Shown: positions 1 through 64,000 of the stretch, one piece after another
Layout: the number at the start of each line of letters is the position of its first letter
Position numbering within the stretch: position 1 is the first letter of the stretch
Program-made: the position numbers and the translations under genes
The notes under the pieces: generated by a model
Told to the model about the DNA's origin: nothing
Database searches by the model: none
Seen by the model: the letters and a program-made list of their open reading frames with translations, nothing else
From: an uncultured Bacteroidales bacterium
Lineage (GTDB): Bacteria > Bacteroidota > Bacteroidia > Bacteroidales > VadinHA17
DNA: 64,000 bases
Direction: 5' to 3'
Assembly (NCBI GenBank): GCA_963733455.1
Contig: CAVTDE010000003.1
Span: forward strand, 449,154 to 513,153

Positions 1-1
1 A

Positions 2-94
2 AAGGGGAAGATCATTGAGTTCTATCAGATGTTGCGCGAAATGGAAGATCCTAGAACCACTGCGGGAAAAATTAAAGTTGGATGTTGTGGGTAA
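2..94 (+). CDS. 3' end of an unidentified CDS (partial, runs off the window start)
   Basis: Open frame from the window edge to TAA at 92-94 (...EFYQMLREMEDPRTTAGKIKVGCCG*). It is too short to assign a family. Confidence 0.2.
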   Translation, partial: KGKIIEFYQMLREMEDPRTTAGKIKVGCCG

Positions 95-235
95 TTTTCG
101 CAATAGTAATCTCAGTTTCTTAATCTATCATATTACGAAGGGGCTATTTTACTGTAATTAAGTCGGACATAACAATGAAGAACAAATCCCCCTGTTTTAT
201 TAATAATTCATGTTAAAAATATCTTTTAAGTTTCA

Positions 236-2239
236 TCAATCATTTTTTTCAATTCTGATATTGTCAAAATAAACTACATTCCATCCTGTTCCGATTGCTG
301 GAATGCCTTCTGAATTTGTACTATCAATGATTGATATCAGCTGACTGTTGTTTAATGTTACTCCTATTTGATTACCTTTAGTTTCCATTAAAATATGATT
401 CCATGCATTCTTTCGGACGTTTTTAACAGTTCCAGTTGCAAGGACTTTCTTTATGGTTTGGGTTTTTGGTACCTGAACTATTTCTTGTACTGTCAGGAAC
501 CATTTTCCGTCGTGATAAATTTTATATTCGTAACCCGGGTAATCGGTTGACCAGGTATTTAATTGGTTTGTTCTGATACTAAATGCAGCAAATCCGGTAT
601 CGGGGATCATATAATCACAGGCAAAACGATAGTCTTTCCATTTTATATCACCCAGAATACTCATAGGGTAACTAAATCCCATCCAATTAATACCGGGTCT
701 CGTGATACATTGTTTCAGGCAGTTGTTTTTCCCTCCGGTGATGTTTACTATTTCAAAGCATCCATGCAAATCCGACAGGTATTTTGGCTGGTTGCCTAAC
801 TGATATGAATTGAAATCGTCCTGATAGGGTATGGGGAAAGACTTATTGGAGGGGACTGGGGTATTAGCTAAACCCTTTATCTGACCCTTTGTAGTAGTGA
901 TGGAGTACACAGATCCTGGTTGAACTTTAAATGTAAACTGATCATTAACAGGCGCAATAATTTTCTCATTGACAAATAGAGCATCTTTGTTGGATCTCCA
1001 TACATTTAATACATTTGTGCGGAAAGAACCTGTCAAAAAAAATGTAAATTCAATCTCTTCCCGGGAGTCTACGGTTTCTAAAATTATAGAATAATCATCT
1101 GTAACGGAATCTTGAATAGTATTAATCGACCAGTGGTTAACTGAATCCTGATCACATCCGCTTTCAATAAAATGCCATCCCGGCTTTGTAAACTGGTTGG
1201 TATGAGCAATAATCCATAAAGGAGGTTGTACTTCGTAATAACCCGTCCATGGACAGTTGGCTTTCATCATACCCATTCCCGGGCACAGCAGGAAATCGAA
1301 ACAGGAAGTAATAAGACTCCAGGAAATGATCTTGGTAATTTTCCCGGCAGGATAAGCTCTCATATTGATTTTTGCATGTAATGTTGCAGCCGGCCAATCA
1401 CCTCCATAAGCATGAGCTTCACCGTTCCATATTGGTTTATTCAATAGACGAGCGTTAGCGGGAGTAATATTTTTTTCCGCTTCGGGGGTATGGACATTGA
1501 TTACTGCTATTGCATTACGTAATTCAGGATCAGATATCATATCATCAGCTATAGCCCATTTTTCTTTCGGTATCCATAGATCGGCTGCGTCAATTTTCAC
1601 AGCTTGTAATCCATTTTGGTCAAGTGTTTTTCTCAAAACCTTTATATATTCTTTCTCATACATTCTTTCATTAGCTATTCCTACGTAATCAATAGTAAGG
1701 TTCTGATAAGTCTTTGCCCCTTTCACAAATGCTGCAACATAATCAGCATTATCCTGCGAAAATATTTGTCCATTTCCGATCCAGCCGGGTGCACCCCATT
1801 CCAATGCTTCTAATATAATATCAGGATTCCTTTTTTTTGCTTCTTCCATCAGCCACCACTCATATCCCCGTTTATAATATTCCGGTTTGGGATTCAACAT
1901 CTCTTCACGGATACGGGCATGCGAAGGCTCTGATCCATCGGTGGACATTACATCGCCTCCTATCTCCACTTTCAGGTGGTGCAAATTTGCACCAAAATTG
2001 GGTTTGAAAAGATAATCGAGGATATCACTACGATAAGGTTCCGGGTAATCGTACAACAAACGGGAGGAAGCTCCTGCACTCAACGCCCCGATGCCTTCAA
2101 ATATCCTTCCTTTTGAATTATCGGAGAGATAAAATGCATGTTTCATCTGAGAAAAGGATGTACCAGGACACAAAAGTAAAATGAGAATAATCGACATAAA
2201 ATTTATTCTTATTTTCATTTTAAAAGAAAGTTTCTTCAT
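236..2239 (-). CDS. Glycoside hydrolase family 59 (galactosylceramidase-like beta-galactosidase), secreted
   Basis: 667-aa ORF with an N-terminal signal peptide. Long colinear similarity to galactocerebrosidase, e.g. FEGIGALSAGASSRLLYDYPEPYRSDILDYLFKPNFGANLHHLKVEIGGD...TDGSEPSH and YEWWLMEEAKKRNP. Confidence 0.9.
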   Translation of the reverse strand: MKKLSFKMKIRINFMSIILILLLCPGTSFSQMKHAFYLSDNSKGRIFEGIGALSAGASSRLLYDYPEPYRSDILDYLFKPNFGANLHHLKVEIGGDVMSTDGSEPSHARIREEMLNPKPEYYKRGYEWWLMEEAKKRNPDIILEALEWGAPGWIGNGQIFSQDNADYVAAFVKGAKTYQNLTIDYVGIANERMYEKEYIKVLRKTLDQNGLQAVKIDAADLWIPKEKWAIADDMISDPELRNAIAVINVHTPEAEKNITPANARLLNKPIWNGEAHAYGGDWPAATLHAKINMRAYPAGKITKIISWSLITSCFDFLLCPGMGMMKANCPWTGYYEVQPPLWIIAHTNQFTKPGWHFIESGCDQDSVNHWSINTIQDSVTDDYSIILETVDSREEIEFTFFLTGSFRTNVLNVWRSNKDALFVNEKIIAPVNDQFTFKVQPGSVYSITTTKGQIKGLANTPVPSNKSFPIPYQDDFNSYQLGNQPKYLSDLHGCFEIVNITGGKNNCLKQCITRPGINWMGFSYPMSILGDIKWKDYRFACDYMIPDTGFAAFSIRTNQLNTWSTDYPGYEYKIYHDGKWFLTVQEIVQVPKTQTIKKVLATGTVKNVRKNAWNHILMETKGNQIGVTLNNSQLISIIDSTNSEGIPAIGTGWNVVYFDNIRIEKND

Positions 2240-2287
2240 ATAAATTTGATTTAGCGTGATTAATTCGTAGAATTAAAATTAGAATTT

Positions 2288-2334
2288 AAAATTGACTTTA
2301 ACTTATAATTAGACACAAAAATTGACTTTTACTT
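2288..2334. repeat. Two direct copies of AAAATTGACTTT(T)ACTT spaced 30 bp, upstream of the GH59 gene
   Basis: 2288-2304 aaaattgactttaactt and 2318-2334 aaaattgacttttactt. A third partial copy (caattgactttaaag) lies near 2785-2799. They sit 50-95 bp upstream of the minus-strand GH59 start. Confidence 0.6.
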
Positions 2335-3103
2335 CAATCTTTTTTCTAATGGATTTTATGATTTAGTTTTTGGATGAAATTTTTCGACGTTTGTCTGGAT
2401 TATGCCCTTATTTTTCGAGATAACTTTTATTTTTTGCTCAAAATCTTCCACTAAGGCATACATTCCCTATTCTTGTAATTTATAATCAGACTATTATCCG
2501 GATCGACCCCCAGTACTTAATAATGATAGCCAATACAGTGAAAATGTGGTGAACAGTTCAACAAACATCGAGATGGACGAGGCCTTTTCGAAGAATCCTT
2601 TTGGTGTCTCCTAAAAAATTTGGACATCTTGTTTTAAGCAAAAGTCACGAAATGCTTATTCGGCTATTTAGGAAAGGATAGATGCTTTAGTTTCTGGTTT
2701 CACCAAACCATTATTTGGGCTTTGGAAATTATATTAATATTGAATCAGCGGTGCCGGAATTGGAGCCTCCAATATCTGAAATCAATTGACTTTAAAGAAA
2801 ATACTGTCAAAATATTAAAAGACACCTTTTACATAGAGCTGTCAAATATCGATGAGTTCACAATGGAATTTGCTTTAAATATGGATTTTATAAAAGATAG
2901 CCTGTAATTGTACGGCAAAACGACCTCACAGCGTTATCGTACAAGTTATACTTAAACACGGCACAAAATCCCATTGTAATCGCCCTTGCCGGATTATATA
3001 AGAACATAATTGCTCATTTTCAGAATATTATTGATGGATAGGTGCAAGAAAGATTAAATTACCTACTCCCCTGGTTCTTAATTGTCGACAAGAAAGTACC
3101 TCA

Positions 3104-3970
3104 CTAAAATCCTTTAAACCTTTTTCTATATTCTGAAGGTGTCAAACCAGTAATTTTTTTAAATTGCTTGTTGAAATGGCTAATGTTATTAAAGCCACTA
3201 TCATAACACACCTCCAGAATAGACAAGTCATGGTCCATCAATAATTTGCAGGCAAAATCTGTTTTTATCTTATTTAAATATTCAAATACGGTAATTCCCA
3301 TATTCATCTTAAAAAACCGGCATAAAGAACCCTCCGCCATATTGACAAGCTCAGCTAATCTCTTTAAATCTACCTCATCGTGGTAATGGTTCATCAGATA
3401 TTCATGAATAGTAGCTATACGCTTATTACCAGTTGTGAATCGTTTTTTAAGGTACTCTTTGCTTGCCAATTGAATGTTAGTTTCACTTTTACCAATGATA
3501 TCCATCAACCTATAGAAATGATGCATTCTATCAAAATGTTTCAAATACGGCAACTGGAGCATAATTTCACTCACTTCATTAAGTGTATCTCCAACAATCT
3601 GGATTCCTCTTTCTGACAATTCCAAAGCCCGTTTGACATTTCTGAATTCAGGAAGGTTTAATAATTGAAAAGGTAAAACATGCAAAGTGAACTGAAGGAA
3701 AACCATCTCAAGTGTTCGCTTGGTTGGCGTTCGAGTTTCTTTATCGACTATCCATACATGAGGAAGATTAGGACCAATAAATGCCAAGTCACCTGGTTGA
3801 AATTCTTCAATAGAATCGGCAACAATTCGTTTCCCAGAGCCTTCAGTTATGAAGCTTATTTCAAAATTATTGTGGTAATGCCAGGTGCTTTTTTCCAGAT
3901 TGTCCTGGAAAATCCCAATAAAAAAAGATTCATCTTCTTTTTCAATTATTCTCTCAAACAAAGCTGCCAT
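3104..3970 (-). CDS. AraC-family transcriptional regulator (N-terminal cupin sensor + C-terminal HTH)
   Basis: The C-terminus carries the typical AraC HTH (...ISHFNKQFKKITGLTPSEYRK). The N-terminal cupin-like segment reads WHYHNNFEISFITEGSGKRIV...GDLAFIGPNLPHVW. The track ORF extends to a TTG at 4000, but the ATG at 3970 (MAALFERII) is preferred. Confidence 0.9.
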   Translation of the reverse strand: MAALFERIIEKEDESFFIGIFQDNLEKSTWHYHNNFEISFITEGSGKRIVADSIEEFQPGDLAFIGPNLPHVWIVDKETRTPTKRTLEMVFLQFTLHVLPFQLLNLPEFRNVKRALELSERGIQIVGDTLNEVSEIMLQLPYLKHFDRMHHFYRLMDIIGKSETNIQLASKEYLKKRFTTGNKRIATIHEYLMNHYHDEVDLKRLAELVNMAEGSLCRFFKMNMGITVFEYLNKIKTDFACKLLMDHDLSILEVCYDSGFNNISHFNKQFKKITGLTPSEYRKRFKGF

Positions 3971-4060
3971 TGTGGTACTAATTGTACCTAAACCAGCCAA
4001 TATGTTAATATAGCATCAAAAGTAGTAAAAATTGATGTAGTTTTAAATTAAGGGAGAAGG

Positions 4061-4068
4061 TATTTTTG
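4061..4068 (+). promoter_or_regulatory. Candidate Bacteroidota -7 box (TATTTTTG) for the corrinoid operon
   Basis: Matches the TAnnTTTG consensus of Bacteroides primary-sigma promoters, 41 bp upstream of the 4109 ATG. No clean -33 TTTG was seen. Confidence 0.3.
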
Positions 4069-4108
4069 TTACTGCTTCGAATTTGTATCAAATTAAATTA
4101 ATGAAATT

Positions 4109-4780
4109 ATGGAAGAATTGCTCCTCAAATTGCTAAACGCTGTGGAATTGGGTAAAGTGGATAAAAAATCCCCCTATCCCCCGCAGTTAAAAGATCAGGA
4201 TGGCGCCTTTGAACTCGCAGGGAAATTGCTCGAAAAAGGATGTAAACCTGAAGTTATCCTTGAAAAAGCTTTGATCCCAGCGATGGCTAATGTTGGTAAT
4301 AAATTCAGCTGCAAGGAGATATATGTCCCTCAAATGCTTATGTCTGCGAAGGCGATGAGCGGAGCAATGTTTCATCTTAAACCTTTCTTTCAGTCAGGTG
4401 AAACTAAAAGAAAAGGAACATTTATTATTGGAACCGTGTCTGGAGACCTACATGATATTGGTAAAAACCTTGTATCAATGATGATTGAAGGCGGTGGATG
4501 GGAAGTGATCGACCTCGGTGTGGATGTAGGAACAGAAAAATTTCTTAGAGCGATGGATGAACACCCTGATGCAGTTGTTGGCTTGTCAGCATTGCTTACT
4601 ACGACAATGGAAAACATGAAAAAAGCAGTTTATGTTATAAAAGAAAAGTACCCTAATTCAAAAATTCTGGTTGGAGGAGCACCTGTTACTCAGGAATATT
4701 GTGAAAAGATAGGTGCCAATTTTTATTCACCTGATCCCCAAGGAGCTGTCAATTATTTAAAGGCCCTTATAAGTGTATAA
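4109..4780 (+). CDS. Corrinoid (B12)-binding protein of a methyltransferase system (MtaC/MtvC-like)
   Basis: 223 aa with a helical cap domain plus a Rossmann B12-binding domain. It carries the DxHxxG signature (GDLHDIGKNLV) and the downstream ...GLSALLTTT... motif. Confidence 0.88.
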   Translation: MEELLLKLLNAVELGKVDKKSPYPPQLKDQDGAFELAGKLLEKGCKPEVILEKALIPAMANVGNKFSCKEIYVPQMLMSAKAMSGAMFHLKPFFQSGETKRKGTFIIGTVSGDLHDIGKNLVSMMIEGGGWEVIDLGVDVGTEKFLRAMDEHPDAVVGLSALLTTTMENMKKAVYVIKEKYPNSKILVGGAPVTQEYCEKIGANFYSPDPQGAVNYLKALISV

Positions 4781-4790
4781 TTTATTGTAA

Positions 4791-5630
4791 ATGAAAACAG
4801 TACTGTTCGGAAAGACCAAAGAGGTTATAATTGATACCAATGGGCCGGTCATAATTATTGGAGAAAGTATAAATCCTACGAGACGAAAAAAGCTAGTATC
4901 CACTTTACAGGCAGGAGATTTTGAATATGTGCTCGAGTTAGCCGGGATGCAGATCAAAGCCATGGCTGATGTTCTCGATGTCAATGTTGGATTCCCCGGC
5001 GTTGATGATGTAAAATTGTTGCCGAGAACTGTAATAGCAATTCAGAATAAATTCGATATTCCGCTCTGTCTTGATTCTCCCAATCCAAGGGCAATTGAAG
5101 CAGCGCTAAAGGTGGCAAAGGGGAAATGCCTTATAAATTCCGTGAATGGAGAAGAACGTTCTTTAAATGCTATTCTGCCTGTTGCAAAAGAATTTGGGGC
5201 TGCCATAATCGGGTTGGTTATGGATGATAATGGGATCACTCATGATCCTGAAAAAAGACTGGCAATAGCTGAAAAGATACTTGAGAGAGCAATTAAAATG
5301 GGGATCAAAGAGGATGATGTTGTCATCGACCCTCTCGCTATGGCTGTCAGTGCTGATCCAAATGCATGCTTGGTTACCATGGAAACAATTAGACTTATTC
5401 ATCAGAAACTGGGACTTAATATTACTATGGGAGCAAGCAATATATCTTTCGGATTACCAAACAGAGAAATCTTGAATGCTGCTTTTATGACATTATCAAT
5501 ACTGAATGGGCTTACCTGTCCGATTGCAAACCCTGAGAAAATTACGGCTACTGTCCTCGCAACCGATTTAATTCTGGGAAGAGATGCATATGCCATGCGG
5601 TTTGTTGAAAATTTTCAAGGGAGTATGTAA
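4791..5630 (+). CDS. Pterin-binding methyltransferase (MtrH / MeTr-AcsE-like; methylcorrinoid:tetrahydrofolate methyltransferase)
   Basis: 279 aa with a DHPS-like TIM-barrel pattern (IIIGESINPT..., VLDVNVG, LCLDSPNP, INSVNGE, VIDPLAM, GASNISFGLP). It starts 10 bp after the corrinoid protein gene. Confidence 0.8.
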   Translation: MKTVLFGKTKEVIIDTNGPVIIIGESINPTRRKKLVSTLQAGDFEYVLELAGMQIKAMADVLDVNVGFPGVDDVKLLPRTVIAIQNKFDIPLCLDSPNPRAIEAALKVAKGKCLINSVNGEERSLNAILPVAKEFGAAIIGLVMDDNGITHDPEKRLAIAEKILERAIKMGIKEDDVVIDPLAMAVSADPNACLVTMETIRLIHQKLGLNITMGASNISFGLPNREILNAAFMTLSILNGLTCPIANPEKITATVLATDLILGRDAYAMRFVENFQGSM

Positions 5631-5666
5631 TTCAATGAGTTCAACAAGTATATTAATCAGAAAATA

Positions 5667-7109
5667 ATGTCCTTTACAAAACCTTCCCGCAGATGGCAGC
5701 CTGCATTCTATCCATTTAAAAAAGAAAAATTTAGCAGACGTTTTCTCGGGAAAACTGAACTTTTAATAAAAGGCCCATTGTTTGGATGTCGGATGTGTGG
5801 TAATTGCCTGCTGCAGGAGACAGCATTCATCTGCCCTATGGAATGTCCGAAGGGGATGAGAAACGGACCCTGTGGAGGTACAACTCCATCAAAGAATTGC
5901 TATATCGACGAAACTCGAAAATGTATATGGTATTGTATTTATAAACGGGCAGAACAATTAGGTAGAGAAGAAATGCTTCTTGAAGTGCTGCCCCCTCTCG
6001 ATTGGGAAAAGGTTGGAACAGAAACATGGGGCGAAGTTGTACGTCAGATACGAAAAACCGGCACGGCAAAATTTATTAAAGATATTCTTTCAAAAGATAA
6101 AGAAAAAAAATCAGAGACATGGGATAGCGTATTCAAAACAATCCGTCAGCCCTATTGGTGGCATGGTGATTCTGATTACCATGCCCCTGGTTACCAGGAA
6201 CCCGTTTCTGAACTTGAGAGACGTTTCCGCAGCGGAGAATTTGTTGTTGCTACCGAGGTGACCCCCTCATTAAATGCAAATTCCGATAAATTATCTCAAA
6301 ATATCGAACTGGTAAAACCTTATGTTACAGCTATAAATTTTACTGATTCTTCCTCAGCCAGGCCAAGAATGTCGAGCATAGCATGTTGTAAAGTAGCTCT
6401 CGACCTTTATGTTGAACCTGTCCTGCAAATAGCAGCCCGCGACACAACAAGAACCCGGCTTCAGGCTGATATAATTGGAGTCAACGAATTGGGTATTTTC
6501 AATGTACTGTGCATCACCGGCGATAGCGCAAAAGTAGGCCCTTCACCGATGAGCAGTATGAACATTCTCGATATCGATTCGGTTCAGATGTTGTGGTTAT
6601 TGAGACGAATGCGAGATGAAGGGTTATATCTCGATGGCAGGCAGATGAAAAATCCGCCTAAAATATTCCTTGGAGCTGCAACATCCCCGTTCGCTTCGGA
6701 GCCCAGATTACAGGCTATAAAGGACCAAAAAAAAGTAAATGCCGGTGCACAGTTTTTCCAAACCAATCTTGTCTTTGATTCTGACAGGCTTGATACATGG
6801 CTGGAACAGCTCGATAAACGGAATGTACTCGACAAAGTTTACATCCTTATAGGTATAGCCCCTCTGAAAAGCTTTAAAGTGGCTCAATACCTTCACACGC
6901 AAGTTCCAGGAGTCAATCTGCCGGATGATGTATTGAGCAGAATGGAAAAAGCAGGTGAAGGTGCTCCGGAGGAAGGAACTCAGATTGCTTTGGAACTTAT
7001 TGAGTCAATCAAGAAAAAGAAAGGAGTAAATGGTATTCACATAATGTCCTTAGGATGGGAATCTGTGGTACGGAGAATTGTTACTGATTCGGGGATACCA
7101 TGTTATTGA
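5667..7109 (+). CDS. Methylenetetrahydrofolate reductase with a fused N-terminal MetV-type Cys-rich domain (MetV-MetF fusion)
   Basis: The N-terminus CRMCGNCLLQETAFICPMECPKGMRNGPCGG...C...C matches the acetogen MetV / MTHFR_C zinc-ribbon-like domain. Residues from about 185 onward match MTHFR (GEFVVATEVTPS..., INFTDSS, ITGD, QFFQTNLVFD). Confidence 0.8.
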   Translation: MSFTKPSRRWQPAFYPFKKEKFSRRFLGKTELLIKGPLFGCRMCGNCLLQETAFICPMECPKGMRNGPCGGTTPSKNCYIDETRKCIWYCIYKRAEQLGREEMLLEVLPPLDWEKVGTETWGEVVRQIRKTGTAKFIKDILSKDKEKKSETWDSVFKTIRQPYWWHGDSDYHAPGYQEPVSELERRFRSGEFVVATEVTPSLNANSDKLSQNIELVKPYVTAINFTDSSSARPRMSSIACCKVALDLYVEPVLQIAARDTTRTRLQADIIGVNELGIFNVLCITGDSAKVGPSPMSSMNILDIDSVQMLWLLRRMRDEGLYLDGRQMKNPPKIFLGAATSPFASEPRLQAIKDQKKVNAGAQFFQTNLVFDSDRLDTWLEQLDKRNVLDKVYILIGIAPLKSFKVAQYLHTQVPGVNLPDDVLSRMEKAGEGAPEEGTQIALELIESIKKKKGVNGIHIMSLGWESVVRRIVTDSGIPCY

Positions 7110-7146
7110 ATTATGTCTTTAAAATTATATATGTAATTAATATTAA

Positions 7147-8256
7147 ATGATGAAGAAAAATATGACAGAATGGATAAATTCCATTATTAGTTCAGAGGAG
7201 CGCAAGGCCATGCCGTTAATGACTTATCCCGGGTTGTATATTCTTAGGAAAACTGTGATTGAAATGGCCACTGATGGGCAAGCTCAGTACGAATGCCTTA
7301 AAGCATTGTCAGACAGGTATCCGACAGGAGCATTTGCAACATTAGCAATGGCTCTCTACGTTGAAGCAGACGCATTTGGAAGCGAGATAAAATATAGTCA
7401 AAATGAAATTCCCACTGTTTCAAATAGATTGGTAAAATCTTTAAGCTCAGTTACAAGTATGAGAATACCTGAAGTTGGCGAAGGCAAAACCTTTGAACAT
7501 CTCAAAGCTGCAAAGCTGGCTGCGGAAAATATCACAGATCGACCGGTCTTTGGTGGAATTATTGGTCCTTATTCACTTGCAGGGCGGCTATATGATATTA
7601 CCGAGCTGATGGCCGCGATTCTTAATGAACCCGAAGGATCTCACAAATTATTAAATGTCTGCACTGACTTTCTTAAGGACTATGCCATGGCCTACAAAGA
7701 TGCAGGCTGTAATGGCATTATAATAGCCGAACCTGCTGCCGGTTTATTGGCTGAGAATGAATGCAATGAATTTTCATCGATGTATATTAAACAAATTGTT
7801 GATCATGTTCAGGACAAGAATTTTATTGTTATTCTGCATAATTGCGGAGATACGGTGAAGCTGGTAAATTCAATGCTTTCGACAGGAAGTGCAGGCTTTC
7901 ACTTTGGGAATGTGGTAGATATGGTCGACATTTTACCGCAAGTCCCTTCAGACCGTTTGGTTTTTGGCAATCTCGACCCGGCAGGGGTTATAAAAGATGG
8001 TTCGCCTGATATCATCAGAGCAGAAACACTTGAATTATTAAATAAAACAGCTTCTTTCAAAAACTTCGTTTTGTCTTCAGGTTGTGATGTGCCCCCGGGT
8101 ACAAAACTCGAAAACATTGATGCCTTCTTTAAGGTATTAAATGAGTATAATGAGCGTCAATTAAAATCATTAGAAGCTAACTTTAGTAACTATTTTGAAA
8201 GTGAATTATTAGAGAGAGAAGTACTCTGTTGGGATAACAGTCTTTCCGTAGCTTAA
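7147..8256 (+). CDS. URO-D superfamily (MtaA/MtbA/MtsA-like) zinc methyltransferase, probable substrate- or acceptor-specific methyltransferase of the corrinoid system
   Basis: 369 aa with a uroporphyrinogen-decarboxylase-fold pattern. The MT2-type Zn ligand motif HxCxnC is present (ILHNCGD ... LSSGCDVPP). Confidence 0.78.
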   Translation: MMKKNMTEWINSIISSEERKAMPLMTYPGLYILRKTVIEMATDGQAQYECLKALSDRYPTGAFATLAMALYVEADAFGSEIKYSQNEIPTVSNRLVKSLSSVTSMRIPEVGEGKTFEHLKAAKLAAENITDRPVFGGIIGPYSLAGRLYDITELMAAILNEPEGSHKLLNVCTDFLKDYAMAYKDAGCNGIIIAEPAAGLLAENECNEFSSMYIKQIVDHVQDKNFIVILHNCGDTVKLVNSMLSTGSAGFHFGNVVDMVDILPQVPSDRLVFGNLDPAGVIKDGSPDIIRAETLELLNKTASFKNFVLSSGCDVPPGTKLENIDAFFKVLNEYNERQLKSLEANFSNYFESELLEREVLCWDNSLSVA

Positions 8257-8308
8257 AAAATAACTTCAAAAACTATTATAATATCAAATTGAAACCAAAA
8301 CCGTTGTA

Positions 8309-9979
8309 ATGAATTCAGATATCGAAATTGCACAATCAGCTGAAATCAGGCCGATCGTTGAAATTGCTGAGAAACTTGGGATTAATCCTGAGGAGCTTGA
8401 ATTCTACGGCAAGTATAAAGCAAAAATTCCTCTATCCCTGATTGATGAAGAACGCGTTAAAAAAGGGAAACTAATACTTGTCACTGCGATTACACCTACA
8501 CCTGCCGGTGAAGGGAAAACGACAACCTCAATAGGCCTTGCACAGGCTCTAAACCGGATTGGCAAAAAAACTACTGTTGTTCTTCGAGAACCTTCTCTTG
8601 GTCCGGTTTTCGGAACTAAAGGTGGAGCTGCAGGTGGAGGATATTCACAGGTAATTCCAATGGAAGATATTAACCTTCATTTTACAGGAGATATGTCGGC
8701 TGTTGAAAAAGCTAATAACCTACTGGCAGCACTCATTGATAATAATATCCAATTGAGTGAGGGTAATCTCGGCATCGATCCTCGGACTATTAATTGGAAA
8801 AGGGTCATGGATATGAACGAAAGATCACTTCGCGATATCATTATTGGCCTTGGTGGCACTAGCCAGGGAGTGCCACGTGAATCAGGTTTTAATATCACTG
8901 CGGCATCTGAAGTGATGGCGATACTTTGTATCTCCAAAGATCTCATGGACCTAAAGAAAAGACTTGGAAACATCTTTGTAGGTTATACTTATGGGGGGAA
9001 ACCTGTTTTTGCCAGGGATCTTAAGGCACATGGAGCGATGGCTGCGCTTATGAAAGAGGCTATAAAGCCTAACCTGGTACAGACTCTTGAAGGCACTCCG
9101 GCTATTATTCATGGAGGTCCATTCGCGAACATAGCTCAGGGAACAAATTCTATCATTGCAACAAAAATGGGACTTACTTTCAGTGATTATGTTGTAACTG
9201 AAGCTGGTTTTGCAAGTGAACTTGGAGCTGAGAAATTCTTAAATATTAAGGCTCGGTTTGGTAATCTACATACAGACGCCGTTGTGATAGTCGCTACAAT
9301 ACGAGCTCTTAAATATCATGGAGGTCTGAAACTATCAGAAATACATAAAGAAGACCTTGCAGCGCTTAAAAATGGATTTGAAAACCTTGACAAACATATC
9401 GAGAATATGAGATATTATGGCTTCAATCCAGTTATTGCAATAAACAAATTTGATACGGATACTGAAGCAGAAATTGATCTGCTTAAGAAACATTGTGTTT
9501 CGCATAACGTTCTGGTTGATCTAAATGAATCATGGTCCAGGGGGGGAGACGGAGCTATTAATCTGGCAAATATGATGGTCAAAGAAGTGAAAAACTCTCC
9601 CGATATGTTAAAAACTCTTTATGATCTTGAATGGTCATTTGAAAAAAAAATTGAGGCCATTGCCACCAAAATGTATGGTGCTGATCATATCGAATATACT
9701 GTACTCGCCAAACAGCAGCTTAAAAAAATAGAAGAACTTGGTCTAGGTACCCTGGCAGTTTGCATTGCTAAAACGCAGAAATCTCTTTCAGATAACGAGC
9801 ATAAAAAAGGTTGTCCCAAGGGATTTACATTTAAAATCAGGGAAGTTGAACTTTCTTCTGGAGCGGGGTTTATAGTACCGATTGCCGGTACTATTATGCG
9901 AATGCCAGGTCTGCCATCGAACCCTTGTGCTGAAAAGATTGATGTCGATGAAAATGGTAAAATATCAGGACTATTCTAA
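8309..9979 (+). CDS. fhs: Formate--tetrahydrofolate ligase
   Basis: 556 aa with the hallmark motifs TPTPAGEGKTTTSIGL, GGAAGGGYSQV, EAGFA.ELGAEKF and MPGLP. Confidence 0.97.
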   Translation: MNSDIEIAQSAEIRPIVEIAEKLGINPEELEFYGKYKAKIPLSLIDEERVKKGKLILVTAITPTPAGEGKTTTSIGLAQALNRIGKKTTVVLREPSLGPVFGTKGGAAGGGYSQVIPMEDINLHFTGDMSAVEKANNLLAALIDNNIQLSEGNLGIDPRTINWKRVMDMNERSLRDIIIGLGGTSQGVPRESGFNITAASEVMAILCISKDLMDLKKRLGNIFVGYTYGGKPVFARDLKAHGAMAALMKEAIKPNLVQTLEGTPAIIHGGPFANIAQGTNSIIATKMGLTFSDYVVTEAGFASELGAEKFLNIKARFGNLHTDAVVIVATIRALKYHGGLKLSEIHKEDLAALKNGFENLDKHIENMRYYGFNPVIAINKFDTDTEAEIDLLKKHCVSHNVLVDLNESWSRGGDGAINLANMMVKEVKNSPDMLKTLYDLEWSFEKKIEAIATKMYGADHIEYTVLAKQQLKKIEELGLGTLAVCIAKTQKSLSDNEHKKGCPKGFTFKIREVELSSGAGFIVPIAGTIMRMPGLPSNPCAEKIDVDENGKISGLF

Positions 9980-10152
9980 AATATGATTTAGATCAATTCT
10001 TTGTGATCAAAGAAAGAAGGGTATCTTAAGGAGATACATTGGATGAGGAGAACACTGTAATAACTAGAGTTTTAACTTATCACATTTGAAATAAGCAAAT
10101 AACTCTTTAAATTTGTCATGTTAAACCATTTGTAAAAATCCCCCAAAATAAA

Positions 10153-11370
10153 ATGATAAGGAAAAGAATATTGCCATTTACTTTGATTCTGATTTGCTTA
10201 CTTATATCAATATATCTTATTAGTAGATATTTAATCCCCTCCTCTTTGAATTCTAACGACTCTGTCACATCAACGGTAGATTATGGTCCGGTTTTTACTT
10301 CAGTACCTGCCTCAGGGATAGTTAATCCTGAAAACGAAGTATTGTTACTTAGTCCATCATCAAGCCTGGTATCATCTCTTATCCAGTCTCCGGGAAATCG
10401 TGTATCCAAGGGGAGTGTAATTCTCACCCTTGATCCAAAATCGTTGATGCAGGAAATCGATAACCTAAAAAGCCAGTTGGGTGTAATGGAAAATGACATG
10501 CAGAAAAATAGACTTAATTCCAGGAGTATTCGAGTTGACCTTGATTATAATGCGGAAGTAAAAAAACTTAAAATTACCTCCCTTAAAACTCAAATCCAGG
10601 ATCAGGAACAACTTCTCAAAGTGGGAGGGATATCTCCTTCCCTTCATGAGCAAACCAAGGAAGAATTGGTTTTGGCTGAAAAAGACCTGAAAATGACACT
10701 TGAGAAGAATTCAATCCGTCTGAAACTACTTGAGGCAGATGAAAAGGGACTTCAGCTTCAGATCGATATGAGAAACAAAGAGTTGGAATTAAAACAGGAT
10801 TTGTTGCAGAGATTGACAGTGAGAGCAGCTTCCGATGGTATAATCCTCGGGATATTTACCAGTGTAGGGGAGAAGGTGGAAAAGGATAAATTGCTTGTCA
10901 AAATGTCTGATCTGTCAACTTTCAAAGTCAAAGCCACTGTTGATAACTCCTACATTGACAACATAAAGATAGGTGGTGAAGTTTATGCAATAATAGATAG
11001 TACAAGTTTGAAAGGTAAAATTGGAAGTGTGACTCCTGTTATGAAAGACAAGAAAATAGAATTTGATATATTTCTCGACCACAGCTATAGTCAGAGACTG
11101 ATTCCCAATATGGAGGTCGATCTGGAGATTGTAATTCAACGGAAGGACAGCGTATTACGGGTTAAACATGGTCCGGCATTTAATAAGAACAAGTACCAGG
11201 ATCTTTTTGTAATAGGAACTGATAAGGCTGTTAGGGAAACAGTGACCACCGGACTCATCGGGACGGAATATGTTGAAATAGTTGCCGGATTGGCTCCGGG
11301 TGACCGAGTTATCATATCAGATATTCCACGATCGAGGCATAACCGGGAAATTGTATTGGAAGATTTTTAA
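10153..11370 (+). CDS. HlyD-family periplasmic adaptor (membrane fusion protein)
   Basis: 405 aa with one N-terminal TM segment, a long coiled-coil region (LKSQL...LELKQDLLQRL) and barrel-sandwich/beta-barrel C-terminal segments typical of MFPs. Confidence 0.8.
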   Translation: MIRKRILPFTLILICLLISIYLISRYLIPSSLNSNDSVTSTVDYGPVFTSVPASGIVNPENEVLLLSPSSSLVSSLIQSPGNRVSKGSVILTLDPKSLMQEIDNLKSQLGVMENDMQKNRLNSRSIRVDLDYNAEVKKLKITSLKTQIQDQEQLLKVGGISPSLHEQTKEELVLAEKDLKMTLEKNSIRLKLLEADEKGLQLQIDMRNKELELKQDLLQRLTVRAASDGIILGIFTSVGEKVEKDKLLVKMSDLSTFKVKATVDNSYIDNIKIGGEVYAIIDSTSLKGKIGSVTPVMKDKKIEFDIFLDHSYSQRLIPNMEVDLEIVIQRKDSVLRVKHGPAFNKNKYQDLFVIGTDKAVRETVTTGLIGTEYVEIVAGLAPGDRVIISDIPRSRHNREIVLEDF

Positions 11371-11383
11371 ATTGTGGGTTGTT

Positions 11384-12882
11384 ATGAAAACACTGGTAAG
11401 GCATTTTGTTCTTCTTCTCTTTTTAATATGCCGGGTTGATTCTTTATCAGGTTTTTCAGACGACAGCATTGTTGTATCACTCAATCTAAGGAATGTCATT
11501 GATCTCGCCATCCGACAGTCAGCCTCAGTTAAATATGCTCAAAATACAAATGTGAACTACTTCTGGCGGTGGAAAAACTTTAGAACCAGCTTCAGGCCCC
11601 AGCTTGACGCTCAAAGGTGACCTGCCAAATTATATTCATACAACTACACCGGTCGTACAGCCTGACGGCAGTGTTGAATTCAGAAAAATATCCCAGGTAA
11701 AAGCGTCCTCTGAGATTTCCCTGAGTCAGTCCATTCCCAATACAGGGACTTATATTTATGCGGCAACCAATCTTTACCGGATTCAGGATTTTATCAAAAG
11801 TTCGGTGGAATATTCCGGAAGTCCTTTCCAGATTGGTTTATATCAGCCTGTTTTTGCATACAATTATATGAAATGGCAAAAGAAGACCGAACCTCTTGAT
11901 CTATGAAGAATCTCAAAAACAATTTGTTGAATCGATCGAGCGGATTGCCCTGCAAGCTACCAGTTACTTCTTTAGGTATTTGCAGATCCAGACGAATTAT
12001 AACCTGGCAGAAAACAATCTGAAAAACAGTGATAATAATCTTAAAATTGCGGAAATCAGGAAACAGCTCGGTAAGATATCTGATAATGATTATTCACGAA
12101 TCCAGCTTTCTGTTTTCAATGCACAGAAATCTCTTAACAAAGCCAGGATTGACCTGAAAAATGCCGATTTTGAATTGAAATCCTTTATTAATCTTGACCA
12201 GAATCTGAAAATAGAGCTTGTCATTCCTCTTGATATGATTTTCTTTTCTATTGACCCAGAAAAGGCTCTTAAGGAGGCAAAGGCGAACCGGAAGGAAACA
12301 CCTTATTTTAGGAGAAGACTTATTGAAGCTGACAGAGACTTAGTAAGAGCCAAAAGAAATTCAGGACTCAGTGCTACGTTAATTGGCAGTTATGGCATTT
12401 CAAACAGCGCCGGAACGTTCGGTGGCATTTATGATCAACCTGAAAAACAAAGGGCGATCAACCTTACCATGAGTATACCCATACTCGATTGGGGTCGGTC
12501 CGCCTCAGCAGTAAAAATAGCTGAATCACAACGAGAGCTTGTTGTTTATGATGTAGAAAAAGGCAATAAAGATTTTGAGCGGGGAGTTATTGTAGAAGTG
12601 GAACAGTTTGGTCTGCTTCGTGATCAAATTAACACAGCACGGGAAGCCGATAAAGTGGCTGAAAACGGCTATCTGATAGCGCTGAAGAAGTTTCAAAGTG
12701 GTGAAATTATTATTACAGACCTGAATATTTCTCTTTCTGAACGGGAAAGCGCCAAAAGAGACTACATCACCGCCATTGAGAATTACTGGGAATCCTATTA
12801 CCAGTTAAGAATTCTGACCTTATATGATTTCGAACTAGATCAGAAAATCATGTATGAAAACCTGATGCTGAAGTCAAAATAG
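11384..12882 (+). pseudogene. TolC-family outer membrane efflux protein, split over three frames by two +1 frameshifts
   Basis: Signal peptide MKTLVRHFVLLLFLI at ATG 11384. TolC-like repeats continue across ORFs 11282-11620, 11604-11906 and 11896-12882. The first shift is best explained by the C4 run at 11597-11600 (gives ...FRPSLTLKGDLPNY). The second lies within 11872-11903. Confidence 0.8.
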
Positions 12883-12904
12883 ATTTTTGCCCATTTAAGA
12901 CTAT

Positions 12905-13345
12905 AACCTTTATCAAGGATCGATGTCAATAACTAAGAATGATGTAAATCTGAGTATTGCTGGCCTTAAACCTCTGCTGGGAATAATACTTGAACTTTGC
13001 CAACCTGTAACCCTAAAGACGCACCGTTATATCTCTCTATCGCAATGTCTGTCTTGTAATGCATCTTCCTTTGAGATCTTTCTCTATTTTAGGGAAAAGA
13101 GCCTCAAGCATTTTGTATTTTTCCCCTGATTCTGGCAGCAGATACCCACAAAGGGATAGTCAAGGTGATGGTCGCTAAGCGCATTAATATCCTACTGTGC
13201 CAGCCCAAAATGCTGGTATATTCTAAGGTATTTTTTAAGGTGTTGTGCGACATACTCGTTAACTCACTGATCTTTAATTTTTTCTCTGAGAATAGAGTCT
13301 TAGAATATGTCTTAACTTACTCATGTTCATCTTATTATTGGCCAT
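12905..13345 (-). mobile_element. Decayed 5' fragment of an IS21-family transposase gene (istA N-terminal HTH region)
   Basis: The minus strand from ATG 13345 reads MANNKMNMSKLRHILRLYSQRK(N*), and after frameshifts LKISELTSMSHNTLKKYLRIYQHFGLAQ*DINALSDHHLD...LFPKIEKDLKGRCITRQTL...GYRLAKFKYYSQQ. This matches the conserved IstA N-terminus. It has several frameshifts, an in-frame TAG, and truncation after about 150 codons. Possible terminal repeats (tcaatttg x2) lie at 13424-13455. Confidence 0.65.
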
Positions 13346-13490
13346 AATCCCGCTGTTGGTAATTGGAAAAACAGCAAAAATCATGGCTTACTTTTTAACA
13401 TGAGAATCGCAATTCTGGGGTGGTCAATTTGTTCGGGTGTCAGGTTTTCAATTTGACCGTATAGCAAATGTTTCTTAAATGTTTCTTATT

Positions 13491-13529
13491 TAAAATAAAA
13501 AAGCCTGTAAGTTATTGTTTTACAGGCTT
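13491..13529 (-). terminator. Rho-independent terminator downstream of tRNA-Met
   Basis: 10-bp perfect stem aagcctgtaa (13501-13510) / ttacaggctt (13520-13529) with a 9-nt loop. On the minus strand it is followed by TTTTTATTTTA. Confidence 0.7.
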
Positions 13530-13545
13530 CATCATTTCTGTTTTG

Positions 13546-13617
<72 letters not shown>

Positions 13618-13628
13618 ATATTGAGGTG

Positions 13629-13636
13629 CAAAGTTA
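13629..13636 (-). promoter_or_regulatory. Candidate -7 box TAACTTTG for the tRNA-Met gene
   Basis: Minus strand reads cTTTTGgtttttgaagttgaagtatTAACTTTGcacctcaatat followed directly by the tRNA 5' end. TAnnTTTG with a TTTG 19 nt upstream fits the Bacteroides -33/-7 promoter layout. Confidence 0.5.
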
Positions 13637-13794
13637 ATACTTCAACTTCAAAAACCAAAAGAAACTATCATTTTTTTGTACTAATATAATTTTGTCAACA
13701 TTTTGATGTCTTGTGAAAGTGTCGGGGTTTCTGTAAATTTACTCATTATTTTTAGGAATGTTGCCAGTCGGAAGAAATTATATGGTGAAAAGAA

Positions 13795-13815
13795 GTTGGC
13801 AGTTGGCAGTTGGCA
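13795..13815. repeat. Tandem heptamer GTTGGCA x3
   Basis: gttggcagttggcagttggca, 47 bp upstream of the four-helix-bundle gene. It is the exact reverse complement of the TGCCAAC units downstream of that gene. Confidence 0.95.
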
Positions 13816-13862
13816 AAAAATTAGCTTGGTAAAAGTGCAATTAAATAAACAAGGATTGGAAA

Positions 13863-14243
13863 ATGCAAGGTAGTTTCAGGGATTTAACTGTTTACAAGAA
13901 AGCATTTGCATTTGCCATGAGGATATTTGAAATTACAAAAAAATTTCCTCACGAGGAGAAATTTGAACTGACTGATCAGATAAGGAGATCTTCACGGTCC
14001 GTATGCCGGGCAATTGGTGAGGGCTACAGGAAACGACAATATCCAAGGCATTTTTCGGCTAAAATAAGTGATGCCGATATGGAGAATACCGAAACACAGG
14101 TTTCCCTTGATTTCGCAGAATGTTGTAAATTCATTTCCGCCGAAGAGTATAAGGAACTTATTATTGAATCTGAAGAAGTGGGTCGTATGCTAAATCATAT
14201 GATTGAAAATCCTGAAAAATACCGTCCGAGAAACCAAATCTAA
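13863..14243 (+). CDS. Four-helix-bundle protein (23S rRNA intervening-sequence protein / Avd-like family)
   Basis: 126 aa. F.DL.VYKKA..FAMRIFEITKKFPHEEKFELTDQIRRSSRSVCRAIGEGY is the family signature of the IVS/S23-like four-helix-bundle proteins. Confidence 0.85.
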   Translation: MQGSFRDLTVYKKAFAFAMRIFEITKKFPHEEKFELTDQIRRSSRSVCRAIGEGYRKRQYPRHFSAKISDADMENTETQVSLDFAECCKFISAEEYKELIIESEEVGRMLNHMIENPEKYRPRNQI

Positions 14244-14252
14244 CCAGCTTTT

Positions 14253-14389
14253 TGCCAACCGCCTATGCCAACTACTGTTTGCCAACTACTTATTGCCAAC
14301 TGCCTTTTGCCAACGGCTTATTGCCAACTGCTTATTGCCAACTGTTTATTGCCAACTGTTTTGCCAACTGCCTTATGCCAACTGCCAAC
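14253..14389. repeat. Array of 11 TGCCAAC heptamers, mostly at 14-bp spacing (degenerate 14-mer minisatellite)
   Basis: TGCCAAC starts at 14253, 14266, 14280, 14294, 14308, 14322, 14336, 14350, 14362, 14376 and 14383. The last 14 nt (TGCCAACTGCCAAC) are perfectly complementary to part of 13795-13815. Confidence 0.95.
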
Positions 14390-14450
14390 TTCACCATAAA
14401 ACCGCAACCAGATCTATTATCTGCAGTTTAATCATTAACATCAAAGCGCC

Positions 14451-14834
14451 ATGCCCAGAGTCTTCAAAGCTACCGATATCGAAAACGAGGAAAAAGAAAT
14501 TAAACGCGACTATCTCGACAGGCACATGCCTCATGTCATTTGCCCCGACCAGGTAAACCGCGGTGAGAAATTTGCTGTAAAGGTAAGGCTGGGTGATGAA
14601 TATCCTCACCCCGATGATCACGATCACTTCATAACTATTATCCAGTTGTGGAACAGGGAGACGTTACTTGCAGAAGCACGCTACTCAGCCGGCGCCTATG
14701 GGAACCAATCATCTCACGTTGAGATAGATTTCTACATCGTAGCTCCGGATGTATCGATGAACCTATCTGCGATGTCGGTCTGCTCAAAACACGGTCTGTG
14801 GCAAAGCGAAGATAAGGCTGTAAAAATTGTTTAG
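14451..14834 (+). CDS. Superoxide reductase-like protein (desulfoferrodoxin ferrous-iron-binding domain, 1Fe-SOR/neelaredoxin type)
   Basis: 127 aa with a candidate ligand pattern H (DRHMPHV), H-x5-H (HPDDHDH) and C-x2-H (CSKHGLW) with the typical spacing. Confidence 0.7.
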   Translation: MPRVFKATDIENEEKEIKRDYLDRHMPHVICPDQVNRGEKFAVKVRLGDEYPHPDDHDHFITIIQLWNRETLLAEARYSAGAYGNQSSHVEIDFYIVAPDVSMNLSAMSVCSKHGLWQSEDKAVKIV

Positions 14835-14892
14835 TTGACTTACCATTTTACTCATTTTAACCCGGATCATTATCTGATTGCCGGAGGATTGT

Positions 14893-14900
14893 TATCTTTG
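14893..14900 (+). promoter_or_regulatory. Candidate -7 box TATCTTTG upstream of the M23 peptidase gene
   Basis: TAnnTTTG match 20 bp upstream of ATG 14921. Confidence 0.35.
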
Positions 14901-14920
14901 CTGGCCATATATTTACAGAT

Positions 14921-15784
14921 ATGCCTAAGAACGATAAGAAAAAACAAAGCTGGCGCGATAAATACAGATTTGCCGTAAGCAACGACAAAACTTTTGAAGA
15001 GATCTGGCGGATCAGACTTACGAAATATAATGCTTTTCTCGTTTTTACATCCCTTGTGTTTTTTATTATCGGAGCTACAACATTGCTTATAGCTTTTACT
15101 AACTTAAGGGAATTTATTCCGGGATATCCCGATGTTACGATGCGCCGTAATATTCTCCTGAGCGCTATTCGTCTTGATTCCCTTGAACGTGAACTTGGTC
15201 TCAGGGATAAGTACTTCTATAACCTCAACGGAATTATTGCCGGGAAACAACCCGCCAGTGATTATGCCGGTCTTGACACTGCAAAGAATTATAAATACAT
15301 AAATTTCACCAGTTCCACTGAAGATTCTGCTTTGAGATCGCAGGTGGAAAAAGAGGACAGGTATAACCTTTCACTGGGCTCCTCTGCTACTGAAACAGTG
15401 ACAAACCTGGCAGGACTTCACTTCTTTCCGCCTGTCAAGGGAATAGTCTCAGGGAAATTCGAACCGCGAACTAAACACTTTGGAACTGACCTGGTGACGA
15501 AACCGAAATCGCCCGTAAATGCCGCGCTGGACGGAACTGTGATTTTTACAGGATGGACGATGGAGACAGGCTATGTTATCGAGGTTCAGCATTCAAATAA
15601 CATTGTCTCGGTTTATAAGCATAATTCAAGCCTTCTGAAGGAGACCGGCGATATTGTGCGTACAGGCGAAGCAATTGCTATCGTTGGTGATTCGGGCGAG
15701 ATGTACACATCAGGACCCCACCTCCATTTCGAGATCTGGTACAAGGGAAGTCCTCTGGACCCTGAAAAACATATTATTTTCTAA
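14921..15784 (+). CDS. M23-family metallopeptidase (peptidoglycan endopeptidase) with an N-terminal membrane anchor
   Basis: 287 aa with one TM helix and C-terminal LytM/M23 motifs (HFGTDL..., GDSGEMYTSGPHLHFEIW). Confidence 0.88.
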   Translation: MPKNDKKKQSWRDKYRFAVSNDKTFEEIWRIRLTKYNAFLVFTSLVFFIIGATTLLIAFTNLREFIPGYPDVTMRRNILLSAIRLDSLERELGLRDKYFYNLNGIIAGKQPASDYAGLDTAKNYKYINFTSSTEDSALRSQVEKEDRYNLSLGSSATETVTNLAGLHFFPPVKGIVSGKFEPRTKHFGTDLVTKPKSPVNAALDGTVIFTGWTMETGYVIEVQHSNNIVSVYKHNSSLLKETGDIVRTGEAIAIVGDSGEMYTSGPHLHFEIWYKGSPLDPEKHIIF

Positions 15785-15799
15785 AACCGGAACACCCGT

Positions 15800-16969
15800 A
15801 TGCCAAAAAAAATTGCATTGTTGGGATCTACCGGATCAATAGGCACACAGACTCTTGATGTAATTTCAAGGTTTCCCGGTGAATTTAAGGTGGAAGTCCT
15901 GACAGCCGGAAATAATATAAAACTTCTGGCACAACAGGCAAAAAAATTTCTTCCCGATTCGGTCATAATCGCAAACAAATCTCATTACCTGCAGCTTAAA
16001 GAGGCTCTTAAGGATATTCCCGTCAGGGTTGCAGCTGGGAACGATGCAATAGAACAGATAGTTGCCGGATCAAACATCGACCTTGTCGTTGCTGCAATGG
16101 TTGGTTATTCGGGTCTGAAGCCCACGGTGGCTGCGATCAGGGCCGGGAAAACAATAGCCCTTGCAAATAAGGAGACGCTTGTAGTAGCCGGCGAAATAAT
16201 CAAAAAACTTGTGAAAGAGTCAGGCAGCCGTATTATCCCGGTCGATTCCGAGCACTCTGCAATATTCCAGTGCCTTTCAGGGGAAGCTGGAAATCCGATA
16301 GAAAAAATTACACTCACAGCTTCGGGCGGACCTTTCATTAATTTTACGGCGGAGATGCTTCAAAACGTAAAACCTCATGAAGCTCTTAAACATCCGAATT
16401 GGGAAATGGGGAATAAGGTCACTATCGATTCTGCCTCTTTAATGAATAAGGGGCTTGAAGTAATTGAAGCAAAATGGCTGTTCGATCTTAAACCCGATCA
16501 GATAAAAGTTATCATTCATCCCCAGTCGATAGTTCATTCTTTGGTTCATTTCGCCGATGGATCGATAAAAGCACAGTTGGGAATGCCCGATATGAGGGTA
16601 CCGATACTTTATGCCCTTTCGTGGCCCGACAGGTACCCTTCGGATCTTCCAAAGCTGAACCTGAGTCTCTGCCAGTCACTTACGTTTTCGGATCCCGATT
16701 TTACCAGGTTCCGCAACCTTTCGCTTGCATATTATGCCCTGAAACAGGGCGGGAATATGCCTTGTATTATGAACGCCGCCAATGAGGTAGCCGTGAATGC
16801 TTTTCTCGGAGGTAAGATCGGCTTTATGCAGATGTCTGACCTGGTGGAGCATACTATGGAAAAATCAGAGTATTTTTTGTCGCCCGGACTCGGTTTCCTG
16901 GAGACGTCTGATATTAAAGCAAGAGAAATCGCTCAAAACTATATAAACGAACTTCTAAAGAAATCATGA
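15800..16969 (+). CDS. dxr: 1-deoxy-D-xylulose 5-phosphate reductoisomerase
   Basis: 389 aa with LGSTGSIGTQTLDV, LANKETLV, PVDSEHSAIFQCL and HPNW.MG.K.TIDSA motifs. Confidence 0.97.
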   Translation: MPKKIALLGSTGSIGTQTLDVISRFPGEFKVEVLTAGNNIKLLAQQAKKFLPDSVIIANKSHYLQLKEALKDIPVRVAAGNDAIEQIVAGSNIDLVVAAMVGYSGLKPTVAAIRAGKTIALANKETLVVAGEIIKKLVKESGSRIIPVDSEHSAIFQCLSGEAGNPIEKITLTASGGPFINFTAEMLQNVKPHEALKHPNWEMGNKVTIDSASLMNKGLEVIEAKWLFDLKPDQIKVIIHPQSIVHSLVHFADGSIKAQLGMPDMRVPILYALSWPDRYPSDLPKLNLSLCQSLTFSDPDFTRFRNLSLAYYALKQGGNMPCIMNAANEVAVNAFLGGKIGFMQMSDLVEHTMEKSEYFLSPGLGFLETSDIKAREIAQNYINELLKKS

Positions 16970-18298
16970 CAATCCTTATCAAGATATTACAATTCTTATT
17001 GAGCCTTTCAATCCTTGTAATAATTCATGAATTCGGTCATTTTGTTTTTGCCAAGCTTTTCAAGACAAGGGTGGAGAAGTTTTATCTGTTTTTCGATCCC
17101 TGGTTTGCTCTCTTTAAGTTTAAAAAGGGTGAAACTGAATACGGTCTGGGATGGCTCCCGCTTGGAGGGTATGTAAAGATTTCGGGAATGATCGACGAAT
17201 CGATGGATAAGGAGCAGATGAAACAACCTGCACAACCATGGGAATTCAGGTCAAAGAGCTCAGGCCAGAGACTTGTCATTATGACCGGAGGCGTACTTTT
17301 TAATTTTATTTTTGCAGTGCTTATATATGTGAGTGTACTCTATTTTTGGGGTGATACCTATCTTCCGACAGCAAATGTAAAATACGGGATTACGACTGAT
17401 TCTGTGGGCTATGCGATCGGACTCAGGAACGGTGACAAGATCCTCTCTGTTGATAATCAAAAAATTGAAAACTTTGCACAGATCACCACCGACATTGTAC
17501 TTAATGACCGTAAATCGATACAGGTTGACCGTAACGGGGAGATCCTGAATATCCCGATTCCGGCTGAGTATGTCCCGCAGATGCTTAAAGGTAATGGACG
17601 GATCGAACCAAGGACCCCATTCAGTCCTTATATTATTTCAGGCTTTGCAAAAGTCTCTCCTGGGAAGGGCAGCAGGATTGCTCTCAGGGGATGAAGTACT
17701 GGGGCTTGACGGTCAAAGGTTTAGCTGGTATGATGAGTTTCAGGGATATCTTGCAGATCACAGAAGTCAATCTGTAACACTCAATGTGGTGCGGAAAGGG
17801 AAAGATCTGGATGTTCCGGTGGTCCCTACTTCAGCAGGATTCCTGGGGATAATGAGTTCCAGATCATTTGACAAAATATTTGACCTGAAGACTGTTAAAT
17901 ATGGTTTCTTCGAGTCGGTTCCGGCTGGTATATCCAAGGGTTTCAAAACGATAGGTGATTATCTTAAGCAGTTCAGACTTATCTTTTCAAGACACACAAA
18001 AGCGTACGAATCACTCGGAGGCTTTATCACCATCGGGAGTATTTTCCCCGGGGTATGGGACTGGCAGTCGTTCTGGAACCTTACAGCGCTTCTTTCAATT
18101 ATTCTGGCAGTAATGAATATTCTTCCGATCCCGGCACTCGACGGGGGACACGTTATGTTTTTACTGTATGAAGTAGTAACCGGGAGAAAGCCAAGCGACA
18201 AATTTCTTGAATATGCCCAGATAGCCGGGATGATAATACTTTTCTCGTTGCTTATTTTTGCAAACGGGAACGACATCTTAAGGCTGATAAGGAAATAA
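16966..18298 (+). pseudogene. rseP: RIP metalloprotease RseP (site-2 protease), interrupted by one +1 frameshift
   Basis: HEFGH at the N-terminus, a PDZ region and a C-terminal ...LNILPIPALDGGH motif. ORFs 16966-17694 and 17570-18298 join if one G is removed from a GGG run at 17662-17669 (gives ...GFAKVSPG[KR]AAGLLSGDEVLGLDGQ). Confidence 0.9.
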
Positions 18299-18356
18299 AG
18301 AAAGGATGGGGGAAAATATTATTTTTACTCTGGGTTGGATATAATTAAAGTATTTT

Positions 18357-18364
18357 TAACTTTG
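18357..18364 (+). promoter_or_regulatory. Candidate -7 box TAACTTTG upstream of tatA
   Basis: TAnnTTTG match 23 bp upstream of ATG 18388. Confidence 0.4.
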
Positions 18365-18387
18365 CAGGGAATCAAATACTAAAAGAA

Positions 18388-18570
18388 ATGGGAAAGATAG
18401 GTGTAACAGAGATAATATTGATTTTGCTTGTTGTTGTGCTGCTTTTCGGAGGCCGTAAGATTCCTGAGTTAATGAAAGGTATCGGACAGGGAATGAAGGA
18501 ATTCAAAAAAGCTTCGAAGTTTGATCCTGAAAGTGAAGGAAAAGAAGCCGCTAAGAAAGAAAATCTATAA
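18388..18570 (+). CDS. tatA: Twin-arginine translocase subunit TatA/E
   Basis: 60 aa with a TM helix followed by the FG hinge and an amphipathic helix ([31 protein letters not shown]). Confidence 0.9.
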
Positions 18571-18590
18571 GAAAATATTCCGGATTTAGC

Positions 18591-18617
18591 AAGGCTGTCT
18601 CAACAGCCTTTTTTTAT
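18591..18617 (+). terminator. Rho-independent terminator after tatA
   Basis: Stem AAGGCTGT (18591-18598) / ACAGCCTT (18603-18610) with a 4-nt loop, followed by TTTTTTT. Confidence 0.8.
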
Positions 18618-18676
18618 TTTCATTTTTTATGTTCCACCCCCTGCCGGAATTTAACGGTGATCGATTAAGGGTGATT

Positions 18677-19765
18677 TTACAAAACTGGTTCGTATTTCTG
18701 GTTTCGCCTGACCGGTTCAAACCCTGCTTCCCTGATTACAGCCTGAATCTCTGCTGCATCAAAACGGTTGTGCGATCCTGCTGCACTTACGACGTTCTCC
18801 TCAATCATAATTGAACCAAGATCATTCGCGCCAGCATTTAGTGCCAACATTGCAACCTCCTTTCCTACAGTAAGCAATGATGCCTGTAAATTCCTGATAT
18901 TGTTCAGCATAATCCTGCTTACTGAGATCAGCCGGATATAATCAGGCCCGTTATAGCTGCTTTTTACTCCAAACTTTTCAGAAAGAAGAGTTCCCTCGTC
19001 CTGATAAGGCCATGGTATAAAAGTTATGAATCCATATTTCTCCTTTCCCTTTTCACTCTGGAGATCCCTTATCTTAATAAGGTGTCCGATCCTCTCGGCA
19101 ATGGTTTCAACATGTCCATACATCATTGTAGCTGAAGTGGGCAGATTAAGTTTGTGGGCTTCTTTCATCACACCTAGCCACTCCGAAGTTGTTGCCTTTG
19201 CGGGAGATACTATTTTACGGACCCTGTCGGAAAGTATTTCAGCACCCGCACCCGGCAGACTGTCCAGTCCGGCTTCGATGAGGCTTGAAAGGACTTCGGA
19301 ATATGATAATTTCTCTTTCCGTGAAAGATGAACAATTTCGGGCGGACCGAGAGCATGGAGCTTCAGATTGGGATAGATCTTCTTAAGGCTTCTGAAAAGA
19401 TCGGTGTAAAAACCAAGTCCCAGAGCGGGATTCATGCCCCCCTGAAGCAGAAGCTGGTCGCCGCCCAGCGCCATCAGCTCATCAATTTTTTCGATATACT
19501 CTTCCCTTGTGGTTATATATGAGTCGGATGAACCTTTCTTTCTGCAGAAATTACAAAAGTAACATTGCGAGAAACAGATATTTGTAATGTTTACATTCCT
19601 GTCAATAATCCAGCCGGCACTGTTGCCGGGATTATGGATCTGCCTGAGTCTGTTGCCGACAAATATAAGGTCTTCCAGGGGTGCATTCTCATAAAGGAAA
19701 ACCCCTTCTTCAGAAGTCAGAGGAACCAGCGCAAGTGCTTTTGTATATAGTTTTGCAGGATCCAT
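18677..19765 (-). CDS. CofH/MqnC/MqnE-family radical SAM enzyme (futalosine-pathway menaquinone biosynthesis, MqnC-like)
   Basis: 362 aa with a CxxxCxxC cluster motif (CFSQCYFCNFC), followed by LLLQGG.NP, GAGAEIL and FITFIPWPYQ segments typical of this subfamily. MqnC versus MqnE cannot be resolved by eye. Confidence 0.7.
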   Translation of the reverse strand: MDPAKLYTKALALVPLTSEEGVFLYENAPLEDLIFVGNRLRQIHNPGNSAGWIIDRNVNITNICFSQCYFCNFCRKKGSSDSYITTREEYIEKIDELMALGGDQLLLQGGMNPALGLGFYTDLFRSLKKIYPNLKLHALGPPEIVHLSRKEKLSYSEVLSSLIEAGLDSLPGAGAEILSDRVRKIVSPAKATTSEWLGVMKEAHKLNLPTSATMMYGHVETIAERIGHLIKIRDLQSEKGKEKYGFITFIPWPYQDEGTLLSEKFGVKSSYNGPDYIRLISVSRIMLNNIRNLQASLLTVGKEVAMLALNAGANDLGSIMIEENVVSAAGSHNRFDAAEIQAVIREAGFEPVRRNQKYEPVL

Positions 19766-19901
19766 TAAATTATATTAAAATTCTTTAAGCCCACTTTGGA
19801 AGGTGGGGGATGGTTTTCACTTGCAAAGGTAACTCAATCGGCTCTAAACAACAGATAATTTGATTAACTTTACGTCCTCTTATTCCGAAGACTATAAAAC
19901 T

Positions 19902-21359
19902 ATGAAACCAGAAATATCCCTCATATCGCAAATATCTCCCGATCAATCTGTTGTTTGTATAATCAGTAACGATGAGATCCCCGAAATCCTGAATCTGAGC
20001 AAGCCTGAAAAGGAATATGCAAAAAAGAAAATTGCTTCAAAGGAGGAGTATATTGTTATCAATTCCTACTTTAAGAATACTTACTTAATAAGAACTAAAG
20101 ACGGCATTCCCGGATATAAGGTCAGGGAGGAGTTAAGGAAAACAGCTTCCAACTTGCGGGATCTTATCAAATCCAATAATTTATCAGAACTTGTTATCAC
20201 CTCTGATCAGAGTTTTAAAGGAGCTGTGGAAGCATTTACTGAAGGACTTCTGTTGAGCTTCTATTCTTTTGGCAAGTACAAAACAAGGAAGGATAATGTT
20301 GAGAAAAAGAATTACCCTTCAAAGCTGCTATTATATGGAAATATTGAAGATCAGGATCTTAAATGGCTCATCGAACTGACCGACGCTGTTTACATGATAC
20401 GTGATCTTATAAATGAACCGGTTAACCATCTTAATGCTCCTGCCCTTGCTGAAGAGATAAAAAATATGGGCAGGATTGCCGGTTTCAGTGTTGAGGTCCT
20501 GAACAAAGGCAAAATTGAAGCGCTTAAAATGGGAGGCCTGCTTGCTGTCAACAAGGGGAGCGTCGATCCTCCGGTATTTTGTATCCTGGAATGGAAACCT
20601 GAAAAATACCTGAACAGTGATCCTGTAGTTCTGGTGGGTAAAGGTGTAGTTTATGATACAGGCGGCCTCAATATAAAGACCGGCGACTACATGGACAACA
20701 TGAAAGGCGACATGGCAGGCGCTGCAGCTGTATCAGGAGTCCTTTACACTATTGCCAGGACCGGAATCCCCCTTCATGTGATCGGACTTGTCCCGTCAAC
20801 CGATAACCGGCCGGGGGGTAATGCCTATACGCAGGGTGATATTATCACAATGCATAATAAAATGAGTGTCGAGATCGGCAATACCGATGCAGAGGGCAGG
20901 CTGATACTTGCTGATGCCATCAGTTATGCATCGAGGTTTAAACCCGAAATTATCATCGATATAGCAACACTCACAGGGTCAGCAGCCATGACCTTTGGAA
21001 ATCTGGCGATTGCCGTGATGGGAAATGCCGACAGAAAATATTTCAGTCTTCTTGAAGAGTGCGGGAAAGAAGTCTATGAAAGGACTGCCGAGCTTCCTTT
21101 CTGGGAAGAGTACGGCGAAATGATCAAATCCGACATGGCCGATATGAAGAATGTAGGAGGAAGAGAAGCGGGTGCAATCACCGCAGGCAAGTTTCTTGAA
21201 AAGTTTGCGGAATATCCCATGATCCACATGGATATTGCAGGACCGGGATCATTGAAAAAGGATGATTTTTACAGGTTAAAAGATGGACCCGGATCAGGAT
21301 TAAGATTGCTCTCCACCTTTTTAAAGCGGCTGGCAGAAAGTTATAAAGTGAAGAAATGA
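19902..21359 (+). CDS. pepA: Leucyl aminopeptidase (M17 family)
   Basis: VGKGVVYDTGG, MKGDMAGAAAV and NTDAEGRLILAD motifs. ATG 19902 (MKPEISL) is preferred over the TTG at 19860 used by the track. Confidence 0.93.
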   Translation: MKPEISLISQISPDQSVVCIISNDEIPEILNLSKPEKEYAKKKIASKEEYIVINSYFKNTYLIRTKDGIPGYKVREELRKTASNLRDLIKSNNLSELVITSDQSFKGAVEAFTEGLLLSFYSFGKYKTRKDNVEKKNYPSKLLLYGNIEDQDLKWLIELTDAVYMIRDLINEPVNHLNAPALAEEIKNMGRIAGFSVEVLNKGKIEALKMGGLLAVNKGSVDPPVFCILEWKPEKYLNSDPVVLVGKGVVYDTGGLNIKTGDYMDNMKGDMAGAAAVSGVLYTIARTGIPLHVIGLVPSTDNRPGGNAYTQGDIITMHNKMSVEIGNTDAEGRLILADAISYASRFKPEIIIDIATLTGSAAMTFGNLAIAVMGNADRKYFSLLEECGKEVYERTAELPFWEEYGEMIKSDMADMKNVGGREAGAITAGKFLEKFAEYPMIHMDIAGPGSLKKDDFYRLKDGPGSGLRLLSTFLKRLAESYKVKK

Positions 21360-21366
21360 CATTTTT

Positions 21367-22470
21367 ATGGAGAAAAAAGTAATAGTTGCAGGTATTTCAC
21401 AGGGCGATATCAATGGAATTGGCTATGAGGTAATAATTAAAACCCTCATAGACAATGAAATCAATGATATATGTGTCCCGGTGGTTTACGGGTCGCCCAA
21501 AGTAGCCGCCTATCATCGCAAGGCCTTGAATATTAATAATTTCAGCTTTAATAATATAAGGACAGCCGAAGAGGCAAATCCAAAAAAGGCCAACATGATC
21601 AACTGCCTCGACGATAATGTCAGGGTGGAACTTGGCAAATCTACTCAGCAGGGAGGTGAAGCCGCGCTGCTTTCTCTCGAGAAAGCAGTTGAGGACCTTA
21701 TGAAGGGCAAGATCGACGTTCTTATTACGGCGCCTATCGATAAGCAGAATATTCAGTCGGAAAACTTCCATTTTAACGGTCATACCGAGTACCTGAAGTC
21801 CAAATCCGGAGCTGACGATTCCCTGATGTTCATGATAGGGGAGAGTATGAGGATAGGAGTTGCAACCGGACATGTGCCTTTGAAAGATGTGCCTGAAATG
21901 ATTACTGCCGACCTCATCCTCAGGAAGCTCAGGCTGATGAACCAATCGCTTATCCTTGATTTTGCCATACGCCGTCCCAGAATAGCTGTTCTTGGCCTGA
22001 ATCCTCATGCCGGGGACAATTCCCTGCTGGGAACGGAGGAAGCTGAGATCATTATCCCGGCAATTCAGCAGTCAGTAAAAGAGGGGATTCTTGCATTCGG
22101 ACCCTATCCTGCCGATGGATTTTTCGGTGCCGGATCATTTACAAAGTTTGACGGGATTCTTTCAATGTACCACGATCAGGGTTTAACCCCGTTTAAAGCT
22201 TTATCATTTGACACTGGTGTAAATTTCACAGCTGGACTTCCGTTTATAAGGACTTCGCCCGTTCATGGAACAGCTTTCCCGATAGCAGGCAAGGGCGAAG
22301 CTTCGGAAAGCTCTTTCAGACAGGCAGTTTATCTGGCTTGCAAAATTTTCAGAAATCGCATTTTATATTCCGAAATCGCAAACAATCCGCTTAAACATCA
22401 GGATATTGAGATACATCATAATGACAGGGTCGACGAGTTGCCTCCCGATATTTTTAATTCTGACCAGTAA
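21367..22470 (+). CDS. pdxA: 4-hydroxythreonine-4-phosphate dehydrogenase
   Basis: 367 aa with GHTEYL, GLNPHAGD and SPVHGTAF.IAGKG motifs. Confidence 0.93.
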   Translation: MEKKVIVAGISQGDINGIGYEVIIKTLIDNEINDICVPVVYGSPKVAAYHRKALNINNFSFNNIRTAEEANPKKANMINCLDDNVRVELGKSTQQGGEAALLSLEKAVEDLMKGKIDVLITAPIDKQNIQSENFHFNGHTEYLKSKSGADDSLMFMIGESMRIGVATGHVPLKDVPEMITADLILRKLRLMNQSLILDFAIRRPRIAVLGLNPHAGDNSLLGTEEAEIIIPAIQQSVKEGILAFGPYPADGFFGAGSFTKFDGILSMYHDQGLTPFKALSFDTGVNFTAGLPFIRTSPVHGTAFPIAGKGEASESSFRQAVYLACKIFRNRILYSEIANNPLKHQDIEIHHNDRVDELPPDIFNSDQ

Positions 22471-22472
22471 AT

Positions 22473-23054
22473 ATGATAGACTACTTAAAAGGTAAAATAG
22501 CTGAGTTAAATCCTGCATACTTAATTCTTGAAAACGATGGCATAGGCTATTTTCTCAGCATCTCGCTTTCCACCTTTTCAAAACTTGAAGCGAAAACTGA
22601 ATTTAAGATCCTTGTTCATGAACTTATAAGGGAGGATTCCCATCAGCTTTTCGGGTTTGCTGATAAGGAAGAACGTGAAATATTTAGATTACTTATTTCT
22701 GTAACGGGAGTAGGAGCAGCTACTGCCAGAATGATGCTTTCTTCCCTTAGTCCGGGGGAGGTTGAAAAAGCTATTCTCGGCTCGGAAGTCGATATCCTCA
22801 AAGGGGTAAAGGGTATTGGAATGAAGACTGCTCAAAGGATCATTGTGGACCTCAAAGATAAACTTGGAAAACAGGCCGGAACTGGTGAAATATTTGCATT
22901 TACAGACAATACTAAGCGCGAAGAGGCGTTATCAGCTTTAGTGATGCTTGGGTTTGGTAAAAGCTCTGTCGTTAAAGTCCTTGATAAGATTGTCAGAGAA
23001 GATAAAAAGCTGACTGTCGAGGACTTAATTAAGAGAGCGCTTAAGAGTCTTTAA
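22473..23054 (+). CDS. ruvA: Holliday junction branch migration complex subunit RuvA
   Basis: 193 aa with the MIDYLKGKI... N-terminus, tandem HhH motifs (ISVTGVGAATARMML, LKGVKGIGMKTAQRII) and the C-terminal domain III. Confidence 0.95.
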   Translation: MIDYLKGKIAELNPAYLILENDGIGYFLSISLSTFSKLEAKTEFKILVHELIREDSHQLFGFADKEEREIFRLLISVTGVGAATARMMLSSLSPGEVEKAILGSEVDILKGVKGIGMKTAQRIIVDLKDKLGKQAGTGEIFAFTDNTKREEALSALVMLGFGKSSVVKVLDKIVREDKKLTVEDLIKRALKSL

Positions 23055-23072
23055 ATAAGAATAAAAGCTGGT

Positions 23073-26000
23073 TTGGGATCAGAGATATCACATAAGAATC
23101 TGCTGAATATATCGTGTTTTGTAATCTTCGTGTCTCTTTTTCTCTGGTCCGCCAGGGCAAGCGGCCAGGTTCCAAATCAAACCACTGTAACCGATACTGC
23201 CAGAAAATCCCCTTTAAAACTAAAAGATGTTTCAGGTATACCGTGGGAATCAGCGCCAAAGGCACCCCTGTTTCTCGATAATCCCTCAAATATAAAATCA
23301 ACGGTAGTCTACGATCCTGTAAAGAATGAATATATCATTTACCAGAAGGTAGGGATGTTTGATTACAGGACGCCCGTTCACATGACACCTGAAGAGTTTC
23401 GTAAATACCAGTACAACAAGGAAATGCGCGATTACTGGCAGTCGAGGATTTCAGGCAGGGAATCGGGCTTCAAATCGAGTCTTATCCCCCAGATTGAGGT
23501 AGGGGGTGCGGCCTTCGACAAGATCTTCGGAAGCAATGTAATAAATATAGTTCCCCAGGGATCGGCTGAGCTTATATTCGGAATCAATATTTCGAGGACT
23601 CAGAACCCGGCCCTTTCTGAAAAGTTAAGAACCATCCCTACTTTCGACTTCAAGGAGAAGATCCAGATGAATGTTACCGGTACAATTGGCGACAAGATGC
23701 AACTTGGAGTCAATTACAATACCGATGCGATGTTCGAATTTGAGAACAGGACAAAGCTTCAGTATTCCGGCAAGGAAGATGAGATTGTGAAGAAAGTTGA
23801 AGCAGGCGATGTTACCCTGCCTCTTACAGGAACGCTGATCACAGGCAGTTACAGCCTTTTCGGACTAAAAACCGAAATGCAGTTTGGCAAGCTGAATATG
23901 ACGACTGTTCTGTCGCAGCAGAAGGGTGAATCGTCGGTTATTGAAGTAAAGGGAGGAGCCCAGATCAGCGAATTTGAGCTCTATGCTGATGATTATGAGG
24001 CAAACCGTCACTTTTTCCTTTCACAGTACTTCAGGGATATCTACGATGATGCCCTTAAAAACCTCCCTGCTGTCAGTTCAGGAGTAAGCATTCAGAGGAT
24101 AGAAGTCTGGATCACAAACAAGACCAGCAGTTTTGACGAAACACGTAATATAGTAACCTTTGCCGACCTGGCCGAGAACGCCAGCCACGTTTATAATAAA
24201 ATCCCGGCTTTCCAGGCGCCATTCGGTGGTATCAAAAACCCGGATAATAACACAAACCGTCTTTATCAGGAGGTTGTCACTAACTATTCCACACTCAGGG
24301 ATGTTGACCAGGTCACTACAGCATTCAACTCACTGTATCCTGGTTTTCAGATAGGACGCGACTTTGAGAAGATCGAAAACGCCCGGAAACTGAACGACAG
24401 AGAGTACACCCTGAACAGCCAGCTCGGGTACATATCCCTTAACACTGCCCTGAACACTGATGAGGTCCTTGCAGTCGCTTTTGAGTATACGCTTAACGGT
24501 CAGGTGTATAAGGTCGGGGAATTCTCAACCGACGGAATCACAGCGCCCCAGACCCTTATACTTAAACTTCTGAAAGGGACCACCCTCAGCCCGAAATACC
24601 CGACATGGAACCTGATGATGAAGAACGTTTATTCGCTTGGTTCAGGGAAGCTTGAAAGCAATAATTTTCAGCTGAACATTCTTTATGAAGATGATAAGAC
24701 TGGTAATTCGATAAATTATCTTCCCGAAGGGAAACTGGGTAATAAAATTCTCCTGCAGGTTCTCGGCCTCGACAACCTCAACTCCCAGCTTGACCATGAA
24801 TCTGACGGCTACTTCGACTTTATCGATGGCGTCACTGTTAATATGAGCAGGGGAAAAATCATCTTTCCCGTTGTGGAACCCTTCGGCAGTTACCTTCGAA
24901 AGCAGATAGGAGATCCAATCATAGCGAATAAATATGTTTTCCAGGAATTGTACGATTCAACTCAGACACTTGCCCGTCAGATGGCTGAAAAGAACAAGTT
25001 CAAGATGATGGGTCAGTATACCTCCGAATCAGGGTCTGAGATAAGGCTTAATGCCACCAATATACCCCAGGGTGCGGTAAAGGTAACAGCAGGAGGAGTG
25101 ACTCTTGTTGAAAATACTGATTATACCGTTGACTACAACCTGGGAACCGTAACTATAATAAATTCTGCGCTCATTGAATCCCAGACGCCAATACAGGTAT
25201 CACTTGAAAGCAATCAGTTTTTTGGATTCCAGACCAAGACATTGCTTGGTACTCATCTCGACTACAAGTTCTCAAATAATTTCAATATAGGAGGAACCAT
25301 TCTGCATTTGAATGAAAGGCCGTATACCCAGAAAGTAAACTTTGGGGAGGAACCGATCTCAAATACAATATGGGGACTCAATACGTCCTACCGTGGGGAA
25401 TCCCAACTCCTCACAAAGCTTCTTGATAAAATACCCCTACTCGAAACCAAGACACCATCAAGCATCTCTTTTAACGGGGAATTTGCTGACCTTATCCCGG
25501 GTCATTCAAGGGCTATTTCAAATGCAGGAAACTCCTATATTGATGATTTTGAATCGAGTGAGATCCCACTTGACCTGAAGTCCTTTAATGCATGGTCTGT
25601 TTCAAGTGTCCCTCAGGGGCAGGATCAGCTCTTCCCCGAAGCAAGATTAAACAATAATCTTAATGCCGGCAACAACAGGGCTAAACTGAACTGGTATGTT
25701 ATTGATCCCCTGTTTTTGAGGAACGGATCTTCAACACCGGGTTATATCAAAGCCGATCCCAATCTGCAATCAAGTCATTTTGTAAGGGAGATATATGAAA
25801 ATGAGATCTTCCCGAACCGTGAAAGTACAAGTGGTATCCCAACAACCATATCGGTGCTAAATGTGGCCTTCTACCCGGGTGAGAAAGGACCTTACAATTT
25901 TGATTCCGAACCCGGACCACTCTCAAGAGGGATGAATGCAGACGGGAAGCTGAATGATCCGGAATCAAGGTGGGGCGGTATTATGAGAGAAGTCCTTACG

Positions 26001-29000
26001 AGCGATTTTGAAACAGCCAATATCCAGTACATAGAGTTCTGGATGATGGATCCCTTTGTTGAAAATCCAGCCCATCAGGGGGGCGATCTTTATTTCAACC
26101 TTGGAAATATTTCAGAAGATATCTTAAGAGATTCCCGTAAAAGTTTTGAAAATGGATTGCCAAACTCTGCTTTAGTTACAAATGTGGACACAACTTCCTG
26201 GGGAAGGGTCCCGACAGTACAATCAGTCGTACATGCCTTCGATAATAATAACGAATCGCGCCAGTTCCAGGATGTAGGACTTGATGGTCTTATGGACACC
26301 GACGAGCAGACCTTTTTCTCGGATTATCTTCAGAAATCAGCACTGATCACAACACCACAGGTGTATAATAAAATACTGGAGGACCCGGCAAGTGATGACT
26401 TCCATTATTTCAGAGGCTCGGATTATGACAACGAACAACTTGGGATTCTTGACAGGTATAAGAACTACAACGGATTGGAGGGCAACTCACCGACAGCTGA
26501 AATGTCATCAGAATCATACCCGACAACAGGTTCAACTTTGCCTGATATGGAAGATATCAACCGGGACAATACCCTAAGTGAAACGGAAAGCTATTACCAG
26601 TATAAGGTCAGTTTACGTCCGCAGAATATGGTTGTCGGTTCTAATTTCATAGTTGATGAAATCGAACATGAAGCAACACTTGCGAACGGTGATAAGTCAA
26701 AGGTAAAATGGTATCAGTTTAAGATCCCCATCACCGAATATCAGAAGACCGTTGGAGTGATAAGCGATTTTAAATCAATCCGGTTCATGAGGATGTTCCT
26801 TAAGGATTTTAGTGAACCAGTCATAATGCGTTTTGCCGAACTTAACCTGGTTAGGGCAGAATGGAGGAAATACAATATAGCCTTCATGGAAGGCGGGGAA
26901 CGGATAACGATTCCGGAGCCTACCGATGGATCATTTGGGATAAGCTCGGTCAGCATTGAGGAAAATGCAGGGAAAGACCCCGTAAACTATGTGCTTCCTC
27001 CCGGATTTGACAGGATAGTTGATCCTCAGAACCCACAGTTAAGGCAGCTTAATGAACAATCGATGGTTCTGAAAGTGCAGGATCTTGCCGACGGCGATGC
27101 ACGTGCAGCCTACAGGAATGTCAACCTCGACCTCAGGCAATACCGCAGCCTTAAAATGGAAGTCCATGCTGAAGCGCTTATCGGGCAACCTCTTTACGAC
27201 AATGAGCTGACGGCATTTATAAGGATCGGGACAGATTATAAATCCAACTTCTACGAATATGAAGTTCCATTAAAGCTTACTCCGCCAAAGCCTCCGGAAG
27301 GATATGATAATAAGTCAGATGTATCGAGAGCAATAGTATGGCCGGAAGCAAACAGGTTCAACATTATACTCTCTGTACTTCAGGATGCAAAGAAGGAACG
27401 GAACCGGCGCATGCAGGAACCGGGCACCTCTCTGAGCCTTTCAGATGTATTCGCCTTTGCTTCTGATTCAAATAAGGTTTATGTATGCGGGAATCCCAAC
27501 CTCAGTAATATTAAAGTCATAATGGTCGGGATAAGAAATCCCATTAAGACAAGGAACCGGGGATTTGATACCGGCGATCCCAAATCGGGTGAAGTTTGGG
27601 TGAATGAGCTGAGGCTGAGCGATTTTATTGAGAATGGAGGCTGGGCGGCCAATGCACATCTGCAGGCCCGGCTCGCCGATCTTGGTACTGTCGATATTGT
27701 AGGTCAGGCAAGTACTCCCGGATGGGGAAGCATCGACAAAAAAGTAAATGAACGAAGCAAGGAGGAGGTTCTGAAATATGATATCTCCTCAAGCATGGAA
27801 CTGGGCAAGTTCTTTCCCGAGGAGCTGGGTGTGCGTCTGCCGGTTTACGTTGGTTATTCGGAGACACGCATAAAACCACAGTTCAACCCTCTCGACCCTG
27901 ATATCAAGTTAAAGGAAGCTTTGAATGAAGCCCCGACCAAACAGGCAAGAGATTCCCTTAAATCGATCTCCGAGGATTACTCACGGCGAAAGACAATTTC
28001 GGTAAACAATGCCGGGATCACAAAACGGGGTGAGAAGGCGCGTGCCTGGGACCTGGCCAATTTCAGCGTGAACTATACTTATAATGAAAATTACAGGAGC
28101 AATACCAGGACCGAAATAGATCTTGAAAAGAATTACAAAGGCGGGATTAACTACAATTATGAAGCCCAGCCGGCGAACATAATGCCTTTTAAGAATGTGA
28201 AGTTCCTTAACTCGCCCATATTCAGGATAATAAAGGATTTTAATTTCTATGCATTCCCTAAGAGCATATCCTTCAGGACGGATATGTCACGATATTATAA
28301 TGAAGTGAAGACCAGAAACATAAATAATCCTTATCTTCTTATTCGACCGACTTTCAGAAAAGATATGGAATGGACAAGGATGTTCGACATAAAATATGAT
28401 GTTACACGTCAGCTGAAGATCGACTTTACCTCGACCAACATAGCAAGGATTGACGAACCTGAGGGAGGGGTTGACAAAAAGCGGTACAGGAGCGATTATG
28501 ACAACTGGCGCGATTCGGTGCTCACCAACCTTAAAAACTTCGGAAGGACAACCTCCTATAATCATTATTTCAATGTTACCTATAATCTGCCCGTCAACAA
28601 GCTTCCGATGCTTTCGTGGGTAAATGCCAATGCCAGATTTGGTTCCGATTATTCATGGATTGCAGGAGCTCTTTATCCCGATTCAATGAATATCAATCTG
28701 GGCAATACTATAAAGAATCATAATGAACTGACATTCTCAGCAATGGCAAACCTTTCGACACTTTATACAAAGTCGAGGTTCCTTAAGAACGTTGAGAATA
28801 ATACCCGTCCTGATGCAGTTCAAAGGATGAAGACTGAATTCAGGACTGTCAACTTCAACCGTTCAAATGTAAATTTCAAGGCGAATATTGTAAGAGGCCT
28901 TAACCATAACCTGAGAACCAAGGATGTTAAAGTGAAGATCCTTAAGAAGGATGGGACGGAGTTGCAGGGCAAGCTGGATATTGTTTCAGATAACAGGGTA

Positions 29001-30512
29001 AATTTCACAGCTTCCGAATCGGCCGACGGAACTCAGGTGAGCATTGAGGGAAGAATACCGAAGAAGCGCAATCCGTTCACTGTAACAGGTGAATACATGC
29101 TTCGTGCATTGATGGGAGTAAGATCCGTCAGTTTGACATATACCTCAGGCGAGGGTCAATTCCTGCCCGGCTTCCTGCCTGAAGCGAGATTTCTCGGGAT
29201 GGCACGAACAAATAATATTTCAGCCCCGGGGTTGCCATTTATTCTTGGCTTAAGCAACCATAATTTCTTCAGCAGGGCTGTGGAAAACGGCTGGATCACA
29301 TCCGACACCCTGCTTAATATGCCTGCGACATATACCAACAAACTAGACCTCTCCTTACGAAGCGTTGTTGAACCGTTCCCGGGCCTGAAGATCGACATCA
29401 ACGCCGACAGAAGATTTCTGAAAAATGAAAGTGCTTATTATACAGCTGATTACAATGGAAATTTCCCTGACAGCACCCGTAACAGGACAATTACAGGTAA
29501 CTTCTCAATTTCAATAATTTCGTGGGGTACTGCTTTTGAAAAGATCTCAAAAAAGAATGATTATGTCTCCCGGACATTTGAGACTTTCAAGAAAAACGCT
29601 GTCATAATCTCACAGAGAAGAGCGAGTGAGCGACAACGAATTGATCCGGGATATGATCCTGATACTGATCCTGTTACAGGACAGTTAATTGACGGAGGAT
29701 TTAAGAGCGGCTATGGAAAAACTTCTCGCGAAGTGCTAATCCCTGCATTCTATGCCGCTTATACTAAGTCAGATCCTCAAAAAGTCGACCTTGCAACCTT
29801 TCCATCCGCAATGCGCATGATGCCAAACTGGCGTCTTACTTTTGACGGATTGTCGAAATTTCAGTTTGTGCAGAGTGTTTTCAGATCCGTTAATCTGACC
29901 CATCAGTACAGGAGTATATACCAGATCGGATCATATACAACGAACCTTAATTTTATGGCCGGAGAGAACGGACTAAGCAATATAAGGGACCTGCAGAAGA
30001 ACTTTATCCAGCAATATGAAATAAATGTTGTAACCGTAAGTGAACAGTTCAGCCCGTTGATAAATGTTGATATGAACTGGAAGAGCAATCTTACATCCCG
30101 GTTTGAATGGCGTAAGTCGCGTACCGTTTCCCTTAATCTGACAAGCAACCAGATCTCAGACTACCGGATCAACGAGCTCGTCTTTGGTGCCGGTTACAGG
30201 TTTGATAATGTTCAGATCATCCTCAAAACCGCCAACGGCCAGAAGGCTTTGAAAAGCGACCTGAATATAAGGCTGGATCTTTCGATCAGGGACAATAAAA
30301 CTATTGCCAGGAAACTGATAGAAGATGTAAACCAGCCTGTTGCAGGAATAAAAGTGTTCACTGTAGGTGCCACCGCCGACTATGTATTAAGCGACAGATT
30401 CAATCTTCAGTTTTTTGCAGATCATACTATGAACAATCCTTTCGTTGCCAATACTTTTCCGACTTCAAATACCAACTTTGGGTTCAGCCTTAAATTCACA
30501 CTCGTTCAGTAA
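23073..30512 (+). CDS. sprA: Cell-surface protein SprA (type IX secretion system translocon)
   Basis: 2479-aa ORF with a signal peptide. Its length and characteristic segments are typical of Bacteroidota SprA. There is no in-frame ATG near the 5' end, so the TTG at 23073 (19 bp after ruvA) is the most likely start. Confidence 0.93.
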   Translation: MGSEISHKNLLNISCFVIFVSLFLWSARASGQVPNQTTVTDTARKSPLKLKDVSGIPWESAPKAPLFLDNPSNIKSTVVYDPVKNEYIIYQKVGMFDYRTPVHMTPEEFRKYQYNKEMRDYWQSRISGRESGFKSSLIPQIEVGGAAFDKIFGSNVINIVPQGSAELIFGINISRTQNPALSEKLRTIPTFDFKEKIQMNVTGTIGDKMQLGVNYNTDAMFEFENRTKLQYSGKEDEIVKKVEAGDVTLPLTGTLITGSYSLFGLKTEMQFGKLNMTTVLSQQKGESSVIEVKGGAQISEFELYADDYEANRHFFLSQYFRDIYDDALKNLPAVSSGVSIQRIEVWITNKTSSFDETRNIVTFADLAENASHVYNKIPAFQAPFGGIKNPDNNTNRLYQEVVTNYSTLRDVDQVTTAFNSLYPGFQIGRDFEKIENARKLNDREYTLNSQLGYISLNTALNTDEVLAVAFEYTLNGQVYKVGEFSTDGITAPQTLILKLLKGTTLSPKYPTWNLMMKNVYSLGSGKLESNNFQLNILYEDDKTGNSINYLPEGKLGNKILLQVLGLDNLNSQLDHESDGYFDFIDGVTVNMSRGKIIFPVVEPFGSYLRKQIGDPIIANKYVFQELYDSTQTLARQMAEKNKFKMMGQYTSESGSEIRLNATNIPQGAVKVTAGGVTLVENTDYTVDYNLGTVTIINSALIESQTPIQVSLESNQFFGFQTKTLLGTHLDYKFSNNFNIGGTILHLNERPYTQKVNFGEEPISNTIWGLNTSYRGESQLLTKLLDKIPLLETKTPSSISFNGEFADLIPGHSRAISNAGNSYIDDFESSEIPLDLKSFNAWSVSSVPQGQDQLFPEARLNNNLNAGNNRAKLNWYVIDPLFLRNGSSTPGYIKADPNLQSSHFVREIYENEIFPNRESTSGIPTTISVLNVAFYPGEKGPYNFDSEPGPLSRGMNADGKLNDPESRWGGIMREVLTSDFETANIQYIEFWMMDPFVENPAHQGGDLYFNLGNISEDILRDSRKSFENGLPNSALVTNVDTTSWGRVPTVQSVVHAFDNNNESRQFQDVGLDGLMDTDEQTFFSDYLQKSALITTPQVYNKILEDPASDDFHYFRGSDYDNEQLGILDRYKNYNGLEGNSPTAEMSSESYPTTGSTLPDMEDINRDNTLSETESYYQYKVSLRPQNMVVGSNFIVDEIEHEATLANGDKSKVKWYQFKIPITEYQKTVGVISDFKSIRFMRMFLKDFSEPVIMRFAELNLVRAEWRKYNIAFMEGGERITIPEPTDGSFGISSVSIEENAGKDPVNYVLPPGFDRIVDPQNPQLRQLNEQSMVLKVQDLADGDARAAYRNVNLDLRQYRSLKMEVHAEALIGQPLYDNELTAFIRIGTDYKSNFYEYEVPLKLTPPKPPEGYDNKSDVSRAIVWPEANRFNIILSVLQDAKKERNRRMQEPGTSLSLSDVFAFASDSNKVYVCGNPNLSNIKVIMVGIRNPIKTRNRGFDTGDPKSGEVWVNELRLSDFIENGGWAANAHLQARLADLGTVDIVGQASTPGWGSIDKKVNERSKEEVLKYDISSSMELGKFFPEELGVRLPVYVGYSETRIKPQFNPLDPDIKLKEALNEAPTKQARDSLKSISEDYSRRKTISVNNAGITKRGEKARAWDLANFSVNYTYNENYRSNTRTEIDLEKNYKGGINYNYEAQPANIMPFKNVKFLNSPIFRIIKDFNFYAFPKSISFRTDMSRYYNEVKTRNINNPYLLIRPTFRKDMEWTRMFDIKYDVTRQLKIDFTSTNIARIDEPEGGVDKKRYRSDYDNWRDSVLTNLKNFGRTTSYNHYFNVTYNLPVNKLPMLSWVNANARFGSDYSWIAGALYPDSMNINLGNTIKNHNELTFSAMANLSTLYTKSRFLKNVENNTRPDAVQRMKTEFRTVNFNRSNVNFKANIVRGLNHNLRTKDVKVKILKKDGTELQGKLDIVSDNRVNFTASESADGTQVSIEGRIPKKRNPFTVTGEYMLRALMGVRSVSLTYTSGEGQFLPGFLPEARFLGMARTNNISAPGLPFILGLSNHNFFSRAVENGWITSDTLLNMPATYTNKLDLSLRSVVEPFPGLKIDINADRRFLKNESAYYTADYNGNFPDSTRNRTITGNFSISIISWGTAFEKISKKNDYVSRTFETFKKNAVIISQRRASERQRIDPGYDPDTDPVTGQLIDGGFKSGYGKTSREVLIPAFYAAYTKSDPQKVDLATFPSAMRMMPNWRLTFDGLSKFQFVQSVFRSVNLTHQYRSIYQIGSYTTNLNFMAGENGLSNIRDLQKNFIQQYEINVVTVSEQFSPLINVDMNWKSNLTSRFEWRKSRTVSLNLTSNQISDYRINELVFGAGYRFDNVQIILKTANGQKALKSDLNIRLDLSIRDNKTIARKLIEDVNQPVAGIKVFTVGATADYVLSDRFNLQFFADHTMNNPFVANTFPTSNTNFGFSLKFTLVQ

Positions 30513-30706
30513 ACTTTCTTATTGTAATTTTTCCTGATATTTCAGAAAACGTTTGAAACAAAGTCTTCCTGATTCTTTAGTGCAAAATCAGCGAATCTCT
30601 GTGAAAATAAATGATATACGCGATTCAGCGATTCGATTTTTTACACTATTTTTGGGCCTGTTCCCTGGCCGTTATCTGAGTTATATCTATTTAACAATAT
30701 AACCTT

Positions 30707-32222
30707 ATGAAAAAATCAAAACCGCACCTGACCTTCTGGCAGATATGGAATATGAGTTTTGGATTTTTAGGTATCCAGTTTGGTTTTGCACTACAGAATG
30801 CAAATGTGAGCAGGATCTTTGAAACGCTGGGCGCAAAAGTTGAGAACATACCTATCCTTTGGATTGCTGCACCGGTAACCGGACTTATAATTCAGCCCAT
30901 AATCGGACACATGAGTGATAACACATGGAACAGGCTTGGCCGCAGGCGTCCCTATTTTCTTACCGGCGCTATTCTTGCATCACTTGCCCTTATAATTATG
31001 CCCAACTCTCCCGTACTCTGGATCGCTGCCGGAATGCTCTGGATTATGGATGCATCAATTAACATTTCAATGGAACCCTTCAGGGCATTTGTAGGGGATA
31101 TGCTGCCATCAGAACAGAGAACCACAGGTTTTGCCACACAGAGCTTCTTTATTGGCACCGGGGCGGTTGTCGCATCTCTGTTACCGTATATTCTTACAAA
31201 CCTTTTTAACGTTCAGAATACTGCTCCGGCGGGTCAGATACCTCTCTCGGTAAAACTTTCATTTTATATCGGGGGGATTGTCTTTATCTCAGCTGTGCTT
31301 TGGACTATAATCAGGACCAAAGAGTATTCACCTGAACAGCTCAGGGAATTCTCCGAACAGGCAAACGAAGCAGATGAGGAAGATATGAACGGCGTCAAGT
31401 CGCTTGGCAGCAAAGCTTTTATAAGAAGAGGCATTTACTGGATGCTCCTGGGCATTGCTATAAGTGTGGTGTTAAGTTATTTTACGGTACAAAAGGAATT
31501 ATTTATATCTTTCAGTCGGAATTGCAGCTTTCGGTCTTATTCAGGTTATAACCGGTAGCCTGATTGCAGGCGGGAAAACAAAAAATGGCGTTGTGGTAGT
31601 ACTTCGCGATTTGTTCATGATGCCTAAAACGATGAGTCAGCTGGCAGTAGTTCAGTTTTTTACATGGTTCGCCCTCTTTTCAATGTGGATCTATACAACC
31701 TCGGCGGTTACAAGTACCGTATTTGACACAAAGGACCCTACCAGTGAGCTTTATAACCAGGGAGCAAACTGGGTTGGAGTGTTATTTGCAGTTTACAACG
31801 GATTTGCTGCGGTTGTCGCTTTCCTCCTGCCCGTTATCGCAAGGCATAGCAATCGTCGTATAACACATGCAATAAGTCTTGTTGCCGGAGGGCTGGGACT
31901 TATATCAATAATAATTTTTAAGAATCAGTATCTGCTTCTTTTATCGATGCTTGGAGTAGGTCTGGCATGGGCAAGCATTCTTTCAATGCCATATGCTATA
32001 CTGACCGGATCGCTGCCGGCCAGAAAAATGGGCACTTATATGGGAATATTTAATTTTTTCATTGTTATTCCGCAGATACTTGCAGCCAGCATACTTGGTT
32101 TCTTCGTCAAGGGTCTGTTTGGAGGGGAAAGCATTTATGCCCTTGTGACCGGCGGTGTGTCGATGTTTATTGCAGCTGTTCTTGTTCTTTTTGTCAATGA
32201 TGTTGATGATGTAAAGAAGTAG
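30707..32222 (+). pseudogene. MFS / SLC45-like (GPH-related) sugar:H+ symporter, probably a maltose transporter, interrupted by one +1 frameshift
   Basis: 12-TM pattern with the GHMSDNTWNRLGRRRPY signature. ORFs 30707-31558 and 31593-32222 join if one A is dropped from the A4 run at 31491-31494. The frame-0 continuation YLYLSVGIAAFGLIQVITG is a TM helix. Confidence 0.85.
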
Positions 32223-32228
32223 GTTCCG

Positions 32229-32912
32229 ATGATTACACAAGCATGCATTTTTGATCTTGACGGGGTGATCGTTGATACAGCCAGATATCATTTTCTTGCC
32301 TGGAAAAGGCTCGCTGTCCTGTTGCAAATTCATTTCACCAAATCAGATAATGAGCGGCTCAAGGGAGTCAGCAGGATGGATTCGCTGGATATTATTCTTG
32401 AAATAGGAAGGACAAACCTCAGCGATGATCTGAAAAAAGAATATGCCACCCTCAAAAACCAATGGTACATAGACTATATAAATAAGATGACCCCGGACGA
32501 GATCCTTCCTGGCGCTCTTAAATTCATTAAGGAAGTTAAAAGCGCCGGGATAAGGGTGGCTGTAGGGTCAGCCAGCAGAAATACACCTCTGATACTCAGG
32601 CGAACAGGTTTGGAAACGATCTTTGATGCAGTTGCTGACGGGAATGTTGTCAGCAAAACCAAACCCGACCCGGAGGTTTTTATAAAAGCATCAGAAATGC
32701 TCGGGGTCGACCCGTGGAGATGTGTTGTTTTTGAAGATGCTGTTGCTGGTGTTCAGGCGGCGCTGAATGCAGAGATGATGTGTGTGGGTATCGGCTCAAA
32801 ATATGTACTGACCGATGCTCATTATGTCATTTCGGGATTAGATAAAATGAATCTGAAGAAGTTGGAGAAAGTTGAAAAATTATCGGATCATGAACAGTTT
32901 TTACAAAAATAA
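32229..32912 (+). CDS. pgmB: Beta-phosphoglucomutase
   Basis: HAD motifs FDLDGVIVDT, GSASRN and VFEDAVAGVQAA. It lies next to the GH65 phosphorylase gene. Confidence 0.9.
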   Translation: MITQACIFDLDGVIVDTARYHFLAWKRLAVLLQIHFTKSDNERLKGVSRMDSLDIILEIGRTNLSDDLKKEYATLKNQWYIDYINKMTPDEILPGALKFIKEVKSAGIRVAVGSASRNTPLILRRTGLETIFDAVADGNVVSKTKPDPEVFIKASEMLGVDPWRCVVFEDAVAGVQAALNAEMMCVGIGSKYVLTDAHYVISGLDKMNLKKLEKVEKLSDHEQFLQK

Positions 32913-35199
32913 TGATTGGCTTATAATTGAGGAAGAATTCCACCCCGGCCGGAACAGGGAATCCGAAAGTATATTTTCGCTCGGGAATGGCTATATGGGG
33001 CAGAGGGCAAATTTTGAGGAACATTACTCAGGCGACTCTCTGCGGGGCAGCTATATTGCCGGAGTCTACTATCCCGATAAGACACGCGTCGGATGGTGGA
33101 AAAACGGGTATCCTGAATATTTCGCAAAAGTTCTGAACGCGCCCAGTTGGATTGGTATAGATGTTTCTATTGATGGGATACTAGTTGACCTTGCCTCGGC
33201 AAAGATCAACTCTTTCAGGAGGATCCTCAATATGAAGGAAGGTTACCTGGAAAGGTGCTTCAGCCTGACAGTTAAAGGAAACGGGTCACTTGAGTTTTGC
33301 TCTCAAAGATTCCTCAGCATGTCGGAACCCGATGCAGGAGTAATAAGGTACTCGGTCAAATCCGTTGATTTCAAAGGGCTAATCGGTTTCAATGTTTATA
33401 TTGATGCTGATGTCAGGAATGAAGACGCCAATTATGGCAAGAAATTCTGGAAAGAAGTTAAAAGGGAAGTGTCTGAAGGAGAAGGCGTAATCATTGCCAG
33501 AACAATGAAGACCGATTTTCATGTTGCGACAGGAATGAGCTTTGAACTCCTTAAGAATAAGAAAAAAGTTGTTTTTAAGCCATCGGTTACCGACCGTGAA
33601 AAATATATTTCAAACAGTTTCTCAGAGAAGATAGGACCGGGAGATGAACTTACAGTGTTGAAATATGTTTCTGTACTTTCTTCATTGAATATTTCTAAAG
33701 ATGATCTGATGCAGGAAGCTAAGAAGCGGCTGCAGGAAATAGCATCTAAAGGATTCGACAGATTATTTTCGGATCATATAAAGGAATGGGCCCGGATCTG
33801 GAGTGCTTCTGACATCACTATCGAGGGAGATGTGGCTGCACAGCAGGCTATCAGGTTTAATATCTTTCAACTGAACCAAACCTATACCGGTAAAGATGAA
33901 CGTCTTAACATAGGTCCGAAGGGTTTTACAGGTGAAAAATATGGAGGCAGCACGTACTGGGATACCGAAGCTTTTGCCCTTCCATTCTTTCTAAAGACAG
34001 CTGATCAGAAAGTTGCAAAAAACCTTCTGCTGTACAGGTATAAACACCTCGGTCAAAGCATTAAAAATGCAGCGAAACTCGGTTTTAAGAACGGCGCTGC
34101 TCTCTATCCAATGGTTACAATAAATGGGGAAGAGTGCCATAATGAATGGGAAATAACATTTGAAGAGATCCATAGGAACGGCGCGATAGCCTATGCTATA
34201 TACAACTATATAAAGCACACGGGCGATGCAACGTACATGGCAGATTACGGGCTTGAGGTTCTTATAGGGATTTCAAGATTCTGGAGTCAGAGGGCAACAT
34301 GGTCGGAAAACAAAAAGAAATACATGATCCTTGGAGTTACCGGACCAAATGAATATGAAAATAATGTTAATAACAACTGGTATACCAATACAGTGGCCGC
34401 CTGGACGTTGCATTATACATTAAGCAATTTGCTTATCGTTGAAAAAAAGGCTCCGGCAAAGTTTAAAAACATCATTGAAAAGACCGGATTGGATTATGCG
34501 GAGGAGACAGGGCGCTGGCAGGAAATAATAGATAATATGCATTTACCCTTTGATGAGGAAAGAAATGTCTTTCTTCAGCAGGATGGTTTCCTCGACAAAG
34601 AGCTTATACCTGCTGAAAAAATACCAGCCAATGAGCGGCCGATAAACCAGAACTGGTCATGGGACAGGATCCTCAGGTCCTGCTATATAAAGCAGGCCGA
34701 TGTGCTGCATGGCATATATGTTTTTGAGAACAGATACGACGTTGCTACCATTAAAAGGAACTTCGATTTCTATGAGACGATCACTGTTCACGAGTCATCG
34801 CTGTCGGCTTGTATCCATTCTATCCTGGCTTCGAAGATAGGCAATATTGTAAAGGCATATGAGCTTTATCTCCGGACAGCGCGCCTCGACCTCGATGACT
34901 ATAATAACGAAGTGGGAGAAGGTCTGCATATTACAAGTATGGCAGGTACCTGGCTTGCAATTGTGGAAGGATTTGGTGGAATGAGGGTGGATGACGACAT
35001 TGTAAGGCTTCAACCTTTGATCCCCGCCCAGTGGAAATCCTATTCATTTCATGCACGTTTCCGCGGCGTCCTTTTCGAAGTAACCGTAAATCATAATGAA
35101 GTTAAAATTAAAAATCAGTCGAATAAGGAACTGAAGATAATAATGTCAGGAAATGAATACCTGATCCGGGGTTCGGAACTGGTGGTAATTAAAACATAA
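32890..35199 (+). CDS. Glycoside hydrolase family 65 phosphorylase (maltose phosphorylase-like)
   Basis: About 769 aa with FSLGNGYMGQRANFEE, GPKGFTGEKYGGSTYWDTE and HESSLS segments typical of GH65. ATG 32890 is preferred over the TTG at 32872. Confidence 0.9.
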   Translation: MNSFYKNNDWLIIEEEFHPGRNRESESIFSLGNGYMGQRANFEEHYSGDSLRGSYIAGVYYPDKTRVGWWKNGYPEYFAKVLNAPSWIGIDVSIDGILVDLASAKINSFRRILNMKEGYLERCFSLTVKGNGSLEFCSQRFLSMSEPDAGVIRYSVKSVDFKGLIGFNVYIDADVRNEDANYGKKFWKEVKREVSEGEGVIIARTMKTDFHVATGMSFELLKNKKKVVFKPSVTDREKYISNSFSEKIGPGDELTVLKYVSVLSSLNISKDDLMQEAKKRLQEIASKGFDRLFSDHIKEWARIWSASDITIEGDVAAQQAIRFNIFQLNQTYTGKDERLNIGPKGFTGEKYGGSTYWDTEAFALPFFLKTADQKVAKNLLLYRYKHLGQSIKNAAKLGFKNGAALYPMVTINGEECHNEWEITFEEIHRNGAIAYAIYNYIKHTGDATYMADYGLEVLIGISRFWSQRATWSENKKKYMILGVTGPNEYENNVNNNWYTNTVAAWTLHYTLSNLLIVEKKAPAKFKNIIEKTGLDYAEETGRWQEIIDNMHLPFDEERNVFLQQDGFLDKELIPAEKIPANERPINQNWSWDRILRSCYIKQADVLHGIYVFENRYDVATIKRNFDFYETITVHESSLSACIHSILASKIGNIVKAYELYLRTARLDLDDYNNEVGEGLHITSMAGTWLAIVEGFGGMRVDDDIVRLQPLIPAQWKSYSFHARFRGVLFEVTVNHNEVKIKNQSNKELKIIMSGNEYLIRGSELVVIKT

Positions 35200-35225
35200 T
35201 ATCAAATTCAAACTATAGGAATAAT

Positions 35226-36606
35226 ATGGAAAAACTTAATGCAGTTCTGTTAATATCTCTGCTGGTAATAGTAACCACCATTGCCGGTTGTTCTCTATTT
35301 GGCAGGAAAAAGGCTGTAAAACCTTTTGTAAGCGAAGTTAAACATCCTGAATGGTCAAAGGATGCTGTCCTCTATGAGGTAAATGTAAGACAATACACGC
35401 CTGAGGGCACGTTTAAGGCTTTTGAAGAACACCTTCCCCGGCTGAAAGCCCTTGGCATTGATGTTCTATGGTTTATGCCCATATATCCGATTGGTATTTT
35501 GAACAGGAAAGAACCTCTTGGCAGTTATTATTCGGTAAAGGATTATCTTAACGTGAATCCCGAATTCGGGACTCTTGACGATTTTAAAGAGGTTATTGAT
35601 AAAGCGCATGAGCTGGGTATGCGAATAATGCTCGACTGGGTTCCGAACCATACTTCATGGGATAATCCGCTTACGGTTGAGCATCCCGAGTGGTATGTAA
35701 AAGACTCACTTGGAAGATTTACTCCCCCAAAAGGGACCAACTGGACAGATGTAATTCAGCTCGACTGGTCGCAAAAAGGGTTACAGGATTATACGATAGA
35801 TGCACTTAAGTTCTGGGTTAATTCAGGAGCCGACGGATTCAGGGTCGACCATCCGCATAATACGCCTAAGGAGTTCTGGGAAAGGGCAAGGGTTGAACTT
35901 GATAAGATCAAGCCTGTACTGATGCTTGCAGAACATGAAAGTCCGGGATCGTTCCTTGAGAAAGGTTTTGATATGAATTATTCATGGGAACTTTATCACC
36001 TGATGGTCGGTATAGCTCAGGGCAGGGATAGTGTCAAAACTGTTCACAAGTATTTTACAAAGGAACTTGCCACATACCCGGATAATGTTTACAGACTGAT
36101 GTTTCTGACAAACCATGATGAAAACTCGTGGGGAGGGACTATCGATTCATTGATGGGGAATTACCAGAAAGCTTATGCCACCCTTATTTTCACAGCCAGA
36201 GGAGTACCTCTTCTCTACAGTGGTCAGGAAGATTGTCTTAATAAAAAACTTAAGTTTTTTATTAAGGACTCAATAAAATGGGAGAGATGCGACATGACAG
36301 GCTTTTATGAAAATCTCATAAAGCTTAAAACCGCGAATGAAGCCCTCTGGAATGGTAATTTCGGAGGAACGATGAACCTTATTAAAACAAATAAAGATAA
36401 AAAGGTGCTTGCTTACTCAAGGGAAAGGGGGGACAACAGGGTTCTTGTTTTTTTGAACCTGACAAAGAAGGATGTTGATTTGAAGTCTATGTCTGAAGGG
36501 TTATGAGGGTGAGTACACCGACTATTTTGCGGGGACCAAAACCACTCTGCCGGCAAAAGCAGAACTCAGACTGGAACCGTGGGGATTCAGGGTTTATGTA
36601 AGATAA
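35226..36606 (+). pseudogene. GH13 alpha-amylase-family lipoprotein, with the C-terminal 36 codons displaced by a +1 frameshift
   Basis: Lipobox IAGC, and GH13 regions DWVPNHTS, GFRVDHP, LAEHE and LTNHDE. The track ORF stops at 36506. Removing one G from GGG 36498-36500 continues as ...SEGYEGEYTDYFAGTKTTLPAKAELRLEPWGFRVYVR* (stop 36604-36606), a typical amylase C-terminal beta-sandwich ending. Confidence 0.85.
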
Positions 36607-36699
36607 AGGCGTTAGGGCCCAACGGCGTAACGGCACAACGGCGTAACGGCAAACGGCGCAACGGCGAAACGGCGTAAAGGTGCAACGGCGCAACGGGAT
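36605..36699. repeat. Tandem octamer array AACGGCNN (10 clear units plus 2 degenerate leading units)
   Basis: aacggcgt aacggcac aacggcgt aacggca aacggcgc aacggcga aacggcgt aaaggtgc aacggcgc aacgggat, from 36621. It lies in the intergenic space between the two GH13 genes. Confidence 0.95.
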
Positions 36700-36785
36700 G
36701 TTTATAGCTCCCCTTTTAGGAGAGACTAGCAGTGGGTTCATGAGGACAGTAACGATAAAAAAGACATAATTAAAATATTTTCCCA

Positions 36786-38633
36786 ATGAGAAATTTCCTA
36801 CAGCAAATTGCCGTATTAATACTGATAACGACCCTCGGCAGTGCAGTTGTGGCTCAAAAAATCGAAAGGATTGAACCGCCTTCATGGTTCACCGGAATGA
36901 AGGAAACCGCCTTGCAGATTATGGTTTATGGAAAAGAGATAGGTTCATTTGATGTGACAGCCAATTACCCCGGAGTTAATATCACAACTCTAGTTAAAAC
37001 CGGTAATCCGAACTACCTGTTTGTCAATCTTGACATTAGCCGGGAAACAGTTCCCGGAAGTGTTACACTCACCTTTACCCGGGGAAAACAAAAAATGACA
37101 TACAATTATCCGCTTCTTGAACATCCGTCCGGACCGGTAAGAGGTTTTAACACCTCGGACGTGATCTATCTGTTAATGCCTGACCGCTATGCAAATGGTG
37201 ATCCTGCCAATGACAACCTTGATTCGATGCTTGAAAAAGTCAACAGAACCAATTCAAAAGGAAGGCATGGAGGTGACCTGAAAGGGATATCTGATCATCT
37301 TGACTACATTAAGGATCTGGGTGTTACAGGTATATGGATAAACCCGTTCCTTGAGAACAATCAACCATCTTCCTCTTACCATGGCTATTCAATTACCGAC
37401 CTCTACCGTGTTGATCCGAGATATGGAAGCAACGAAGAATTCAAAAACCTGGTCATGAAAGCACATGGTATGGGTTTAAAACTGGTTATGGATATGATAT
37501 TCAACCATATAGGATCAGGTCACTGGTGGATGAAGGATCTGCCTTCGAACGACTGGGTTCACCAGTTTAGCAAGTTCACCCGGACTAACTACAGGGCTTC
37601 TGCCTATATGGATCCATATGCTGCGGAATCCGACGCCGAACTAATGGAGAAAGGGTGGTTCGATGTTACTATGCCCGACCTCAATCAAAACAATCCCCTG
37701 GTAGAAACTTATCTGACACAGAACAGCCTGTGGTGGATCGCTTATTCCGGAATTGATGGAATAAGAATGGATACGTATCCCTATCCTGAAAAAAATATGA
37801 TGTCGCGATGGGCAAAAAGAGTCACGGATGAGTTTCCGGGATTCTTTATTGTAGGTGAAGTGTGGTATCAGCAGGAAGCTCCGACCGCCTACTGGTCCTT
37901 CGGCAAGATCAATAGTGACGGATACCGGTCGAACCTTCCCTCAGTTACTGATTTTCCGCTTTCGCTGGCAACACACAAAGCTTTTACTGAACCTGATAAC
38001 TGGACTGACGGACTGGCCAGACTCTACCTTGTCCTTTCACAGGATTTCCTTTATCCCGATCCTTTGCGGAACGTGATTTTCCTTGACAACCACGATATGA
38101 CAAGATTCTTTACCCAGACCGGAATGAGGCCGGAGATTTATAAGATGGCTCTCTCATTTATCCTCACAACCAGGGGTATTCCACAATTCTACTATGGTAC
38201 AGAGATAGTTATGCAGGGCGACAAAAGTCGTGGCGATGGTTACCTGCGTGAGGATTTCCCCGGCGGATGGGATGGCGACACCAAAAATGCTTTCACGGGT
38301 CAGAATCTTAATCAAACCGAAAAAGATGCCTTTACCTTTACGAAGAAGCTTTTAAACTGGAGAAAAGGGAAAGAGGTAATACATACAGGTAAGCTGAAGC
38401 AGTTTATCCCTGAGGATAACCTGTATGTTTATTTCAGGTACAACGACAGGGAGTCAGTAATGATTATTCTTAACAAAAGTGATAAAGAGTCAAAGACAAT
38501 AACGAAGCAACGTTATCTTGAAGCACTCAACCAATTCACACACGGGACGGAAATTCTAACCGGGACTGAAATAAATGATCTGACATCTTTTAAAATTGCT
38601 CCCAGGACAGCAATGATAATAGAGCTTAAATAA
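36786..38633 (+). CDS. GH13 neopullulanase/cyclomaltodextrinase-type alpha-amylase (SusA-like), secreted
   Basis: 615 aa with a signal peptide, an N-terminal cyclomaltodextrinase-type domain, and GH13 regions DMIFNHIG, GIRMDTYPY, IVGEVW and FLDNHD. Confidence 0.88.
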   Translation: MRNFLQQIAVLILITTLGSAVVAQKIERIEPPSWFTGMKETALQIMVYGKEIGSFDVTANYPGVNITTLVKTGNPNYLFVNLDISRETVPGSVTLTFTRGKQKMTYNYPLLEHPSGPVRGFNTSDVIYLLMPDRYANGDPANDNLDSMLEKVNRTNSKGRHGGDLKGISDHLDYIKDLGVTGIWINPFLENNQPSSSYHGYSITDLYRVDPRYGSNEEFKNLVMKAHGMGLKLVMDMIFNHIGSGHWWMKDLPSNDWVHQFSKFTRTNYRASAYMDPYAAESDAELMEKGWFDVTMPDLNQNNPLVETYLTQNSLWWIAYSGIDGIRMDTYPYPEKNMMSRWAKRVTDEFPGFFIVGEVWYQQEAPTAYWSFGKINSDGYRSNLPSVTDFPLSLATHKAFTEPDNWTDGLARLYLVLSQDFLYPDPLRNVIFLDNHDMTRFFTQTGMRPEIYKMALSFILTTRGIPQFYYGTEIVMQGDKSRGDGYLREDFPGGWDGDTKNAFTGQNLNQTEKDAFTFTKKLLNWRKGKEVIHTGKLKQFIPEDNLYVYFRYNDRESVMIILNKSDKESKTITKQRYLEALNQFTHGTEILTGTEINDLTSFKIAPRTAMIIELK

Positions 38634-38741
38634 GTTCTTCCTTTGTTAGCCGGAATCGAATCTCCATCCATAAGCAATGTCACAACGAATTTTGACCATT
38701 TTTAAGTTTTTCAATAATGCAGTAGAGTTAAAAAAAAGCTT

Positions 38742-38749
38742 TAATTTTG
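38742..38749 (+). promoter_or_regulatory. Candidate -7 box TAATTTTG upstream of gcvH
   Basis: TAnnTTTG match 52 bp upstream of ATG 38802. Confidence 0.4.
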
Positions 38750-38801
38750 AGTGGGATTTACAAAAGCATAACACCTAATACTAATTCAATAACCTGAAAA
38801 A

Positions 38802-39176
38802 ATGAATGTACCGGAAAACTTATTGTACACCAAAGATCATGAATGGCTTCGGATCGAGGGTGAATTCGGATATGTAGGAATAACAGATTTCGCACAGGGT
38901 GAGCTGGGAGATGTCGTTTTCGTTGAGATTGAAACCCTTGGAGAAACACTAAAGAAAGAAGACGTCTTCGGAACCATAGAAGCTGTTAAGACAGTTTCCG
39001 ATATGTTTATGCCGGTGGGAGGAGAGATCCTTGAAGTAAATACTGCACTTGACGATACACCTGAAGTGGTAAACAAGGACCCCTATGGTAAAGGATGGAT
39101 GGTTAAGATAAAAATTAATGATCCTGATGAAGCAGCAAAGCTGCTGACAGCTGAAAAATACAAGGCACTTTTATAG
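38802..39176 (+). CDS. gcvH: Glycine cleavage system protein H
   Basis: 124 aa with [25 protein letters not shown] and the lipoyl-lysine context IEAVKTVSD. Confidence 0.96.
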
Positions 39177-42155
39177 AGTCTTCTTAACTTCAAATTCCTG
39201 ATATCCTTCAACTATATCGCCGACTTTGATATCGTTGAAGTTTGAGATATTAAGTCCGCATTCGTATCCGCCTATCACCTCTTTTACATCATCCTTAAAG
39301 CGCTTCAGGGAACCAAGCTCGCCGGTGTAGATGACTATGCCATCGCGTATGATCCGCACTCTGGTATTCCTTGTTATCTTTCCTTCTTTAACATAACATC
39401 CGGCAACTGTTCCAACCTTGGTGACCTTGAATATCTCGCGGATCTCAAGTGTGGCAACAATTTCCTCCTTAACTTCAGGTGAAAGCATCCCCTCCATGGC
39501 TGCCCTTATCTCTTCGATGGCGTCATAAATAATGGAATAGAGCCTGATGTCAATTTCTTCCTTTTCAGCAAGCTTGCGCGCATTAAGAGAGGGTCTTACC
39601 TGGAAACCAACAATAATGGCATTCGATGCGGCAGCAAGGAGGATATCCGATTCTGAGATCTGTCCAACCGCCTTGTGAATGACATTCAATTGTATTTCGG
39701 GTGTTGAAAGTTTAATAAGTGAGTCGCTCAGTGCTTCTATTGAACCATCGACATCACCTTTGACAATTATATTGAGCTCCTGGAAGTTGCCGATAGCGAT
39801 CCTCCGGCCGATCTCATCAAGAGTAATATGTTTCTGTGTTCTCAATCCCTGTTCTCTCTGTAACTGGGTTCGCTTGGTTGCAATCTCTTTAGCTTCACGG
39901 TCGCTGTTCATCACATTAAATTTGTCACCAGCCTGTGGGGCACCGTTCAATCCAAGAACCAGGGCAGGAGTTGCAGGACCCACATCCTCAATTTTGCCAC
40001 CTCTCTCGTTGTACATTGCCTTGATATGACCGAAACTGCCACCTGCAAGCATTATATCTCCTATCCTGAGAGTGCCAGCCTTGACAAGAACTGTGGCTGT
40101 AAAGCCGCGCCCCTTGTCGAGCGAGGATTCAATAATCGTTCCGATTGCGGGCTTGTCGGGGTTTGCTTTAAGATCGAGCATTTCAGCCTCAAGCAGTACT
40201 TTTTCAAGAAGAAGGTCAATGTTCAGTCCGGTCTTTGCAGAGATCTCCTGAGACTGGAATTTCCCGCCCCAGTCCTCAACAAGGTAATTCATATTTGCCA
40301 GGGCTTCCTTGATCTTATCAGGATTTGAAGTCGGCTTATCGATTTTGTTTATAGCAAAAACTATTGGGACACCTGCTGCCGATGCATGGTTGATGGCCTC
40401 AATGGTCTGCGGCATCACTCCATCATCAGCGGCAACAACAATGATCGCAATATCTGTGATCTGGGCACCCCGGGCACGCATGGCTGTGAAAGCTTCGTGA
40501 CCAGGTGTGTCGAGGAAAGTTATCTGACGCCCATCATCAAGATTTACGCTGTAGGCACCAATATGCTGGGTAATGCCTCCGGCTTCACCGGCTATAACGT
40601 TGGTCCGGCGTATATAGTCGAGAAGTTTTGTTTTCCCATGATCTACGTGACCCATCACCGTAACAATAGGCGGCCGTGGTTTTAATTGTTCTTCGGAGTC
40701 TTCCTCTTCCCTTATTGCATCGAGCAGTTCTGCGCTGACAAATTCGACCTTATAGCCGTATTCGTCGGCCAGGAGAGCCATGGTCTCTGCATCAAGCCTC
40801 TGGTTTATTGAAACAAAAAGGCCGAGGTTCATACATGTTGCAATGATGTCGGTAACCGGGACGTTCATCATGGAAGCGAGTTCGTTCACCGAAACAAATT
40901 CGGTGACCTTAAGAACATTCTTTTCAAGTTCAATCCTGTCCTCGACTTCTCTGTGTTTCTGGCTTATTGCATCCCTCTTATCCCTGCGGTACCGTGATCC
41001 TTTTGATTTTCCCTTTGTTGTAAGTCTTGCAAGTGTTTCTTTTATCTGTTTTTGAACTGCTTCTTCGTCGACTTCGGTTCTTACAGACCGTTTCTTGATG
41101 ACTTTCTTGACAGATTTATCTTTTTTATCGGTCAGAACCGGTTTAACAACAGGAACATTCTCTCTTTCCTTTGTGATTCTTTTTCTTCTCTTTTTCCTTC
41201 TGAAATCAGAATCCCCGTTAACTTTTACCTGCTGGTATGGAACCGGTTTCTTCTTTTCTTCAACCGGAAGATCTATTTTTCCTACGACTGTCAGCCCTGA
41301 AAGCTTTTTGAATTCCGGTTTATAGAGTTCGACTATATCCTCTTCTTCAGGTTCAGGCACAGCCTCTTTGCTGCCGGCTTCATCCATCACAACCCCGGAA
41401 GGACCTGGCTCCGTAACTTTCTCCGTGACCTCTTCCCTGGCTTCCGTGACAGGTTGTTCTTTTTCAGGTTGTACAGCTTCCTCTTCTTTCGGCTTTTTAA
41501 CCGGCTTTTCTTTCTCTGGTTTCTTTGGCGCTTTGGGCTCCTTGGTTACAGTTTCAAGATCTATTTTTCCAACGATATGAAGGTCGATGGGTGATTTTAT
41601 CTTTTCTTCCCTGCCGGGTTCTTCAACAGGTTCTTTTTCTTTTTCTGCCGGGGCTTTTTTCTTTTCGGTAACCTCCGGTGCTAAAGTCTCGGTCTGAGCT
41701 TTTATTTCCTTCGCCTCTTTAACGGGTTCAGGAGTTTCAACTCTGGGCTTCAGTGTTTTTTCGAGGTCAATTTTACCCACAAGTTTGATGTCCGGCTTTT
41801 TGATCTCGGTCCTGATATCAACAGATTTCTTTGGGGTAGAGATATCCTTAAGAATAACTTCGTCATCCCTATCCTGTTCTTCACCATTTGTTTTTTCAGG
41901 AAAGTCTTCAATGGAGACAGATTCTTTTTTCCTGTGGAGATCTTTCAGAATAAGCTTCTCCGATTCCTTTTTTACATTAAGATCGCTGCTGTATTCTTTT
42001 AAAAGCAAAAGATAAGCATCGTGGGGCAGCTTTGTATTTGGGTTTTGATCAAGGTCAAATCCCTTCTTATGGAGAAATTCCACAATAGTGGATATCCCCA
42101 CGTTGAATTCACGTGCTGCTTTGCTTAATCTCGTTGCCTTAATATCATCTGCCAT
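39171..42155 (-). CDS. infB: Translation initiation factor IF-2
   Basis: GTPase motifs [13 protein letters not shown] and NKID, plus the IF-2 C-terminal domains. The low-complexity Lys/Glu/Pro N-terminal region has three VGKIDL repeats. ATG 42155 ([10 protein letters not shown]) is preferred over the upstream GTG at 42188. Confidence 0.97.
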
Positions 42156-42214
42156 AAATAATTCTTGTCTTTCTTTAAACTTCAACACTTAAGCCGGTTT
42201 CAGGTAAAAAAATA

Positions 42215-43453
42215 TTATTCAAATTCAGCTCTGAGAATATTGACAACTTCCTTAACAGTTTCTTCTTCGAGGTCGGTTCTTTTAACCAGGTCGCTGATCG
42301 ACAGGTTCAGAACGCTCCTTGCAGTGTCGCATCCAATTGCTTTGAGTTCCTCGATTATCCAGTCTTCAATTTCATCGCTGAATTCTTCGAGATTCACATC
42401 TTCTTCATCCTCTCCACCCGGTTCTCTGTAAACATCTATTTCATAACCTGTTAACTGACTGGCCAGTTTAATATTCAGGCCTCCTTTGCCGATTGCAAGC
42501 GATACCTCATTTGGTTTGAGATATATTTCAGCTCTTTTGGTCTCTTCAATAAGTTTGATAGATGTAATTTTTGCAGGGCTGAGCGCTCTCTGAATAAAAA
42601 GCTGGTTGTTTGATGTATAGTTGATGACATCGATGTTTTCGTTCCGAAGCTCACGGACTATTCCATGGATCCTTGAGCCTTTCATACCAACGCAAGCGCC
42701 TACGGGGTCGATTCTTTCGTCATACGACTCAACGGCAACCTTGGCACGTTCGCCGGGGACCCTCACAATCTTTTTAATGGTTATCAGACCATCAAATATT
42801 TCAGGGACTTCGAGTTCAAAAAGCCTTTCAAGAAATACCGGGGAAGTACGGCTCAGAATAATGAAGGGAGTGTTGTTTCTCATTTCAACCTTGATAACGA
42901 CAGCCCTTATAGAGTCGCCTTTCCGGAAATGATCGGAAGGTATCTGTTCGCTTTTTGGAATAATAAGTTCATTCCCGTCGTCATCAAGGACAAGGATTTC
43001 CCTTTTCCAAACCTGGTAAACCTCACCGGTTACTATCTCCCCGATCCTGTCTTTATACTTGATATAGATATTGTTCTTTTCGAGATCAAGGATCCTCGCC
43101 GTCAGGTTCTGCCTTAGTGACAGAATTGCCCTTCTTCCGAAATCAAGGAATTTTACCTCGTCGGAAACCTCTTCACCCACTTCATAATCTTCGTCAATCT
43201 TCTTGGCTTTAGAAAGTGGAATCTGGGTATTGGGATCAACAAGTTCGTCATCCTCAACAACCACCCTGTTTCTCCATATTTCGAAGTCGCCTTTGTCGAT
43301 ATTGACAATAATATCAAAATTGTCAGCCGAGCCATACTTTTTTATCAGCATGCCCCTGAACACGTCCTCAAGAACACTCATCATTGTGGGACGGTCAATG
43401 TTCTTAAGCTCTTTAAATTCCGCAAAGGTATCGATCAAATTAACATTTTCCAT
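42215..43453 (-). CDS. nusA: Transcription termination/antitermination factor NusA
   Basis: 412 aa with an N-terminal domain, S1, two KH domains (GACVGMKGSRI, AIGKGGLNIKLA) and an acidic C-terminal HhH region. Confidence 0.96.
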   Translation of the reverse strand: MENVNLIDTFAEFKELKNIDRPTMMSVLEDVFRGMLIKKYGSADNFDIIVNIDKGDFEIWRNRVVVEDDELVDPNTQIPLSKAKKIDEDYEVGEEVSDEVKFLDFGRRAILSLRQNLTARILDLEKNNIYIKYKDRIGEIVTGEVYQVWKREILVLDDDGNELIIPKSEQIPSDHFRKGDSIRAVVIKVEMRNNTPFIILSRTSPVFLERLFELEVPEIFDGLITIKKIVRVPGERAKVAVESYDERIDPVGACVGMKGSRIHGIVRELRNENIDVINYTSNNQLFIQRALSPAKITSIKLIEETKRAEIYLKPNEVSLAIGKGGLNIKLASQLTGYEIDVYREPGGEDEEDVNLEEFSDEIEDWIIEELKAIGCDTARSVLNLSISDLVKRTDLEEETVKEVVNILRAEFE

Positions 43454-43474
43454 CTGGTATAATACTTCATGAAA

Positions 43475-43927
43475 TTATTTTATTGTCAAAACTACTTTTG
43501 TTGTTTTTACCTGGTCAAAATTAAATGAGATATCCTTAATCTCTTTACTTTTTCCTTTTAATTTAGTCTCGGTTTCAAGTTCAAATCCTCCGGGAGTAAC
43601 ATTTTTCAGTTTCCCGGAGAATTTTTGTCCGTCAATATCAACAACATTAACCTTATTACCTTCATTCTTATAATATTGTTCAATAACACCGAAGGGCATA
43701 TCGAGTCCGGGAGAGGATACCTGGAGTTCATAATCCTCAGATTCGCGGTCGAGACTTTTTTCGATATATCGGTGCAGATCAGCGCATTCATCAATGGTAA
43801 TACCTTCCCTCTTGTCTGCCAGGACTGTGATCCTGTTCGAGTTGCTTACCTTTACAGCTACCAGGAATAGCCCGGTTCCGCTGATGTACTCCTTAGCCGA
43901 TTGTTCTATCTGTTCCCTGTTAACCAT
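43475..43927 (-). CDS. rimP: Ribosome maturation factor RimP
   Basis: 150 aa located immediately upstream of nusA-infB, with the conserved LEVSSPG-like motif (ELQVSSPGLD). Confidence 0.9.
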   Translation of the reverse strand: MVNREQIEQSAKEYISGTGLFLVAVKVSNSNRITVLADKREGITIDECADLHRYIEKSLDRESEDYELQVSSPGLDMPFGVIEQYYKNEGNKVNVVDIDGQKFSGKLKNVTPGGFELETETKLKGKSKEIKDISFNFDQVKTTKVVLTIK

Positions 43928-43937
43928 ACTCTGAAAA

Positions 43938-43968
43938 CCGATAATAAAATAGGGGACTCTGGTCCCCT
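43938..43968 (-). promoter_or_regulatory. Leader stem-loop with a U-rich tail in the rimP-nusA-infB 5' UTR (candidate attenuator)
   Basis: Minus strand reads AGGGGAC-CAGA-GTCCCCT (43968-43951) followed by ATTTTATTAT. It lies between the candidate -7 box and the rimP start. Confidence 0.45.
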
Positions 43969-43996
43969 AGGTCTCGATTACCCCTCAAATCGGATG

Positions 43997-44004
43997 CAAA
44001 GATA
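43997..44004 (-). promoter_or_regulatory. Candidate -7 box TATCTTTG for rimP-nusA-infB
   Basis: TAnnTTTG match on the minus strand about 70 bp upstream of the rimP ATG (43927). Confidence 0.4.
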
Positions 44005-44118
44005 AATAATCTTTCTGAAATTGCAAAAAATAGCAATAATTATTAATAGGAACTTACACTGAGACCGTCAGAGGGACCAAAGGTCTACAGAGTTTATGAG
44101 ATCCAACGGATCGTAGGT

Positions 44119-44134
44119 GCGTTGCATGCAACGC
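44119..44134. repeat. Perfect 16-bp palindrome GCGTTGCATGCAACGC
   Basis: Read directly from the sequence. It lies in the divergent intergenic region between rimP and the radical SAM gene, 54 bp upstream of ATG 44188. Confidence 0.95.
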
Positions 44135-44187
44135 CCCTGTAATATTCCGGACCTTGTGTCTTCCCCGGGAAAGCATACCTTTGCAGA

Positions 44188-45147
44188 ATGTTTGTCAGCA
44201 AATTAATAACAGGGGTAATGTACGGAAGCGCCGACTCTGACCTGCTTTCCCACTGCACATTATGTCCAGGGGAGTGCAAAGTAAACAGGTTTAAGGGTGG
44301 AACCGGTTACTGCCATTCCGATGCCGGGATGAATATCGCCTCCATTTGCATTCACCGGGGAGAAGAGCCGTCAATAAGCGGACCTGAAGGCATATGCAAT
44401 ATATTCTTCTCGGGATGCAACCTCAGGTGTACCTATTGCCAGAATCATGAAATAAGCCATCCGGGTGCCGTATGTCACACAAATTCAATGGGATTTAAAG
44501 AAGCGATTGACACCATTTCCGGGATACTGGATAAGGGAATAAAAGCAATCGGATTTGTCTCACCCTCACACGTTGTCCCACAGGTCAGGGCAATCATAAA
44601 AGAATTGAATTCCAGAGGTCTCAAACCAGTTACGGTATATAACACAAATAGTTACGACAAAAAAGAGACTCTCAGCAGCCTCGACGGAATGATCGATGTT
44701 TATTTACCTGATTTTAAATATGCTTCATCTGAAACGTCAAAACAATTTTCTGATGCTTCCGATTATCCTGAAGTAGCCCTGAGGGCGGTAAGGGAGATGT
44801 ATTATCAGAAAGGCTCCGTCCTGGAGACAGATGAGGAGGGGAGGGCAGTAAACGGGATCCTTATCCGGCATCTGGTCCTGCCCGGACATGTTGAAGAGAG
44901 CAAAAAGGTCCTGCAGATAATTGCTGAAGAGATCTCAACAGGAGTTAATATCTCCCTGATGTCGCAGTATCATCCTGTTCCTGGTGTAAGCGATCATCCT
45001 GATCTGGGAAGGATACTTTACAGGGAAGAATACCAGGAAGTTGTAGATACGATGGAGAAGCTAGGTTTCAGGAACGGATGGGTTCAGGATATGGAGAGCA
45101 ACAGAAATTACAGACCTGACTTCAGGAAAGAAAATCCTTTTGAGTAA
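44188..45147 (+). CDS. Radical SAM protein (PflX / pyruvate formate-lyase-activase-like family)
   Basis: CNLRCTYCQN cluster motif preceded by a Cys-rich N-terminus (CTLCPGECKVNR...GYC). A TACCTTTG box at 44176-44183 sits only 4 nt before this ATG, so the ATG at 44218 is an alternative start. Confidence 0.85.
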   Translation: MFVSKLITGVMYGSADSDLLSHCTLCPGECKVNRFKGGTGYCHSDAGMNIASICIHRGEEPSISGPEGICNIFFSGCNLRCTYCQNHEISHPGAVCHTNSMGFKEAIDTISGILDKGIKAIGFVSPSHVVPQVRAIIKELNSRGLKPVTVYNTNSYDKKETLSSLDGMIDVYLPDFKYASSETSKQFSDASDYPEVALRAVREMYYQKGSVLETDEEGRAVNGILIRHLVLPGHVEESKKVLQIIAEEISTGVNISLMSQYHPVPGVSDHPDLGRILYREEYQEVVDTMEKLGFRNGWVQDMESNRNYRPDFRKENPFE

Positions 45148-45178
45148 AGGGATCTCACGTGTGAGTTTTGCCCCCCTG

Positions 45179-45193
45179 CCCCCCGAAGGGGGG
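45179..45193 (+). terminator. GC hairpin CCCCCC-GAA-GGGGGG after the radical SAM gene (terminator-like, no U tract)
   Basis: Read directly from the sequence. It lies 32 nt after the stop codon, between convergent genes. Confidence 0.35.
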
Positions 45194-45197
45194 TTAG

Positions 45198-45272
45198 CGC
45201 AAAGAACGCAAAGCTAAATCACATATATTCAACTCTTTGCGAACTTTGCGTAAATTCTTTGCGCCCTTTGCG
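45198..45272. repeat. Inverted heptamer arrays: CGCAAAG x2 facing CTTTGCG x4
   Basis: CGCAAAG at 45198 and 45207. CTTTGCG at 45235, 45244, 45257 and 45266. CGCAAAGAACGCAAAG can pair with CTTTGCGAACTTTGCG (7+7 bp with a 2-nt internal mismatch) across a 21-nt loop. Confidence 0.9.
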
Positions 45273-45406
45273 GTTAATGGATTTAGACTTTTTAAACAGC
45301 CCCAAATTTTATTATAGAATAGCAGATCTCTTCTTACGAAATACTCTTAGGTTGACGCCTATGCCCTGAAGAGGGCTTAAAATCCTCATTCTTAAAATGT
45401 AACGGA

Positions 45407-48172
45407 CTATTTCTTTTTTGTTGCTGTTATTTCTTCCTCAGGAGAAATGAGTGATAATGAAATTACCTCGTTTTTGTCGTTTGTTTTAAACTCAACTGTA
45501 AAGCCTTCCATAACATTAAGCCCGAATTTTGTAGCAGATAATGGAGTTAATTCCATCTCAGGTTGTCCGGGAAGGATCAGATTGAGTGTCTTCCCGTCTT
45601 TCAGGGTTACTTTTATAATCTCGTCATCATAACTATATTCGCCGGTATATCTCTGCAGCGTTTCTTCCGGAACAACAACGGCTTCGGGTCCCTTCGGCTT
45701 CGCCGGGAGTTTTGATTTTACATAATTTGCCTGGTCGGTCAGACCCATGTTCTGTTTTGCAGTTGCAATGCCATTGAGGATCATTCCATTTATGTATGGC
45801 TTTACCTGTGAAGCATACGCTTCGGGGATTGTATCACGAAATTTTACTATCATGTCGATTCCTCTCCTGAAATTCTTATCATTCTTCACCCTCTTCAGAT
45901 AGTTTGTGAAAGGCTGAAGCAGCATAAATTTGCTGTTTCCTAAGGGTAATTCGTCAAACCGGGCAGCAAGGGAATCAAATTCGTTCTCACCCGCATATGT
46001 GTACAGAACTTGAGTTATTGCACTTTTAAGTCCTCCTTTAACCTTCAGGGATGAGATACTCTTTGCCCTCCCGAGAGCAGCGACGCTGTCAATTAAGGCC
46101 AATGCCTGGAGGGCATTACCTGCTACCGAATAAGATGAATCGTTTATTGAATTCATGAAGAGTTCCCTGTAACCGGTCGTCTTGTATTTTCCAAGAGCCT
46201 CAAGTGCAGCTGCCCTGATAAGAGAAGACGGATCGTTCGATGCAAGTTTTACCAGGATGGGTTCAACAGCATTTTTAATAGAATCATTCGTAATATTTAA
46301 CCTCTGGATTGCGAAAATCCTCAAGCCCTGATATTTGTCATTGATGGCATTCATCAGGAATCCCGAAGCTTTGGTATCATTCACCTGGTTCATAGCGGCA
46401 TATTCAATTGCTTCACGCCTGTCGAGGTATAACCCTGCATTTTTATACTGAAAGATGTAGTCGTCAAGCGTCTTCTTGTCTGTTTTTTCACAGAGAAGCA
46501 TTTTATCACCGTCAAAATTTATAAGATCAGGCCTTTTAACGGAAGTGAAGGTAAATGTATCGGCTTTATTTTCGAGCCATACCGGATATCGTTTTTTGCT
46601 TCCTCCCTGGTATAGATCAATTGCCACCGGTAGCCTGAAAACCTTGTCAGGCTGGGTTTGCTTAACTATGACCTTTGCCGATTGTCTGGCAATATCATAG
46701 TCATAGCTGATTTCAAGTTTGGGATGGCCTGAGCCATAAAACCACTGATTCCAGAACCAGTTCAGGTCCTCCCCGGTAACCTCTTCAAATGCAAGACGGA
46801 GTTCCTGCGCCTCGGCTGCCTTGAATTTGTAAGTTGTAAGATACAGATTAAGTGATTTGTAGAAAGCGCTGTCACCAACGAAGTTACGGAGCATATTAAG
46901 TATCCGGCCGCCTTTCTGGTAGCTGACAGCGTCGAAAACCTCCTCGCGGTTCCTGTAGTAAAAGCGGACAAGAGGTTTATTTCTGCTGTTACTGAAGAGG
47001 TAATTCTGCATTGCATCAAAATTGTGGTTATCACCCGCATCCCGGCCATGTTTGTGCTCTTCCCATAATGTTTCGCTGAAATCGGCAAATGATTCATTAA
47101 GTGCGATATTACTCCAGCTTTCGGTTGTAACATAGTCACCGAACCACATGTGGAACAGTTCGTGAGCTATTATATCCTCCCATGAGTTGCCATCGATAAG
47201 CTGCCGGGCATCCTGCTGTGCCGATTCAGCGTGCACTGTTGCCGTTGTGTTTTCCATAGCACCGCTCACATAGTCGCGTACAACGATCTGGGAATATTTT
47301 TGCCAGGGATAATCAACTCCGGTTATATTTGAAAAATATCTGATCATCTCCGGTGTTTCGCCAAAGATCTTCCTTGCGACCGGAGCATATTCTTTTTCAA
47401 CATAATAACTTACTTCTTTACTTTCGTACTTGTCTTTTATGATTGAAAATTCGCCGGCTGCCATCATCATAAGATAAGGAGCATGAGGAAGATCCATCTT
47501 CCAGGTATCCGTACGTGTACCTCCGGTGTTTTTCTTTTGTTTCACAAGAAGCCCGTTTGAAAGTGTTTGGAATCTGTCAGGAACTGTAATGCTGAACTCG
47601 TTCGTAGTTTTTTGATTTGGTTTGTCAATTGTGGGTACCCATGCGGAATTCGATTCAGTTTCTCCCTGAGTCCAGATCTGGGTTGGCTTATTTTTTTCCG
47701 TTCCCAGGGGATTTATAAAGTAGAGGCCTTTTGCACCAAAGATGGCAGCGCTGCCTTTCAACTTGATGTCGTTGGGTTTAGCGATGTAATCTATAAAAAC
47801 TGTATAGGTTTCTCCGCTTTTGTATTTCTTATCAAGAGTGATGTAGAGGTTCAGGCTGTCATAGCTGTATTTAAGCGGAATTCTCTTCCCTGCCTTAACA
47901 ACTGATAATTCTTTGATTTCCATTCTTTTTGCGTCGAGATTCAAAGAATCTGTAGGATAAAAATGAGGCTTGAGGGTGATCCAGGCTTTCCCATACATCC
48001 ATGATTTTGTAAAGTCGAAGCTGACCTCAAGTTTTGTGTGAATAAGGTCATTGATTTTTGTGGGTGTTGCCCTGTATATTTTTTCCCAGCTTTCAGGTTT
48101 ATGATCATCGGGTTCCTGCGAAAAGCAAATGAATGAAATGAACAGCAACCCTGCGAAAAAGACTTTTTTCAT
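45407..48172 (-). CDS. M1-family metallopeptidase (aminopeptidase N-like) with a C-terminal HEAT/ARM-like repeat region, secreted
   Basis: Signal peptide MKKVFFAGLLFISFICFS, exopeptidase motif GAMENT, and zinc motif HELFHMWFGD...E (HEXXH-x18-E). ATG 48172 is preferred over the TTG at 48184. Confidence 0.92.
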   Translation of the reverse strand: MKKVFFAGLLFISFICFSQEPDDHKPESWEKIYRATPTKINDLIHTKLEVSFDFTKSWMYGKAWITLKPHFYPTDSLNLDAKRMEIKELSVVKAGKRIPLKYSYDSLNLYITLDKKYKSGETYTVFIDYIAKPNDIKLKGSAAIFGAKGLYFINPLGTEKNKPTQIWTQGETESNSAWVPTIDKPNQKTTNEFSITVPDRFQTLSNGLLVKQKKNTGGTRTDTWKMDLPHAPYLMMMAAGEFSIIKDKYESKEVSYYVEKEYAPVARKIFGETPEMIRYFSNITGVDYPWQKYSQIVVRDYVSGAMENTTATVHAESAQQDARQLIDGNSWEDIIAHELFHMWFGDYVTTESWSNIALNESFADFSETLWEEHKHGRDAGDNHNFDAMQNYLFSNSRNKPLVRFYYRNREEVFDAVSYQKGGRILNMLRNFVGDSAFYKSLNLYLTTYKFKAAEAQELRLAFEEVTGEDLNWFWNQWFYGSGHPKLEISYDYDIARQSAKVIVKQTQPDKVFRLPVAIDLYQGGSKKRYPVWLENKADTFTFTSVKRPDLINFDGDKMLLCEKTDKKTLDDYIFQYKNAGLYLDRREAIEYAAMNQVNDTKASGFLMNAINDKYQGLRIFAIQRLNITNDSIKNAVEPILVKLASNDPSSLIRAAALEALGKYKTTGYRELFMNSINDSSYSVAGNALQALALIDSVAALGRAKSISSLKVKGGLKSAITQVLYTYAGENEFDSLAARFDELPLGNSKFMLLQPFTNYLKRVKNDKNFRRGIDMIVKFRDTIPEAYASQVKPYINGMILNGIATAKQNMGLTDQANYVKSKLPAKPKGPEAVVVPEETLQRYTGEYSYDDEIIKVTLKDGKTLNLILPGQPEMELTPLSATKFGLNVMEGFTVEFKTNDKNEVISLSLISPEEEITATKKK

Positions 48173-48304
48173 GGTATAGATCAATAAGTTATTGAATATA
48201 AAAGTATATCAAAATCCTTAAAAAGTTAAGATATGTAAATAAAACGGCATTTAGAGGTAATGGTTCATGGGGGGCGTAACGGCAGCCCTTTTTTCGGTTG
48301 GGCC

Positions 48305-49021
48305 TTACATGAATTTCTCTCTTTTCTGAAGGTTATAAAGGGCGGCAAGAAGGAAGAGTATGGTTCCGGTAATGAGTATAATACGGTTCTTAAGCGTTAT
48401 TAATGCCCATGCTGCTTCATTGACATCATACGCCGGACGGAAAGGGTTAAGAAATACATTCCACTGACTTTTACGCAATGGTTCCATGAGTATCATGAAG
48501 AAGAGCCCGATAATTATCATTACAACGGCTGTACCGTTTCCGTTCCTTATCACGGTTGAGAGCATGAACGCCATCATACCGAGAAAGAGGACCGGCAGCA
48601 TGATTTGCACGGTAACACTGACAAACCGGAATTTTACTATAAGTATTGATGAGAGGAAAGTAAACAGAAGCATTATGAGAAATGCGATAACAAAGATGAG
48701 GAGGATCCTTACAAGCCATACCTTATACCTGTAGTTGGGGATGCCGAAAAGTATTTCTATTGTACGTGCATCCTGATCGTTCTGGATACCGAAAACCGAG
48801 GGATAAAAGACAAGAAGTATCCCTGAAAATATGAATACTCCGTAAAGGTCGCTCATCCTTGAAACATCATTATCAAGAACATATATCACGGAAAGGCCAA
48901 GATAAAAAAGAACTGAGCCTGCAAGAAACCAGATGAACTTGTTCGCGAAAATGATTCTCAGGTTATAGAGTATCATTTTCTGAAACAGGATGTAATAATT
49001 ATATATTGTTTTGCCCTTCAT
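48305..49021 (-). CDS. ABC-2-type transporter permease (6 TM)
   Basis: 238 aa with six hydrophobic helices. It starts 33 bp after the upstream ATPase-containing gene and is the last gene of the operon. Confidence 0.7.
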   Translation of the reverse strand: MKGKTIYNYYILFQKMILYNLRIIFANKFIWFLAGSVLFYLGLSVIYVLDNDVSRMSDLYGVFIFSGILLVFYPSVFGIQNDQDARTIEILFGIPNYRYKVWLVRILLIFVIAFLIMLLFTFLSSILIVKFRFVSVTVQIMLPVLFLGMMAFMLSTVIRNGNGTAVVMIIIGLFFMILMEPLRKSQWNVFLNPFRPAYDVNEAAWALITLKNRIILITGTILFLLAALYNLQKREKFM

Positions 49022-49054
49022 TACAGTGTGTTTTCTTTTTAAAATATCCTGTCC

Positions 49055-52000
49055 TTAGTTCCCGTTCTTTCGTCTTAACAACCACAAATAGGCATCCTCA
49101 AGGTTAGGAACTGCACTTACTGCATTTTCCCAGGGTGAAGACTCAGAAATAACCCTTACCCTCACATGATCGGCTTCCGACATATGGTGAACCACAAGAT
49201 GTGTTTCAACAAAGCTGTTAAAGTCACCTGCAGGTATATTGAACTGCCAGACATGTCCCTCAGCTTCCCTGGTCATATCGATTGGCTTGCCAAGATATCG
49301 CATTTTGCCCTTGTTAAGAACTGCCACCTGGTTACAGGAACTCGAAATGTCTTCAATGATATGGGTTGAAAAAATAACAATCCTTTCACGGCTCAGCTCA
49401 ACCAGGAGGTTTCTGAACCTGATACGTTCCCTTGGATCGAGGCCTGCAGTGGGCTCATCCACAACAAGTATCCGCGGCAGGTGAAGCAGGATCTGGGCAA
49501 TACCCATCCTTTGTTTCATACCTCCGGAATATGATCCAATTTTCTCATTCCGGTGTTCGTCCATATGTACAGCTTCAAGTACATAGGTAACCCTTGCTTC
49601 CCTGACCTCCGAATCCGTAATGTTCTTAAGCATTGCCTGGTAATGCAGGTATTCGTGGGCTGACATATTTTCATATGTGCCGAACTCCTGCGGAAGGTAG
49701 CCGATCAGCCCCTGAAGTTCCTCGCGCTTAAGCTGCGTGTCGAGACCATTGATCCATACCTTGCCATAACTTTGCTCAAGGATGCCGCAGATTATTCTCA
49801 TCAGAGTTGTTTTCCCTGCACCGTTGGGACCCAGAAGTCCGAACATCCCGTTGCCAATATTAATTGAGACACAGCTGAGCGCTTTGAAAGGCTTTTTCTT
49901 CTTGCCGATAAGCGGCACTGCTGCCACTAACTTGTAAATAGTTTTTCTAATTTCTTTGGCTCTTCCCTCAAGCCGGTAGATATCAATGTTTTCCCTTGAC
50001 AATTTCTGGCCGGTCCTGTAGATAAATAAACCGGTGAACCAGATAATTCCAAGTATCAGAACAACAGCAATATTATTCCATCGCATCTGGAACCAGATAA
50101 GGTTCAAAAGCGGGATGAGCCAGAAAACCGAAAAGTCGGCTGCCATTGAAAACCTCTTAAGGATCTTTTTTTTACCTCCTGCTGTCAGATTTGAAAAGTA
50201 TTCATGAAAACACGACCATATTGATGAAAGGAAGAACCAGGTTACAATGCTGAACAGAAATATCCAGAATCCCGTTTTCAGATAGAAGTATGTGAAATAA
50301 ACGAGAAACCCAAACAGCGGAATCTCCCAGAGGATACGCCCAAGATCTTTCCAGGTCCTGAAATGCTGCTGCAAACCGAGTCTCTCCCTGATCTTTGCTC
50401 CGGCTTTCCATTCCCTGACCCACCTGGAGTCGCGTTCATAGATTTTTACGAGACTTTGTATATGGATATTAATTGGTTCATCAGCCGAAATGACAGTCTC
50501 CCGTGCCTTTCGCAGACTGTTCATTACAAACCAGGTTCCGGCCGGTACAAGGATCAGTACAAGTATCGTTGTTATCATCTTCCACAGGAACCTGTCGATA
50601 TAACTGTATATCAGGAAAGTCAGGAATGCAAAAATCATTATCTGGATGATCTTGTTTTTCCAGCTGAGAGAGTTGAACCAGTCGATTGAGTTTTCAAGAC
50701 CTGTATAAAAAGTCGGGATAAAAATCAGGGTAAGTAGTGTGCTGAGAGAAAGGCCGCCGATGACGGTTATCGCAAACGAGGCACCGATTGCCGAAACATA
50801 TTCAGCCTGTCCCATTGCCAGTGGCACCATCGCAATTACAGTGGTTGAGGCAGTTATCAGGATTGGGCGTAAACGTGCCACACCGGCTGTCATCAAGGCT
50901 CTGTGCCTCCGGTTCCCTCTCTTGCGAAGTATATTTGTATAGTCAATAAGAATAATCCCGTTGTTTACAACAATCCCGATAAGTATCAGGAACCCGGTAA
51001 GTGTGTTGGCATTAAGCAAAGAATTGCCTGTCAGTATCAGGGCGATCAATGATCCCAGGGCTGCCAGGGGAATGCTGAACATCAGAACTACAGGAGTTGC
51101 AAGCGATTCAAAAACCGCCGCCAGGATCATATAAATCAGAAGGAAAGCTATGCCAATAAGGTAATAAAAGTCCTTGAGCTGATTTTCTTCCTGAACTACT
51201 TCCACTGCCAGACCGGCAGGGATATTCAGACCTGAAACAATCGTCTGGATCTCCTCGCGGGCTCCTGCAACAAGGTCTTTCGAATTCTTTATCTCATCGG
51301 TGAAATTATAGGTAACTGTAATTCTTTTTTCCTGATTCTCCCGGTGAATGTTTCCCATACCTGAAGAGAAAACTATATCCGAAAGTTCCTCCATTTCCAT
51401 AACCGAACCAGAAGTATTTGTTACTTCAAGTTTCTTCAGATCATCAATGGTCTTATCGGTGTTCTTTTTTATCTCTCCGTTCTCATCAGCATATTTCAGC
51501 ATTATATCATAGGTCTCTGTTCCCTGGCGGAATGTCGCACCCGACGAATACTCACCTCCGAAAGATGAAAGGGCTACAGCCAGGTTCGCCAGATTGAAAT
51601 TGTTCCTTCCGAGGTAATCCATATCGAACATCAGATGGACTTCAGGTTTGTCTTCCTGGACATTTATTCCGGTGTTGGAGATTGCCGATAGTTTTTCAAC
51701 GTACGATTTGATATCCTCTGCGAGATTCTTCATCTGTGCGAAGTTCTCACCCTTTATTATGATGCTTTCTCTTTGAGATCCTATTCCGAGGAGATTCATA
51801 AAATCCGATCCCGGATTATATGTGTCACCTCCGCCGTTTCCTCCTGTAAATCCGCCGCTGGCCGATAATTCATCCATGCTCACCTCAGCTGCTGAAATAT
51901 TTTTTGTCTTTTCAGAGATATCATTTTTTATCTCAGGGAGCGACCGCTTTGTTTTATCATCCCAGTCTTTTGGCAAATTGATTGTAACGGTAGCTCTTTC

Positions 52001-53794
52001 CTCTTCAATATGGCTTATGATATCTTCCTTTTCGGGAAGAGATGCGAGACGTGATTCTATCTCCGAAACAACGGCATCTGTTTTTTCAAGGGTCGATCCT
52101 CCCGGCATGGTTACACTTAACCTGAAATTGGGAGCCTCGACCTCCTGAGTTGAACTTATGCTTAAAGTAAGGCTTATAAGGAGGGCTGCAAAAAAGATAA
52201 CTAGTGTACCGATAATTGTGGCTGCCGGCTTCCTCATACATGCTTTAAGGATGAGGTAATAGCTCTGTATAAGTCTGTCGTGTATCGAGAGTTTCTGAAA
52301 TATAGACGATTCACTGTTTTTGGATCCGGAGAGCAGATAATAAGTCGCCATCGGGATAAACATGACTGCAACAAGAAGTGAGATCAACAGTGTTGAGATT
52401 ATTGAAACGCCTATGTTCTTTCCAATTATTCTTACAAGGAAATTAGTTGAAAAAATAAATGGGAGAAAGACAATAAGGGTCGTAAGGGTCGACGCAAAAA
52501 TAGATCGCCAGACCTCGGTAGTTCCCTGCTTAACCGCTGTACCCGGATCTTTCCCGAGACCGGCGAGCCGGTATATATTCTCCAGAACCACCACCGAATT
52601 ATCGACAAGCATCCCAATTGCAAGGGCCATCCCTACAAGTGTCAGACTGTTAATTGAAATATCAGCGGCATAGAAAAAGTTAAAGGCCGAATAGACCGAG
52701 ATCGGGATCGATAACCCAATTATGGTTACAAGTCTTATATTCCGGAGGAAGAACCAAAGGATCAGAACGGCCAGGAGACCACCGGTAATCGCAAGATTGA
52801 TGATCTGATTTATATTCTTCTCCATTAACTCGGCGCCGTTATTCTGAACGACGATCTCAACTCCCTGTGAAGCAAGTTTTTTGTTCAGCTCATCTACTTG
52901 ATCAACAGCGTCATGCGATAAGTTAATAAGGTTTGCCTGGTTATCATTAACAAGTGTCATTGTTACGGCATCGAGCCCGTTCACCCTGCTGTAGGAGCTT
53001 TGCTCCTTAACGCCGAAAAATATTTCAGAGATGTCCTTAAGCAGGACAGGTCCGGTTTTATCGACTATTATGCTCCCGATATCTTTTACATCCGTATATT
53101 CCGAGGAAACATTAACGAAAAATTCATCCTGACCGTCAACTACTTTCCCGACAAATGTCTTATCCCTTCCATTATTGTTAAGCAGGTTCCTTACCTGACC
53201 CATTGAAATTCCAAAGGCTTTGCAGGCCTTTTCATTAAGGCGTACCTCTATCGAGTTCTCCTGTCCGCCATAAACCTGAACTCCGGCAATGCCGTCTATA
53301 TTCTCAAACTCCGGTTTAATCTCCCTGTCTGCTATATTCCTGATCCTGTCTATGCCTCCTTCACCTCTGATCTGAAGTTCCATGAATTGATTTGTCAGTT
53401 GCTTCAGGTCAATTTTTATCACATTTATGATAAACTCTTCAGGCAGCGTACTTTTTACAATATTGATCTTTTCCTGAAGCTTCAGATTGGCATATTTCAG
53501 ATCAGCGTTCTGATTATAGTAGATTATTATTGTTCCGTATCTTGAAGTGATGTTCGATTCAATCTTTTCAATCCCCTCAAGTGTTCCAATAGCTCCCTCG
53601 ATTGGAATTATTGCCTGTGTTTCAATATATGACGGATCAAGTTCAAGGGGTGCACCCACCTGTACGATCAATGTCGGGAGCTGAGCATTCGGAAAGAGCT
53701 CAACAGAGAGCCGCTTGTACGAGACATAACCAAGCAGGCTAAGTCCCAGAAAGAACATACAAATGAGAACCCTTCTTTTTATAATGGAATTCAT
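49055..53794 (-). CDS. RND (AcrB/HAE-type) permease continuing without a stop into a 6-TM-anchored ABC ATPase (1579 aa as assembled). The alternative model is two genes: RND 53794-50638 and a membrane-anchored ATPase 50638-49055.
   Basis: Residues 1 to about 1040 form a complete 12-TM RND permease with two large periplasmic loops. Then come 2 TM helices, an NBD first strand (INIHIQSLVKIYE), 4 more TM helices, and then Walker A GLLGPNGAGKTT, signature SGGMKQRMGIAQ, Walker B ILVVDEPTAGLD and a DrrA-type C-terminal tail. Dropping one A from the A5 run (plus-strand T5 at 50655-50659) would end the RND at ...SWKTRSSR* with a TAATG stop/start overlap at 50636-50640. Confidence 0.6.
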   Translation of the reverse strand: MNSIIKRRVLICMFFLGLSLLGYVSYKRLSVELFPNAQLPTLIVQVGAPLELDPSYIETQAIIPIEGAIGTLEGIEKIESNITSRYGTIIIYYNQNADLKYANLKLQEKINIVKSTLPEEFIINVIKIDLKQLTNQFMELQIRGEGGIDRIRNIADREIKPEFENIDGIAGVQVYGGQENSIEVRLNEKACKAFGISMGQVRNLLNNNGRDKTFVGKVVDGQDEFFVNVSSEYTDVKDIGSIIVDKTGPVLLKDISEIFFGVKEQSSYSRVNGLDAVTMTLVNDNQANLINLSHDAVDQVDELNKKLASQGVEIVVQNNGAELMEKNINQIINLAITGGLLAVLILWFFLRNIRLVTIIGLSIPISVYSAFNFFYAADISINSLTLVGMALAIGMLVDNSVVVLENIYRLAGLGKDPGTAVKQGTTEVWRSIFASTLTTLIVFLPFIFSTNFLVRIIGKNIGVSIISTLLISLLVAVMFIPMATYYLLSGSKNSESSIFQKLSIHDRLIQSYYLILKACMRKPAATIIGTLVIFFAALLISLTLSISSTQEVEAPNFRLSVTMPGGSTLEKTDAVVSEIESRLASLPEKEDIISHIEEERATVTINLPKDWDDKTKRSLPEIKNDISEKTKNISAAEVSMDELSASGGFTGGNGGGDTYNPGSDFMNLLGIGSQRESIIIKGENFAQMKNLAEDIKSYVEKLSAISNTGINVQEDKPEVHLMFDMDYLGRNNFNLANLAVALSSFGGEYSSGATFRQGTETYDIMLKYADENGEIKKNTDKTIDDLKKLEVTNTSGSVMEMEELSDIVFSSGMGNIHRENQEKRITVTYNFTDEIKNSKDLVAGAREEIQTIVSGLNIPAGLAVEVVQEENQLKDFYYLIGIAFLLIYMILAAVFESLATPVVLMFSIPLAALGSLIALILTGNSLLNANTLTGFLILIGIVVNNGIILIDYTNILRKRGNRRHRALMTAGVARLRPILITASTTVIAMVPLAMGQAEYVSAIGASFAITVIGGLSLSTLLTLIFIPTFYTGLENSIDWFNSLSWKNKIIQIMIFAFLTFLIYSYIDRFLWKMITTILVLILVPAGTWFVMNSLRKARETVISADEPINIHIQSLVKIYERDSRWVREWKAGAKIRERLGLQQHFRTWKDLGRILWEIPLFGFLVYFTYFYLKTGFWIFLFSIVTWFFLSSIWSCFHEYFSNLTAGGKKKILKRFSMAADFSVFWLIPLLNLIWFQMRWNNIAVVLILGIIWFTGLFIYRTGQKLSRENIDIYRLEGRAKEIRKTIYKLVAAVPLIGKKKKPFKALSCVSINIGNGMFGLLGPNGAGKTTLMRIICGILEQSYGKVWINGLDTQLKREELQGLIGYLPQEFGTYENMSAHEYLHYQAMLKNITDSEVREARVTYVLEAVHMDEHRNEKIGSYSGGMKQRMGIAQILLHLPRILVVDEPTAGLDPRERIRFRNLLVELSRERIVIFSTHIIEDISSSCNQVAVLNKGKMRYLGKPIDMTREAEGHVWQFNIPAGDFNSFVETHLVVHHMSEADHVRVRVISESSPWENAVSAVPNLEDAYLWLLRRKNGN

Positions 53795-53803
53795 TACAGT
53801 TTC

Positions 53804-56800
53804 TTATATAAATTTTGAGGGTTGCACTACTGCCGTTTTTCTGCCGGTTATCTTTTCGCTCAAACTGTCAAATACCCAATAGACGCATGGAATTACAATG
53901 AGGGTCAGGAGTGTCGAAGAAATCAGTCCGCCGATAACAGCCAGAGCCATCGGAGATCTTAATGACGCACTTTCTCCGATTCCTATGGTCAATGGGATAA
54001 GTGCAAGAATGGTTGTCAGGCTTGTCATCAGGATCGGCCTTATCCTTTGGCTCCCTGCCATCACAATCGCTTCCTTCTTTCCGACACCTTTTTCGCGAAG
54101 CTGATTGATCCTGTCAATAAGGAGTATGGCATTATTGACGGCAATTCCTCCAAGCATTATGATGCCGATATAGGCCATCATATTAAGGCTTTTTCCAAGT
54201 AAGAAGAATGTAAGGACTGTCCCGACTCCTGCCAGTGGTATTGTAAGCATTATTACGAATGGCTGGATAACCGATTCAAACTGGGCAGCCAGAACCATGA
54301 AAACAAGGACCAGCGAAAGTATAAGGGCAAAAGTAAGATTTGACATCGACTCCTTACGTTTTAACTCATCTCCCGTAAATTCAATTTTATAATCGGCAGG
54401 CATGGCAATCGCCTTAAACGATGACTCCGATTCTTTAACCACCTGGTCGAGTGGCGCAGTTCCATTAACCATAGCGTAAACATAGCCTGTACGCGACTGG
54501 TTCCTTCGTGTTATTTCTCTCGGGCTGACAATTGTTTTTACATTGGCAAGTTCGCTTAACGGAACTTTTACATTACCAGCTGTTATCATAAGATCCTTCA
54601 GCTGGAGAAGGGTAATATCCCCGAGCTTTATCGTAATATCTTTCATCTCGCCGTCTTTTTCAAAGCTTCCGGCTGATGATCCTTCAAGATAGCTTTTGAT
54701 CTGACTGATAACGTTATCAACAGTCACCTTATAATAACTTGTCTTGAATCTGTCAATTGCAACTTCAACCTCGGGTGTGCCTTCATCTATTGAGGTGGTC
54801 AGGTTATACAAACCCGGGTTTTTAAGAAGAATGGCTTTGGTTTCGTTAACTATTTTTTCGAGCTCTTCATATGCCTTACCCGACACCTCAAGGGCAAACG
54901 GGGCGGATGAGGTTCCAAGGGAGGATTGCAGGGCAGTCTCTTCCCGAGTAAAGCTTACCTCCATATCGGGTATTGTTTTGAGGTAGCTTTCTACAAGACT
55001 TATAGCATCCTCGGTTCTGGATGCAAAGTCGTCGGTGAGAATTACCTTCAGTGAAGCTGTATTTTCACCAATGATCCCTGAAGAAGCGTTTGTTGTTGTG
55101 GTTTTATCCTCTCCTGTCTGGGCATAGATCATTTTAATTTTGCCCGGTAGTAATCCCCTGATGATCTCCTCTGTTTTACCGGCAGTGCTGAAGGTCCTTT
55201 TCAGGTCAGTTCCTTCAGGAAGTTTAAGCTTCACTGTAAATTCTGCTGATTCTGACCTGGGCATAAATTCACTCCCAAGTTTTGGGATCAGTAAAGCGGA
55301 AATTGCGAGTAATACTATTGAAAGAACTATTACAAGCCCCCTCTTTTCAACAACTTTTTCAAGGAATTTTTTATACCAGGTAAACCGGATAGTTGTTGAA
55401 ACCGGTTTCCTGTTTTTTTTGTCGGAGAAGAATGTCGAAACAAGCATCGGAATAACTATCATAGCTACAACCAAAGACGAAAGCAGGGCAAAGGCCACAG
55501 TCCAGGCCTGATCCTTAAACATCTCTCCGGATGCTCCGTGGAGGTATACTATTGGAAGGAATACAACAATCGTAGTTACAGTGGATGCTGTAATTGCTCC
55601 CCCGACTTCCCCGGTTCCGGTTATGACAGCGTCTTTCATCGACATTCCTTCTTCATGGTTTCTTGTTATGTTTTCAAGAACCACAATGGCATTGTCTACA
55701 AGCATGCCCGCTCCCAGCGCCAGCCCTCCCAGAGTCATTATATTTAGTGTGAGGTGGTTGAAATACATAAGATTGAAAGTGGCAATTATCGAGATGGGGA
55801 TCGCGACGCTTATTACAAGGGTTGTACCTATTCTTCTTAAAAAAATATAAAGGATAAAGACCGCAAGAAGAATTCCGACGATAAGGGTATTCTGGACCTC
55901 CGTTATTGCATTATGAATATAGTTCCCCTGATCCTGAACTTTTATAAATTCATAACCCGGCAATGCCTTGCCAAGGTCAACGAATGCCTTATCCAGACTC
56001 TTAACCACATCGACAGTATTGAATTTTGGCTCCTTATAGATTGAGAGGCCTACGCAGCGTTCTCCGTTAATGGTAACTATGTTTTCAGGATCCTTGTTTT
56101 CAAATCTTATTGTGGCAACATCCCTGAGGTAAACAGGAACTCTTTCCGATGATGAATTCGAGGTTGCTTCTGCCGTAAGCGATGGCTGCGCTGATGCGGG
56201 CTGCCTGAAACCTATTATAATATTTTCGAGATCGCCAGGATCTTTCAAAACGCTTACTCCTTTTACGACATATTTCAGACCCATATCGACTATTGAGCCT
56301 CCGGAGACGTTTTTGTTGTAATTGCTGATCTGGGCGGCAATGACATCGGAAGAGAGTCCGAATGATTCCAGTACATACTTATTTGTTTCAATAACAACCT
56401 CACTCTCTTCCTTGCCCGTAAGTCTGACATCAGCCACACCCTCAATCCTGACGAGTTCGTTCCTTATGTAGTTCTCGGCAACTTTACGGAGTTCATCCAT
56501 ATTTGTGATTCCCGGATTTTTTAATCCGACGGTCATCACGGGTGCGGCATTCGGATCGTATTGTGAAATAGTAAAACTTTCAAGGTCGGTGTTCTGACTG
56601 AATGAATTAAGCTCTTTCTGAAGATCCAGAAAAGCTTCGTCCATGTCCTTGTTCCAGTCGTATTCAACCGTGATGGTTGCAGATCCGACCCGTGACACTG
56701 ACGACACCTGCGTAACGTCACTCTGCCGCATTGAAAGGGACTCGATCTGGTCGACATAATTCTTTTCAATCTCTTCCGGTGGCCTTTCACCGGCATTCAG

Positions 56801-56947
56801 TTCAATGAAGATCTTGGGATTATTCAGATCGGGAAAAAGGTCCGTTCCAAGCTTGCCGAATGATATAAATCCAAGCAATACTATTCCCAGAACCAACATC
56901 AGGACCGTTACCGGGTATTTGACCGCAAATTGTGCAATTTTATTCAT
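53804..56947 (-). CDS. RND efflux transporter permease subunit (AcrB/MdtB-like)
   Basis: 1047 aa with 12-TM/2-loop RND topology and conserved TM4/TM10 regions (GGLALGAGMLVDNAIVVLENI; GIIMLGGIAVNNAILLIDRI). Confidence 0.93.
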   Translation of the reverse strand: MNKIAQFAVKYPVTVLMLVLGIVLLGFISFGKLGTDLFPDLNNPKIFIELNAGERPPEEIEKNYVDQIESLSMRQSDVTQVSSVSRVGSATITVEYDWNKDMDEAFLDLQKELNSFSQNTDLESFTISQYDPNAAPVMTVGLKNPGITNMDELRKVAENYIRNELVRIEGVADVRLTGKEESEVVIETNKYVLESFGLSSDVIAAQISNYNKNVSGGSIVDMGLKYVVKGVSVLKDPGDLENIIIGFRQPASAQPSLTAEATSNSSSERVPVYLRDVATIRFENKDPENIVTINGERCVGLSIYKEPKFNTVDVVKSLDKAFVDLGKALPGYEFIKVQDQGNYIHNAITEVQNTLIVGILLAVFILYIFLRRIGTTLVISVAIPISIIATFNLMYFNHLTLNIMTLGGLALGAGMLVDNAIVVLENITRNHEEGMSMKDAVITGTGEVGGAITASTVTTIVVFLPIVYLHGASGEMFKDQAWTVAFALLSSLVVAMIVIPMLVSTFFSDKKNRKPVSTTIRFTWYKKFLEKVVEKRGLVIVLSIVLLAISALLIPKLGSEFMPRSESAEFTVKLKLPEGTDLKRTFSTAGKTEEIIRGLLPGKIKMIYAQTGEDKTTTTNASSGIIGENTASLKVILTDDFASRTEDAISLVESYLKTIPDMEVSFTREETALQSSLGTSSAPFALEVSGKAYEELEKIVNETKAILLKNPGLYNLTTSIDEGTPEVEVAIDRFKTSYYKVTVDNVISQIKSYLEGSSAGSFEKDGEMKDITIKLGDITLLQLKDLMITAGNVKVPLSELANVKTIVSPREITRRNQSRTGYVYAMVNGTAPLDQVVKESESSFKAIAMPADYKIEFTGDELKRKESMSNLTFALILSLVLVFMVLAAQFESVIQPFVIMLTIPLAGVGTVLTFFLLGKSLNMMAYIGIIMLGGIAVNNAILLIDRINQLREKGVGKKEAIVMAGSQRIRPILMTSLTTILALIPLTIGIGESASLRSPMALAVIGGLISSTLLTLIVIPCVYWVFDSLSEKITGRKTAVVQPSKFI

Positions 56948-56952
56948 ACCGG

Positions 56953-58005
56953 CTACTTAATGATTTTTACTTTCGACCGGTTGCTGAGGGTTTCAAAACC
57001 TGATGTTACAACGCGTTCATTTTTTGTAAGTCCCCTCAAAATTTCAATGTCTGAAATATTTTCAAGCCCTGTTTCAACAATCCGTTCCGCTGCAACTCCC
57101 CTGTCAATGACAAATACGGTTTTCCCTTTCTGACGTGACAGCACGATATTCTTAGGAATAACTATTACCGAGTCTTTATGGTTGGTTACGATATCAGCTT
57201 TGACAAACATACCGGGTCTTAAAAGATAATCTGAATTCTCAATTGAAATGTTACCCTTAAATGTTCTGGTATCGGGATTAATTGCAGGCGAAAGCTGTGT
57301 TACCCTTCCCACGATGGTGTCACCCGGAATGGTATAGTTTGTAAGGTTTACCGGTTGCCCCGGTTTAATGTCATTTATATATTTTTCAGGAAGCTGGACC
57401 TCCATATACATGATCTGGTAATCCATAATTTTTGAGATTACCGATCCGGTCTCGACCTGAGTTCCCTGGGTATGGTAGGGAAGATCGACTATCACTCCGC
57501 TTATCGGTGCCGATATTCTGGTCTTATCCATCTGAAGCTTAGCGCTTTCAAGATTGGTTTTGGCATTTTCATAGTTCATCCCTGCTGTCTTAAGTTCCTT
57601 AAGTGTTACACCACCTTTTTCATACAACGATTCCTGCTTCCTTAATTCACTTTCGGTAAGCTCAAGATTAAGCTGGGTAGTCTCGAGTTTGACGGAGTTG
57701 ACATATTCCCTGTCCTCAAGCCGGGCAATCAGGTCGCCCGCCTGAATTCTGTCGCCAAGCTGCCAGGTCCGGTTGGTACGTGGATTCTTTTCAAGAAAGT
57801 AGGCAGCCGGTATCTTCGATTTGATTTCAACTTCTCCCTTTGGGAAAGCGGTCCCTGTTGTATTCACAAACTCCTCTATAGATTTTAGTCTTATCTCCTC
57901 CACCGATACCGGGATTTCAACATCGGCAGCAAGGTTCTCATCCCTGTTCCGGCATGCGGTAATCGACATAAGTGCAGCAGCTATTATTAGAAGACTCTTT
58001 TTCAT
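56953..58005 (-). CDS. RND efflux periplasmic adaptor subunit (lipoprotein)
   Basis: Lipoprotein signal MKKSLLIIAAALMSITAC at ATG 58005 (the track uses the GTG at 58029). It has coiled-coil hairpin and barrel-sandwich segments typical of the MFP family. Confidence 0.9.
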   Translation of the reverse strand: MKKSLLIIAAALMSITACRNRDENLAADVEIPVSVEEIRLKSIEEFVNTTGTAFPKGEVEIKSKIPAAYFLEKNPRTNRTWQLGDRIQAGDLIARLEDREYVNSVKLETTQLNLELTESELRKQESLYEKGGVTLKELKTAGMNYENAKTNLESAKLQMDKTRISAPISGVIVDLPYHTQGTQVETGSVISKIMDYQIMYMEVQLPEKYINDIKPGQPVNLTNYTIPGDTIVGRVTQLSPAINPDTRTFKGNISIENSDYLLRPGMFVKADIVTNHKDSVIVIPKNIVLSRQKGKTVFVIDRGVAAERIVETGLENISDIEILRGLTKNERVVTSGFETLSNRSKVKIIK

Positions 58006-58025
58006 TTTATCTGTTATTATGATTA

Positions 58026-59510
58026 TCACTGATTTTCCAATTTCATTACCGGAGTTACCGGTTCTTTTTTCTCAAAATCGTAAAGTGTCTGAATTTTAAG
58101 ATTTAATAGTTCAAGTTTATAGGAGATCAAAGCATTGGTATATGCAAGTTGCTTCTCCGACAGCTGATTCTGATAGATGTTAAGATCCATACCGGTAAGA
58201 TCTCCATTCTTATATTTTTCAAGATTCAGATCGTAGGTAAGCTGAGCGTTGGTAACCGATTGCCTTGCTATTCCGATCTGATTCTGAAGATTTAACAGAT
58301 TCCGATAGACCTTTCTGACATCAAGGATAATATTATTCTGTTCCTCGTCAAGGCTTATTTTTTCTGTCTCGATCGAAGCTTCTGTTGCCTTAACCCTTGA
58401 TTTCTTTTCACCCCAGTCCCATAGCGGGATTGTAAATGATAATGAAATGTCCTCATTATTAGTAGGATTTGCATAGACATCGCTTAGTTTCTCATTATCC
58501 CCAAAGAGCCCTATTGACAATCCGAGACTTCCCTTGAATTCATTCAGAGCTTTTGTCTGAATAAGGTCAAATTGAGAGTTCTCTATCGAAATTGATCTTT
58601 GTCTCAGCTCCATCCTGTTCGACAGACCCTGATCGATTGCAAAAGCAATATCAACCTGAATGGTATCAACAGCTATATTTGGCAAAACCAGAAGATCTTC
58701 ATAAAGACTCATCCCAATAAGGAGTTTGAAATCGTCCTTTGCATTTTCGAGAAGCACCTGTTTGTTTTCATAATCCGATTTTGTTGTGGCAAGATTCAGT
58801 TCTGCCTGGAACATCTCCTCACGTGCAGTGATTCCTGCTTCAACTTTATTTTTGGAGACCTCGTAGCTTTTCTGCATGTTCTGATATGCCTGGTTTGAGA
58901 TCTCCAGACTCTGTTGTTGCTGGTAGACATAATAAAAAGCCTGTGTTACTCCTTTTTCAAGTGCCAGGAGTTGTATTGCGTATCCAAGCTGTGAGTTCTC
59001 GAGCGCCAGCTGAAGCTCCTTAAGCTGAAGTTTTGTCCTGTTGTAAGTAAAAAGCGGCTGATCGAGATTCAGGGAAAGGCTATTGCTGAATCCTTTGGTT
59101 GTCAGATTGGTAAACTCACTGAATGAGTCCTTGTACCCAAACCGGTTTACCAGCGATACACGTGCATCAGTCAGGACAATAGGTTGTGAAACCGTAAACA
59201 GGCCGTAACTCTCAGTTGTCTTTGTTGTGTTCCATTGTGAAATCAGATCGTTGAATGCCCTGATCTGACTGTACCCTATCGGATTGACAGAAAGTGAGAA
59301 ATTGGATTTTAATGCAGCATTCTGCGCATTAAGGTTCTCCTGGCTCCTGATCAGCCCCAGTCTGGTTTTTTTAATTGTCGGACTGTTCGATTCGGCAATG
59401 TTCAGCGCCTGTTCGAGGGTCAGGCCTTGTTGGGAAAATAGAACCAGCGGAAGTATAAAAAACAACAGGATTAAAGTTCCGGCCTTAATGTTAAGTTTTG
59501 TTATATTCAT
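58026..59510 (-). CDS. TolC-family outer membrane efflux protein
   Basis: 494 aa with a signal peptide and the duplicated alpha-helical/beta-barrel TolC repeat pattern (LTLEQALNIAESNSP..., ...ARQSVTNAQLTYDLNLEKYKNG). Confidence 0.9.
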   Translation of the reverse strand: MNITKLNIKAGTLILLFFILPLVLFSQQGLTLEQALNIAESNSPTIKKTRLGLIRSQENLNAQNAALKSNFSLSVNPIGYSQIRAFNDLISQWNTTKTTESYGLFTVSQPIVLTDARVSLVNRFGYKDSFSEFTNLTTKGFSNSLSLNLDQPLFTYNRTKLQLKELQLALENSQLGYAIQLLALEKGVTQAFYYVYQQQQSLEISNQAYQNMQKSYEVSKNKVEAGITAREEMFQAELNLATTKSDYENKQVLLENAKDDFKLLIGMSLYEDLLVLPNIAVDTIQVDIAFAIDQGLSNRMELRQRSISIENSQFDLIQTKALNEFKGSLGLSIGLFGDNEKLSDVYANPTNNEDISLSFTIPLWDWGEKKSRVKATEASIETEKISLDEEQNNIILDVRKVYRNLLNLQNQIGIARQSVTNAQLTYDLNLEKYKNGDLTGMDLNIYQNQLSEKQLAYTNALISYKLELLNLKIQTLYDFEKKEPVTPVMKLENQ

Positions 59511-59568
59511 TTTTTAAAAGCTATATTATAATATTCTTACATTCCTTCCTTTTAAATTTCAACCCCCT

Positions 59569-62500
59569 TTAATTCTGTAGCACCCACCTGACTGCATCGC
59601 CGATAACATAATTTCCGATCGATTGATTTGTCAATTCAACCTTTGCCGTATCTGATGACAGATAATATCTCCCCAGGTTATTCCAGCCGCTTTCGGCATT
59701 TTCATATTCCAGGGTTATCTCTTCAGTTCCCTGATCGTGAAAGATCTTGAAATGAAGGTCCCTGCAGGGACTTGAGCCTCCCTTTCCCCCTTCGCCCGGG
59801 GGAGGCGGCGGAGCGGCCGGACCACTGGTTCGGACCACAATCCCGTCGCTTGCTTTGCCGATGTAGGTGTAAATATCATAATAACCCGATTTGGCCAATG
59901 GAGCCTTCCATGTCAGGACCTTGTCTCCTGTCCCGCTCCGGGTATAGATTGAGGAACGTATATATTTGCCATAATATGACGACTGTACAACAGGTTGCCA
60001 GAATTCCGGAGCCCTCATAAGCCTTATCTGCTCATAGGTCTGCCCGTTCCTGCTTTTAACACCCAGAAGTCTTTTCAGAGGGCTGTCGGTATTTTGCCTT
60101 GTGAAAATAAATCCGGGGTCTTCATTGTCAACAATAGTTTCAAAGGGATCTTTAAGGTCAGGGATCCTGGTAATGGTCTCCGTATTTTCAAGTTCCGTTA
60201 CCTTGCTTTTTGCTTTTATTATTTCTTCGATTGGCATAATGATTTCTCCCGGTATGTTTTTGGCAAACAATGTGTTTATCTGCAATGCTCTGGGCTGGGC
60301 ATCAAGAACTATACTAATACTTTTTGCTTCTGCCGGTCCAAGGAATATTATTTTAGTGATGTCTGAAGCCTCCATTCCGCGGCCTTGCCCGGATACCTTG
60401 AAACTGCCGCCACCCCCGGCGAATTCAACAACTTCCATTACGGGTCCACCTCCGGGTTCACCAGCCCCGCCCATCCTGAATGACACATTGAATAAGCCTG
60501 CCACCGGCTCAGGGTTTGATGCCGTAAATGTTACCAGGTATCTCGAACGGTCCCCTACAATGATTTCGCTGGCTTTAAGATTTGAAAAAAGAAATCCGGG
60601 CTGTTCTTTCCTGCTGAACCAATCGCTGAGAAACGGGTAGAATTCAAAACCAAACTTCTGTTTTATATCTTCATTCATCCTGGTAATATCAACGCTCTTA
60701 AATTTGTTGTCATCAATATATTTTTTAAACCAGGTTTTGAATTCTTCAATTCCTGCCTTTGATCTTAAAAGATTAAAAAGGAAATCACCCTTAAGTGTCA
60801 ATATTGAACGGATCGTGTCACCCCCAGGATTCCGGGCAAGCAGTTCTTTAAAGCTTTTCTCTTTCAGGACAAGATTTGCCTTGTCGTTTTCCGAGAGCCC
60901 GCCGTTAAAATCAAAGAAATCGAAACCTTCGGTTGGGGCTGTAACCTTTTGGAGATGAGTTTCAAAAACAGCATTGATCACAGGATACTCTTCTGAGTAG
61001 AAATTGTTCTTAAAGAAGTAGAAGCTGGGCCCAAGGCGGTACCTTACCGGTTCATTCCAGGCAACGCCGTTTTCGTACCTGAAGCGTTCACCGCTTATAA
61101 AAGTATTACGTATGAAATCGTTGAATATTCTGACCTGGAGCTCTTTATCGGTGAGCACCTGGTTATTGCGCGCCATTCTTTTCTTCTGGCGGGTAAATCG
61201 TTTGGCAAATCCGGCATTCTGCAGTGTTGTAAGTCTTTCAGGAAGGAGGACCATTGAGGGCTGGACTTCTGCCCTTGTTTGTGTATTTCTCCGCGGGTAA
61301 GAATAGTACTGAACGGGCACTTCAATAATACTCAGTGTTTTAAAAGGATATTTTGTGGAGAAGTTGGTTTCGAGTTCTCTCATTACACCCGATATCAGTA
61401 ATGATAAGGTGTCTTTTAATTCTGCAAGGTCCTTTTTATAAAAATCATTACCAGGGAAATGGTAACTGAGATATTCGACCGAATCAACCCTGAGCGTATC
61501 CGTCAAATAGTTTCCGATAGCAAGTGTAAGTCCTGTTAGCGGTGTTTCAGAACTGAAACTACAGGTTCCGTTTCCAGGTTGTGATTTTCCCTGAGATACA
61601 GCTGAAAGGCCATTTTTAGTGTGAACATTAATAGTATATCTTGTAAAATCAATTTTAATCTTTGCCGGGTTTGACGGATAGTAATTTAGTCCTGCAACAG
61701 GATACCAGTGAGATTCAGGTGTAAGAAGCACATAGTTTTCTGTAAGAAATGCCTGCCGTTTATTTACATTGACCATTTCAATCCTGTATGGATTCTCTTT
61801 TATGTTATCGGCGTAGTCGGGGAAACAGAAAGATTCATTGACGCTACCTGAATAAAATATCGTAAGGGAGTCGGAAAGACCTGTCTCCAGCTTGTTACCT
61901 GGAACAATTTCAATGATCTGATTTATCCTCTTGAATTCCAGTTCCTTATCAGCAGAGGTAATTTTTAAAACTATGAGGGATGGATTAAGTGAAAACAGGT
62001 AAGTATCAAGAGGTTCGTTATTCTGATTGGTTATTTTGAGTCCGGCTGATGCTTCAAATGTTACACCTTTGTGATCAAAATCAATGATTGCATTTTCGAC
62101 TGATGGAAACATCCGGTTTTCATACTGCCTGTCAGTCTCAATAACCAGCTTTTTGTCGTTGACTTTTCTGCTGTAATCACCCCAGGTGTTTGATCCTGTA
62201 ATAAAGGCACCCGACGAAAAAACAATGAGCATTACTATTGTAAGGACTTTATGGAACTTTGATTGGGGCAACCGTTTGAACAGGAGAATAGTACCCATTA
62301 CCATTGCCATTCCAAGAAAAAAGTAAAGCAGTCTCTGGTTTATAATAAGATTCAGGTTATCAAATCCTATTACTCCCGATTTAAAGACAGGAAGTCCAAA
62401 TGCCATGTAATCGAAGATCGATCCTGCCCTGAAATACAGATAGAACATATCAAGTGCCGCATAGCCAAGAAGTATCATAAAGGTAATTGCCTGATTCCTT

Positions 62501-63015
62501 ATAACCTGCATCAGCATAAAGGCAAGTCCGAGGCTGAAGACAATTGTGGGGACGCAAATGATGAGAAGGTAACTCAGATATGACATCAGATCGATTGTCA
62601 TGCTGTTTGAGATAATGTTCATCAGCAGGCCAATGCAGAGGATAATTACATCGAGACCAAGGAAAAGCCTGAGGATACCTATTGTTTTCCCCGTTATGTA
62701 CTCGAAGTTCGACATTGAACGCGTGTAAAGAACTTCATTTGTGTCAAGCTTCTTATCCTGTTTCAGGAAGTCAGAAGCCAGAAAGATCACTATAAAGGCC
62801 TGCCCTATATTCAGAAGGTAAAGATTAATAAGCGGAACCGACGAAGGAATTGCAACAAGGTCCCAGGGTTCGTCACCAATTGGTGAGAACAGGCCGATAT
62901 TCATAAACGTAAGAATAAAAAGGGCTCCAATTGAAAAGAGCCTGAAAAACCAGCTTCGTCTCAGGGTTTTTGCCTCGTATTGTGCAACTGTGCGGATGTT
63001 ATGGAGGAATGACAT
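59569..63015 (-). CDS. ABC-2-type permease fused to a large M1-aminopeptidase-like (non-catalytic) ectodomain and a C-terminal golvesin/CBM-like beta domain
   Basis: 1148 aa with about 7 TM helices in the first 270 residues. The middle region follows the M1 N-domain/catalytic-domain layout but has no GAMEN and no HEXXH anywhere. There are Gly/Pro-rich linkers (GGAGEPGGGP, AAPPPPPGEGGKGG). The C-terminus ...GWNNLGRYYLSSDTAKVELTNQ...GDAVRW resembles the golvesin C-terminal-like domain. Confidence 0.7.
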   Translation of the reverse strand: MSFLHNIRTVAQYEAKTLRRSWFFRLFSIGALFILTFMNIGLFSPIGDEPWDLVAIPSSVPLINLYLLNIGQAFIVIFLASDFLKQDKKLDTNEVLYTRSMSNFEYITGKTIGILRLFLGLDVIILCIGLLMNIISNSMTIDLMSYLSYLLIICVPTIVFSLGLAFMLMQVIRNQAITFMILLGYAALDMFYLYFRAGSIFDYMAFGLPVFKSGVIGFDNLNLIINQRLLYFFLGMAMVMGTILLFKRLPQSKFHKVLTIVMLIVFSSGAFITGSNTWGDYSRKVNDKKLVIETDRQYENRMFPSVENAIIDFDHKGVTFEASAGLKITNQNNEPLDTYLFSLNPSLIVLKITSADKELEFKRINQIIEIVPGNKLETGLSDSLTIFYSGSVNESFCFPDYADNIKENPYRIEMVNVNKRQAFLTENYVLLTPESHWYPVAGLNYYPSNPAKIKIDFTRYTINVHTKNGLSAVSQGKSQPGNGTCSFSSETPLTGLTLAIGNYLTDTLRVDSVEYLSYHFPGNDFYKKDLAELKDTLSLLISGVMRELETNFSTKYPFKTLSIIEVPVQYYSYPRRNTQTRAEVQPSMVLLPERLTTLQNAGFAKRFTRQKKRMARNNQVLTDKELQVRIFNDFIRNTFISGERFRYENGVAWNEPVRYRLGPSFYFFKNNFYSEEYPVINAVFETHLQKVTAPTEGFDFFDFNGGLSENDKANLVLKEKSFKELLARNPGGDTIRSILTLKGDFLFNLLRSKAGIEEFKTWFKKYIDDNKFKSVDITRMNEDIKQKFGFEFYPFLSDWFSRKEQPGFLFSNLKASEIIVGDRSRYLVTFTASNPEPVAGLFNVSFRMGGAGEPGGGPVMEVVEFAGGGGSFKVSGQGRGMEASDITKIIFLGPAEAKSISIVLDAQPRALQINTLFAKNIPGEIIMPIEEIIKAKSKVTELENTETITRIPDLKDPFETIVDNEDPGFIFTRQNTDSPLKRLLGVKSRNGQTYEQIRLMRAPEFWQPVVQSSYYGKYIRSSIYTRSGTGDKVLTWKAPLAKSGYYDIYTYIGKASDGIVVRTSGPAAPPPPPGEGGKGGSSPCRDLHFKIFHDQGTEEITLEYENAESGWNNLGRYYLSSDTAKVELTNQSIGNYVIGDAVRWVLQN

Positions 63016-63031
63016 AAGTACCTGCTATGTG

Positions 63032-63925
63032 TTATTCAATGATAGTGGTGTTAAGCTTATGTTCCATAAAATAAACATACGCATGTTCAATATTTGGCAC
63101 TATGGCTGTTGAGGCATACTCAGGGGTATCGTCGGACACTATCTGGACTTCCCATCCTGATTCAACAGGTATTGTTGATATTACATTGTATTGTTCCTTG
63201 ACTTTTTCATACTCAAAAGGTGTGAGATGGAGCTTAAATACATGTCCTTCAGCATGTTTCACAAGATTCTCCGGCGAACCGGAGAATACAAGCTCTCCCC
63301 TGTTCAAAAGTGCCATACCCTGGCAGGTTGAAGATATATCTCCGACAATATGGGTTGATAAAATTATCGTGACATCGTTCCGGCTAAGCTGCGATAATAT
63401 ATTCCGGAACCTTATCCTTTCATCAGGGTCAAGTCCGGTTGTGGGCTCATCAACAATGATGATCCTGGGATTGCCGATGAGTGCCTGAGCAATTCCCAGT
63501 CTTCTTTTCATACCTCCCGAAAGCCTGTTTGCCTGCCGGTCACGCACTTCAAGCAATCCTACCTGATCGAGAAGTCTGTCAACCTCTTTGATCCTTTCTT
63601 TTCTGCTTTTTAGTCCTGCAAGAGCACCGGAGTAATCGAGGAACTCCCATGTCTTAAGGGATGTAAAAAAACGGAAATCCTGCGGAAGATAACCCAGCAT
63701 GGTCCTTAATTCCTTCCTGTGCTTCTGTATGTCCCTTCCATCTATAAGGACCAATCCTGAAGTCGGCTTCATCAAAAGAACCATAATGCGCATAAGGCTT
63801 GATTTTCCCGCGCCGTTAGGCCCCAGAAGACCGAACATTCCAGTACCGAATTCAAGGTTAATGTCTTTTAAAGCATGATTGCCGTTCGGGTATATCTTGT
63901 TAAGTCCCTGAATTTCAATTTTCAT
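63032..63925 (-). CDS. ABC transporter ATP-binding protein (ABC-2/DrrA subfamily with a C-terminal accessory domain)
   Basis: 297 aa with Walker A GLLGPNGAGKSS, Q-loop LGYLPQ, signature LSGGMKRRLGIAQ and Walker B IIIVDEPTTGLDP. It is a paralogue of the ATPase part of 49055-50638. Confidence 0.93.
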   Translation of the reverse strand: MKIEIQGLNKIYPNGNHALKDINLEFGTGMFGLLGPNGAGKSSLMRIMVLLMKPTSGLVLIDGRDIQKHRKELRTMLGYLPQDFRFFTSLKTWEFLDYSGALAGLKSRKERIKEVDRLLDQVGLLEVRDRQANRLSGGMKRRLGIAQALIGNPRIIIVDEPTTGLDPDERIRFRNILSQLSRNDVTIILSTHIVGDISSTCQGMALLNRGELVFSGSPENLVKHAEGHVFKLHLTPFEYEKVKEQYNVISTIPVESGWEVQIVSDDTPEYASTAIVPNIEHAYVYFMEHKLNTTIIE

Positions 63926-64000
63926 ACATCAATCCTACTTGTTATTGCCGTTTGGTAGCATATTAATTTGACGTATAAAAGACGGTTAAAATTTCAAATG

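What the first reader, a model, noticed from the sequence alone, without database searches (positions are those of the whole stretch)
3104..9979. AraC-linked corrinoid methyltransferase system wired to MetVF and Fhs in a Bacteroidota background
Five same-strand genes with 10-52 bp gaps encode:
- a B12-binding corrinoid protein (DLHDIG = DxHxxG);
- a pterin-binding MtrH/MeTr-like methyltransferase;
- a MetV-type Cys-rich domain fused to MetF;
- a URO-D/MtaA-family Zn methyltransferase (HNCG...SGCD = HxCxnC);
- formate-THF ligase.

The operon is divergent from a cupin-AraC regulator. MT I / corrinoid protein / MT II is the design of anaerobic O-demethylases and methylotrophic acetogens (Moorella Mtv, Acetobacterium and Desulfitobacterium demethylases). 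Here it is joined directly to both ends of the THF methyl branch. This implies capture of a methyl group from an unknown donor and oxidation to formate with ATP gain, or the reverse flow. I do not know of this as a standard trait of saccharolytic Bacteroidota. No reductive activase (RACo/RamA type) and no FolD lie in the window, and the substrate cannot be read from the sequence. Methoxylated aromatics, methanol and methylated thiols are all compatible with a Zn-dependent URO-D-fold enzyme.
Basis: partly seen in the sequence, partly recalled or inferred. Interest (0 to 1): 0.6.

Follow-up and report, generated by a model that had tools for sequence, protein, structure and literature searches.

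The report
B12 methyl relay wired to folate oxidation
An uncultured anaerobic Bacteroidales bacterium has a switchable operon joining a vitamin-B12 methyl-transfer relay to the folate enzymes that turn a methyl group into formate plus ATP; it probably harvests methyl groups from methylated sugars, a reaction not yet described for anaerobes.

Summary
A cupin-AraC gene lies divergent from five same-strand genes with gaps of 10-52 bp. These encode a corrinoid protein (DLHDIG), a MeTr-like methyl-THF:corrinoid methyltransferase, a fused MetV-MetF reductase, an MtaA-like zinc-site URO-D enzyme and Fhs.

The same cassette recurs in at least three other species of the genus, so the linkage is real. 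It is an accessory derivative of a genus-wide operon: corrinoid protein, MeTr, MetVF and a MetH-type activation-domain protein.

- The URO-D enzyme is not HemE, but it is also not in the aryl O-demethylase clade.
- The "missing activase" is a MetH-type activation protein encoded elsewhere in this genome, and inside the cassette in a sister species.
- The cassette abuts a GH59/GH2 polysaccharide locus with two more URO-D paralogues. Relatives of all three URO-D enzymes sit in glycan loci across Bacteroidota.

Best reading (confidence 0.5): methyl groups, most likely from O-methyl sugars, pass to B12, then THF, then formate with ATP gain. Whether the URO-D enzyme loads or unloads the corrinoid is unresolved. 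This scan noted related URO-D/B12 modules in glycan loci before on other DNA. The direct tie to MetVF and Fhs is what this window adds. I found no paper describing it.

The parts
236..2239 (-). GH59 glycoside hydrolase. It is the last gene of the polysaccharide utilisation locus that continues upstream of the window: SusC, SusD, GH59, URO-D p335, URO-D p417, MFS sugar transporter, GH59, GH2, IS66 transposase.
   Evidence: Pfam Glyco_hydro_59, 345 bits. Upstream locus L013 annotated.
3104..4000 (-). Cupin-AraC transcription regulator, divergent from the operon. The true start is probably the ATG near 3970.
   Evidence: HTH_18 81.7 bits, HTH_AraC, Cupin_2 and AraC_binding. It is 73% identical to the AraC of the C6 paralogous cassette and 77% to the AraC beside CP and URO-D in a Prolixibacteraceae MAG, L089.
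4001..4108 (.). Divergent 108-bp control region between AraC and the corrinoid protein gene.
   Evidence: Sequence read. No riboswitch found. Sigma-70-type scans are no better than shuffles.
4109..4780 (+). Corrinoid (B12) carrier protein with a cap domain and DxHxxG (DLHDIG).
   Evidence: B12-binding_2 and B12-binding. TIGR02370 at 158.6 bits. Best solved relatives are 1y80 (Moorella) and 7xcn, with 4jgi third.
4791..5630 (+). MeTr-like methyl-THF:corrinoid methyltransferase (pterin-binding TIM barrel).
   Evidence: NF005719 at 269.6 bits, above its cut-off of 259. Best solved relative is 4o0q, the D. hafniense O-demethylase MT II (150.6 bits), ahead of AcsE 2yci/2e7f at about 123 bits.
5667..7109 (+). 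Fused MetV (Cys-rich DUF5981) and MetF methylene-THF reductase.
   Evidence: PF12225 at 87 bits (residues 35-114) and PF02219 at 92.5 bits (residues 183-475). No full-length match in 400 other Bacteroidota genomes sampled. Found in 34 of 36 sampled species of the own genus.
7147..8256 (+). URO-D-fold, MtaA-like methyltransferase with an H231-x-C233 ... C313 zinc-type site ('UROD-W' clade).
   Evidence: URO-D 182.7 bits. NF004889 at 138.8 bits (cut-off 244) and hemE at 67 bits (cut-off 303). AF2 model pLDDT 89.5; Foldseek top hit is MtaA 4ay7 with TM 0.80/0.87. The clade has SH-aLRT 99 and all 35 members keep LHNCG ... S[ST]GCD except one with C to Y.
8309..9979 (+). Formate-tetrahydrofolate ligase (Fhs).
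   Evidence: PF01268 at 863 bits; NF010030 at 861 bits, above its cut-off of 652. The genome's only other fhs (84% identical) lies in the C6 paralogous cassette.

Best explanation
This is an AraC-switched accessory operon that moves a methyl group from a small methylated compound onto tetrahydrofolate through a B12 carrier and then oxidises it to formate with ATP gain.

Proposed steps:
1. [quoted passage not shown] The substrate is most likely an O-methylated monosaccharide or uronic acid released by the adjoining GH59/GH2 glycan locus and imported by its MFS sugar transporter.
2. The MeTr-like enzyme passes the methyl group to THF.
3. The fused MetVF oxidises methyl-THF to methylene-THF.
4. 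FolD, encoded elsewhere, gives formyl-THF.
5. Fhs releases formate and makes ATP.
6. A formate dehydrogenase encoded elsewhere can finish the oxidation to CO2.

Oxidised Co(II) corrinoid is re-methylated by a MetH-type, SAM-binding activation-domain protein supplied in trans from the C4 paralogous operon.

Shown: the gene identities, motifs, fold, conservation of the cassette, genome inventory and glycan-locus context. Inferred: the direction of flux, the role of the URO-D enzyme as the loading enzyme, and the substrate.
For: The cassette is conserved in order in G495, G536 and G407 (with ActDom), and is decayed in G410.

A core operon CP-MeTr-MetVF-ActDom is found in 34 of 36 genus members, although the focal genome also has a classical MetH and MetF. 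So this hub is not the housekeeping methionine route.

In G414 the hub runs on, with 4-bp overlaps, into an MFS sugar transporter, GH2, an FGGY sugar kinase and an isomerase-like gene.

The window cassette lies next to SusC-SusD-GH59-p335-p417-MFS-GH59-GH2. The p335 paralogue is 77% identical to a B. intestinalis protein in a p335-CP-ActDom-UROD-W operon. The equivalent operon in an uncultured Bacteroides sp. (L064, p335 also 77%) lies beside GH115, the family of 4-O-methyl-glucuronidases, and GH127.

The same MFS type (69-77% identical) recurs beside the C6 cassette and in the G414 hub.

In Bacillota relatives (58% identical) the URO-D enzyme is the only non-pterin methyltransferase beside CP, MeTr and a PocR-AraC regulator. 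This is the O-demethylase layout.

The genome lacks ACS but has FolD, Fdh-alpha, PFL and CbiC. Growth by methyl oxidation to formate has been shown in an engineered acetogen (PMC10284823).
Against:
- The URO-D clade is nearly constant across glycan loci of very different type, while its partner URO-D changes with the locus.
- The five Bacteroidota genomes checked that carry such modules have no stand-alone MeTr. There the constant enzyme fits an unloading (MT2) role better, as does its MtaA-type thiol-activating Zn site.
- The cassette is separated from the glycan locus by an IS66 transposase and an 860-bp spacer. In other species it sits beside integrase or transposase genes rather than glycan genes.
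- Both fhs copies of the genome are in these cassettes, so Fhs must also serve general C1 needs.
Confidence: 0.5

Rival explanations
1. The URO-D enzyme is the unloading enzyme (MT2, as MtaA is). The corrinoid protein is loaded by the substrate-specific URO-D paralogues of the neighbouring glycan locus (p335, p417). The methyl group then leaves either to THF through MeTr, for oxidation by MetVF and Fhs, or to a thiol acceptor through the URO-D enzyme.
For: The UROD-W clade is constant while the partner URO-D differs with the glycan locus: p335-type with GH115/GH127/GH43, p417-type with GH26/GH130 mannan genes. No stand-alone MeTr is found in five genomes that carry partner-CP-ActDom-UROD-W or related modules, so one of the two URO-D enzymes must unload there. 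The Zn ligands are identical to those of MtaA, whereas the partners have H-x-C ... H. The closest fold and sequence relative is MtaA.
Against: In the window operon and in Bacillota loci no other loading enzyme is encoded beside CP and MeTr. 115 of 120 genus members run the THF hub without this enzyme. Adding a competing sink to an oxidative operon is odd. No acceptor thiol is known, and coenzyme M is not known in these bacteria.
Confidence: 0.25
2. The operon runs in the reductive direction. Formate is activated by Fhs and reduced via FolD and MetVF to methyl-THF. The methyl group is handed by MeTr to the corrinoid protein and by the URO-D enzyme to a thiol such as homocysteine. This would be a MetH taken apart.
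For: MeTr, a B12 domain, a Zn thiol methyltransferase and an activation domain are the four modules of MetH. The activation-domain protein is of MetH type. Prevotella relatives fuse a homocysteine S-methyltransferase domain to the B12 domain beside UROD-W and ActDom.
Against: The genome has a complete 1216-aa MetH with MetF. There is no SAM or B12 riboswitch at the operon, and AraC-type control suggests induction by a substrate. The hub and URO-D modules are embedded in sugar uptake and glycan loci. In Prevotella the homocysteine domain is present in addition to UROD-W, so UROD-W is unlikely to be the homocysteine enzyme.
Confidence: 0.12
3. It is an aryl methyl ether O-demethylase of the Moorella Mtv or Acetobacterium Odm/Vdm kind, acting on lignin-derived methoxylated aromatics.
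For: It has the same three-component design. The MeTr is closest to the D. hafniense O-demethylase MT II, and the same organism's corrinoid protein 4jgi is the CP's third-best solved match.
Against: The URO-D clade scores only 25 bits to CdmB, the solved relative of MtvB/OdmB/VdmB/MtoB, against 79 bits to MtaA (PMC13222342). There is no RACo-type activase. No aromatic-compound genes lie nearby; the neighbours are glycan genes.
Confidence: 0.08
4. MetVF and Fhs are general C1 genes that merely lie beside a corrinoid methyltransferase set, with no dedicated pathway.
For: Fhs stands alone in four of five other genus members checked. The focal genome has no other fhs.
Against: The gene order with short gaps is conserved in three further species, and MetVF sits inside the corrinoid operon in 34 of 36 genus members. 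A separate classical MetF exists.
Confidence: 0.05

Closest known systems
Three- or four-component corrinoid O-demethylases of anaerobes (Moorella MtvABC, Acetobacterium OdmABCD/VdmABCD, Desulfitobacterium hafniense O-demethylase, archaeal MtoABCD)
   Same: A UroD-superfamily methyltransferase, a DxHxxG corrinoid protein and a pterin-binding methyltransferase that delivers the methyl group to THF. The MeTr's best solved relative is the D. hafniense component (4o0q); that organism's corrinoid protein (4jgi) is the CP's third-best solved match.
   Different: The UroD-type enzyme is outside the aryl O-demethylase clade and is MtaA-like with a full Zn site. The activator is a MetH-type SAM-binding domain protein, not an ATP-dependent RACo/RamA enzyme. 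The host is a glycan-degrading Bacteroidales without acetyl-CoA synthase. MetVF and Fhs are in the same operon.
MtaA/MtbA/MtsA methylcobamide:thiol methyltransferases of Methanosarcina (PDB 4ay7)
   Same: Closest fold (TM 0.80/0.87) and closest sequence relative. The H-x-C ... C zinc ligands are identical. It works with a separate corrinoid protein.
   Different: Only about 20% identity, and below the NCBIfam family cut-offs. It forms its own long-stemmed clade in bacteria that are not known to make coenzyme M. It is paired with a THF methyltransferase.
Cobalamin-dependent methionine synthase MetH, including the split Thermotoga form (TM0268/TM0269)
   Same: A pterin module, a B12 module and a separate activation-domain protein with RxxxGY.
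   Different: There is no homocysteine-binding domain in the cassette. The modules are separate proteins. A complete MetH exists elsewhere in the genome.
MetVF-type methylene-THF reductases and the methyl branch of acetogens (Acetobacterium woodii, Clostridium ljungdahlii)
   Same: A MetV Cys-rich domain with MetF, genetically linked to Fhs and to methyl-corrinoid transfer. Methyl oxidation to formate supports growth in an engineered A. woodii (PMC10284823).
   Different: MetV and MetF are fused in one 480-aa protein. The genome has no CODH/ACS. The host phylum is Bacteroidota.
Cytochrome P450 sugar demethylases of aerobic marine Bacteroidota (6-O-methyl-galactose in porphyran; PMC6292453)
   Same: They are encoded in glycan utilisation loci, and their proposed role is removal of methyl ethers from sugars.
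   Different: The P450 route needs O2 and releases formaldehyde. The route proposed here is O2-independent methyl transfer to B12 and THF.

Membership tests
Aryl methyl ether O-demethylase systems (Mtv/Odm/Vdm/Mto) | MT I belongs to the MtvB/OdmB/VdmB/MtoB/CdmB branch of the UroD superfamily | tested here: not met
   A profile of the clade scores CdmB 9rui at 25.2 bits, against MtaA at 79.2 and HemE at 64.2. MtvB, OdmB and VdmB sequences themselves were not available for a tree.
Aryl methyl ether O-demethylase systems (Mtv/Odm/Vdm/Mto) | Corrinoid protein with a cap domain and DxHxxG | tested here: met
   B12-binding_2 and B12-binding; motif DLHDIG. 4jgi is among the best solved relatives.
Aryl methyl ether O-demethylase systems (Mtv/Odm/Vdm/Mto) | MT II is a pterin-binding methylcorrinoid:THF methyltransferase | tested here: met
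   NF005719 at 269.6 bits (cut-off 259). The top solved hit is 4o0q.
Aryl methyl ether O-demethylase systems (Mtv/Odm/Vdm/Mto) | ATP-dependent RACo/RamA-type activating enzyme | tested here: not met
   PF14574 has no match in the 98.8%-complete genome. A MetH-type activation-domain protein is present instead.
Aryl methyl ether O-demethylase systems (Mtv/Odm/Vdm/Mto) | Activity on methoxylated aromatics | not testable with these tools
   This needs an enzyme assay.
MtaA/MtbA/MtsA (MT2-A) methylcobamide:CoM methyltransferases | URO-D TIM-barrel fold with H-x-C ... C zinc ligands | tested here: met
   Foldseek 4ay7 TM 0.80/0.87. H231, C233 and C313 align with the MtaA ligands.
MtaA/MtbA/MtsA (MT2-A) methylcobamide:CoM methyltransferases | Scores above the curated family thresholds | tested here: not met
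   NF004889 at 138.8 bits (cut-off 244). TIGR01463 at 117.3 bits (cut-off 235.4). MtaA and MtbA equivalogs at 105-110 bits (cut-offs 400-600).
MtaA/MtbA/MtsA (MT2-A) methylcobamide:CoM methyltransferases | Coenzyme M as methyl acceptor | not tested
   Coenzyme M biosynthesis was not searched for, and the acceptor is unknown.
Uroporphyrinogen decarboxylase HemE | Scores as the hemE equivalog and lacks the Zn site | tested here: not met
   TIGR01464 at 67.2 bits (cut-off 303). HemE has LFTKG ... LGHG where this protein has LHNCG ... SGCD.
MetVF-type methylene-THF reductase | MetF (MTHFR) domain together with a MetV Cys-rich domain | tested here: met
   PF02219 at 92.5 bits and PF12225 at 87.4 bits in one 480-aa protein.
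Formate-tetrahydrofolate ligase | Full-length equivalog match | tested here: met
   NF010030 at 861.1 bits (cut-off 652), covering residues 1-556.
Cobalamin-dependent methionine synthase MetH (split form) | Homocysteine-binding S-methyltransferase module | tested here: not met
   No PF02574 domain in any cassette protein. A full MetH lies at C9:610838-614488.

The most novel reading that the evidence does not exclude
The constant MtaA-like enzyme is a reversible methyl-corrinoid:sulfide or thiol methyltransferase. In gut Bacteroidales, which lack a THF methyltransferase, it would dump sugar-derived methyl groups onto sulfide or a thiol, making methanethiol or a similar product. In this genus the same enzyme, joined to MeTr, MetVF and Fhs, would run the other way and let the cell grow on methylated thiols by oxidising them to formate with ATP gain.
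Probability: 0.1. Interest if true: 0.85.

Novelty: new variant of a known kind. Interest (0 to 1): 0.62.

Why it matters
How strict anaerobes deal with methyl ethers on sugars is not explained. Examples are 4-O-methyl-glucuronic acid, the 2-O-methyl sugars of rhamnogalacturonan II, and methylated galactans and mannans. Only an O2-dependent P450 route is described.

This window supplies the downstream half of a candidate anaerobic route, written in one operon: B12 carrier to THF to methylene-THF to formate plus ATP. That gives a direct prediction of products (formate, ATP, reducing equivalents) and a short list of proteins to assay.

It also shows two things about this lineage. Corrinoid methyltransferase systems there use a MetH-type activator in place of the RACo-type activase. 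And an acetogen-style MetVF reductase has been adopted by a non-acetogenic Bacteroidales genus.

Relatives of the enzymes occur in common human-gut Bacteroides, Phocaeicola and Prevotella, so the chemistry may bear on B12 demand and on C1 or thiol products in the gut.

Tried and rejected
- HemE identity for the URO-D gene: rejected.
- Membership of the aryl O-demethylase MT I clade: rejected on the CdmB score.
- Acetogenesis: rejected because no CdhC/ACS is present.
- A riboswitch or other RNA element at the operon: none found.
- Sigma-70 promoter and terminator scans: no better than shuffles, and not suited to Bacteroidota.
- Horizontal transfer signal from composition: only mild. GC3 is 0.30-0.37 against 0.419 +/- 0.054 for the genome.
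- Naming the organism: public names stop at 'Bacteroidales bacterium'. The closest named relative for the URO-D gene is a Lentimicrobium MAG at 65% identity.
- Literature: eight searches found no paper on a corrinoid-dependent sugar demethylase or on this operon.
- Tree limits: I could not put MtvB, OdmB, VdmB, MtoB or MtsA sequences into the tree because no tool supplied them. MtaA and HemE were taken as partial sequences from the PDB alignments.
- The N-terminal 'domain X' fused to B12 domains in Phocaeicola and Prevotella gave no significant match to URO-D paralogues by pairwise alignment.

Full report
**1. What is in the window**

The stated region holds six genes:
- a cupin-AraC regulator at 3104-4000 on the minus strand;
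- five plus-strand genes with gaps of 10, 36, 37 and 52 bp.

Profile searches identify the five as follows:
- A corrinoid protein at 4109-4780, with B12-binding_2 and B12-binding domains and the motif DLHDIG.
- A MeTr-like methyl-THF:corrinoid methyltransferase at 4791-5630. NF005719 scores 269.6 bits against a cut-off of 259.
- A single 480-aa fusion of a MetV-type Cys-rich domain (DUF5981) with an MTHFR domain, at 5667-7109.
- A URO-D-family protein at 7147-8256.
- Formate-THF ligase at 8309-9979, with NF010030 at 861 bits.

**2. The URO-D protein**

It is not HemE. The hemE model gives 67 bits against a cut-off of 303.

It is MtaA-like but lies below the MtaA-family cut-offs, at 138.8 bits against 244. 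Its H231-x-C233 and C313 align with the zinc ligands of MtaA 4ay7. An AlphaFold model (pLDDT 89.5) matches MtaA best, with TM 0.80/0.87.

A profile of its clade was scored against solved structures:

| Solved structure | Bits |
|---|---|
| MtaA | 79 |
| HemE | 64 |
| CdmB (9rui) | 25 |

CdmB is the solved enzyme that PMC13222342 places beside the aryl O-demethylases MtvB, OdmB, VdmB and MtoB in the UroD superfamily. So this protein is not a member of the known O-demethylase MT I branch.

In a tree of 69 URO-D-family proteins it falls in a clade of 35 that I call UROD-W, with SH-aLRT support of 99. All members carry LHNCG ... S[ST]GCD except one with a Cys-to-Tyr change. Within the clade, the window's protein groups as follows:
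- with same-genus proteins at 75-81% identity;
- with a Lentimicrobium MAG at 65%;
- in a subclade that also holds Bacillota, Spirochaetota and Thermodesulfobacteriota proteins. The gut Bacteroidales proteins form the sister subclade.

**3. The other components**

The MeTr's best solved relative is the MT II of the Desulfitobacterium hafniense O-demethylase (4o0q, 150.6 bits). It ranks ahead of AcsE at about 123 bits. The corrinoid protein matches 1y80 and 7xcn best, with 4jgi third.

No RACo-type activase exists in the 98.8%-complete genome. The genome does encode a 233-aa protein with the MetH activation domain. It carries the SAM-binding RxxxGY motif (R160-Y-S-P-G-Y165) and a conserved C-terminal CxxCxxxxC.

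**4. Paralogous sets and evolution of the cassette**

The genome has three related sets:
- the window cassette on contig C3;
- AraC | CP-MetVF-Fhs on C6;
- CP-MeTr-ActDom on C4.

It also has a classical 1216-aa MetH with a 332-aa MetF on C9. Paralogues are 73-84% identical.

Across the genus the ancestral unit is CP-MeTr-MetVF-ActDom. The fused MetVF is found in 34 of 36 sampled species, and all 14 full-length (18-kb) loci that had neighbours detected show this order. Two further full-length loci had no detected neighbours, and three fetched contigs were short. By contrast, none of 400 other Bacteroidota genomes sampled across the phylum has a full-length match to the fusion.

The window-type cassette, with the URO-D gene and Fhs added, is rare. 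The URO-D orthologue occurs in 5 of 120 other species of the genus. The cassettes found are:

| Species | Gene order |
|---|---|
| G495, G536 | same as the window |
| G407 | ActDom between MetVF and URO-D |
| G410 | decayed: AraC \| CP-URO-D (with a stop codon)-Fhs |

In those species the cassette lies beside an integrase or a transposase.

In four of five other genus members checked, fhs stands alone. The focal genome has no stand-alone copy.

The cassette is thus an accessory, probably mobile, derivative of a genus-wide corrinoid-THF hub.

**5. Context points to sugars**

Immediately upstream of the window lies this run of genes:
SusC-SusD-GH59-URO-D(p335)-URO-D(p417)-MFS sugar transporter-GH59-GH2-IS66.
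It is followed by the window's GH59, an 860-bp spacer and the AraC gene.

Evidence from other genomes:
- A scan of one genome per species found more than 570 relatives of the URO-D protein. The best 80 came from Bacteroides, Phocaeicola vulgatus ATCC 8482, Prevotella, Alistipes, Parabacteroides, Paludibacter, Prolixibacteraceae and several Bacillota.
- In Bacteroidota the usual module is [a second URO-D paralogue]-CP-ActDom-UROD-W, often next to SusC/SusD.
- The window genome's p335 is 77% identical to the first gene of such an operon in B. intestinalis. In an uncultured Bacteroides sp. (L064, p335 also 77% identical) the same operon is followed by GH127, an MFS transporter, GH115 and GH2/GH43. 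GH115 is the family of alpha-(4-O-methyl)glucuronidases.
- p417-type partners sit in a GH26/GH130 mannan locus.
- In P. vulgatus the module lies with GH31 and GH141.
- In genus member G414 the THF hub itself runs on, with 4-bp overlaps, into an MFS sugar transporter (69% identical to the one in the window's neighbouring locus), GH2, an FGGY kinase and an isomerase-like gene.
- The same transporter type (77% identical) lies beside the C6 cassette.

**6. Genome inventory**

| Feature | Result |
|---|---|
| Acetyl-CoA synthase (CdhC) | absent |
| folD | one copy |
| Fdh-alpha | bona fide, 942 bits (cut-off 666) |
| Pyruvate formate-lyase | present |
| Cobalamin riboswitch | one, elsewhere in the genome |
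| CbiC | present |

The cell can therefore carry a methyl group from THF to formate and CO2, but it cannot make acetyl-CoA from it. Growth by methyl oxidation to formate when another electron acceptor is available has been shown in an engineered Acetobacterium woodii (PMC10284823).

**7. How it most likely works**

I commit to the oxidative reading. A methylated small molecule gives its methyl group to Co(I) of the corrinoid protein. MeTr moves it to THF. MetVF, FolD and Fhs then convert it to formate with one ATP. The MetH-type activation protein repairs oxidised corrinoid.

The direction is inferred from four points:
- substrate-type (AraC) control;
- the sugar-uptake and glycan context of the hub;
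- the presence of a separate MetH/MetF pair for biosynthesis;
- the addition of Fhs.

**8. The unresolved point: the role of the URO-D enzyme**

For a loading role (MT1):
- It is the only non-pterin methyltransferase in the window operon.
- The same holds in Bacillota loci that carry CP, MeTr and a PocR-AraC regulator.

For an unloading role (MT2):
- It is constant while its partner URO-D changes with the glycan locus.
- It has the exact MtaA thiol-type zinc site, whereas the partners have H-x-C ... H.
- Five Bacteroidota genomes with such modules contain only FolP and MetH as pterin-binding proteins. They have no stand-alone MeTr, so their modules need an unloading enzyme of their own.

In Prevotella, a conserved unknown N-terminal domain, a homocysteine methyltransferase domain and a B12 domain are fused in one protein beside UROD-W and ActDom. 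This argues that UROD-W is not itself the homocysteine enzyme.

My confidences are 0.5 for loading within an oxidative operon, 0.25 for unloading, 0.12 for a reductive MetH-like direction, 0.08 for aryl ethers and 0.05 for mere adjacency.

**9. Novelty**

Corrinoid three-component methyltransferase systems, MetVF and Fhs are all known. The new features are these:
- an MtaA-like clade of unknown substrate;
- a MetH-type activator in place of RACo;
- a fused MetVF in a non-acetogenic Bacteroidales genus;
- the joining of all of these with Fhs in one AraC-controlled operon at the edge of a glycan locus.

Earlier notes of this scan on other genomes reached the idea of B12-dependent sugar demethylation independently. 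I had formed the same idea before reading them. Those notes are untested by experiment and are not counted as evidence.

Eight literature searches found no description of such a system.

Noticed in passing
G000:C4:235077-237406 (L010 7077-9407, minus strand): The focal genome's copy of the genus-wide CP-MeTr-MetVF-ActDom operon has cleanly lost MetVF. Only 82 bp separate MeTr and ActDom. Two MetVF copies survive in the Fhs-linked cassettes on C3 and C6.
   Followed up: partly
L010 7077-7778 (-) and 62 relatives: Stand-alone MetH activation-domain proteins in these corrinoid operons keep RxxxGY. They also keep an invariant C-terminal CxxCxxxxC motif that is not part of the Pfam activation-domain match. 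It may be a metal or Fe-S site for electron input.
   Followed up: partly
L028 11708-13510 (-) in Phocaeicola vulgatus; L051 12395-15325 (-) and L063 13092-16190 (-) in Prevotella: A roughly 360-aa N-terminal domain with no Pfam match is fused directly to a B12 domain in Phocaeicola. In Prevotella it is fused to a homocysteine S-methyltransferase domain plus a B12 domain, giving a pterin-less MetH-like protein. The domain is 88% identical between the two genera, which suggests recent transfer.
   Followed up: partly
G000:C5:701025-702033: An MtaA-like URO-D paralogue (LHICG ... SAGCE) is split into two overlapping reading frames of 237 and 160 aa. This is a possible frameshift or pseudogene. 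No convincing HemE was seen among the nine URO-D-family genes.
   Followed up: no
L139 6212-7318 (-) (genus member G495): The orthologous URO-D gene has Tyr in place of the second zinc ligand (HNYG), although the cassette is otherwise intact.
   Followed up: no
L011 1699-7157 (G000:C6, beside the CP-MetVF-Fhs cassette): A multihaem cytochrome c, a Crp/Fnr-type regulator and a fused ResB-CcsA cytochrome c assembly protein lie next to the paralogous cassette. This hints at a respiratory electron sink.
   Followed up: no
L012 6539-12113 (G000:C4:106.5-112.1 kb): A URO-D paralogue without the zinc ligands (HNDA ... GGG) sits between a gene for an 'Oxidoreduct_C' protein and the glycine cleavage P-protein gene. 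Relatives of this paralogue lie directly next to UROD-W in two other Bacteroidales MAGs (L058, L074).
   Followed up: no
G000:C9:662862-663448: The CbiC match is broken into two pieces, with an in-frame TGA, close to the contig end. This is either an assembly edge effect or a damaged cobamide synthesis gene.
   Followed up: no
window 10153-12882: An HlyD-type adaptor and a TolC-like gene follow Fhs without an inner-membrane pump gene.
   Followed up: no

Follow-up and report, generated by a model that had tools for sequence, protein, structure and literature searches.

RND pumps take their substrates from the periplasm or the outer leaflet, working together with inner-membrane exporters that consist of a single component. 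In MdtABC–TolC and MuxABC–OpmB, tandem paralogous RND genes are encoded with one adaptor, and MdtBC is a 2:1 heterotrimer. YbhGFSR and YhiI-RbbA-YhhJ of E. coli are ABC-2 transporters paired with adaptors; in these systems an ATPase domain has a second ATPase domain or an ABC-2 permease as its fusion partner, but never an RND. In MacAB–TolC, an ABC ATPase acts across the envelope together with an adaptor and a channel of the TolC type; its ABC protein, MacB, belongs to type VII and has four helices, the MacB periplasmic domain and an FtsX fold. NosDFY combines an ABC-2 permease with a large periplasmic component, NosD, a separate β-helix protein for copper delivery. NosDFY, FtsEX, LolCDE and MacB all use ATP for periplasmic work.

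The operon described here lies at positions 48305–63925 of the window, by which we mean the whole stretch of 64,000 nucleotides that was analysed. It shares with MdtABC and MuxABC the tandem paralogous RND genes and the single adaptor, here with an outer-membrane channel as well; the top PDB sequence match of the second RND permease (RND-2) is MdtB (PDB entry 9lyq), and a heterotrimeric assembly is plausible. The preliminary description called the pair MdtBC-like, which holds for the tandem arrangement but not for orthology, as the RNDs score 376 and 353 bits, far below the MdtB/MdtC equivalog cut-offs of 1584 and 1774. Moreover, RND-2 is extended by six helices and the domain of an ABC ATPase, the operon also encodes two ABC-2 permeases and a second ATPase, and both RNDs have Asn at the positions of AcrB Asp408 and Lys940. 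As in YbhGFSR and YhiI-RbbA-YhhJ, the genes for ABC-2-type ATPases and six-helix permeases are accompanied by one for a periplasmic adaptor, and the order adaptor–ATPase–ABC-2 permease in one variant locus (variant B, see below) is that of YbhGFS; those systems, however, have neither an RND nor an M1-like ectodomain. The type VII features of MacB (MacB periplasmic domain, FtsX fold) were not detected by Pfam in the proteins of the window, and the inner-membrane partner of the adaptor is here the RND pair. NosDFY is a possible model for the larger permease (BigPerm), although here the permease itself carries the periplasmic domain, which is M1-like, and the system has a link to an RND pump. We found no characterized machine of this composition, as the preliminary description had supposed, and no literature description of the fusion arrangement, to which the databases give generic names.

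Operon layout and the RND–ABC fusion

The operon consists of seven genes, all on the minus strand, which overlap or are separated by gaps of at most 58 bp; Pfam and NCBIfam back the domain identities of their products. Eight genes had been proposed. The string is real and the ORF coordinates otherwise stand, but RND-2 and a membrane-anchored ATPase, previously listed as separate modules, lie in a single stop-free ORF of 1579 residues (49055–53794), so there is no gene boundary between them and pump and ATPase are one polypeptide. The overall composition (one outer-membrane channel, one adaptor, two RND permeases and two ABC-2-type modules) is as first proposed. The first gene encodes the free ABC ATPase; on the source contig (L085) the next gene upstream is divergent, across a 323 bp spacer. 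The gaps between the operon genes were checked for signs of independent units and contain no internal terminator and no Bacteroidetes-type promoter.

The TolC-family channel (58026–59510; 494 residues) matches both repeats of Pfam OEP (137 bits) and has a signal-like N-terminus. It is present in every Bacteroidales locus with enough flank and absent from the L086, L090 and L091 operons. The periplasmic adaptor (56953–58029) is a lipoprotein of the MFP family (TIGR01730 RND_mfp, 196 bits against a cut-off of 94.9; Pfam HlyD_D23) with a lipobox visible in the translation; its true start is likely to be the ATG at 58005 (MKKSLL...ITAC). RND-1 (53804–56947; 1047 residues) is a free RND permease that matches ACR_tran over its full length (741 bits). 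It is 28% identical to RND-2, the N-terminal portion of the fusion (residues 1–1035; 50690–53794), which matches ACR_tran over residues 3–1031 (541 bits). Both permeases look functional from their sequences and retain residues matching AcrB Asp407, Arg971 and Thr978; the RND-2 motifs LVDN (TM4) and VNN (TM10) are kept in its orthologues, and every fused RND inspected has the TM4 Asp and TM11 Arg/Thr. Because both lack counterparts of Asp408 and Lys940, proton coupling is not assured; the earlier term 'proton-driven' was an extrapolation.

The fusion runs from the RND permease through a two-helix membrane hairpin and the first strand and A-loop of the ATPase to a four-helix insertion and then the remainder of the ATPase domain. 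The hairpin (residues 1049–1091; 50522–50650), located by hydropathy, bridges the ATPase domain and the final helix of the RND; in an AlphaFold2 model of 545 residues (overall pLDDT of 83) it forms helices 11–31 and 35–64 with a pLDDT of about 85, and its Trp37 (model numbering) is nearly invariant among homologues. The detached segment that follows (residues 1110–1120; 50435–50467; NIHIQSLVKIY) corresponds to KIEIQGLNKIY in the free ATPase and is assigned as a β-strand by DSSP on the model; Lys83 and Tyr85 of its A-loop are the same in all 32 homologues compared, the most distant of them at 32% identity. The four-helix insertion (residues ∼1124–1267 by hydropathy; 49994–50425) interrupts the β1–β2 hairpin of the ATPase, which bears out the earlier remark that this domain is split. 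It is about 145–190 residues in size, its helices span 123–137, 141–171, 176–205 and 208–233 in the model, and it has conserved Trp, Pro and Arg positions. The ATPase core and C-terminal domain (residues 1302–1579; 49055–49891 with the stop codon) match ABC_tran (93 bits; residues 1317–1450) and are modelled with a core pLDDT of about 90. The Walker A Lys, Q-loop Gln, SGGM, Walker B Asp-Glu and H-loop His are invariant. The ABC ATPase domain to which RND-2 is covalently joined is complete in its catalytic motifs. According to Foldseek, the top matches of the modelled domain are TM_1403 (PDB entry 4yer), NosF, LptB and ABCA, placing it structurally, as modelled, among the ABC-2 or type V ATPases (TM_1403, NosF and ABCA).

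The free ATPase (63032–63925; 297 residues; ABC_tran, 110 bits) is a DrrA/GldA-like ABC-2-type protein with a C-terminal extra domain. Its top NCBIfam matches, drrA and GldA, are both below cut-off, RbbA is among the matches of both ATPases, and it has the Walker A, Q-loop, LSGGM, Walker B Asp-Glu and H-loop motifs. The two ATPases are indeed paralogues, as had been noted, with 41% identity over 273 residues, including the C-terminal tail. Across loci, free ATPases pair with free (45–46% identity to those of L086 and L087) and fused with fused, and the orthologue of RND-1 in L086 and L087 is the free RND rather than the fused one; the paralogue pairs are of ancient origin.

The ABC-2 permeases and the neighbouring peptidase

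Both permeases are predicted to be ABC-2-like, although the earlier view of two paralogous ABC-2 modules is too strong for them: they are merely remote paralogues (hhalign probability 86.5%, E = 4.6e-6 over 155 columns for BigPerm against the family of the small permease, SmallPerm). BigPerm (59569–63015; 1148 residues) begins with a membrane domain (residues 1–275; 62191–63015) of seven hydropathy peaks, an ABC-2-like core of six helices and a seventh that puts the remainder in the periplasm. Its distant orthologues have weak ABC2_membrane_2/4 matches, and one homologue is labelled a NosY-type permease by JGI.

The periplasmic ectodomain (residues 276–1148, ∼870 residues; 59569–62190) consists of an M1-aminopeptidase-like fold without the zinc site, β-sandwich domains and a C-terminal Golvesin_C domain (E = 1.3e-12). 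The top 50 Foldseek PDB matches are all M1 peptidases (E of about 1e-9), from a model of low confidence (pLDDT of 55). A weak Pfam Peptidase_M1 match lies at 741–799, the variant B orthologue has a clear one, and the window's own M1 peptidase matches that orthologue (L087) with E = 2e-10. The fold is that of the M1 zinc aminopeptidases (PepN, ERAP1, LTA4H), with sequence similarity in the C-terminal part of the catalytic domain; unlike them, BigPerm has no HEXXH, which is also not conserved across 43 homologues, and the domain has an ABC-2 membrane domain as its anchor. No GAMEN motif was recognized in BigPerm by eye. The M1-like domain is presumably a binding module rather than an enzyme.

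SmallPerm (48305–49021; 238 residues) has six membrane helices by hydropathy and no periplasmic domain. The window's protein has no Pfam match of its own; its counterparts in L087 and L095 pass ABC2_membrane_2, and a SmallPerm HMM recovers the equivalently placed gene in KSB1 (3e-43), L086 (1.5e-7), L090 (4e-5) and L087 (6e-4). The gene directly follows the fusion in the window, in 77 Bacteroidales loci and in L086, L090, L091 and L095, but not in variant B (L087). We infer that in the membrane the fused ATPase domain partners with SmallPerm.

A secreted M1 aminopeptidase (45407–48172, minus strand; Peptidase_M1, 150 bits) lies 132 bp downstream of the operon, with no clear terminator in the gap. 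It is catalytically intact, as had been described, with GAMEN, HELFH and NESFADF all present. It occurs downstream in one of about 80 related loci (L005) and does not belong to the conserved unit.

Conservation and proposed mechanism

The fusion is intact in 66 of the 80 Bacteroidales species loci, with the order BigPerm–OMP–adaptor–RND1–fusion–SmallPerm unchanged, a strict conservation in related genomes that agrees with the preliminary description. Full-length relatives (32–54% identity) are found in Gammaproteobacteria, KSB1, Latescibacterota, Acidobacteriota and Cytophagales (Cyclobacteriaceae), giving about 30 representative fusion clusters of ∼1550–1600 residues with identity down to 32%; at least five bacterial phyla share the conserved arrangement. 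The carriers are without exception uncultured MAGs. L086 and L090 have ATPase–BigPerm–adaptor–RND1–fusion–SmallPerm, and KSB1 has adaptor–RND1–fusion–SmallPerm, with BigPerm and the free ATPase missing. L095 has solely the fusion and an overlapping ABC2_membrane_2 permease, with no RND-1, free ATPase or BigPerm adjacent. In every variant A locus examined SmallPerm follows the fusion. Variant B (L087) has the same seven parts in a different order and a shorter fusion (∼1430 residues) with a non-membrane insertion of 30–40 residues in place of the four helices; there SmallPerm adjoins the free ATPase and BigPerm the fusion, so gene order does not fix the ATPase–permease pairing. The minimal conserved unit is the fusion with a small ABC-2 permease; adaptor and RND-1, and free ATPase and BigPerm, are usually also present.

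We give a probability of about 0.5 to a hard-wired two-stage exporter, inferring a relay in which an ABC-2 step feeds the RND/adaptor/channel step. Two fused ATPase domains would dimerize beneath a SmallPerm dimer, and the resulting ABC-2 exporter or flippase would dock at the side of the RND membrane domain. Using ATP, it would bring a hydrophobic or amphipathic, possibly peptide-like, substrate from the cytoplasm or inner leaflet to the periplasmic side, where the adjacent RND, driven by the proton gradient, would take it out via the adaptor and the TolC-like channel. The free ATPase and BigPerm would form a second, separable ABC-2 module, the M1-like ectodomain of which may bind or present substrate in the periplasm. 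The mismatch in symmetry between an RND trimer and an ABC dimer speaks against such a mechanism. An MdtB2C-style heterotrimer, with RND-2 present twice and RND-1 once, would bring in two ATPase domains and no more; as L095 has no adjacent RND-1, this 2:1 assembly cannot be general.

Alternatively, in a mechanotransmission machine like NosDFY, FtsEX, LolCDE and MacB, the ABC-2 modules could move nothing across the inner membrane, ATP instead driving periplasmic work such as pump gating, or the capture, unfolding or passing of a peptide or lipopeptide to the RND entry by the M1-like domain of BigPerm. The ∼870-residue periplasmic domain with a peptide-binding fold and no catalytic motif, NosF as a close structural neighbour, the NosY-type annotation and the intact M1 peptidase adjoining the operon in this genome and its closest relative all point this way. 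We nevertheless find it doubtful, given that SmallPerm, the constant partner of the fused ATPase, has no periplasmic domain, the KSB1 and L095 loci do without BigPerm and the free ATPase, and the peptidase neighbour is not conserved. It is unlikely that RND-2 itself is powered, primed or gated by the fused ATPase, SmallPerm acting as the scaffold, and so runs at least in part on ATP or is turned on by the ATP status of the cell. The covalent ATPase at the RND C-terminus is kept across phyla, two classical relay residues of AcrB (Asp408, Lys940) are missing and the six extra helices could pack on the RND membrane domain; against this, the TM4 Asp and TM11 Arg/Thr persist in the fused RNDs inspected, the unfused RND-1 has the same Asn substitutions, which are thus not specific to ATPase fusion, and the ATPase domain is never without an ABC-2 permease of its own, the normal arrangement of an autonomous ABC transporter.

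More unlikely still is one heteromeric ABC-2 transporter, built from both ATPases and both permeases and tethered to the single RND-2 of a heterotrimer with two RND-1. This would settle the symmetry problem, all four ABC parts occur together in Bacteroidales, L086, L090 and L087, and the swapped adjacency in variant B is expected if there are no fixed pairs. However, KSB1 and L095 have the fusion and small permease with no free ATPase or BigPerm adjacent, and both ATPase sites are fully canonical, without the degenerate-site asymmetry typical of many ABC heterodimers. We give almost no credence to unrelated transporters that are merely co-located, as gene order is kept between phyla at 20–46% protein identity, or to a fusion created by errors of assembly or annotation. 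The first protein search did return only truncated versions (≤950 residues), and the gene is in pieces at some loci, but the pieces are accounted for by N runs, contig ends and frameshifted long-read assemblies, the linker residues are under purifying selection, and the intact ORFs in 66 of 80 loci and about 30 divergent clusters refute an artefact.

The operon is best read as encoding one composite envelope exporter, in which an ABC-2-type (type V) ATP-driven transporter would be physically tied to a tandem-RND tripartite pump, and the covalent join of RND-2 with the ATPase is its most notable feature.

Operon layout and the RND–ATPase fusion

The operon at 48305-63925 on the minus strand had been read in the preliminary description as eight genes, with RND-2 and a membrane-anchored ATPase listed separately. 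The gene string and its composition stand, but the ORF listing gives seven minus-strand ORFs, and the two supposed genes are a single ORF of 1579 aa (49055-53794) with ACR_tran at residues 3-1031 and ABC_tran at residues 1317-1450. In order of transcription, all on the minus strand, the genes encode a free ABC ATPase (63032-63925, 297 aa), a permease with a periplasmic ectodomain that we call BigPerm (59569-63015, 1148 aa), an outer-membrane factor (58026-59510, 494 aa), an adaptor (56953-58029, 358 aa), the free RND permease RND-1 (53804-56947, 1047 aa), the RND–ATPase fusion and a six-helix permease, SmallPerm (48305-49021, 238 aa). The gaps between them are 16, 58, about 20, 5, 9 and 33 bp; the true start of the adaptor is probably the ATG at 58005, which is followed by a lipobox. 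Pfam and NCBIfam models confirmed ABC_tran, OEP, RND-type MFP (above the cut-off) and ACR_tran in the operon proteins: the outer-membrane factor belongs to the TolC family (OEP, 137 bits in two stretches) and the adaptor scores 196 bits against TIGR01730 (cut-off 94.9).

The first gene starts 75 bp from the window end. In the source contig (L085; ENA ERZ25039545 contig_81559) it is preceded by a 323-bp spacer and then by a divergent HD-domain gene, lpxD, lpxC-fabZ and lpxA, so the operon starts at the ATPase. The single unit proposed earlier agrees with the internal sequence: terminator-like sites within the operon are rarer than in shuffled sequence, with none in the gaps, and the Bacteroidetes-type promoter motif TAnnTTTG is absent from all internal gaps. 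A block of ∼40 nt, AACAnTTGAAATnnTnACCGTCTTTTnTAnGTCAAAT, lies 45-85 nt upstream of the first ATG (window 63966-64000, continuing into L085 9922-9960). It is a candidate promoter or operator. A relative whose BigPerm is 68% identical shares the block with the source contig but not the remaining spacer; the operon leader, this block included, gave no Rfam match. In this relative, too, the operon begins with ATPase-BigPerm and the HD and lpx genes lie next to it in divergent orientation. The HD-domain and lipid A synthesis genes (L085 5003-9677; 291-4915 in L092-L094) are kept in Bacteroidales relatives and not in other phyla, and a functional link to the operon was set aside given this confinement to the Bacteroidales lineage and the divergent transcription.

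Both RND proteins are full length. RND-1 matches ACR_tran with 741 bits over profile positions 1-1020 of 1021 and RND-2 with 541 bits over positions 4-1018 of 1021; the two are 28% identical. Tandem RND paralogues with one adaptor are confirmed as a conserved arrangement, as in MdtABC/MuxABC, although the proteins fall short of the MdtB/MdtC orthology cut-offs (376 bits against 1584 for NF007798; 353 against 1774 for NF007905). The periplasmic domain of RND-2 has a low-complexity loop rich in Gly or Pro (fusion residues ∼645-675, window ∼51770-51860), which recurs in the distant fused homologues P0258 and P0313.

The positions of the proton relay were read off by eye from a comparison with AcrB, and on this presumed alignment the counterparts of Asp407 (TM4), Arg971 and Thr978 (TM11) are kept in both RND proteins and in all of the fused homologues inspected. 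The Asp408 position is Asn in both ('LVDN') and Ser in one homologue, P0303, which has a shorter fusion; the Lys940 position (TM10, 'VNN') is Asn in both window proteins and in most homologues. This is an unusual relay make-up for the regions concerned (53804-56947 and 50690-53794). The TM4 'LVDN' and TM10 'VNN' motifs were seen in the orthologues of the two paralogues over 80 loci, with 'DD' in six RND-1 orthologues; since the unfused RND-1 has the same pattern, it is not specific to the fusion. Judged from these residues, proton coupling of both RND proteins is likely, though not assured.

In the fusion, a two-helix hairpin (residues 1049-1091) comes after the last RND helix. It is followed by the segment INIHIQSLVKIY, which matches the first strand and A-loop of the free ATPase ('KIEIQGLNKIY'), then by ∼180 residues including four membrane helices, after which the ATPase domain resumes at ALSCVSINIGNGMFGLLGPNGAGKT. 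A membrane domain thus interrupts the β1-β2 hairpin of the fused ATPase domain. This topology is not known to have been described for an ABC protein. Both operon ATPases carry Walker A, the Q-loop, an LSGGQ-type signature, Walker B with the catalytic Glu, the H-loop and the A-loop aromatic residue. Among 32 homologues of the fused domain (down to 32% identity) the detached Lys and Tyr, the Walker A Lys, the Q-loop Gln, SGGM, the Walker B Asp-Glu and the H-loop His are invariant, and several Trp and Pro residues of the inserted helices are nearly so.

An AlphaFold2 model of the linker and ATPase region, calculated on the 32-homologue alignment, has a mean pLDDT of 83 and assigns the detached segment as a β-strand; because the model otherwise has strands only in the ATPase domain, we infer that this one would complete the ATPase sheet. 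Foldseek groups the fused domain with ABC-2/type V ATPases (TM_1403, NosF, LptB and ABCA). The six extra helices of the model gave no informative Foldseek match, and long ABCA alignments with an r.m.s.d. of ∼20 Å were disregarded. The free and fused ATPase domains share 41% identity over 273 residues together with a C-terminal domain, and both score below the TIGR03522 equivalog cut-off for GldA (183 and 170 against 402.6 bits).

Conservation of the fusion and of its partners

Among GTDB species, each represented by a single genome, a scan with the linker and ATPase region as the query found relatives encoded in 443 genomes. The best 80 of these 443 are all uncultured Bacteroidales MAGs, and translation gave a stop-free single ORF from residue 1 to residue ∼1577 at 66 of the 80 loci; at the other 14 the ORF is cut by a contig end, or is broken within the RND part where the assembly has N gaps or frameshifts. 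The gene set singled out in the preliminary description is syntenic in these relatives: wherever the flank suffices, the order BigPerm-OMP-adaptor-RND1-fusion-SmallPerm is unchanged in the 80 loci.

An exhaustive HMMER search over 1.84 billion cluster representatives returned ∼30 clusters of 1550-1600 aa that match the entire linker and ATPase region, down to 32% identity (variant A), and six clusters of 1389-1451 aa in which an RND is joined to an ATPase domain but the same hairpin holds just a non-membrane insertion of 30-40 residues (variant B). By source name, the members come from KSB1, Gammaproteobacteria (OM182), Latescibacterota, Acidobacteriota, Cyclobacteriaceae and Rikenellaceae, the named ones all being MAGs. 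Habitats of the source MAGs include soil, fen and lake sediment. The members are labelled 'hypothetical protein', 'efflux RND transporter permease subunit' or 'ATP-binding cassette domain-containing protein' in the databases and 'AcrB/ABC-type ... ATPase subunit' by JGI. A word-indexed protein search had yielded just fragments of ≤950 aa, suggesting that the fusion is split in other genomes; this reading was dropped because runs of N, contig ends and frameshifted long-read assemblies explain the fragments, and full-length members of ∼1570 aa are numerous in the same representative collection. An artefactual fusion, or a mere co-location of transporters, is effectively excluded.

Beyond these 80 loci the partners vary. 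A gammaproteobacterial locus (L086) reads ATPase-BigPerm (with Golvesin_C)-adaptor-RND1-fusion-small permease and has no OMP, and a locus of unknown lineage (L090) has the same order. The KSB1 locus (L091) is reduced to adaptor-RND1-fusion-small permease, and L095 to the fusion and an overlapping 243-aa ABC2_membrane_2 permease. Of the variant B loci, L087 reads adaptor-ATPase-ABC-2 permease-RND1-BigPerm-like protein (902 aa)-fusion-OMP, and L089 reads RND1-(membrane domain plus Peptidase_M1)-fusion. By BLAST, free ATPases are the orthologues of the free ATPase (45-46% identical) and fused domains those of the fused domain (45%), just as RND-1 pairs with free RNDs and RND-2 with fused RNDs; both duplications are therefore older than the split of these lineages. 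The ATPase domain, catalytically complete as judged by its motifs and of ABC-2 type, is covalently and anciently tied to the RND permease.

SmallPerm has six predicted TM helices and is without a Pfam match of its own, but its HMM matches genes in the same position in KSB1 (E = 3e-43), L086 (1.5e-7), L090 (4e-5) and L087 (6e-4). The L087 protein and the gene after the fusion in L095 pass Pfam ABC2_membrane_2, and through these counterparts SmallPerm is probably tied to the ABC-2 permeases. From these matches and the locus comparison, the conserved core is the fusion plus a small permease, probably of the ABC-2 kind, which accompanies the fusion in every variant A locus examined. Beyond the core, loci usually have the adaptor and RND-1, often the free ATPase with BigPerm, and sometimes an OMP.

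Genes of the Fe(II)/2-oxoglutarate dioxygenase type (PhyH, TauD, 2OG-FeII_Oxy_2) adjoin the system in three distant non-Bacteroidota lineages (L086 75-902, L090 278-1315 and L095 15604-16182), and L090 additionally has a CmlA-like β-hydroxylase. They could hint at a substrate that is a modified small molecule or peptide, or be there by chance.

The BigPerm ectodomain and the neighbouring genes

Profile-profile alignment (hhalign) relates SmallPerm to the membrane domain of BigPerm with a probability of 86.5% (E = 4.6e-6, 155 colinear columns), and the common region includes what looks like a degenerate form of the ABC-2 signature after TM2. BigPerm has 6 + 1 helices, which places residues 276-1148 in the periplasm. 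It has 1769 homologues, and nearly all of the 120 among those listed are unnamed or 'hypothetical'; a search against PDB sequences gave no match, even at E = 1.

For BigPerm as a whole, AlphaFold2 gave a poor model (pLDDT 55), owing to a shallow alignment (65-79% identity), with residues ∼300-390 well modelled. All 50 of the top 50 Foldseek PDB matches to this low-confidence model are M1 aminopeptidases, and just the match to the M1-like N-domain was used. Pfam finds a weak Peptidase_M1 match at 741-799 and a clear one in the L089 orthologue. The genuine M1 peptidase of the window matches the L087 orthologue by BLAST (E = 2e-10), and hhalign aligns BigPerm 682-808 to peptidase residues 368-486 with low probability. 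The ectodomain is thus predicted, from model and sequence, to have an M1 fold. HEXXH is absent from BigPerm and no His pair is conserved among 43 homologues, so that the ectodomain is classed by its sequence as a pseudo-peptidase; the GAMEN motif was not recognized by eye, and 'AVFETH' is placed just downstream of the third zinc-ligand position (hhalign, 21% probability). Pfam also finds a Golvesin_C domain at the C-terminus; in the literature golvesin was mentioned just as a marker of the Dictyostelium Golgi. The BigPerm ectodomain also has low-complexity loops rich in Gly or Pro, at residues 849-880 and 1060-1078.

The secreted M1 aminopeptidase noted earlier as following directly after the operon (45407-48172, minus strand) is indeed intact and lies 132 bp downstream of this operon, whose BigPerm has the predicted dead M1-like ectodomain (59569-62190, minus strand), and the gap after SmallPerm holds no convincing terminator (z-score 0.75). 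It is a lineage-specific neighbour: because it is kept downstream just in the closest relative (L005), its position may be a coincidence or a recent functional recruitment. It is separated from the rest of the window by rimP-nusA-infB (minus strand) and a radical-SAM gene (plus strand) at 39171-45147, a context that also follows the operon in the homologous locus L002. Further away on the plus strand are a starch/maltodextrin cluster (32872-38633) with a GH65 phosphorylase-type enzyme, an alpha-amylase family protein and a cyclomaltodextrinase, and a 2479-aa ORF (23073-30512) matching SprA_N with 687 bits, the type IX secretion translocon. An SprA gene is likewise found near the homologous operon in L002, so the wider synteny is conserved.

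Models for a proposed dual-energized pump

The closest known systems are MdtABC/MuxABC, YbhGFSR and RbbA-YhhJ-YhiI (both ABC-2 with an adaptor), the ATP-driven tripartite pump MacAB-TolC and NosDFY. A type VII assignment fails in that none of the seven operon proteins matches FtsX or MacB_PCD, the fold of MacB. An ABC domain fused to an RND, an ATPase domain interrupted by a membrane domain and an ABC-2 permease with an M1-like ectodomain are not known from any of these systems. In the full-text literature no description of an RND-ABC fusion was found, nor anything relevant on an ABC-2 permease with an M1 domain. In its architecture, the operon is a novel form of the tripartite efflux machinery.

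Our working model, which we consider about as likely as not, is a two-stage exporter. SmallPerm and the fused ATPase domains would assemble into an ABC-2 exporter or flippase that docks on the RND. The exporter would bring substrate to the periplasmic side, beside the RND entry, from where the RND pair, adaptor and channel would expel it. The free ATPase and BigPerm would be a second, separable module with a periplasmic binding domain. A bolder form of the model, to which we give a probability of roughly 0.35, is a new class of dual-energized envelope pump: ATPase domains attached covalently to two protomers of an RND heterotrimer would close over a dedicated ABC-2 permease dimer next to the RND in the membrane, ATP hydrolysis and the proton gradient would be coupled in one machine, by obligatory two-step channelling or by ATP-gated RND cycling, and the second ABC-2 module would have the dead M1 domain as its periplasmic substrate receptor. 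A 2:1 RND-2:RND-1 heterotrimer would reconcile the trimer with the dimer symmetry; the lack of an adjacent RND-1 in L095 counts against it as a universal arrangement.

Other uses of the same parts can be imagined. Mechanotransmission of the NosDFY kind seems unlikely to us, and a role for ATP in gating or powering the RND itself less likely again. That both ABC modules form a single heteromeric ABC transporter would agree with the swapped adjacencies of variant B, but the KSB1 locus and L095 have the fusion and small permease with no adjacent free ATPase or BigPerm, and this reading, downgraded for that reason, is the least probable of these three. The earlier interpretation, that one channel and one adaptor are co-encoded with two RND and two ABC-2 modules, is supported in part and is strengthened by the synteny across phyla.

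Generic labels such as 'efflux RND transporter permease subunit' and 'hypothetical protein' in current pipelines hide the fusion family. The pseudo-M1 domain fused to an ABC-2 permease points to an unrecognized kind of periplasmic substrate receptor. Textbooks sort tripartite pumps by what energizes them, ATP for ABC pumps and the proton gradient for RND and MFS pumps. That RND and ABC parts are naturally joined in one polypeptide, and that this is conserved in at least five phyla, suggests that both engines have been retained in one complex repeatedly during evolution; if so, the family would offer a built-in model for how cytoplasmic or inner-leaflet substrates get to RND pumps, whose entry sites are periplasmic.

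What the first reader, a model, noticed from the sequence alone, without database searches (positions are those of the whole stretch)
49055..50638. ABC nucleotide-binding domain split by a four-helix membrane insertion between strand 1 and the Walker A loop
In the stand-alone paralogue the NBD starts MKIEIQGLNKIYPNGNHALKDINLEFGTGMFGLLGPNGAGKSS. Here the matching first strand INIHIQSLVKIYE is separated from PFKALSCVSINIGNGMFGLLGPNGAGKTT by about 205 residues.

The insertion contains four strongly hydrophobic helices: ILWEIPLFGFLVYFTYFYL, FWIFLFSIVTWFFLSSIWSCF, FSVFWLIPLLNLIWFQM and IAVVLILGIIWFTGLFIY. Lys/Arg-rich loops sit on the same (cytoplasmic) side, so the insertion enters and leaves the membrane an even number of times. 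Two further TM helices precede the first strand. An NBD carrying its own 2+4 helix membrane domain threaded through its N-terminal beta-hairpin is not a standard ABC architecture. It could be how this ATPase is tethered to RND-2 or to the small ABC-2 permease.
Basis: partly seen in the sequence, partly recalled or inferred. Interest (0 to 1): 0.66.

Follow-up and report, generated by a model that had tools for sequence, protein, structure and literature searches.

The report
RND pump fused to membrane-split ABC ATPase
A 1579-residue protein joins a proton-driven RND efflux pump to an ATP-driven ABC motor whose first strand is separated from the rest by four membrane helices. This layout is conserved in over 100 uncultured species, and I found no description of it in the literature.

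Summary
The region is the C-terminal third of one 1579-aa ORF (49055..53794, minus strand). Residues 1-1034 form a full RND permease. They are followed by two TM helices, a 13-residue strand (INIHIQSLVKIYE, 1108-1120), an amphipathic helix, four TM helices and the rest of an ABC nucleotide-binding domain (NBD, 1301-1579).

Three lines of evidence identify the strand as NBD strand 1, carrying the A-loop tyrosine:
- Spliced in front of the NBD, it extends more than 15 NBD profiles to position 1-3 and adds 7 bits. All 10 control sequences add 0.7 bits or less.
- It aligns with ABCA1 'IQNLVKVYR'.
- AlphaFold2 with a diverse alignment (pLDDT 86) predicts a 10-residue β-strand there (pLDDT about 94).

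The ORF is intact, colinear and free of indels across this region in 54 species genomes. The layout recurs in relatives only 36-54% identical, including Latescibacterota, so it is not a sequencing artefact.

The operon is also conserved: ABC ATPase, giant permease, OMP (absent in one relative), MFP, RND-1, the fusion, and a small ABC-2-like permease.

Function is inferred. I think the most likely role is an ABC-2 transporter hard-wired to a tripartite RND pump. I rate it a new variant of known kinds.

The parts
50693..53794 (-). RND permease domain of the fusion (residues 1-1034, 'RND-2')
   Evidence: Pfam ACR_tran 540.8 bits over 3-1031. Colinear alignment to MdtB, ZneA and CmeB. 28% identical to the upstream RND-1.
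50600..50662 (-). Extra TM helix 13 (residues 1045-1065), running outward after RND TM12
   Evidence: Kyte-Doolittle peak. AF2 helix H6-26, pLDDT 77-95.
50501..50590 (-). Extra TM helix 14 (residues 1069-1098), returning the chain to the cytoplasm
   Evidence: Kyte-Doolittle peak. AF2 helix H30-59. The motif MNSLRKA at its end is nearly invariant.
50435..50473 (-). Displaced NBD strand 1 with the A-loop aromatic residue (INIHIQSLVKIYE, 1108-1120; Tyr1119)
   Evidence: Splice test: +7.6 bits and GldA profile start moves from 16 to 2. All 10 controls add 0.7 bits or less. Aligns to ABCA1 897-909 'LGVSIQNLVKVYR'. QSLVKIY.R is invariant in 54 species. Y/F is present in all 22 divergent relatives that cover the strand. 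AF2 strand E71-80, pLDDT about 94.
50381..50425 (-). Conserved basic amphipathic helix after strand 1 (residues 1124-1138, R[WF]xREWKxG)
   Evidence: AF2 helix H85-99. REW, G and the R.RLGL motif are invariant in close relatives.
50282..50353 (-). Inserted TM helix 15 (residues 1148-1171)
   Evidence: AF2 helix H109-132. Aromatic-rich YFTYFY motif conserved.
50183..50272 (-). Inserted TM helix 16 (residues 1175-1204)
   Evidence: Kyte-Doolittle 1.9. AF2 helix H136-165.
50078..50167 (-). Inserted TM helix 17 (residues 1210-1239)
   Evidence: Kyte-Doolittle 1.64. AF2 helix H171-200.
49991..50071 (-). Inserted TM helix 18 (residues 1242-1268)
   Evidence: Kyte-Doolittle 2.24. AF2 helix H203-229.
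49895..49990 (-). Cytoplasmic return linker (residues 1269-1300). It holds the conserved NIDIYRLEGR motif, helix 1280-1292 and the invariant GKKKK run leading into strand 2.
   Evidence: Conservation 0.79. AF2 helix H241-253. 9 Lys/Arg residues.
49058..49894 (-). Remainder of the ABC NBD from strand 2 to the C-terminal domain (residues 1301-1579). Motifs: Walker A 1322-1329, Q-loop 1367-1370, signature YSGGMKQR 1422-1429, Walker B/catalytic Glu 1442-1448, H-switch 1476-1478.
   Evidence: Pfam ABC_tran 92.8 bits. Motif positions. All motif residues are invariant across 30 divergent sequences. Foldseek best matches are TM_1403, LptB and NosF. 41% identical to the stand-alone paralogue.
48305..49021 (-). 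238-aa six-helix membrane protein directly downstream. Candidate ABC-2-type permease partner of the fused NBD.
   Evidence: Found directly downstream in 73 of 80 loci at 75-88% identity. Also present in divergent operons at 44, 25 and 24% identity. The Latescibacterota-like orthologue has weak ABC2_membrane_2/3 hits. The window copy shows only a non-significant ABC2_membrane_4 trace.
53804..56947 (-). RND-1, second RND permease of the operon (1047 aa, no NBD)
   Evidence: Pfam ACR_tran 741 bits. Conserved upstream neighbour.
56953..58029 (-). Membrane-fusion (periplasmic adaptor) protein
   Evidence: Pfam HlyD_D23 and HlyD_3. Conserved position.
58026..59510 (-). TolC-like outer-membrane factor
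   Evidence: Pfam OEP, two repeats. Conserved position. Absent from the marine Latescibacterota-like operon L081.
59569..63015 (-). 1148-aa membrane protein with an ABC-2-like N-terminal helix bundle, a large extracytoplasmic part and a C-terminal Golvesin_C domain
   Evidence: Pfam Golvesin_C. The L081 orthologue adds a faint Peptidase_M1 hit. N-terminus versus the 238-aa protein by hhalign: probability 45%, E 2e-4.
63032..63925 (-). Stand-alone ABC ATPase paralogue with a contiguous strand 1 (MKIEIQGLNKIYP)
   Evidence: Pfam ABC_tran 109.7 bits. NCBIfam profiles match from position 1. First gene of the operon in divergent relatives as well.

Best explanation
**Shown by the ORF.**
- One polypeptide runs RND permease (12 TM), then 2 TM helices, NBD strand 1 with the A-loop Tyr1119, an amphipathic helix, 4 TM helices, a basic linker, and the rest of a catalytically complete ABC NBD.
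- The six extra helices cross the membrane an even number of times. Both pieces of the NBD therefore lie in the cytoplasm beneath RND-2.

**Predicted.** Strand 1 folds back into the NBD β-sheet beside strand 2, restoring a normal ATP site. The four-helix insertion is then a membrane-embedded loop in the β1-β2 hairpin.

**Inferred function.**
- The six helices act as a membrane anchor. They fix an ABC-2-family ATPase to the RND pump.
- That ATPase powers the small ABC-2-like permease encoded directly downstream. It may dimerise with a second fusion protomer in the RND trimer, or with the stand-alone paralogue that partners the 1148-aa permease.
- The ABC part would move a substrate from the cytoplasm or inner leaflet to the periplasmic side.
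- The RND-1/RND-2 pump, with its adaptor protein and TolC-like channel, would then expel it across the outer membrane.
For: **Architecture.** Pfam finds ACR_tran and ABC_tran in one ORF.

**Identity of strand 1.**
- The native 17-mer spliced before the NBD raises the GldA-model score from 172.6 to 180.2 bits and moves the profile start from 16 to 2.
- More than 15 other NBD models likewise extend to profile position 1-3.
- Seven shuffles, the reversed sequence and two other native 17-mers all give 172.6-173.3 bits with start 16. The natural upstream flank gives 173.5 bits with start 13.
- phmmer aligns the strand to ABCA1 and ABCA4 NBD strand 1.
- The motif and its aromatic residue are conserved from 36 to 88% identity.
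- AF2 with a diverse family-only alignment gives pLDDT 86.3 and pTM 0.73. It predicts a 10-residue DSSP strand at 1110-1119 with pLDDT about 94. The only other strands in the model belong to the NBD.

**Catalytic competence.** Walker A, Q-loop, signature, Walker B with its Glu, and the H-switch are all present and invariant.

**Not an artefact.** 54 intact colinear orthologues have zero indels in 1035-1320.

**Partner genes.**
- The 238-aa membrane protein is directly downstream in 73 of 80 loci and in divergent operons. One orthologue has weak ABC2_membrane Pfam hits.
- The whole operon is conserved across phyla.
- The six-helix linker is not itself an ABC-2 permease homologue: hhalign probability 0.25%.
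Against: - No model coordinates were available. The β1-β2 pairing is inferred from the DSSP strand assignment and the absence of any other possible partner, not measured.
- A first AF2 run with a shallow alignment was poor in exactly this region (pLDDT 66).
- No dedicated topology predictor was run.
- The window's 238-aa protein has no significant Pfam hit (E 5.7 to ABC2_membrane_4). Its assignment as an ABC-2 permease rests on weak hits in one orthologue, a motif resemblance and gene adjacency.
- The NBD dimer partner, the stoichiometry and the substrate are unknown.
- Both RND paralogues lack two of the three classical AcrB proton-relay residues. This leaves room for a more direct energetic role of the ATPase than the relay model assumes.
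Confidence: 0.7

Rival explanations
1. The NBD is simply N-terminally truncated. The INIHIQSLVKIYE segment would be a relic or an unrelated cytoplasmic loop element that does not rejoin the NBD fold.
For: - Contiguous profile matches start only at profile position 13-16.
- The first AF2 run gave low confidence here.
- The pairing was not verified from coordinates.
Against: - The strand scores as strand 1 in more than 15 independent NBD models, while 10 controls do not.
- It aligns to ABCA1 and ABCA4 strand 1.
- It is among the best-conserved stretches between the RND and NBD domains (0.83) and is invariant at QSLVKIY.R.
- The aromatic residue is kept in every divergent relative that covers the strand.
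- AF2 with a diverse alignment makes it a confident 10-residue β-strand.
- The segment directly upstream of strand 2 does not score as a replacement: +0.9 bits.
Confidence: 0.08
2. The apparent fusion or insertion is an assembly or indel artefact. A frameshift or read-through would have merged an RND gene with a separate membrane-ATPase gene.
For: Several database homologues are fragments or contain garbled stretches. Seven loci have broken frames.
Against: - 54 independent species-level genomes from many studies and assemblers keep one open frame of 1580-1620 codons, colinear over residues 1-1579. None has an indel in 1035-1320.
- Seventeen proteins of 1550-1585 aa, each representing a separate 50%-identity cluster, have the same layout.
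- Six of the seven broken loci are 'MFD' MAGs, and the breaks fall at different places.
- The one apparently stand-alone form (526 aa) sits on a 2.4-kb contig, and its cluster mate is 1567 aa.
Confidence: 0.01
3. The six extra helices are themselves the transmembrane domain of a TMD-NBD half-transporter with a new fold, which dimerises between two fusion protomers. Strand 1 would sit in its first cytoplasmic loop. The 238-aa protein would be an accessory rather than the permease.
For: - Six helices followed by an NBD is the usual half-transporter count.
- The helices are conserved (0.58-0.75).
- Foldseek alignments to ABCA4 and ABCA7 span about 500 columns.
- ABCA NBDs are the closest solved sequences.
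Against: - The long ABCA alignments have rmsd above 20 Å. Their TM-scores (0.40-0.42) are no higher than NBD-only matches, so the helices add nothing.
- The periplasmic loops are only 2-3 residues long.
- There is no profile similarity to the ABC-2 permease or to any Pfam family.
- A conserved six-helix ABC-2-like gene abuts the fusion's stop codon in almost every genome.
Confidence: 0.13
4. The ATPase acts on the RND pump itself. ATP-driven NBD closure would be transmitted through helices 13-18 to the RND transmembrane domain, gating or energising it instead of, or in addition to, the proton-motive force.
For: - The NBD is covalently linked to RND TM12 through membrane helices.
- The equivalents of AcrB D408 and K940 are Asn in both RND paralogues and in the consensus of the fused family.
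- The insertion ties the A-loop strand directly to membrane helices. This is a coupling path that ordinary ABC systems lack.
Against: - One TM4 Asp and the TM11 Arg are kept.
- RND-1 has the same substitutions without an NBD, so they may simply be the normal state of this RND subfamily.
- A dedicated permease gene gives the NBD an ordinary job.
- An RND trimer and an NBD dimer are symmetry-mismatched.
Confidence: 0.08

Closest known systems
ABC-2 / DrrA-GldA-NatA-type ABC ATPases. Closest solved relatives are the NBDs of ABCA1/ABCA4 by sequence, and Thermotoga TM_1403 (4yer), NosF and LptB by fold.
   Same: All catalytic motifs are present, and there is a C-terminal extra domain after the NBD core. 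Scores: GldA model 170 bits, DrrA model 157 bits, ABCA4 E 6e-56, 4yer TM-score 0.74 normalised to the target. Once spliced in, strand 1 matches these families from position 1-3.
   Different: In all of these, strand 1 is contiguous and the A-loop aromatic lies about 23-25 residues before Walker A. Here it lies 203 residues before, with four membrane helices in between. The protein is not a GldA equivalog: 170 bits against a cut-off of 402.6.
CFTR NBD1 regulatory insertion (RI)
   Same: The insertion is at the same structural site, between the first two β-strands of an ABC NBD (PMC4101494). This shows that the β1-β2 turn tolerates extra sequence.
   Different: The RI is 32 residues long, soluble, disordered and dispensable. 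Here the insert is 180-211 residues, forms two transmembrane hairpins, and shows no length change among 54 close orthologues.
Heteromeric RND pumps such as E. coli MdtBC
   Same: Two divergent RND permease genes (28% identical) lie side by side in one operon with an adaptor protein. MdtB is the best solved sequence match.
   Different: No known RND permease carries an ABC ATPase. Both paralogues here have Asn at the AcrB D408 and K940 positions. Scores fall far below the NCBIfam RND subfamily cut-offs: 461 against 1250.
MacAB-TolC, an ABC-type tripartite efflux pump
   Same: An ABC ATPase works in one envelope-spanning system with a membrane-fusion protein and a TolC-like channel.
   Different: MacB has a contiguous N-terminal NBD, four TM helices and its own periplasmic domain, and no RND component. 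This description of MacB rests on my own knowledge and was not tested here. In the present protein the periplasmic machinery is a full RND permease and the NBD is C-terminal and split.

Membership tests
ABC transporter nucleotide-binding domain (Pfam PF00005 ABC_tran) | Profile score above the curated cut-off | tested here: met
   92.8 bits against a cut-off of 25, residues 1317-1450.
ABC transporter nucleotide-binding domain (Pfam PF00005 ABC_tran) | Walker A, Q-loop, ABC signature, Walker B with catalytic Glu, and H-switch | tested here: met
   GPNGAGKT 1322-1329, LPQE 1367-1370, YSGGMKQR 1422-1429, ILVVDEP 1442-1448, STH 1476-1478. All are invariant in 30 divergent sequences.
ABC transporter nucleotide-binding domain (Pfam PF00005 ABC_tran) | N-terminal β1 strand with an A-loop aromatic residue about 25 residues upstream of Walker A, contiguous with strand 2 | tested here: not met
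   A strand with the aromatic residue exists (1108-1120, Tyr1119). It lies 203 residues upstream of Walker A and is separated from it by four TM helices. The element is present but contiguity is not.
ABC transporter nucleotide-binding domain (Pfam PF00005 ABC_tran) | ATP binding and hydrolysis; head-to-tail NBD dimer | not testable with these tools
   Needs biochemistry or a multimer model.
GldA gliding-motility ABC ATPase (TIGR03522 equivalog) | Score above the equivalog cut-off | tested here: not met
   169.6 bits against 402.6 for the fusion. The stand-alone paralogue scores 183.4 against 402.6.
RND permease (Pfam PF00873 ACR_tran, HAE1-like) | Full-length profile match (12 TM plus two large periplasmic loops) | tested here: met
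   540.8 bits, residues 3-1031 on profile positions 4-1018 of 1021. Colinear with ZneA and CmeB over 5-1039.
RND permease (Pfam PF00873 ACR_tran, HAE1-like) | AcrB-type proton relay (TM4 Asp-Asp, TM10 Lys, TM11 Arg) | tested here: not met
   Aligned to MdtB, TM4 reads VDN where MdtB has VDD, and TM10 reads VVNN where MdtB has VKKN. The TM11 Arg in RLRPIL is kept. RND-1 shows the same pattern, as does the consensus of the fused family.
RND permease (Pfam PF00873 ACR_tran, HAE1-like) | NCBIfam multidrug RND subfamily cut-off | tested here: not met
   RND_permease_2 scores 460.8 bits against 1250. This is a divergent RND lineage.
RND permease (Pfam PF00873 ACR_tran, HAE1-like) | Operon partners: periplasmic adaptor and outer-membrane factor | tested here: met
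   HlyD-family and OEP genes lie upstream and are conserved. The OEP gene is missing in L081.
ABC-2 (type V) exporter with a separate permease | Adjacent gene for a six-helix ABC-2 family permease | tested here: inconclusive
   The 238-aa neighbour is always adjacent. The window copy scores only E 5.7 to ABC2_membrane_4. The L081 orthologue has weak ABC2_membrane_2/3 hits. hhalign against the N-terminus of the 1148-aa protein gives probability 45%.
CFTR-type regulatory insertion | Short, disordered, soluble insert between β1 and β2 of an NBD | tested here: not met
   The site is the same. The insert here is 180-211 aa and consists of four predicted TM helices plus two cytoplasmic helices.

The most novel reading that the evidence does not exclude
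The fusion is more than a tether. The membrane helices threaded through the β1-β2 hairpin would couple the ATP site, through the A-loop strand, to the RND transmembrane domain. ATP binding or hydrolysis would then gate or energise an RND pump that has lost two of the three classical proton-relay residues. This would be the first transporter to combine primary (ATP) and secondary (proton-motive) energy coupling in one polypeptide, and a new way for an ABC domain to transmit force.
Probability: 0.15. Interest if true: 0.92.

Novelty: new variant of a known kind. Interest (0 to 1): 0.74.

Why it matters
RND pumps and ABC transporters are the two main engines of bacterial efflux. They are normally treated as separate machines with different energy sources. 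Here they are joined in one polypeptide, within a conserved seven-gene operon, in more than 100 uncultured Bacteroidales species and in at least one other phylum.

The junction breaks a rule of ABC architecture, because the nucleotide-binding fold is interrupted by membrane-spanning helices at the hairpin that carries the adenine-stacking residue.

If the relay model is right, this is a hard-wired form of the cooperation between inner-membrane transporters and RND pumps that has been proposed for drug efflux. If the coupling model is right, it is a new energy-coupling mechanism.

The family also gives a natural test case for how much an NBD can be split and still fold. That question bears on CFTR NBD1 folding and on engineering split ABC domains.

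Current databases label these proteins only as 'efflux RND transporter permease subunit', which hides the ATPase.

Tried and rejected
1. **First AF2 run.** It used 50 close homologues (60-88% identical) and gave pLDDT 66, with values below 50 across strand 1 and the NBD N-terminus. I discarded it. A second run with 30 sequences, including relatives 36-54% identical, gave pLDDT 86.

2. **Foldseek against the PDB.** It reports no residue ranges, so it could not show whether strand 1 is included. NBD-only hits align about 210-280 columns, which means the insertion is skipped. The long ABCA alignments have rmsd above 20 Å and are uninformative about the helices.

3. **Model coordinates.** They are not exposed to the script sandbox, so I could not measure β1-β2 hydrogen bonds.

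4. **Search for a stand-alone split NBD.** A profile of residues 1040-1300 was run against 1.84 billion representative proteins. It found 97 hits. Every full-length hit is a 1550-1585-aa fusion, and the rest are shorter and look like fragments. The one candidate checked (526 aa) is on a 2.4-kb contig with a 1567-aa cluster mate.

5. **Homology of the six-helix region.** Against the downstream permease, hhalign gives probability 0.25%. No Pfam family matches meaningfully.

6. **Literature.** Searches for RND-ABC fusions or a split NBD returned nothing relevant. The library covers open-access papers and bioRxiv only, so this is not proof of absence.

7. **GldA identity.** Rejected for both ATPases, because their scores are less than half the cut-off.
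Full report
**1. What is at the coordinates**

The finding's interval (49055-50638) is the last third of a single open reading frame, 49055..53794 on the minus strand, encoding 1579 residues.
- Pfam places a full-length RND permease domain (ACR_tran, 540.8 bits) on residues 3-1031.
- It places an ABC_tran domain (92.8 bits) on residues 1317-1450, with the match beginning only at profile position 13.
- NCBIfam NBD models (GldA, DrrA, LptB and many others) likewise begin at profile positions 13-16, at about residue 1301. The first β-strand is therefore missing from the contiguous NBD.

The segment INIHIQSLVKIYE is residues 1108-1120, and PFKALSCVSINIGNGMFGLLGPNGAGKTT begins at 1302. Tyr1119 lies 203 residues before the Walker A glycine. 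The equivalent Tyr12 of the stand-alone paralogue (63032..63925) lies 23 residues before it.

**2. The helices and their topology**

A hydropathy scan finds two hydrophobic segments after RND TM12 (1048-1067 and 1072-1092). It finds three of the four insertion helices at a threshold of 1.6. The fourth (1153-1172) is aromatic-rich and scores about 1.5.

AlphaFold2 predicts helices at the following residues:
- 1045-1065 and 1069-1098, before the strand
- 1124-1138, amphipathic
- 1148-1171, 1175-1204, 1210-1239 and 1242-1268, the four insertion helices
- 1280-1292

The loops joining helix pairs 13/14, 15/16 and 17/18 are 2-3 residues long and carry 1, 1 and 0 Lys/Arg. The other side carries 9, 2 and 9. 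This fits the positive-inside rule.

An RND C-terminus is cytoplasmic (established knowledge for AcrB-type pumps). Six further crossings therefore keep both NBD pieces in the cytoplasm. I had no dedicated topology predictor, so this is an inference.

**3. Is the short strand really NBD strand 1?**

*Splice test.* I joined ADEPINIHIQSLVKIYE directly to KKPFKAL... and scanned NCBIfam.
- The GldA-model score rose from 172.6 to 180.2 bits, and the alignment start moved from profile position 16 to 2.
- More than 15 other independent NBD models also extended to position 1-3. These include the lantibiotic, PQQ, GlcV, ECF, LptB, sulfate, PotA and PhnC models. Gains were typically 1.5-10 bits.
- Seven shuffles of the 17-mer, its reverse and two other conserved 17-mers from the same protein all gave 172.6-173.3 bits with start 16.
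- The natural upstream flank gave 173.5 bits with start 13.

*Alignment to solved structures.* phmmer against PDB sequences aligns the strand residue by residue with strand 1 of solved NBDs. Examples are ABCA1 897-909 'LGVSIQNLVKVYR' and ABCA4 929 'VCVKNLVKIFE'.

*Conservation.*
- In 54 orthologues, QSLVKIY.R is invariant. The strand (0.83) is among the best-conserved stretches between the RND and NBD domains.
- In 22 relatives only 36-54% identical in this region, the motif I.I.NL[VT]KI[YF] is retained.
- The aromatic residue is present in every one of them.

*Structure prediction.*
- A first AlphaFold2 run with a shallow alignment was poor (pLDDT 66).
- A second run used an alignment of family members only, so no canonical NBD could impose the answer. 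It gave mean pLDDT 86.3 and pTM 0.73.
- That model assigns a ten-residue DSSP β-strand to 1110-1119, with a block pLDDT of about 94. Strand 2 follows at 1303-1313 and strand 3 at 1316-1321.
- Every other strand in the model belongs to the NBD, so the ladder partner of the 1110-1119 strand must lie there.
- I could not read coordinates. The exact β1-β2 pairing is therefore inferred, not measured.

**4. Not an artefact**

- A scan of one genome per GTDB species found 113 genomes encoding a relative of residues 1035-1310. All 80 fetched are MAGs: 79 are labelled Bacteroidales, Bacteroidota, Bacteroidia or Rikenellaceae, and one is labelled Chloroflexota.
- In 54 loci with enough flank, the frame is open for 1580-1620 codons and colinear over residues 1-1579 at 73-82% identity.
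- None of these has a single indel in 1035-1320.
- Seven loci are broken at various places. Six of them are 'MFD' MAGs.
- Many database hits are fragments from short contigs or visibly frameshifted.

**5. How far the family reaches**

A profile of residues 1040-1300 was scored against 1.84 billion representative proteins and found 97 hits.
- Every full-length hit is 1550-1585 residues long, with the match at about 1050-1255.
- The single apparent stand-alone form (526 aa) sits on a 2.4-kb contig, and its cluster mate is 1567 aa.
- The split NBD was therefore found only as the C-terminus of an RND permease.
- One cluster carries Candidatus Latescibacterota labels.
- Sources name these proteins 'efflux RND transporter permease subunit' or 'AcrB/ABC-type multidrug transport system ATPase subunit'.
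- Two literature searches found no description of such a fusion.

**6. Genomic context**

The gene order on the minus strand is:
- ABC ATPase (297 aa)
- 1148-aa membrane protein with a Golvesin_C domain
- TolC-like OMP
- adaptor protein
- RND-1
- the fusion
- a 238-aa membrane protein

- The order from the 1148-aa protein to the 238-aa protein is the same in every locus with enough flank.
- It recurs, with the ATPase as first gene, in divergent relatives. These include a marine Latescibacterota-like contig, which lacks the OMP gene.
- The 238-aa protein starts at or within a few bases of the fusion's stop codon in most loci.
- Its orthologues are 44, 25 and 24% identical in the divergent operons. 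One of them has weak ABC2_membrane_2/3 Pfam hits.
- The window copy shows only a non-significant, colinear trace of ABC2_membrane_4.
- The N-terminus of the 1148-aa protein resembles the 238-aa protein weakly: hhalign probability 45%, E 2e-4.
- The six-helix linker resembles neither: probability 0.25%.
- The M1 peptidase gene downstream (45407..48184) is shared by only the two closest relatives. I do not count it as part of the system.

**7. Mechanism**

*Shown:*
- the covalent architecture
- the intact catalytic motifs
- the conservation of the layout
- the conserved operon partners

*Predicted:* strand 1 re-enters the NBD sheet and supplies the A-loop tyrosine.

*Inferred:*
- Helices 13-18 form a membrane anchor that fixes an ABC-2-family ATPase under RND-2.
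- The ATPase drives the adjacent ABC-2-like permease.
- The ABC module delivers substrate to the periplasmic side, and the RND-1/RND-2-adaptor-OMP assembly expels it.

The operon encodes two NBDs and two ABC-2-like permeases. A heterodimeric ABC transporter with one half tied to the RND trimer is therefore possible. A pair of fusion protomers within one trimer is equally possible. Neither arrangement could be tested. The substrate is unknown.

**8. Rivals**

- A truncated NBD with a relic strand is unlikely, given section 3.
- An artefact is excluded by section 4.
- The six helices might themselves be a new ABC transmembrane domain. This cannot be excluded, but it is disfavoured by the minimal periplasmic loops, the absence of any profile similarity, and the ever-present permease gene.
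- A direct energetic or gating role of the ATPase on the RND pump is the most novel reading. One observation makes it worth keeping. Aligned to MdtB, both RND paralogues read VDN in TM4 and VVNN in TM10, so the AcrB D408 and K940 equivalents are Asn. The first Asp and the TM11 Arg remain. The consensus of the fused family shows the same pattern. RND-1 shares this state without having an NBD, so it may be normal for this RND lineage.

**9. Comparison with known systems**

- The NBD belongs to the ABC-2/DrrA-GldA-like group but is not a GldA equivalog. Its closest solved sequences are ABCA NBDs. Its closest folds are TM_1403, LptB and NosF.
- The nearest precedent for the insertion site is the 32-residue regulatory insertion of CFTR NBD1, which lies between the first two β-strands (PMC4101494). 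That insertion is short, soluble and dispensable.
- Paired RND paralogues recall MdtBC.
- An ATPase working with an adaptor protein and a TolC-like channel recalls MacAB-TolC.
- None of these systems combines an RND permease with an NBD or threads membrane helices through an NBD.

**10. Verdict**

The feature is a conserved and, as far as I could find, undescribed architecture built from known parts. I rate it a new variant of known kinds, with interest 0.74. The main gaps are the unmeasured β1-β2 contacts, the weak family assignment of the small permease, and the complete absence of functional data.

Noticed in passing
window 52570-52590 and 50960-50990 (TM4 and TM10 of RND-2); the same motifs occur in RND-1 (53804-56947): Both RND paralogues read 'VDN' in TM4 and 'VVNN'/'AVNN' in TM10, where MdtB has 'VDD' and 'VKKN'. 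The equivalents of AcrB D408 and K940 are therefore Asn, while the first Asp and the TM11 Arg are kept. The pattern is also in the consensus of the fused family. I did not determine whether it is usual for this RND lineage.
   Followed up: partly
window 59569-63015 (-): A 1148-aa membrane protein has an ABC-2-like N-terminal helix bundle, a large extracytoplasmic part and a C-terminal Golvesin_C domain. A distant orthologue also has a faint Peptidase_M1 hit. Together with the stand-alone ABC ATPase it heads the conserved operon. Its role is unknown.
   Followed up: partly
window 49960-49990 (residues 1269-1279): The motif NIDIYRLEGR(F) directly after TM18 is strongly conserved, down to 'NI.I.R..GR' in distant relatives. 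AF2 predicts it mostly as coil, and I have no role for it.
   Followed up: no
L001, L002, L030, L031, L047, L048, L077: The orthologous gene is broken into 2-3 frames at different places in these loci. Six of the seven come from 'MFD' MAGs. Many ENA-derived protein hits (P0016, P0025, P0027) contain garbled stretches consistent with frameshift errors.
   Followed up: partly
L075 (JBLNAO010000361.1): A MAG labelled Chloroflexota carries an orthologue 78% identical to the window protein on a 10.5-kb contig. All other close relatives are Bacteroidales, so this contig is probably mis-binned.
   Followed up: no
window 45407-48184 (-): A 925-aa M1-family aminopeptidase with HEAT repeats lies directly downstream of the operon. 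It is shared by only the two closest relatives (L001, L002), so it is probably not part of the system. Still, the giant permease orthologue in L081 also has a faint M1-like hit.
   Followed up: partly
window 23073-30512 (+): A 2479-aa SprA homologue (type IX secretion translocon; SprA_N 687 bits) is present, together with IF-2, NusA and GH65/GH13/GH59 genes elsewhere in the window. This indicates a Bacteroidota chromosome with type IX secretion.
   Followed up: no
L085 17934-24384: One divergent relative has a second, conventional TetR-OMP-MFP-RND operon about 3 kb downstream of the fusion operon on the opposite strand.
   Followed up: no
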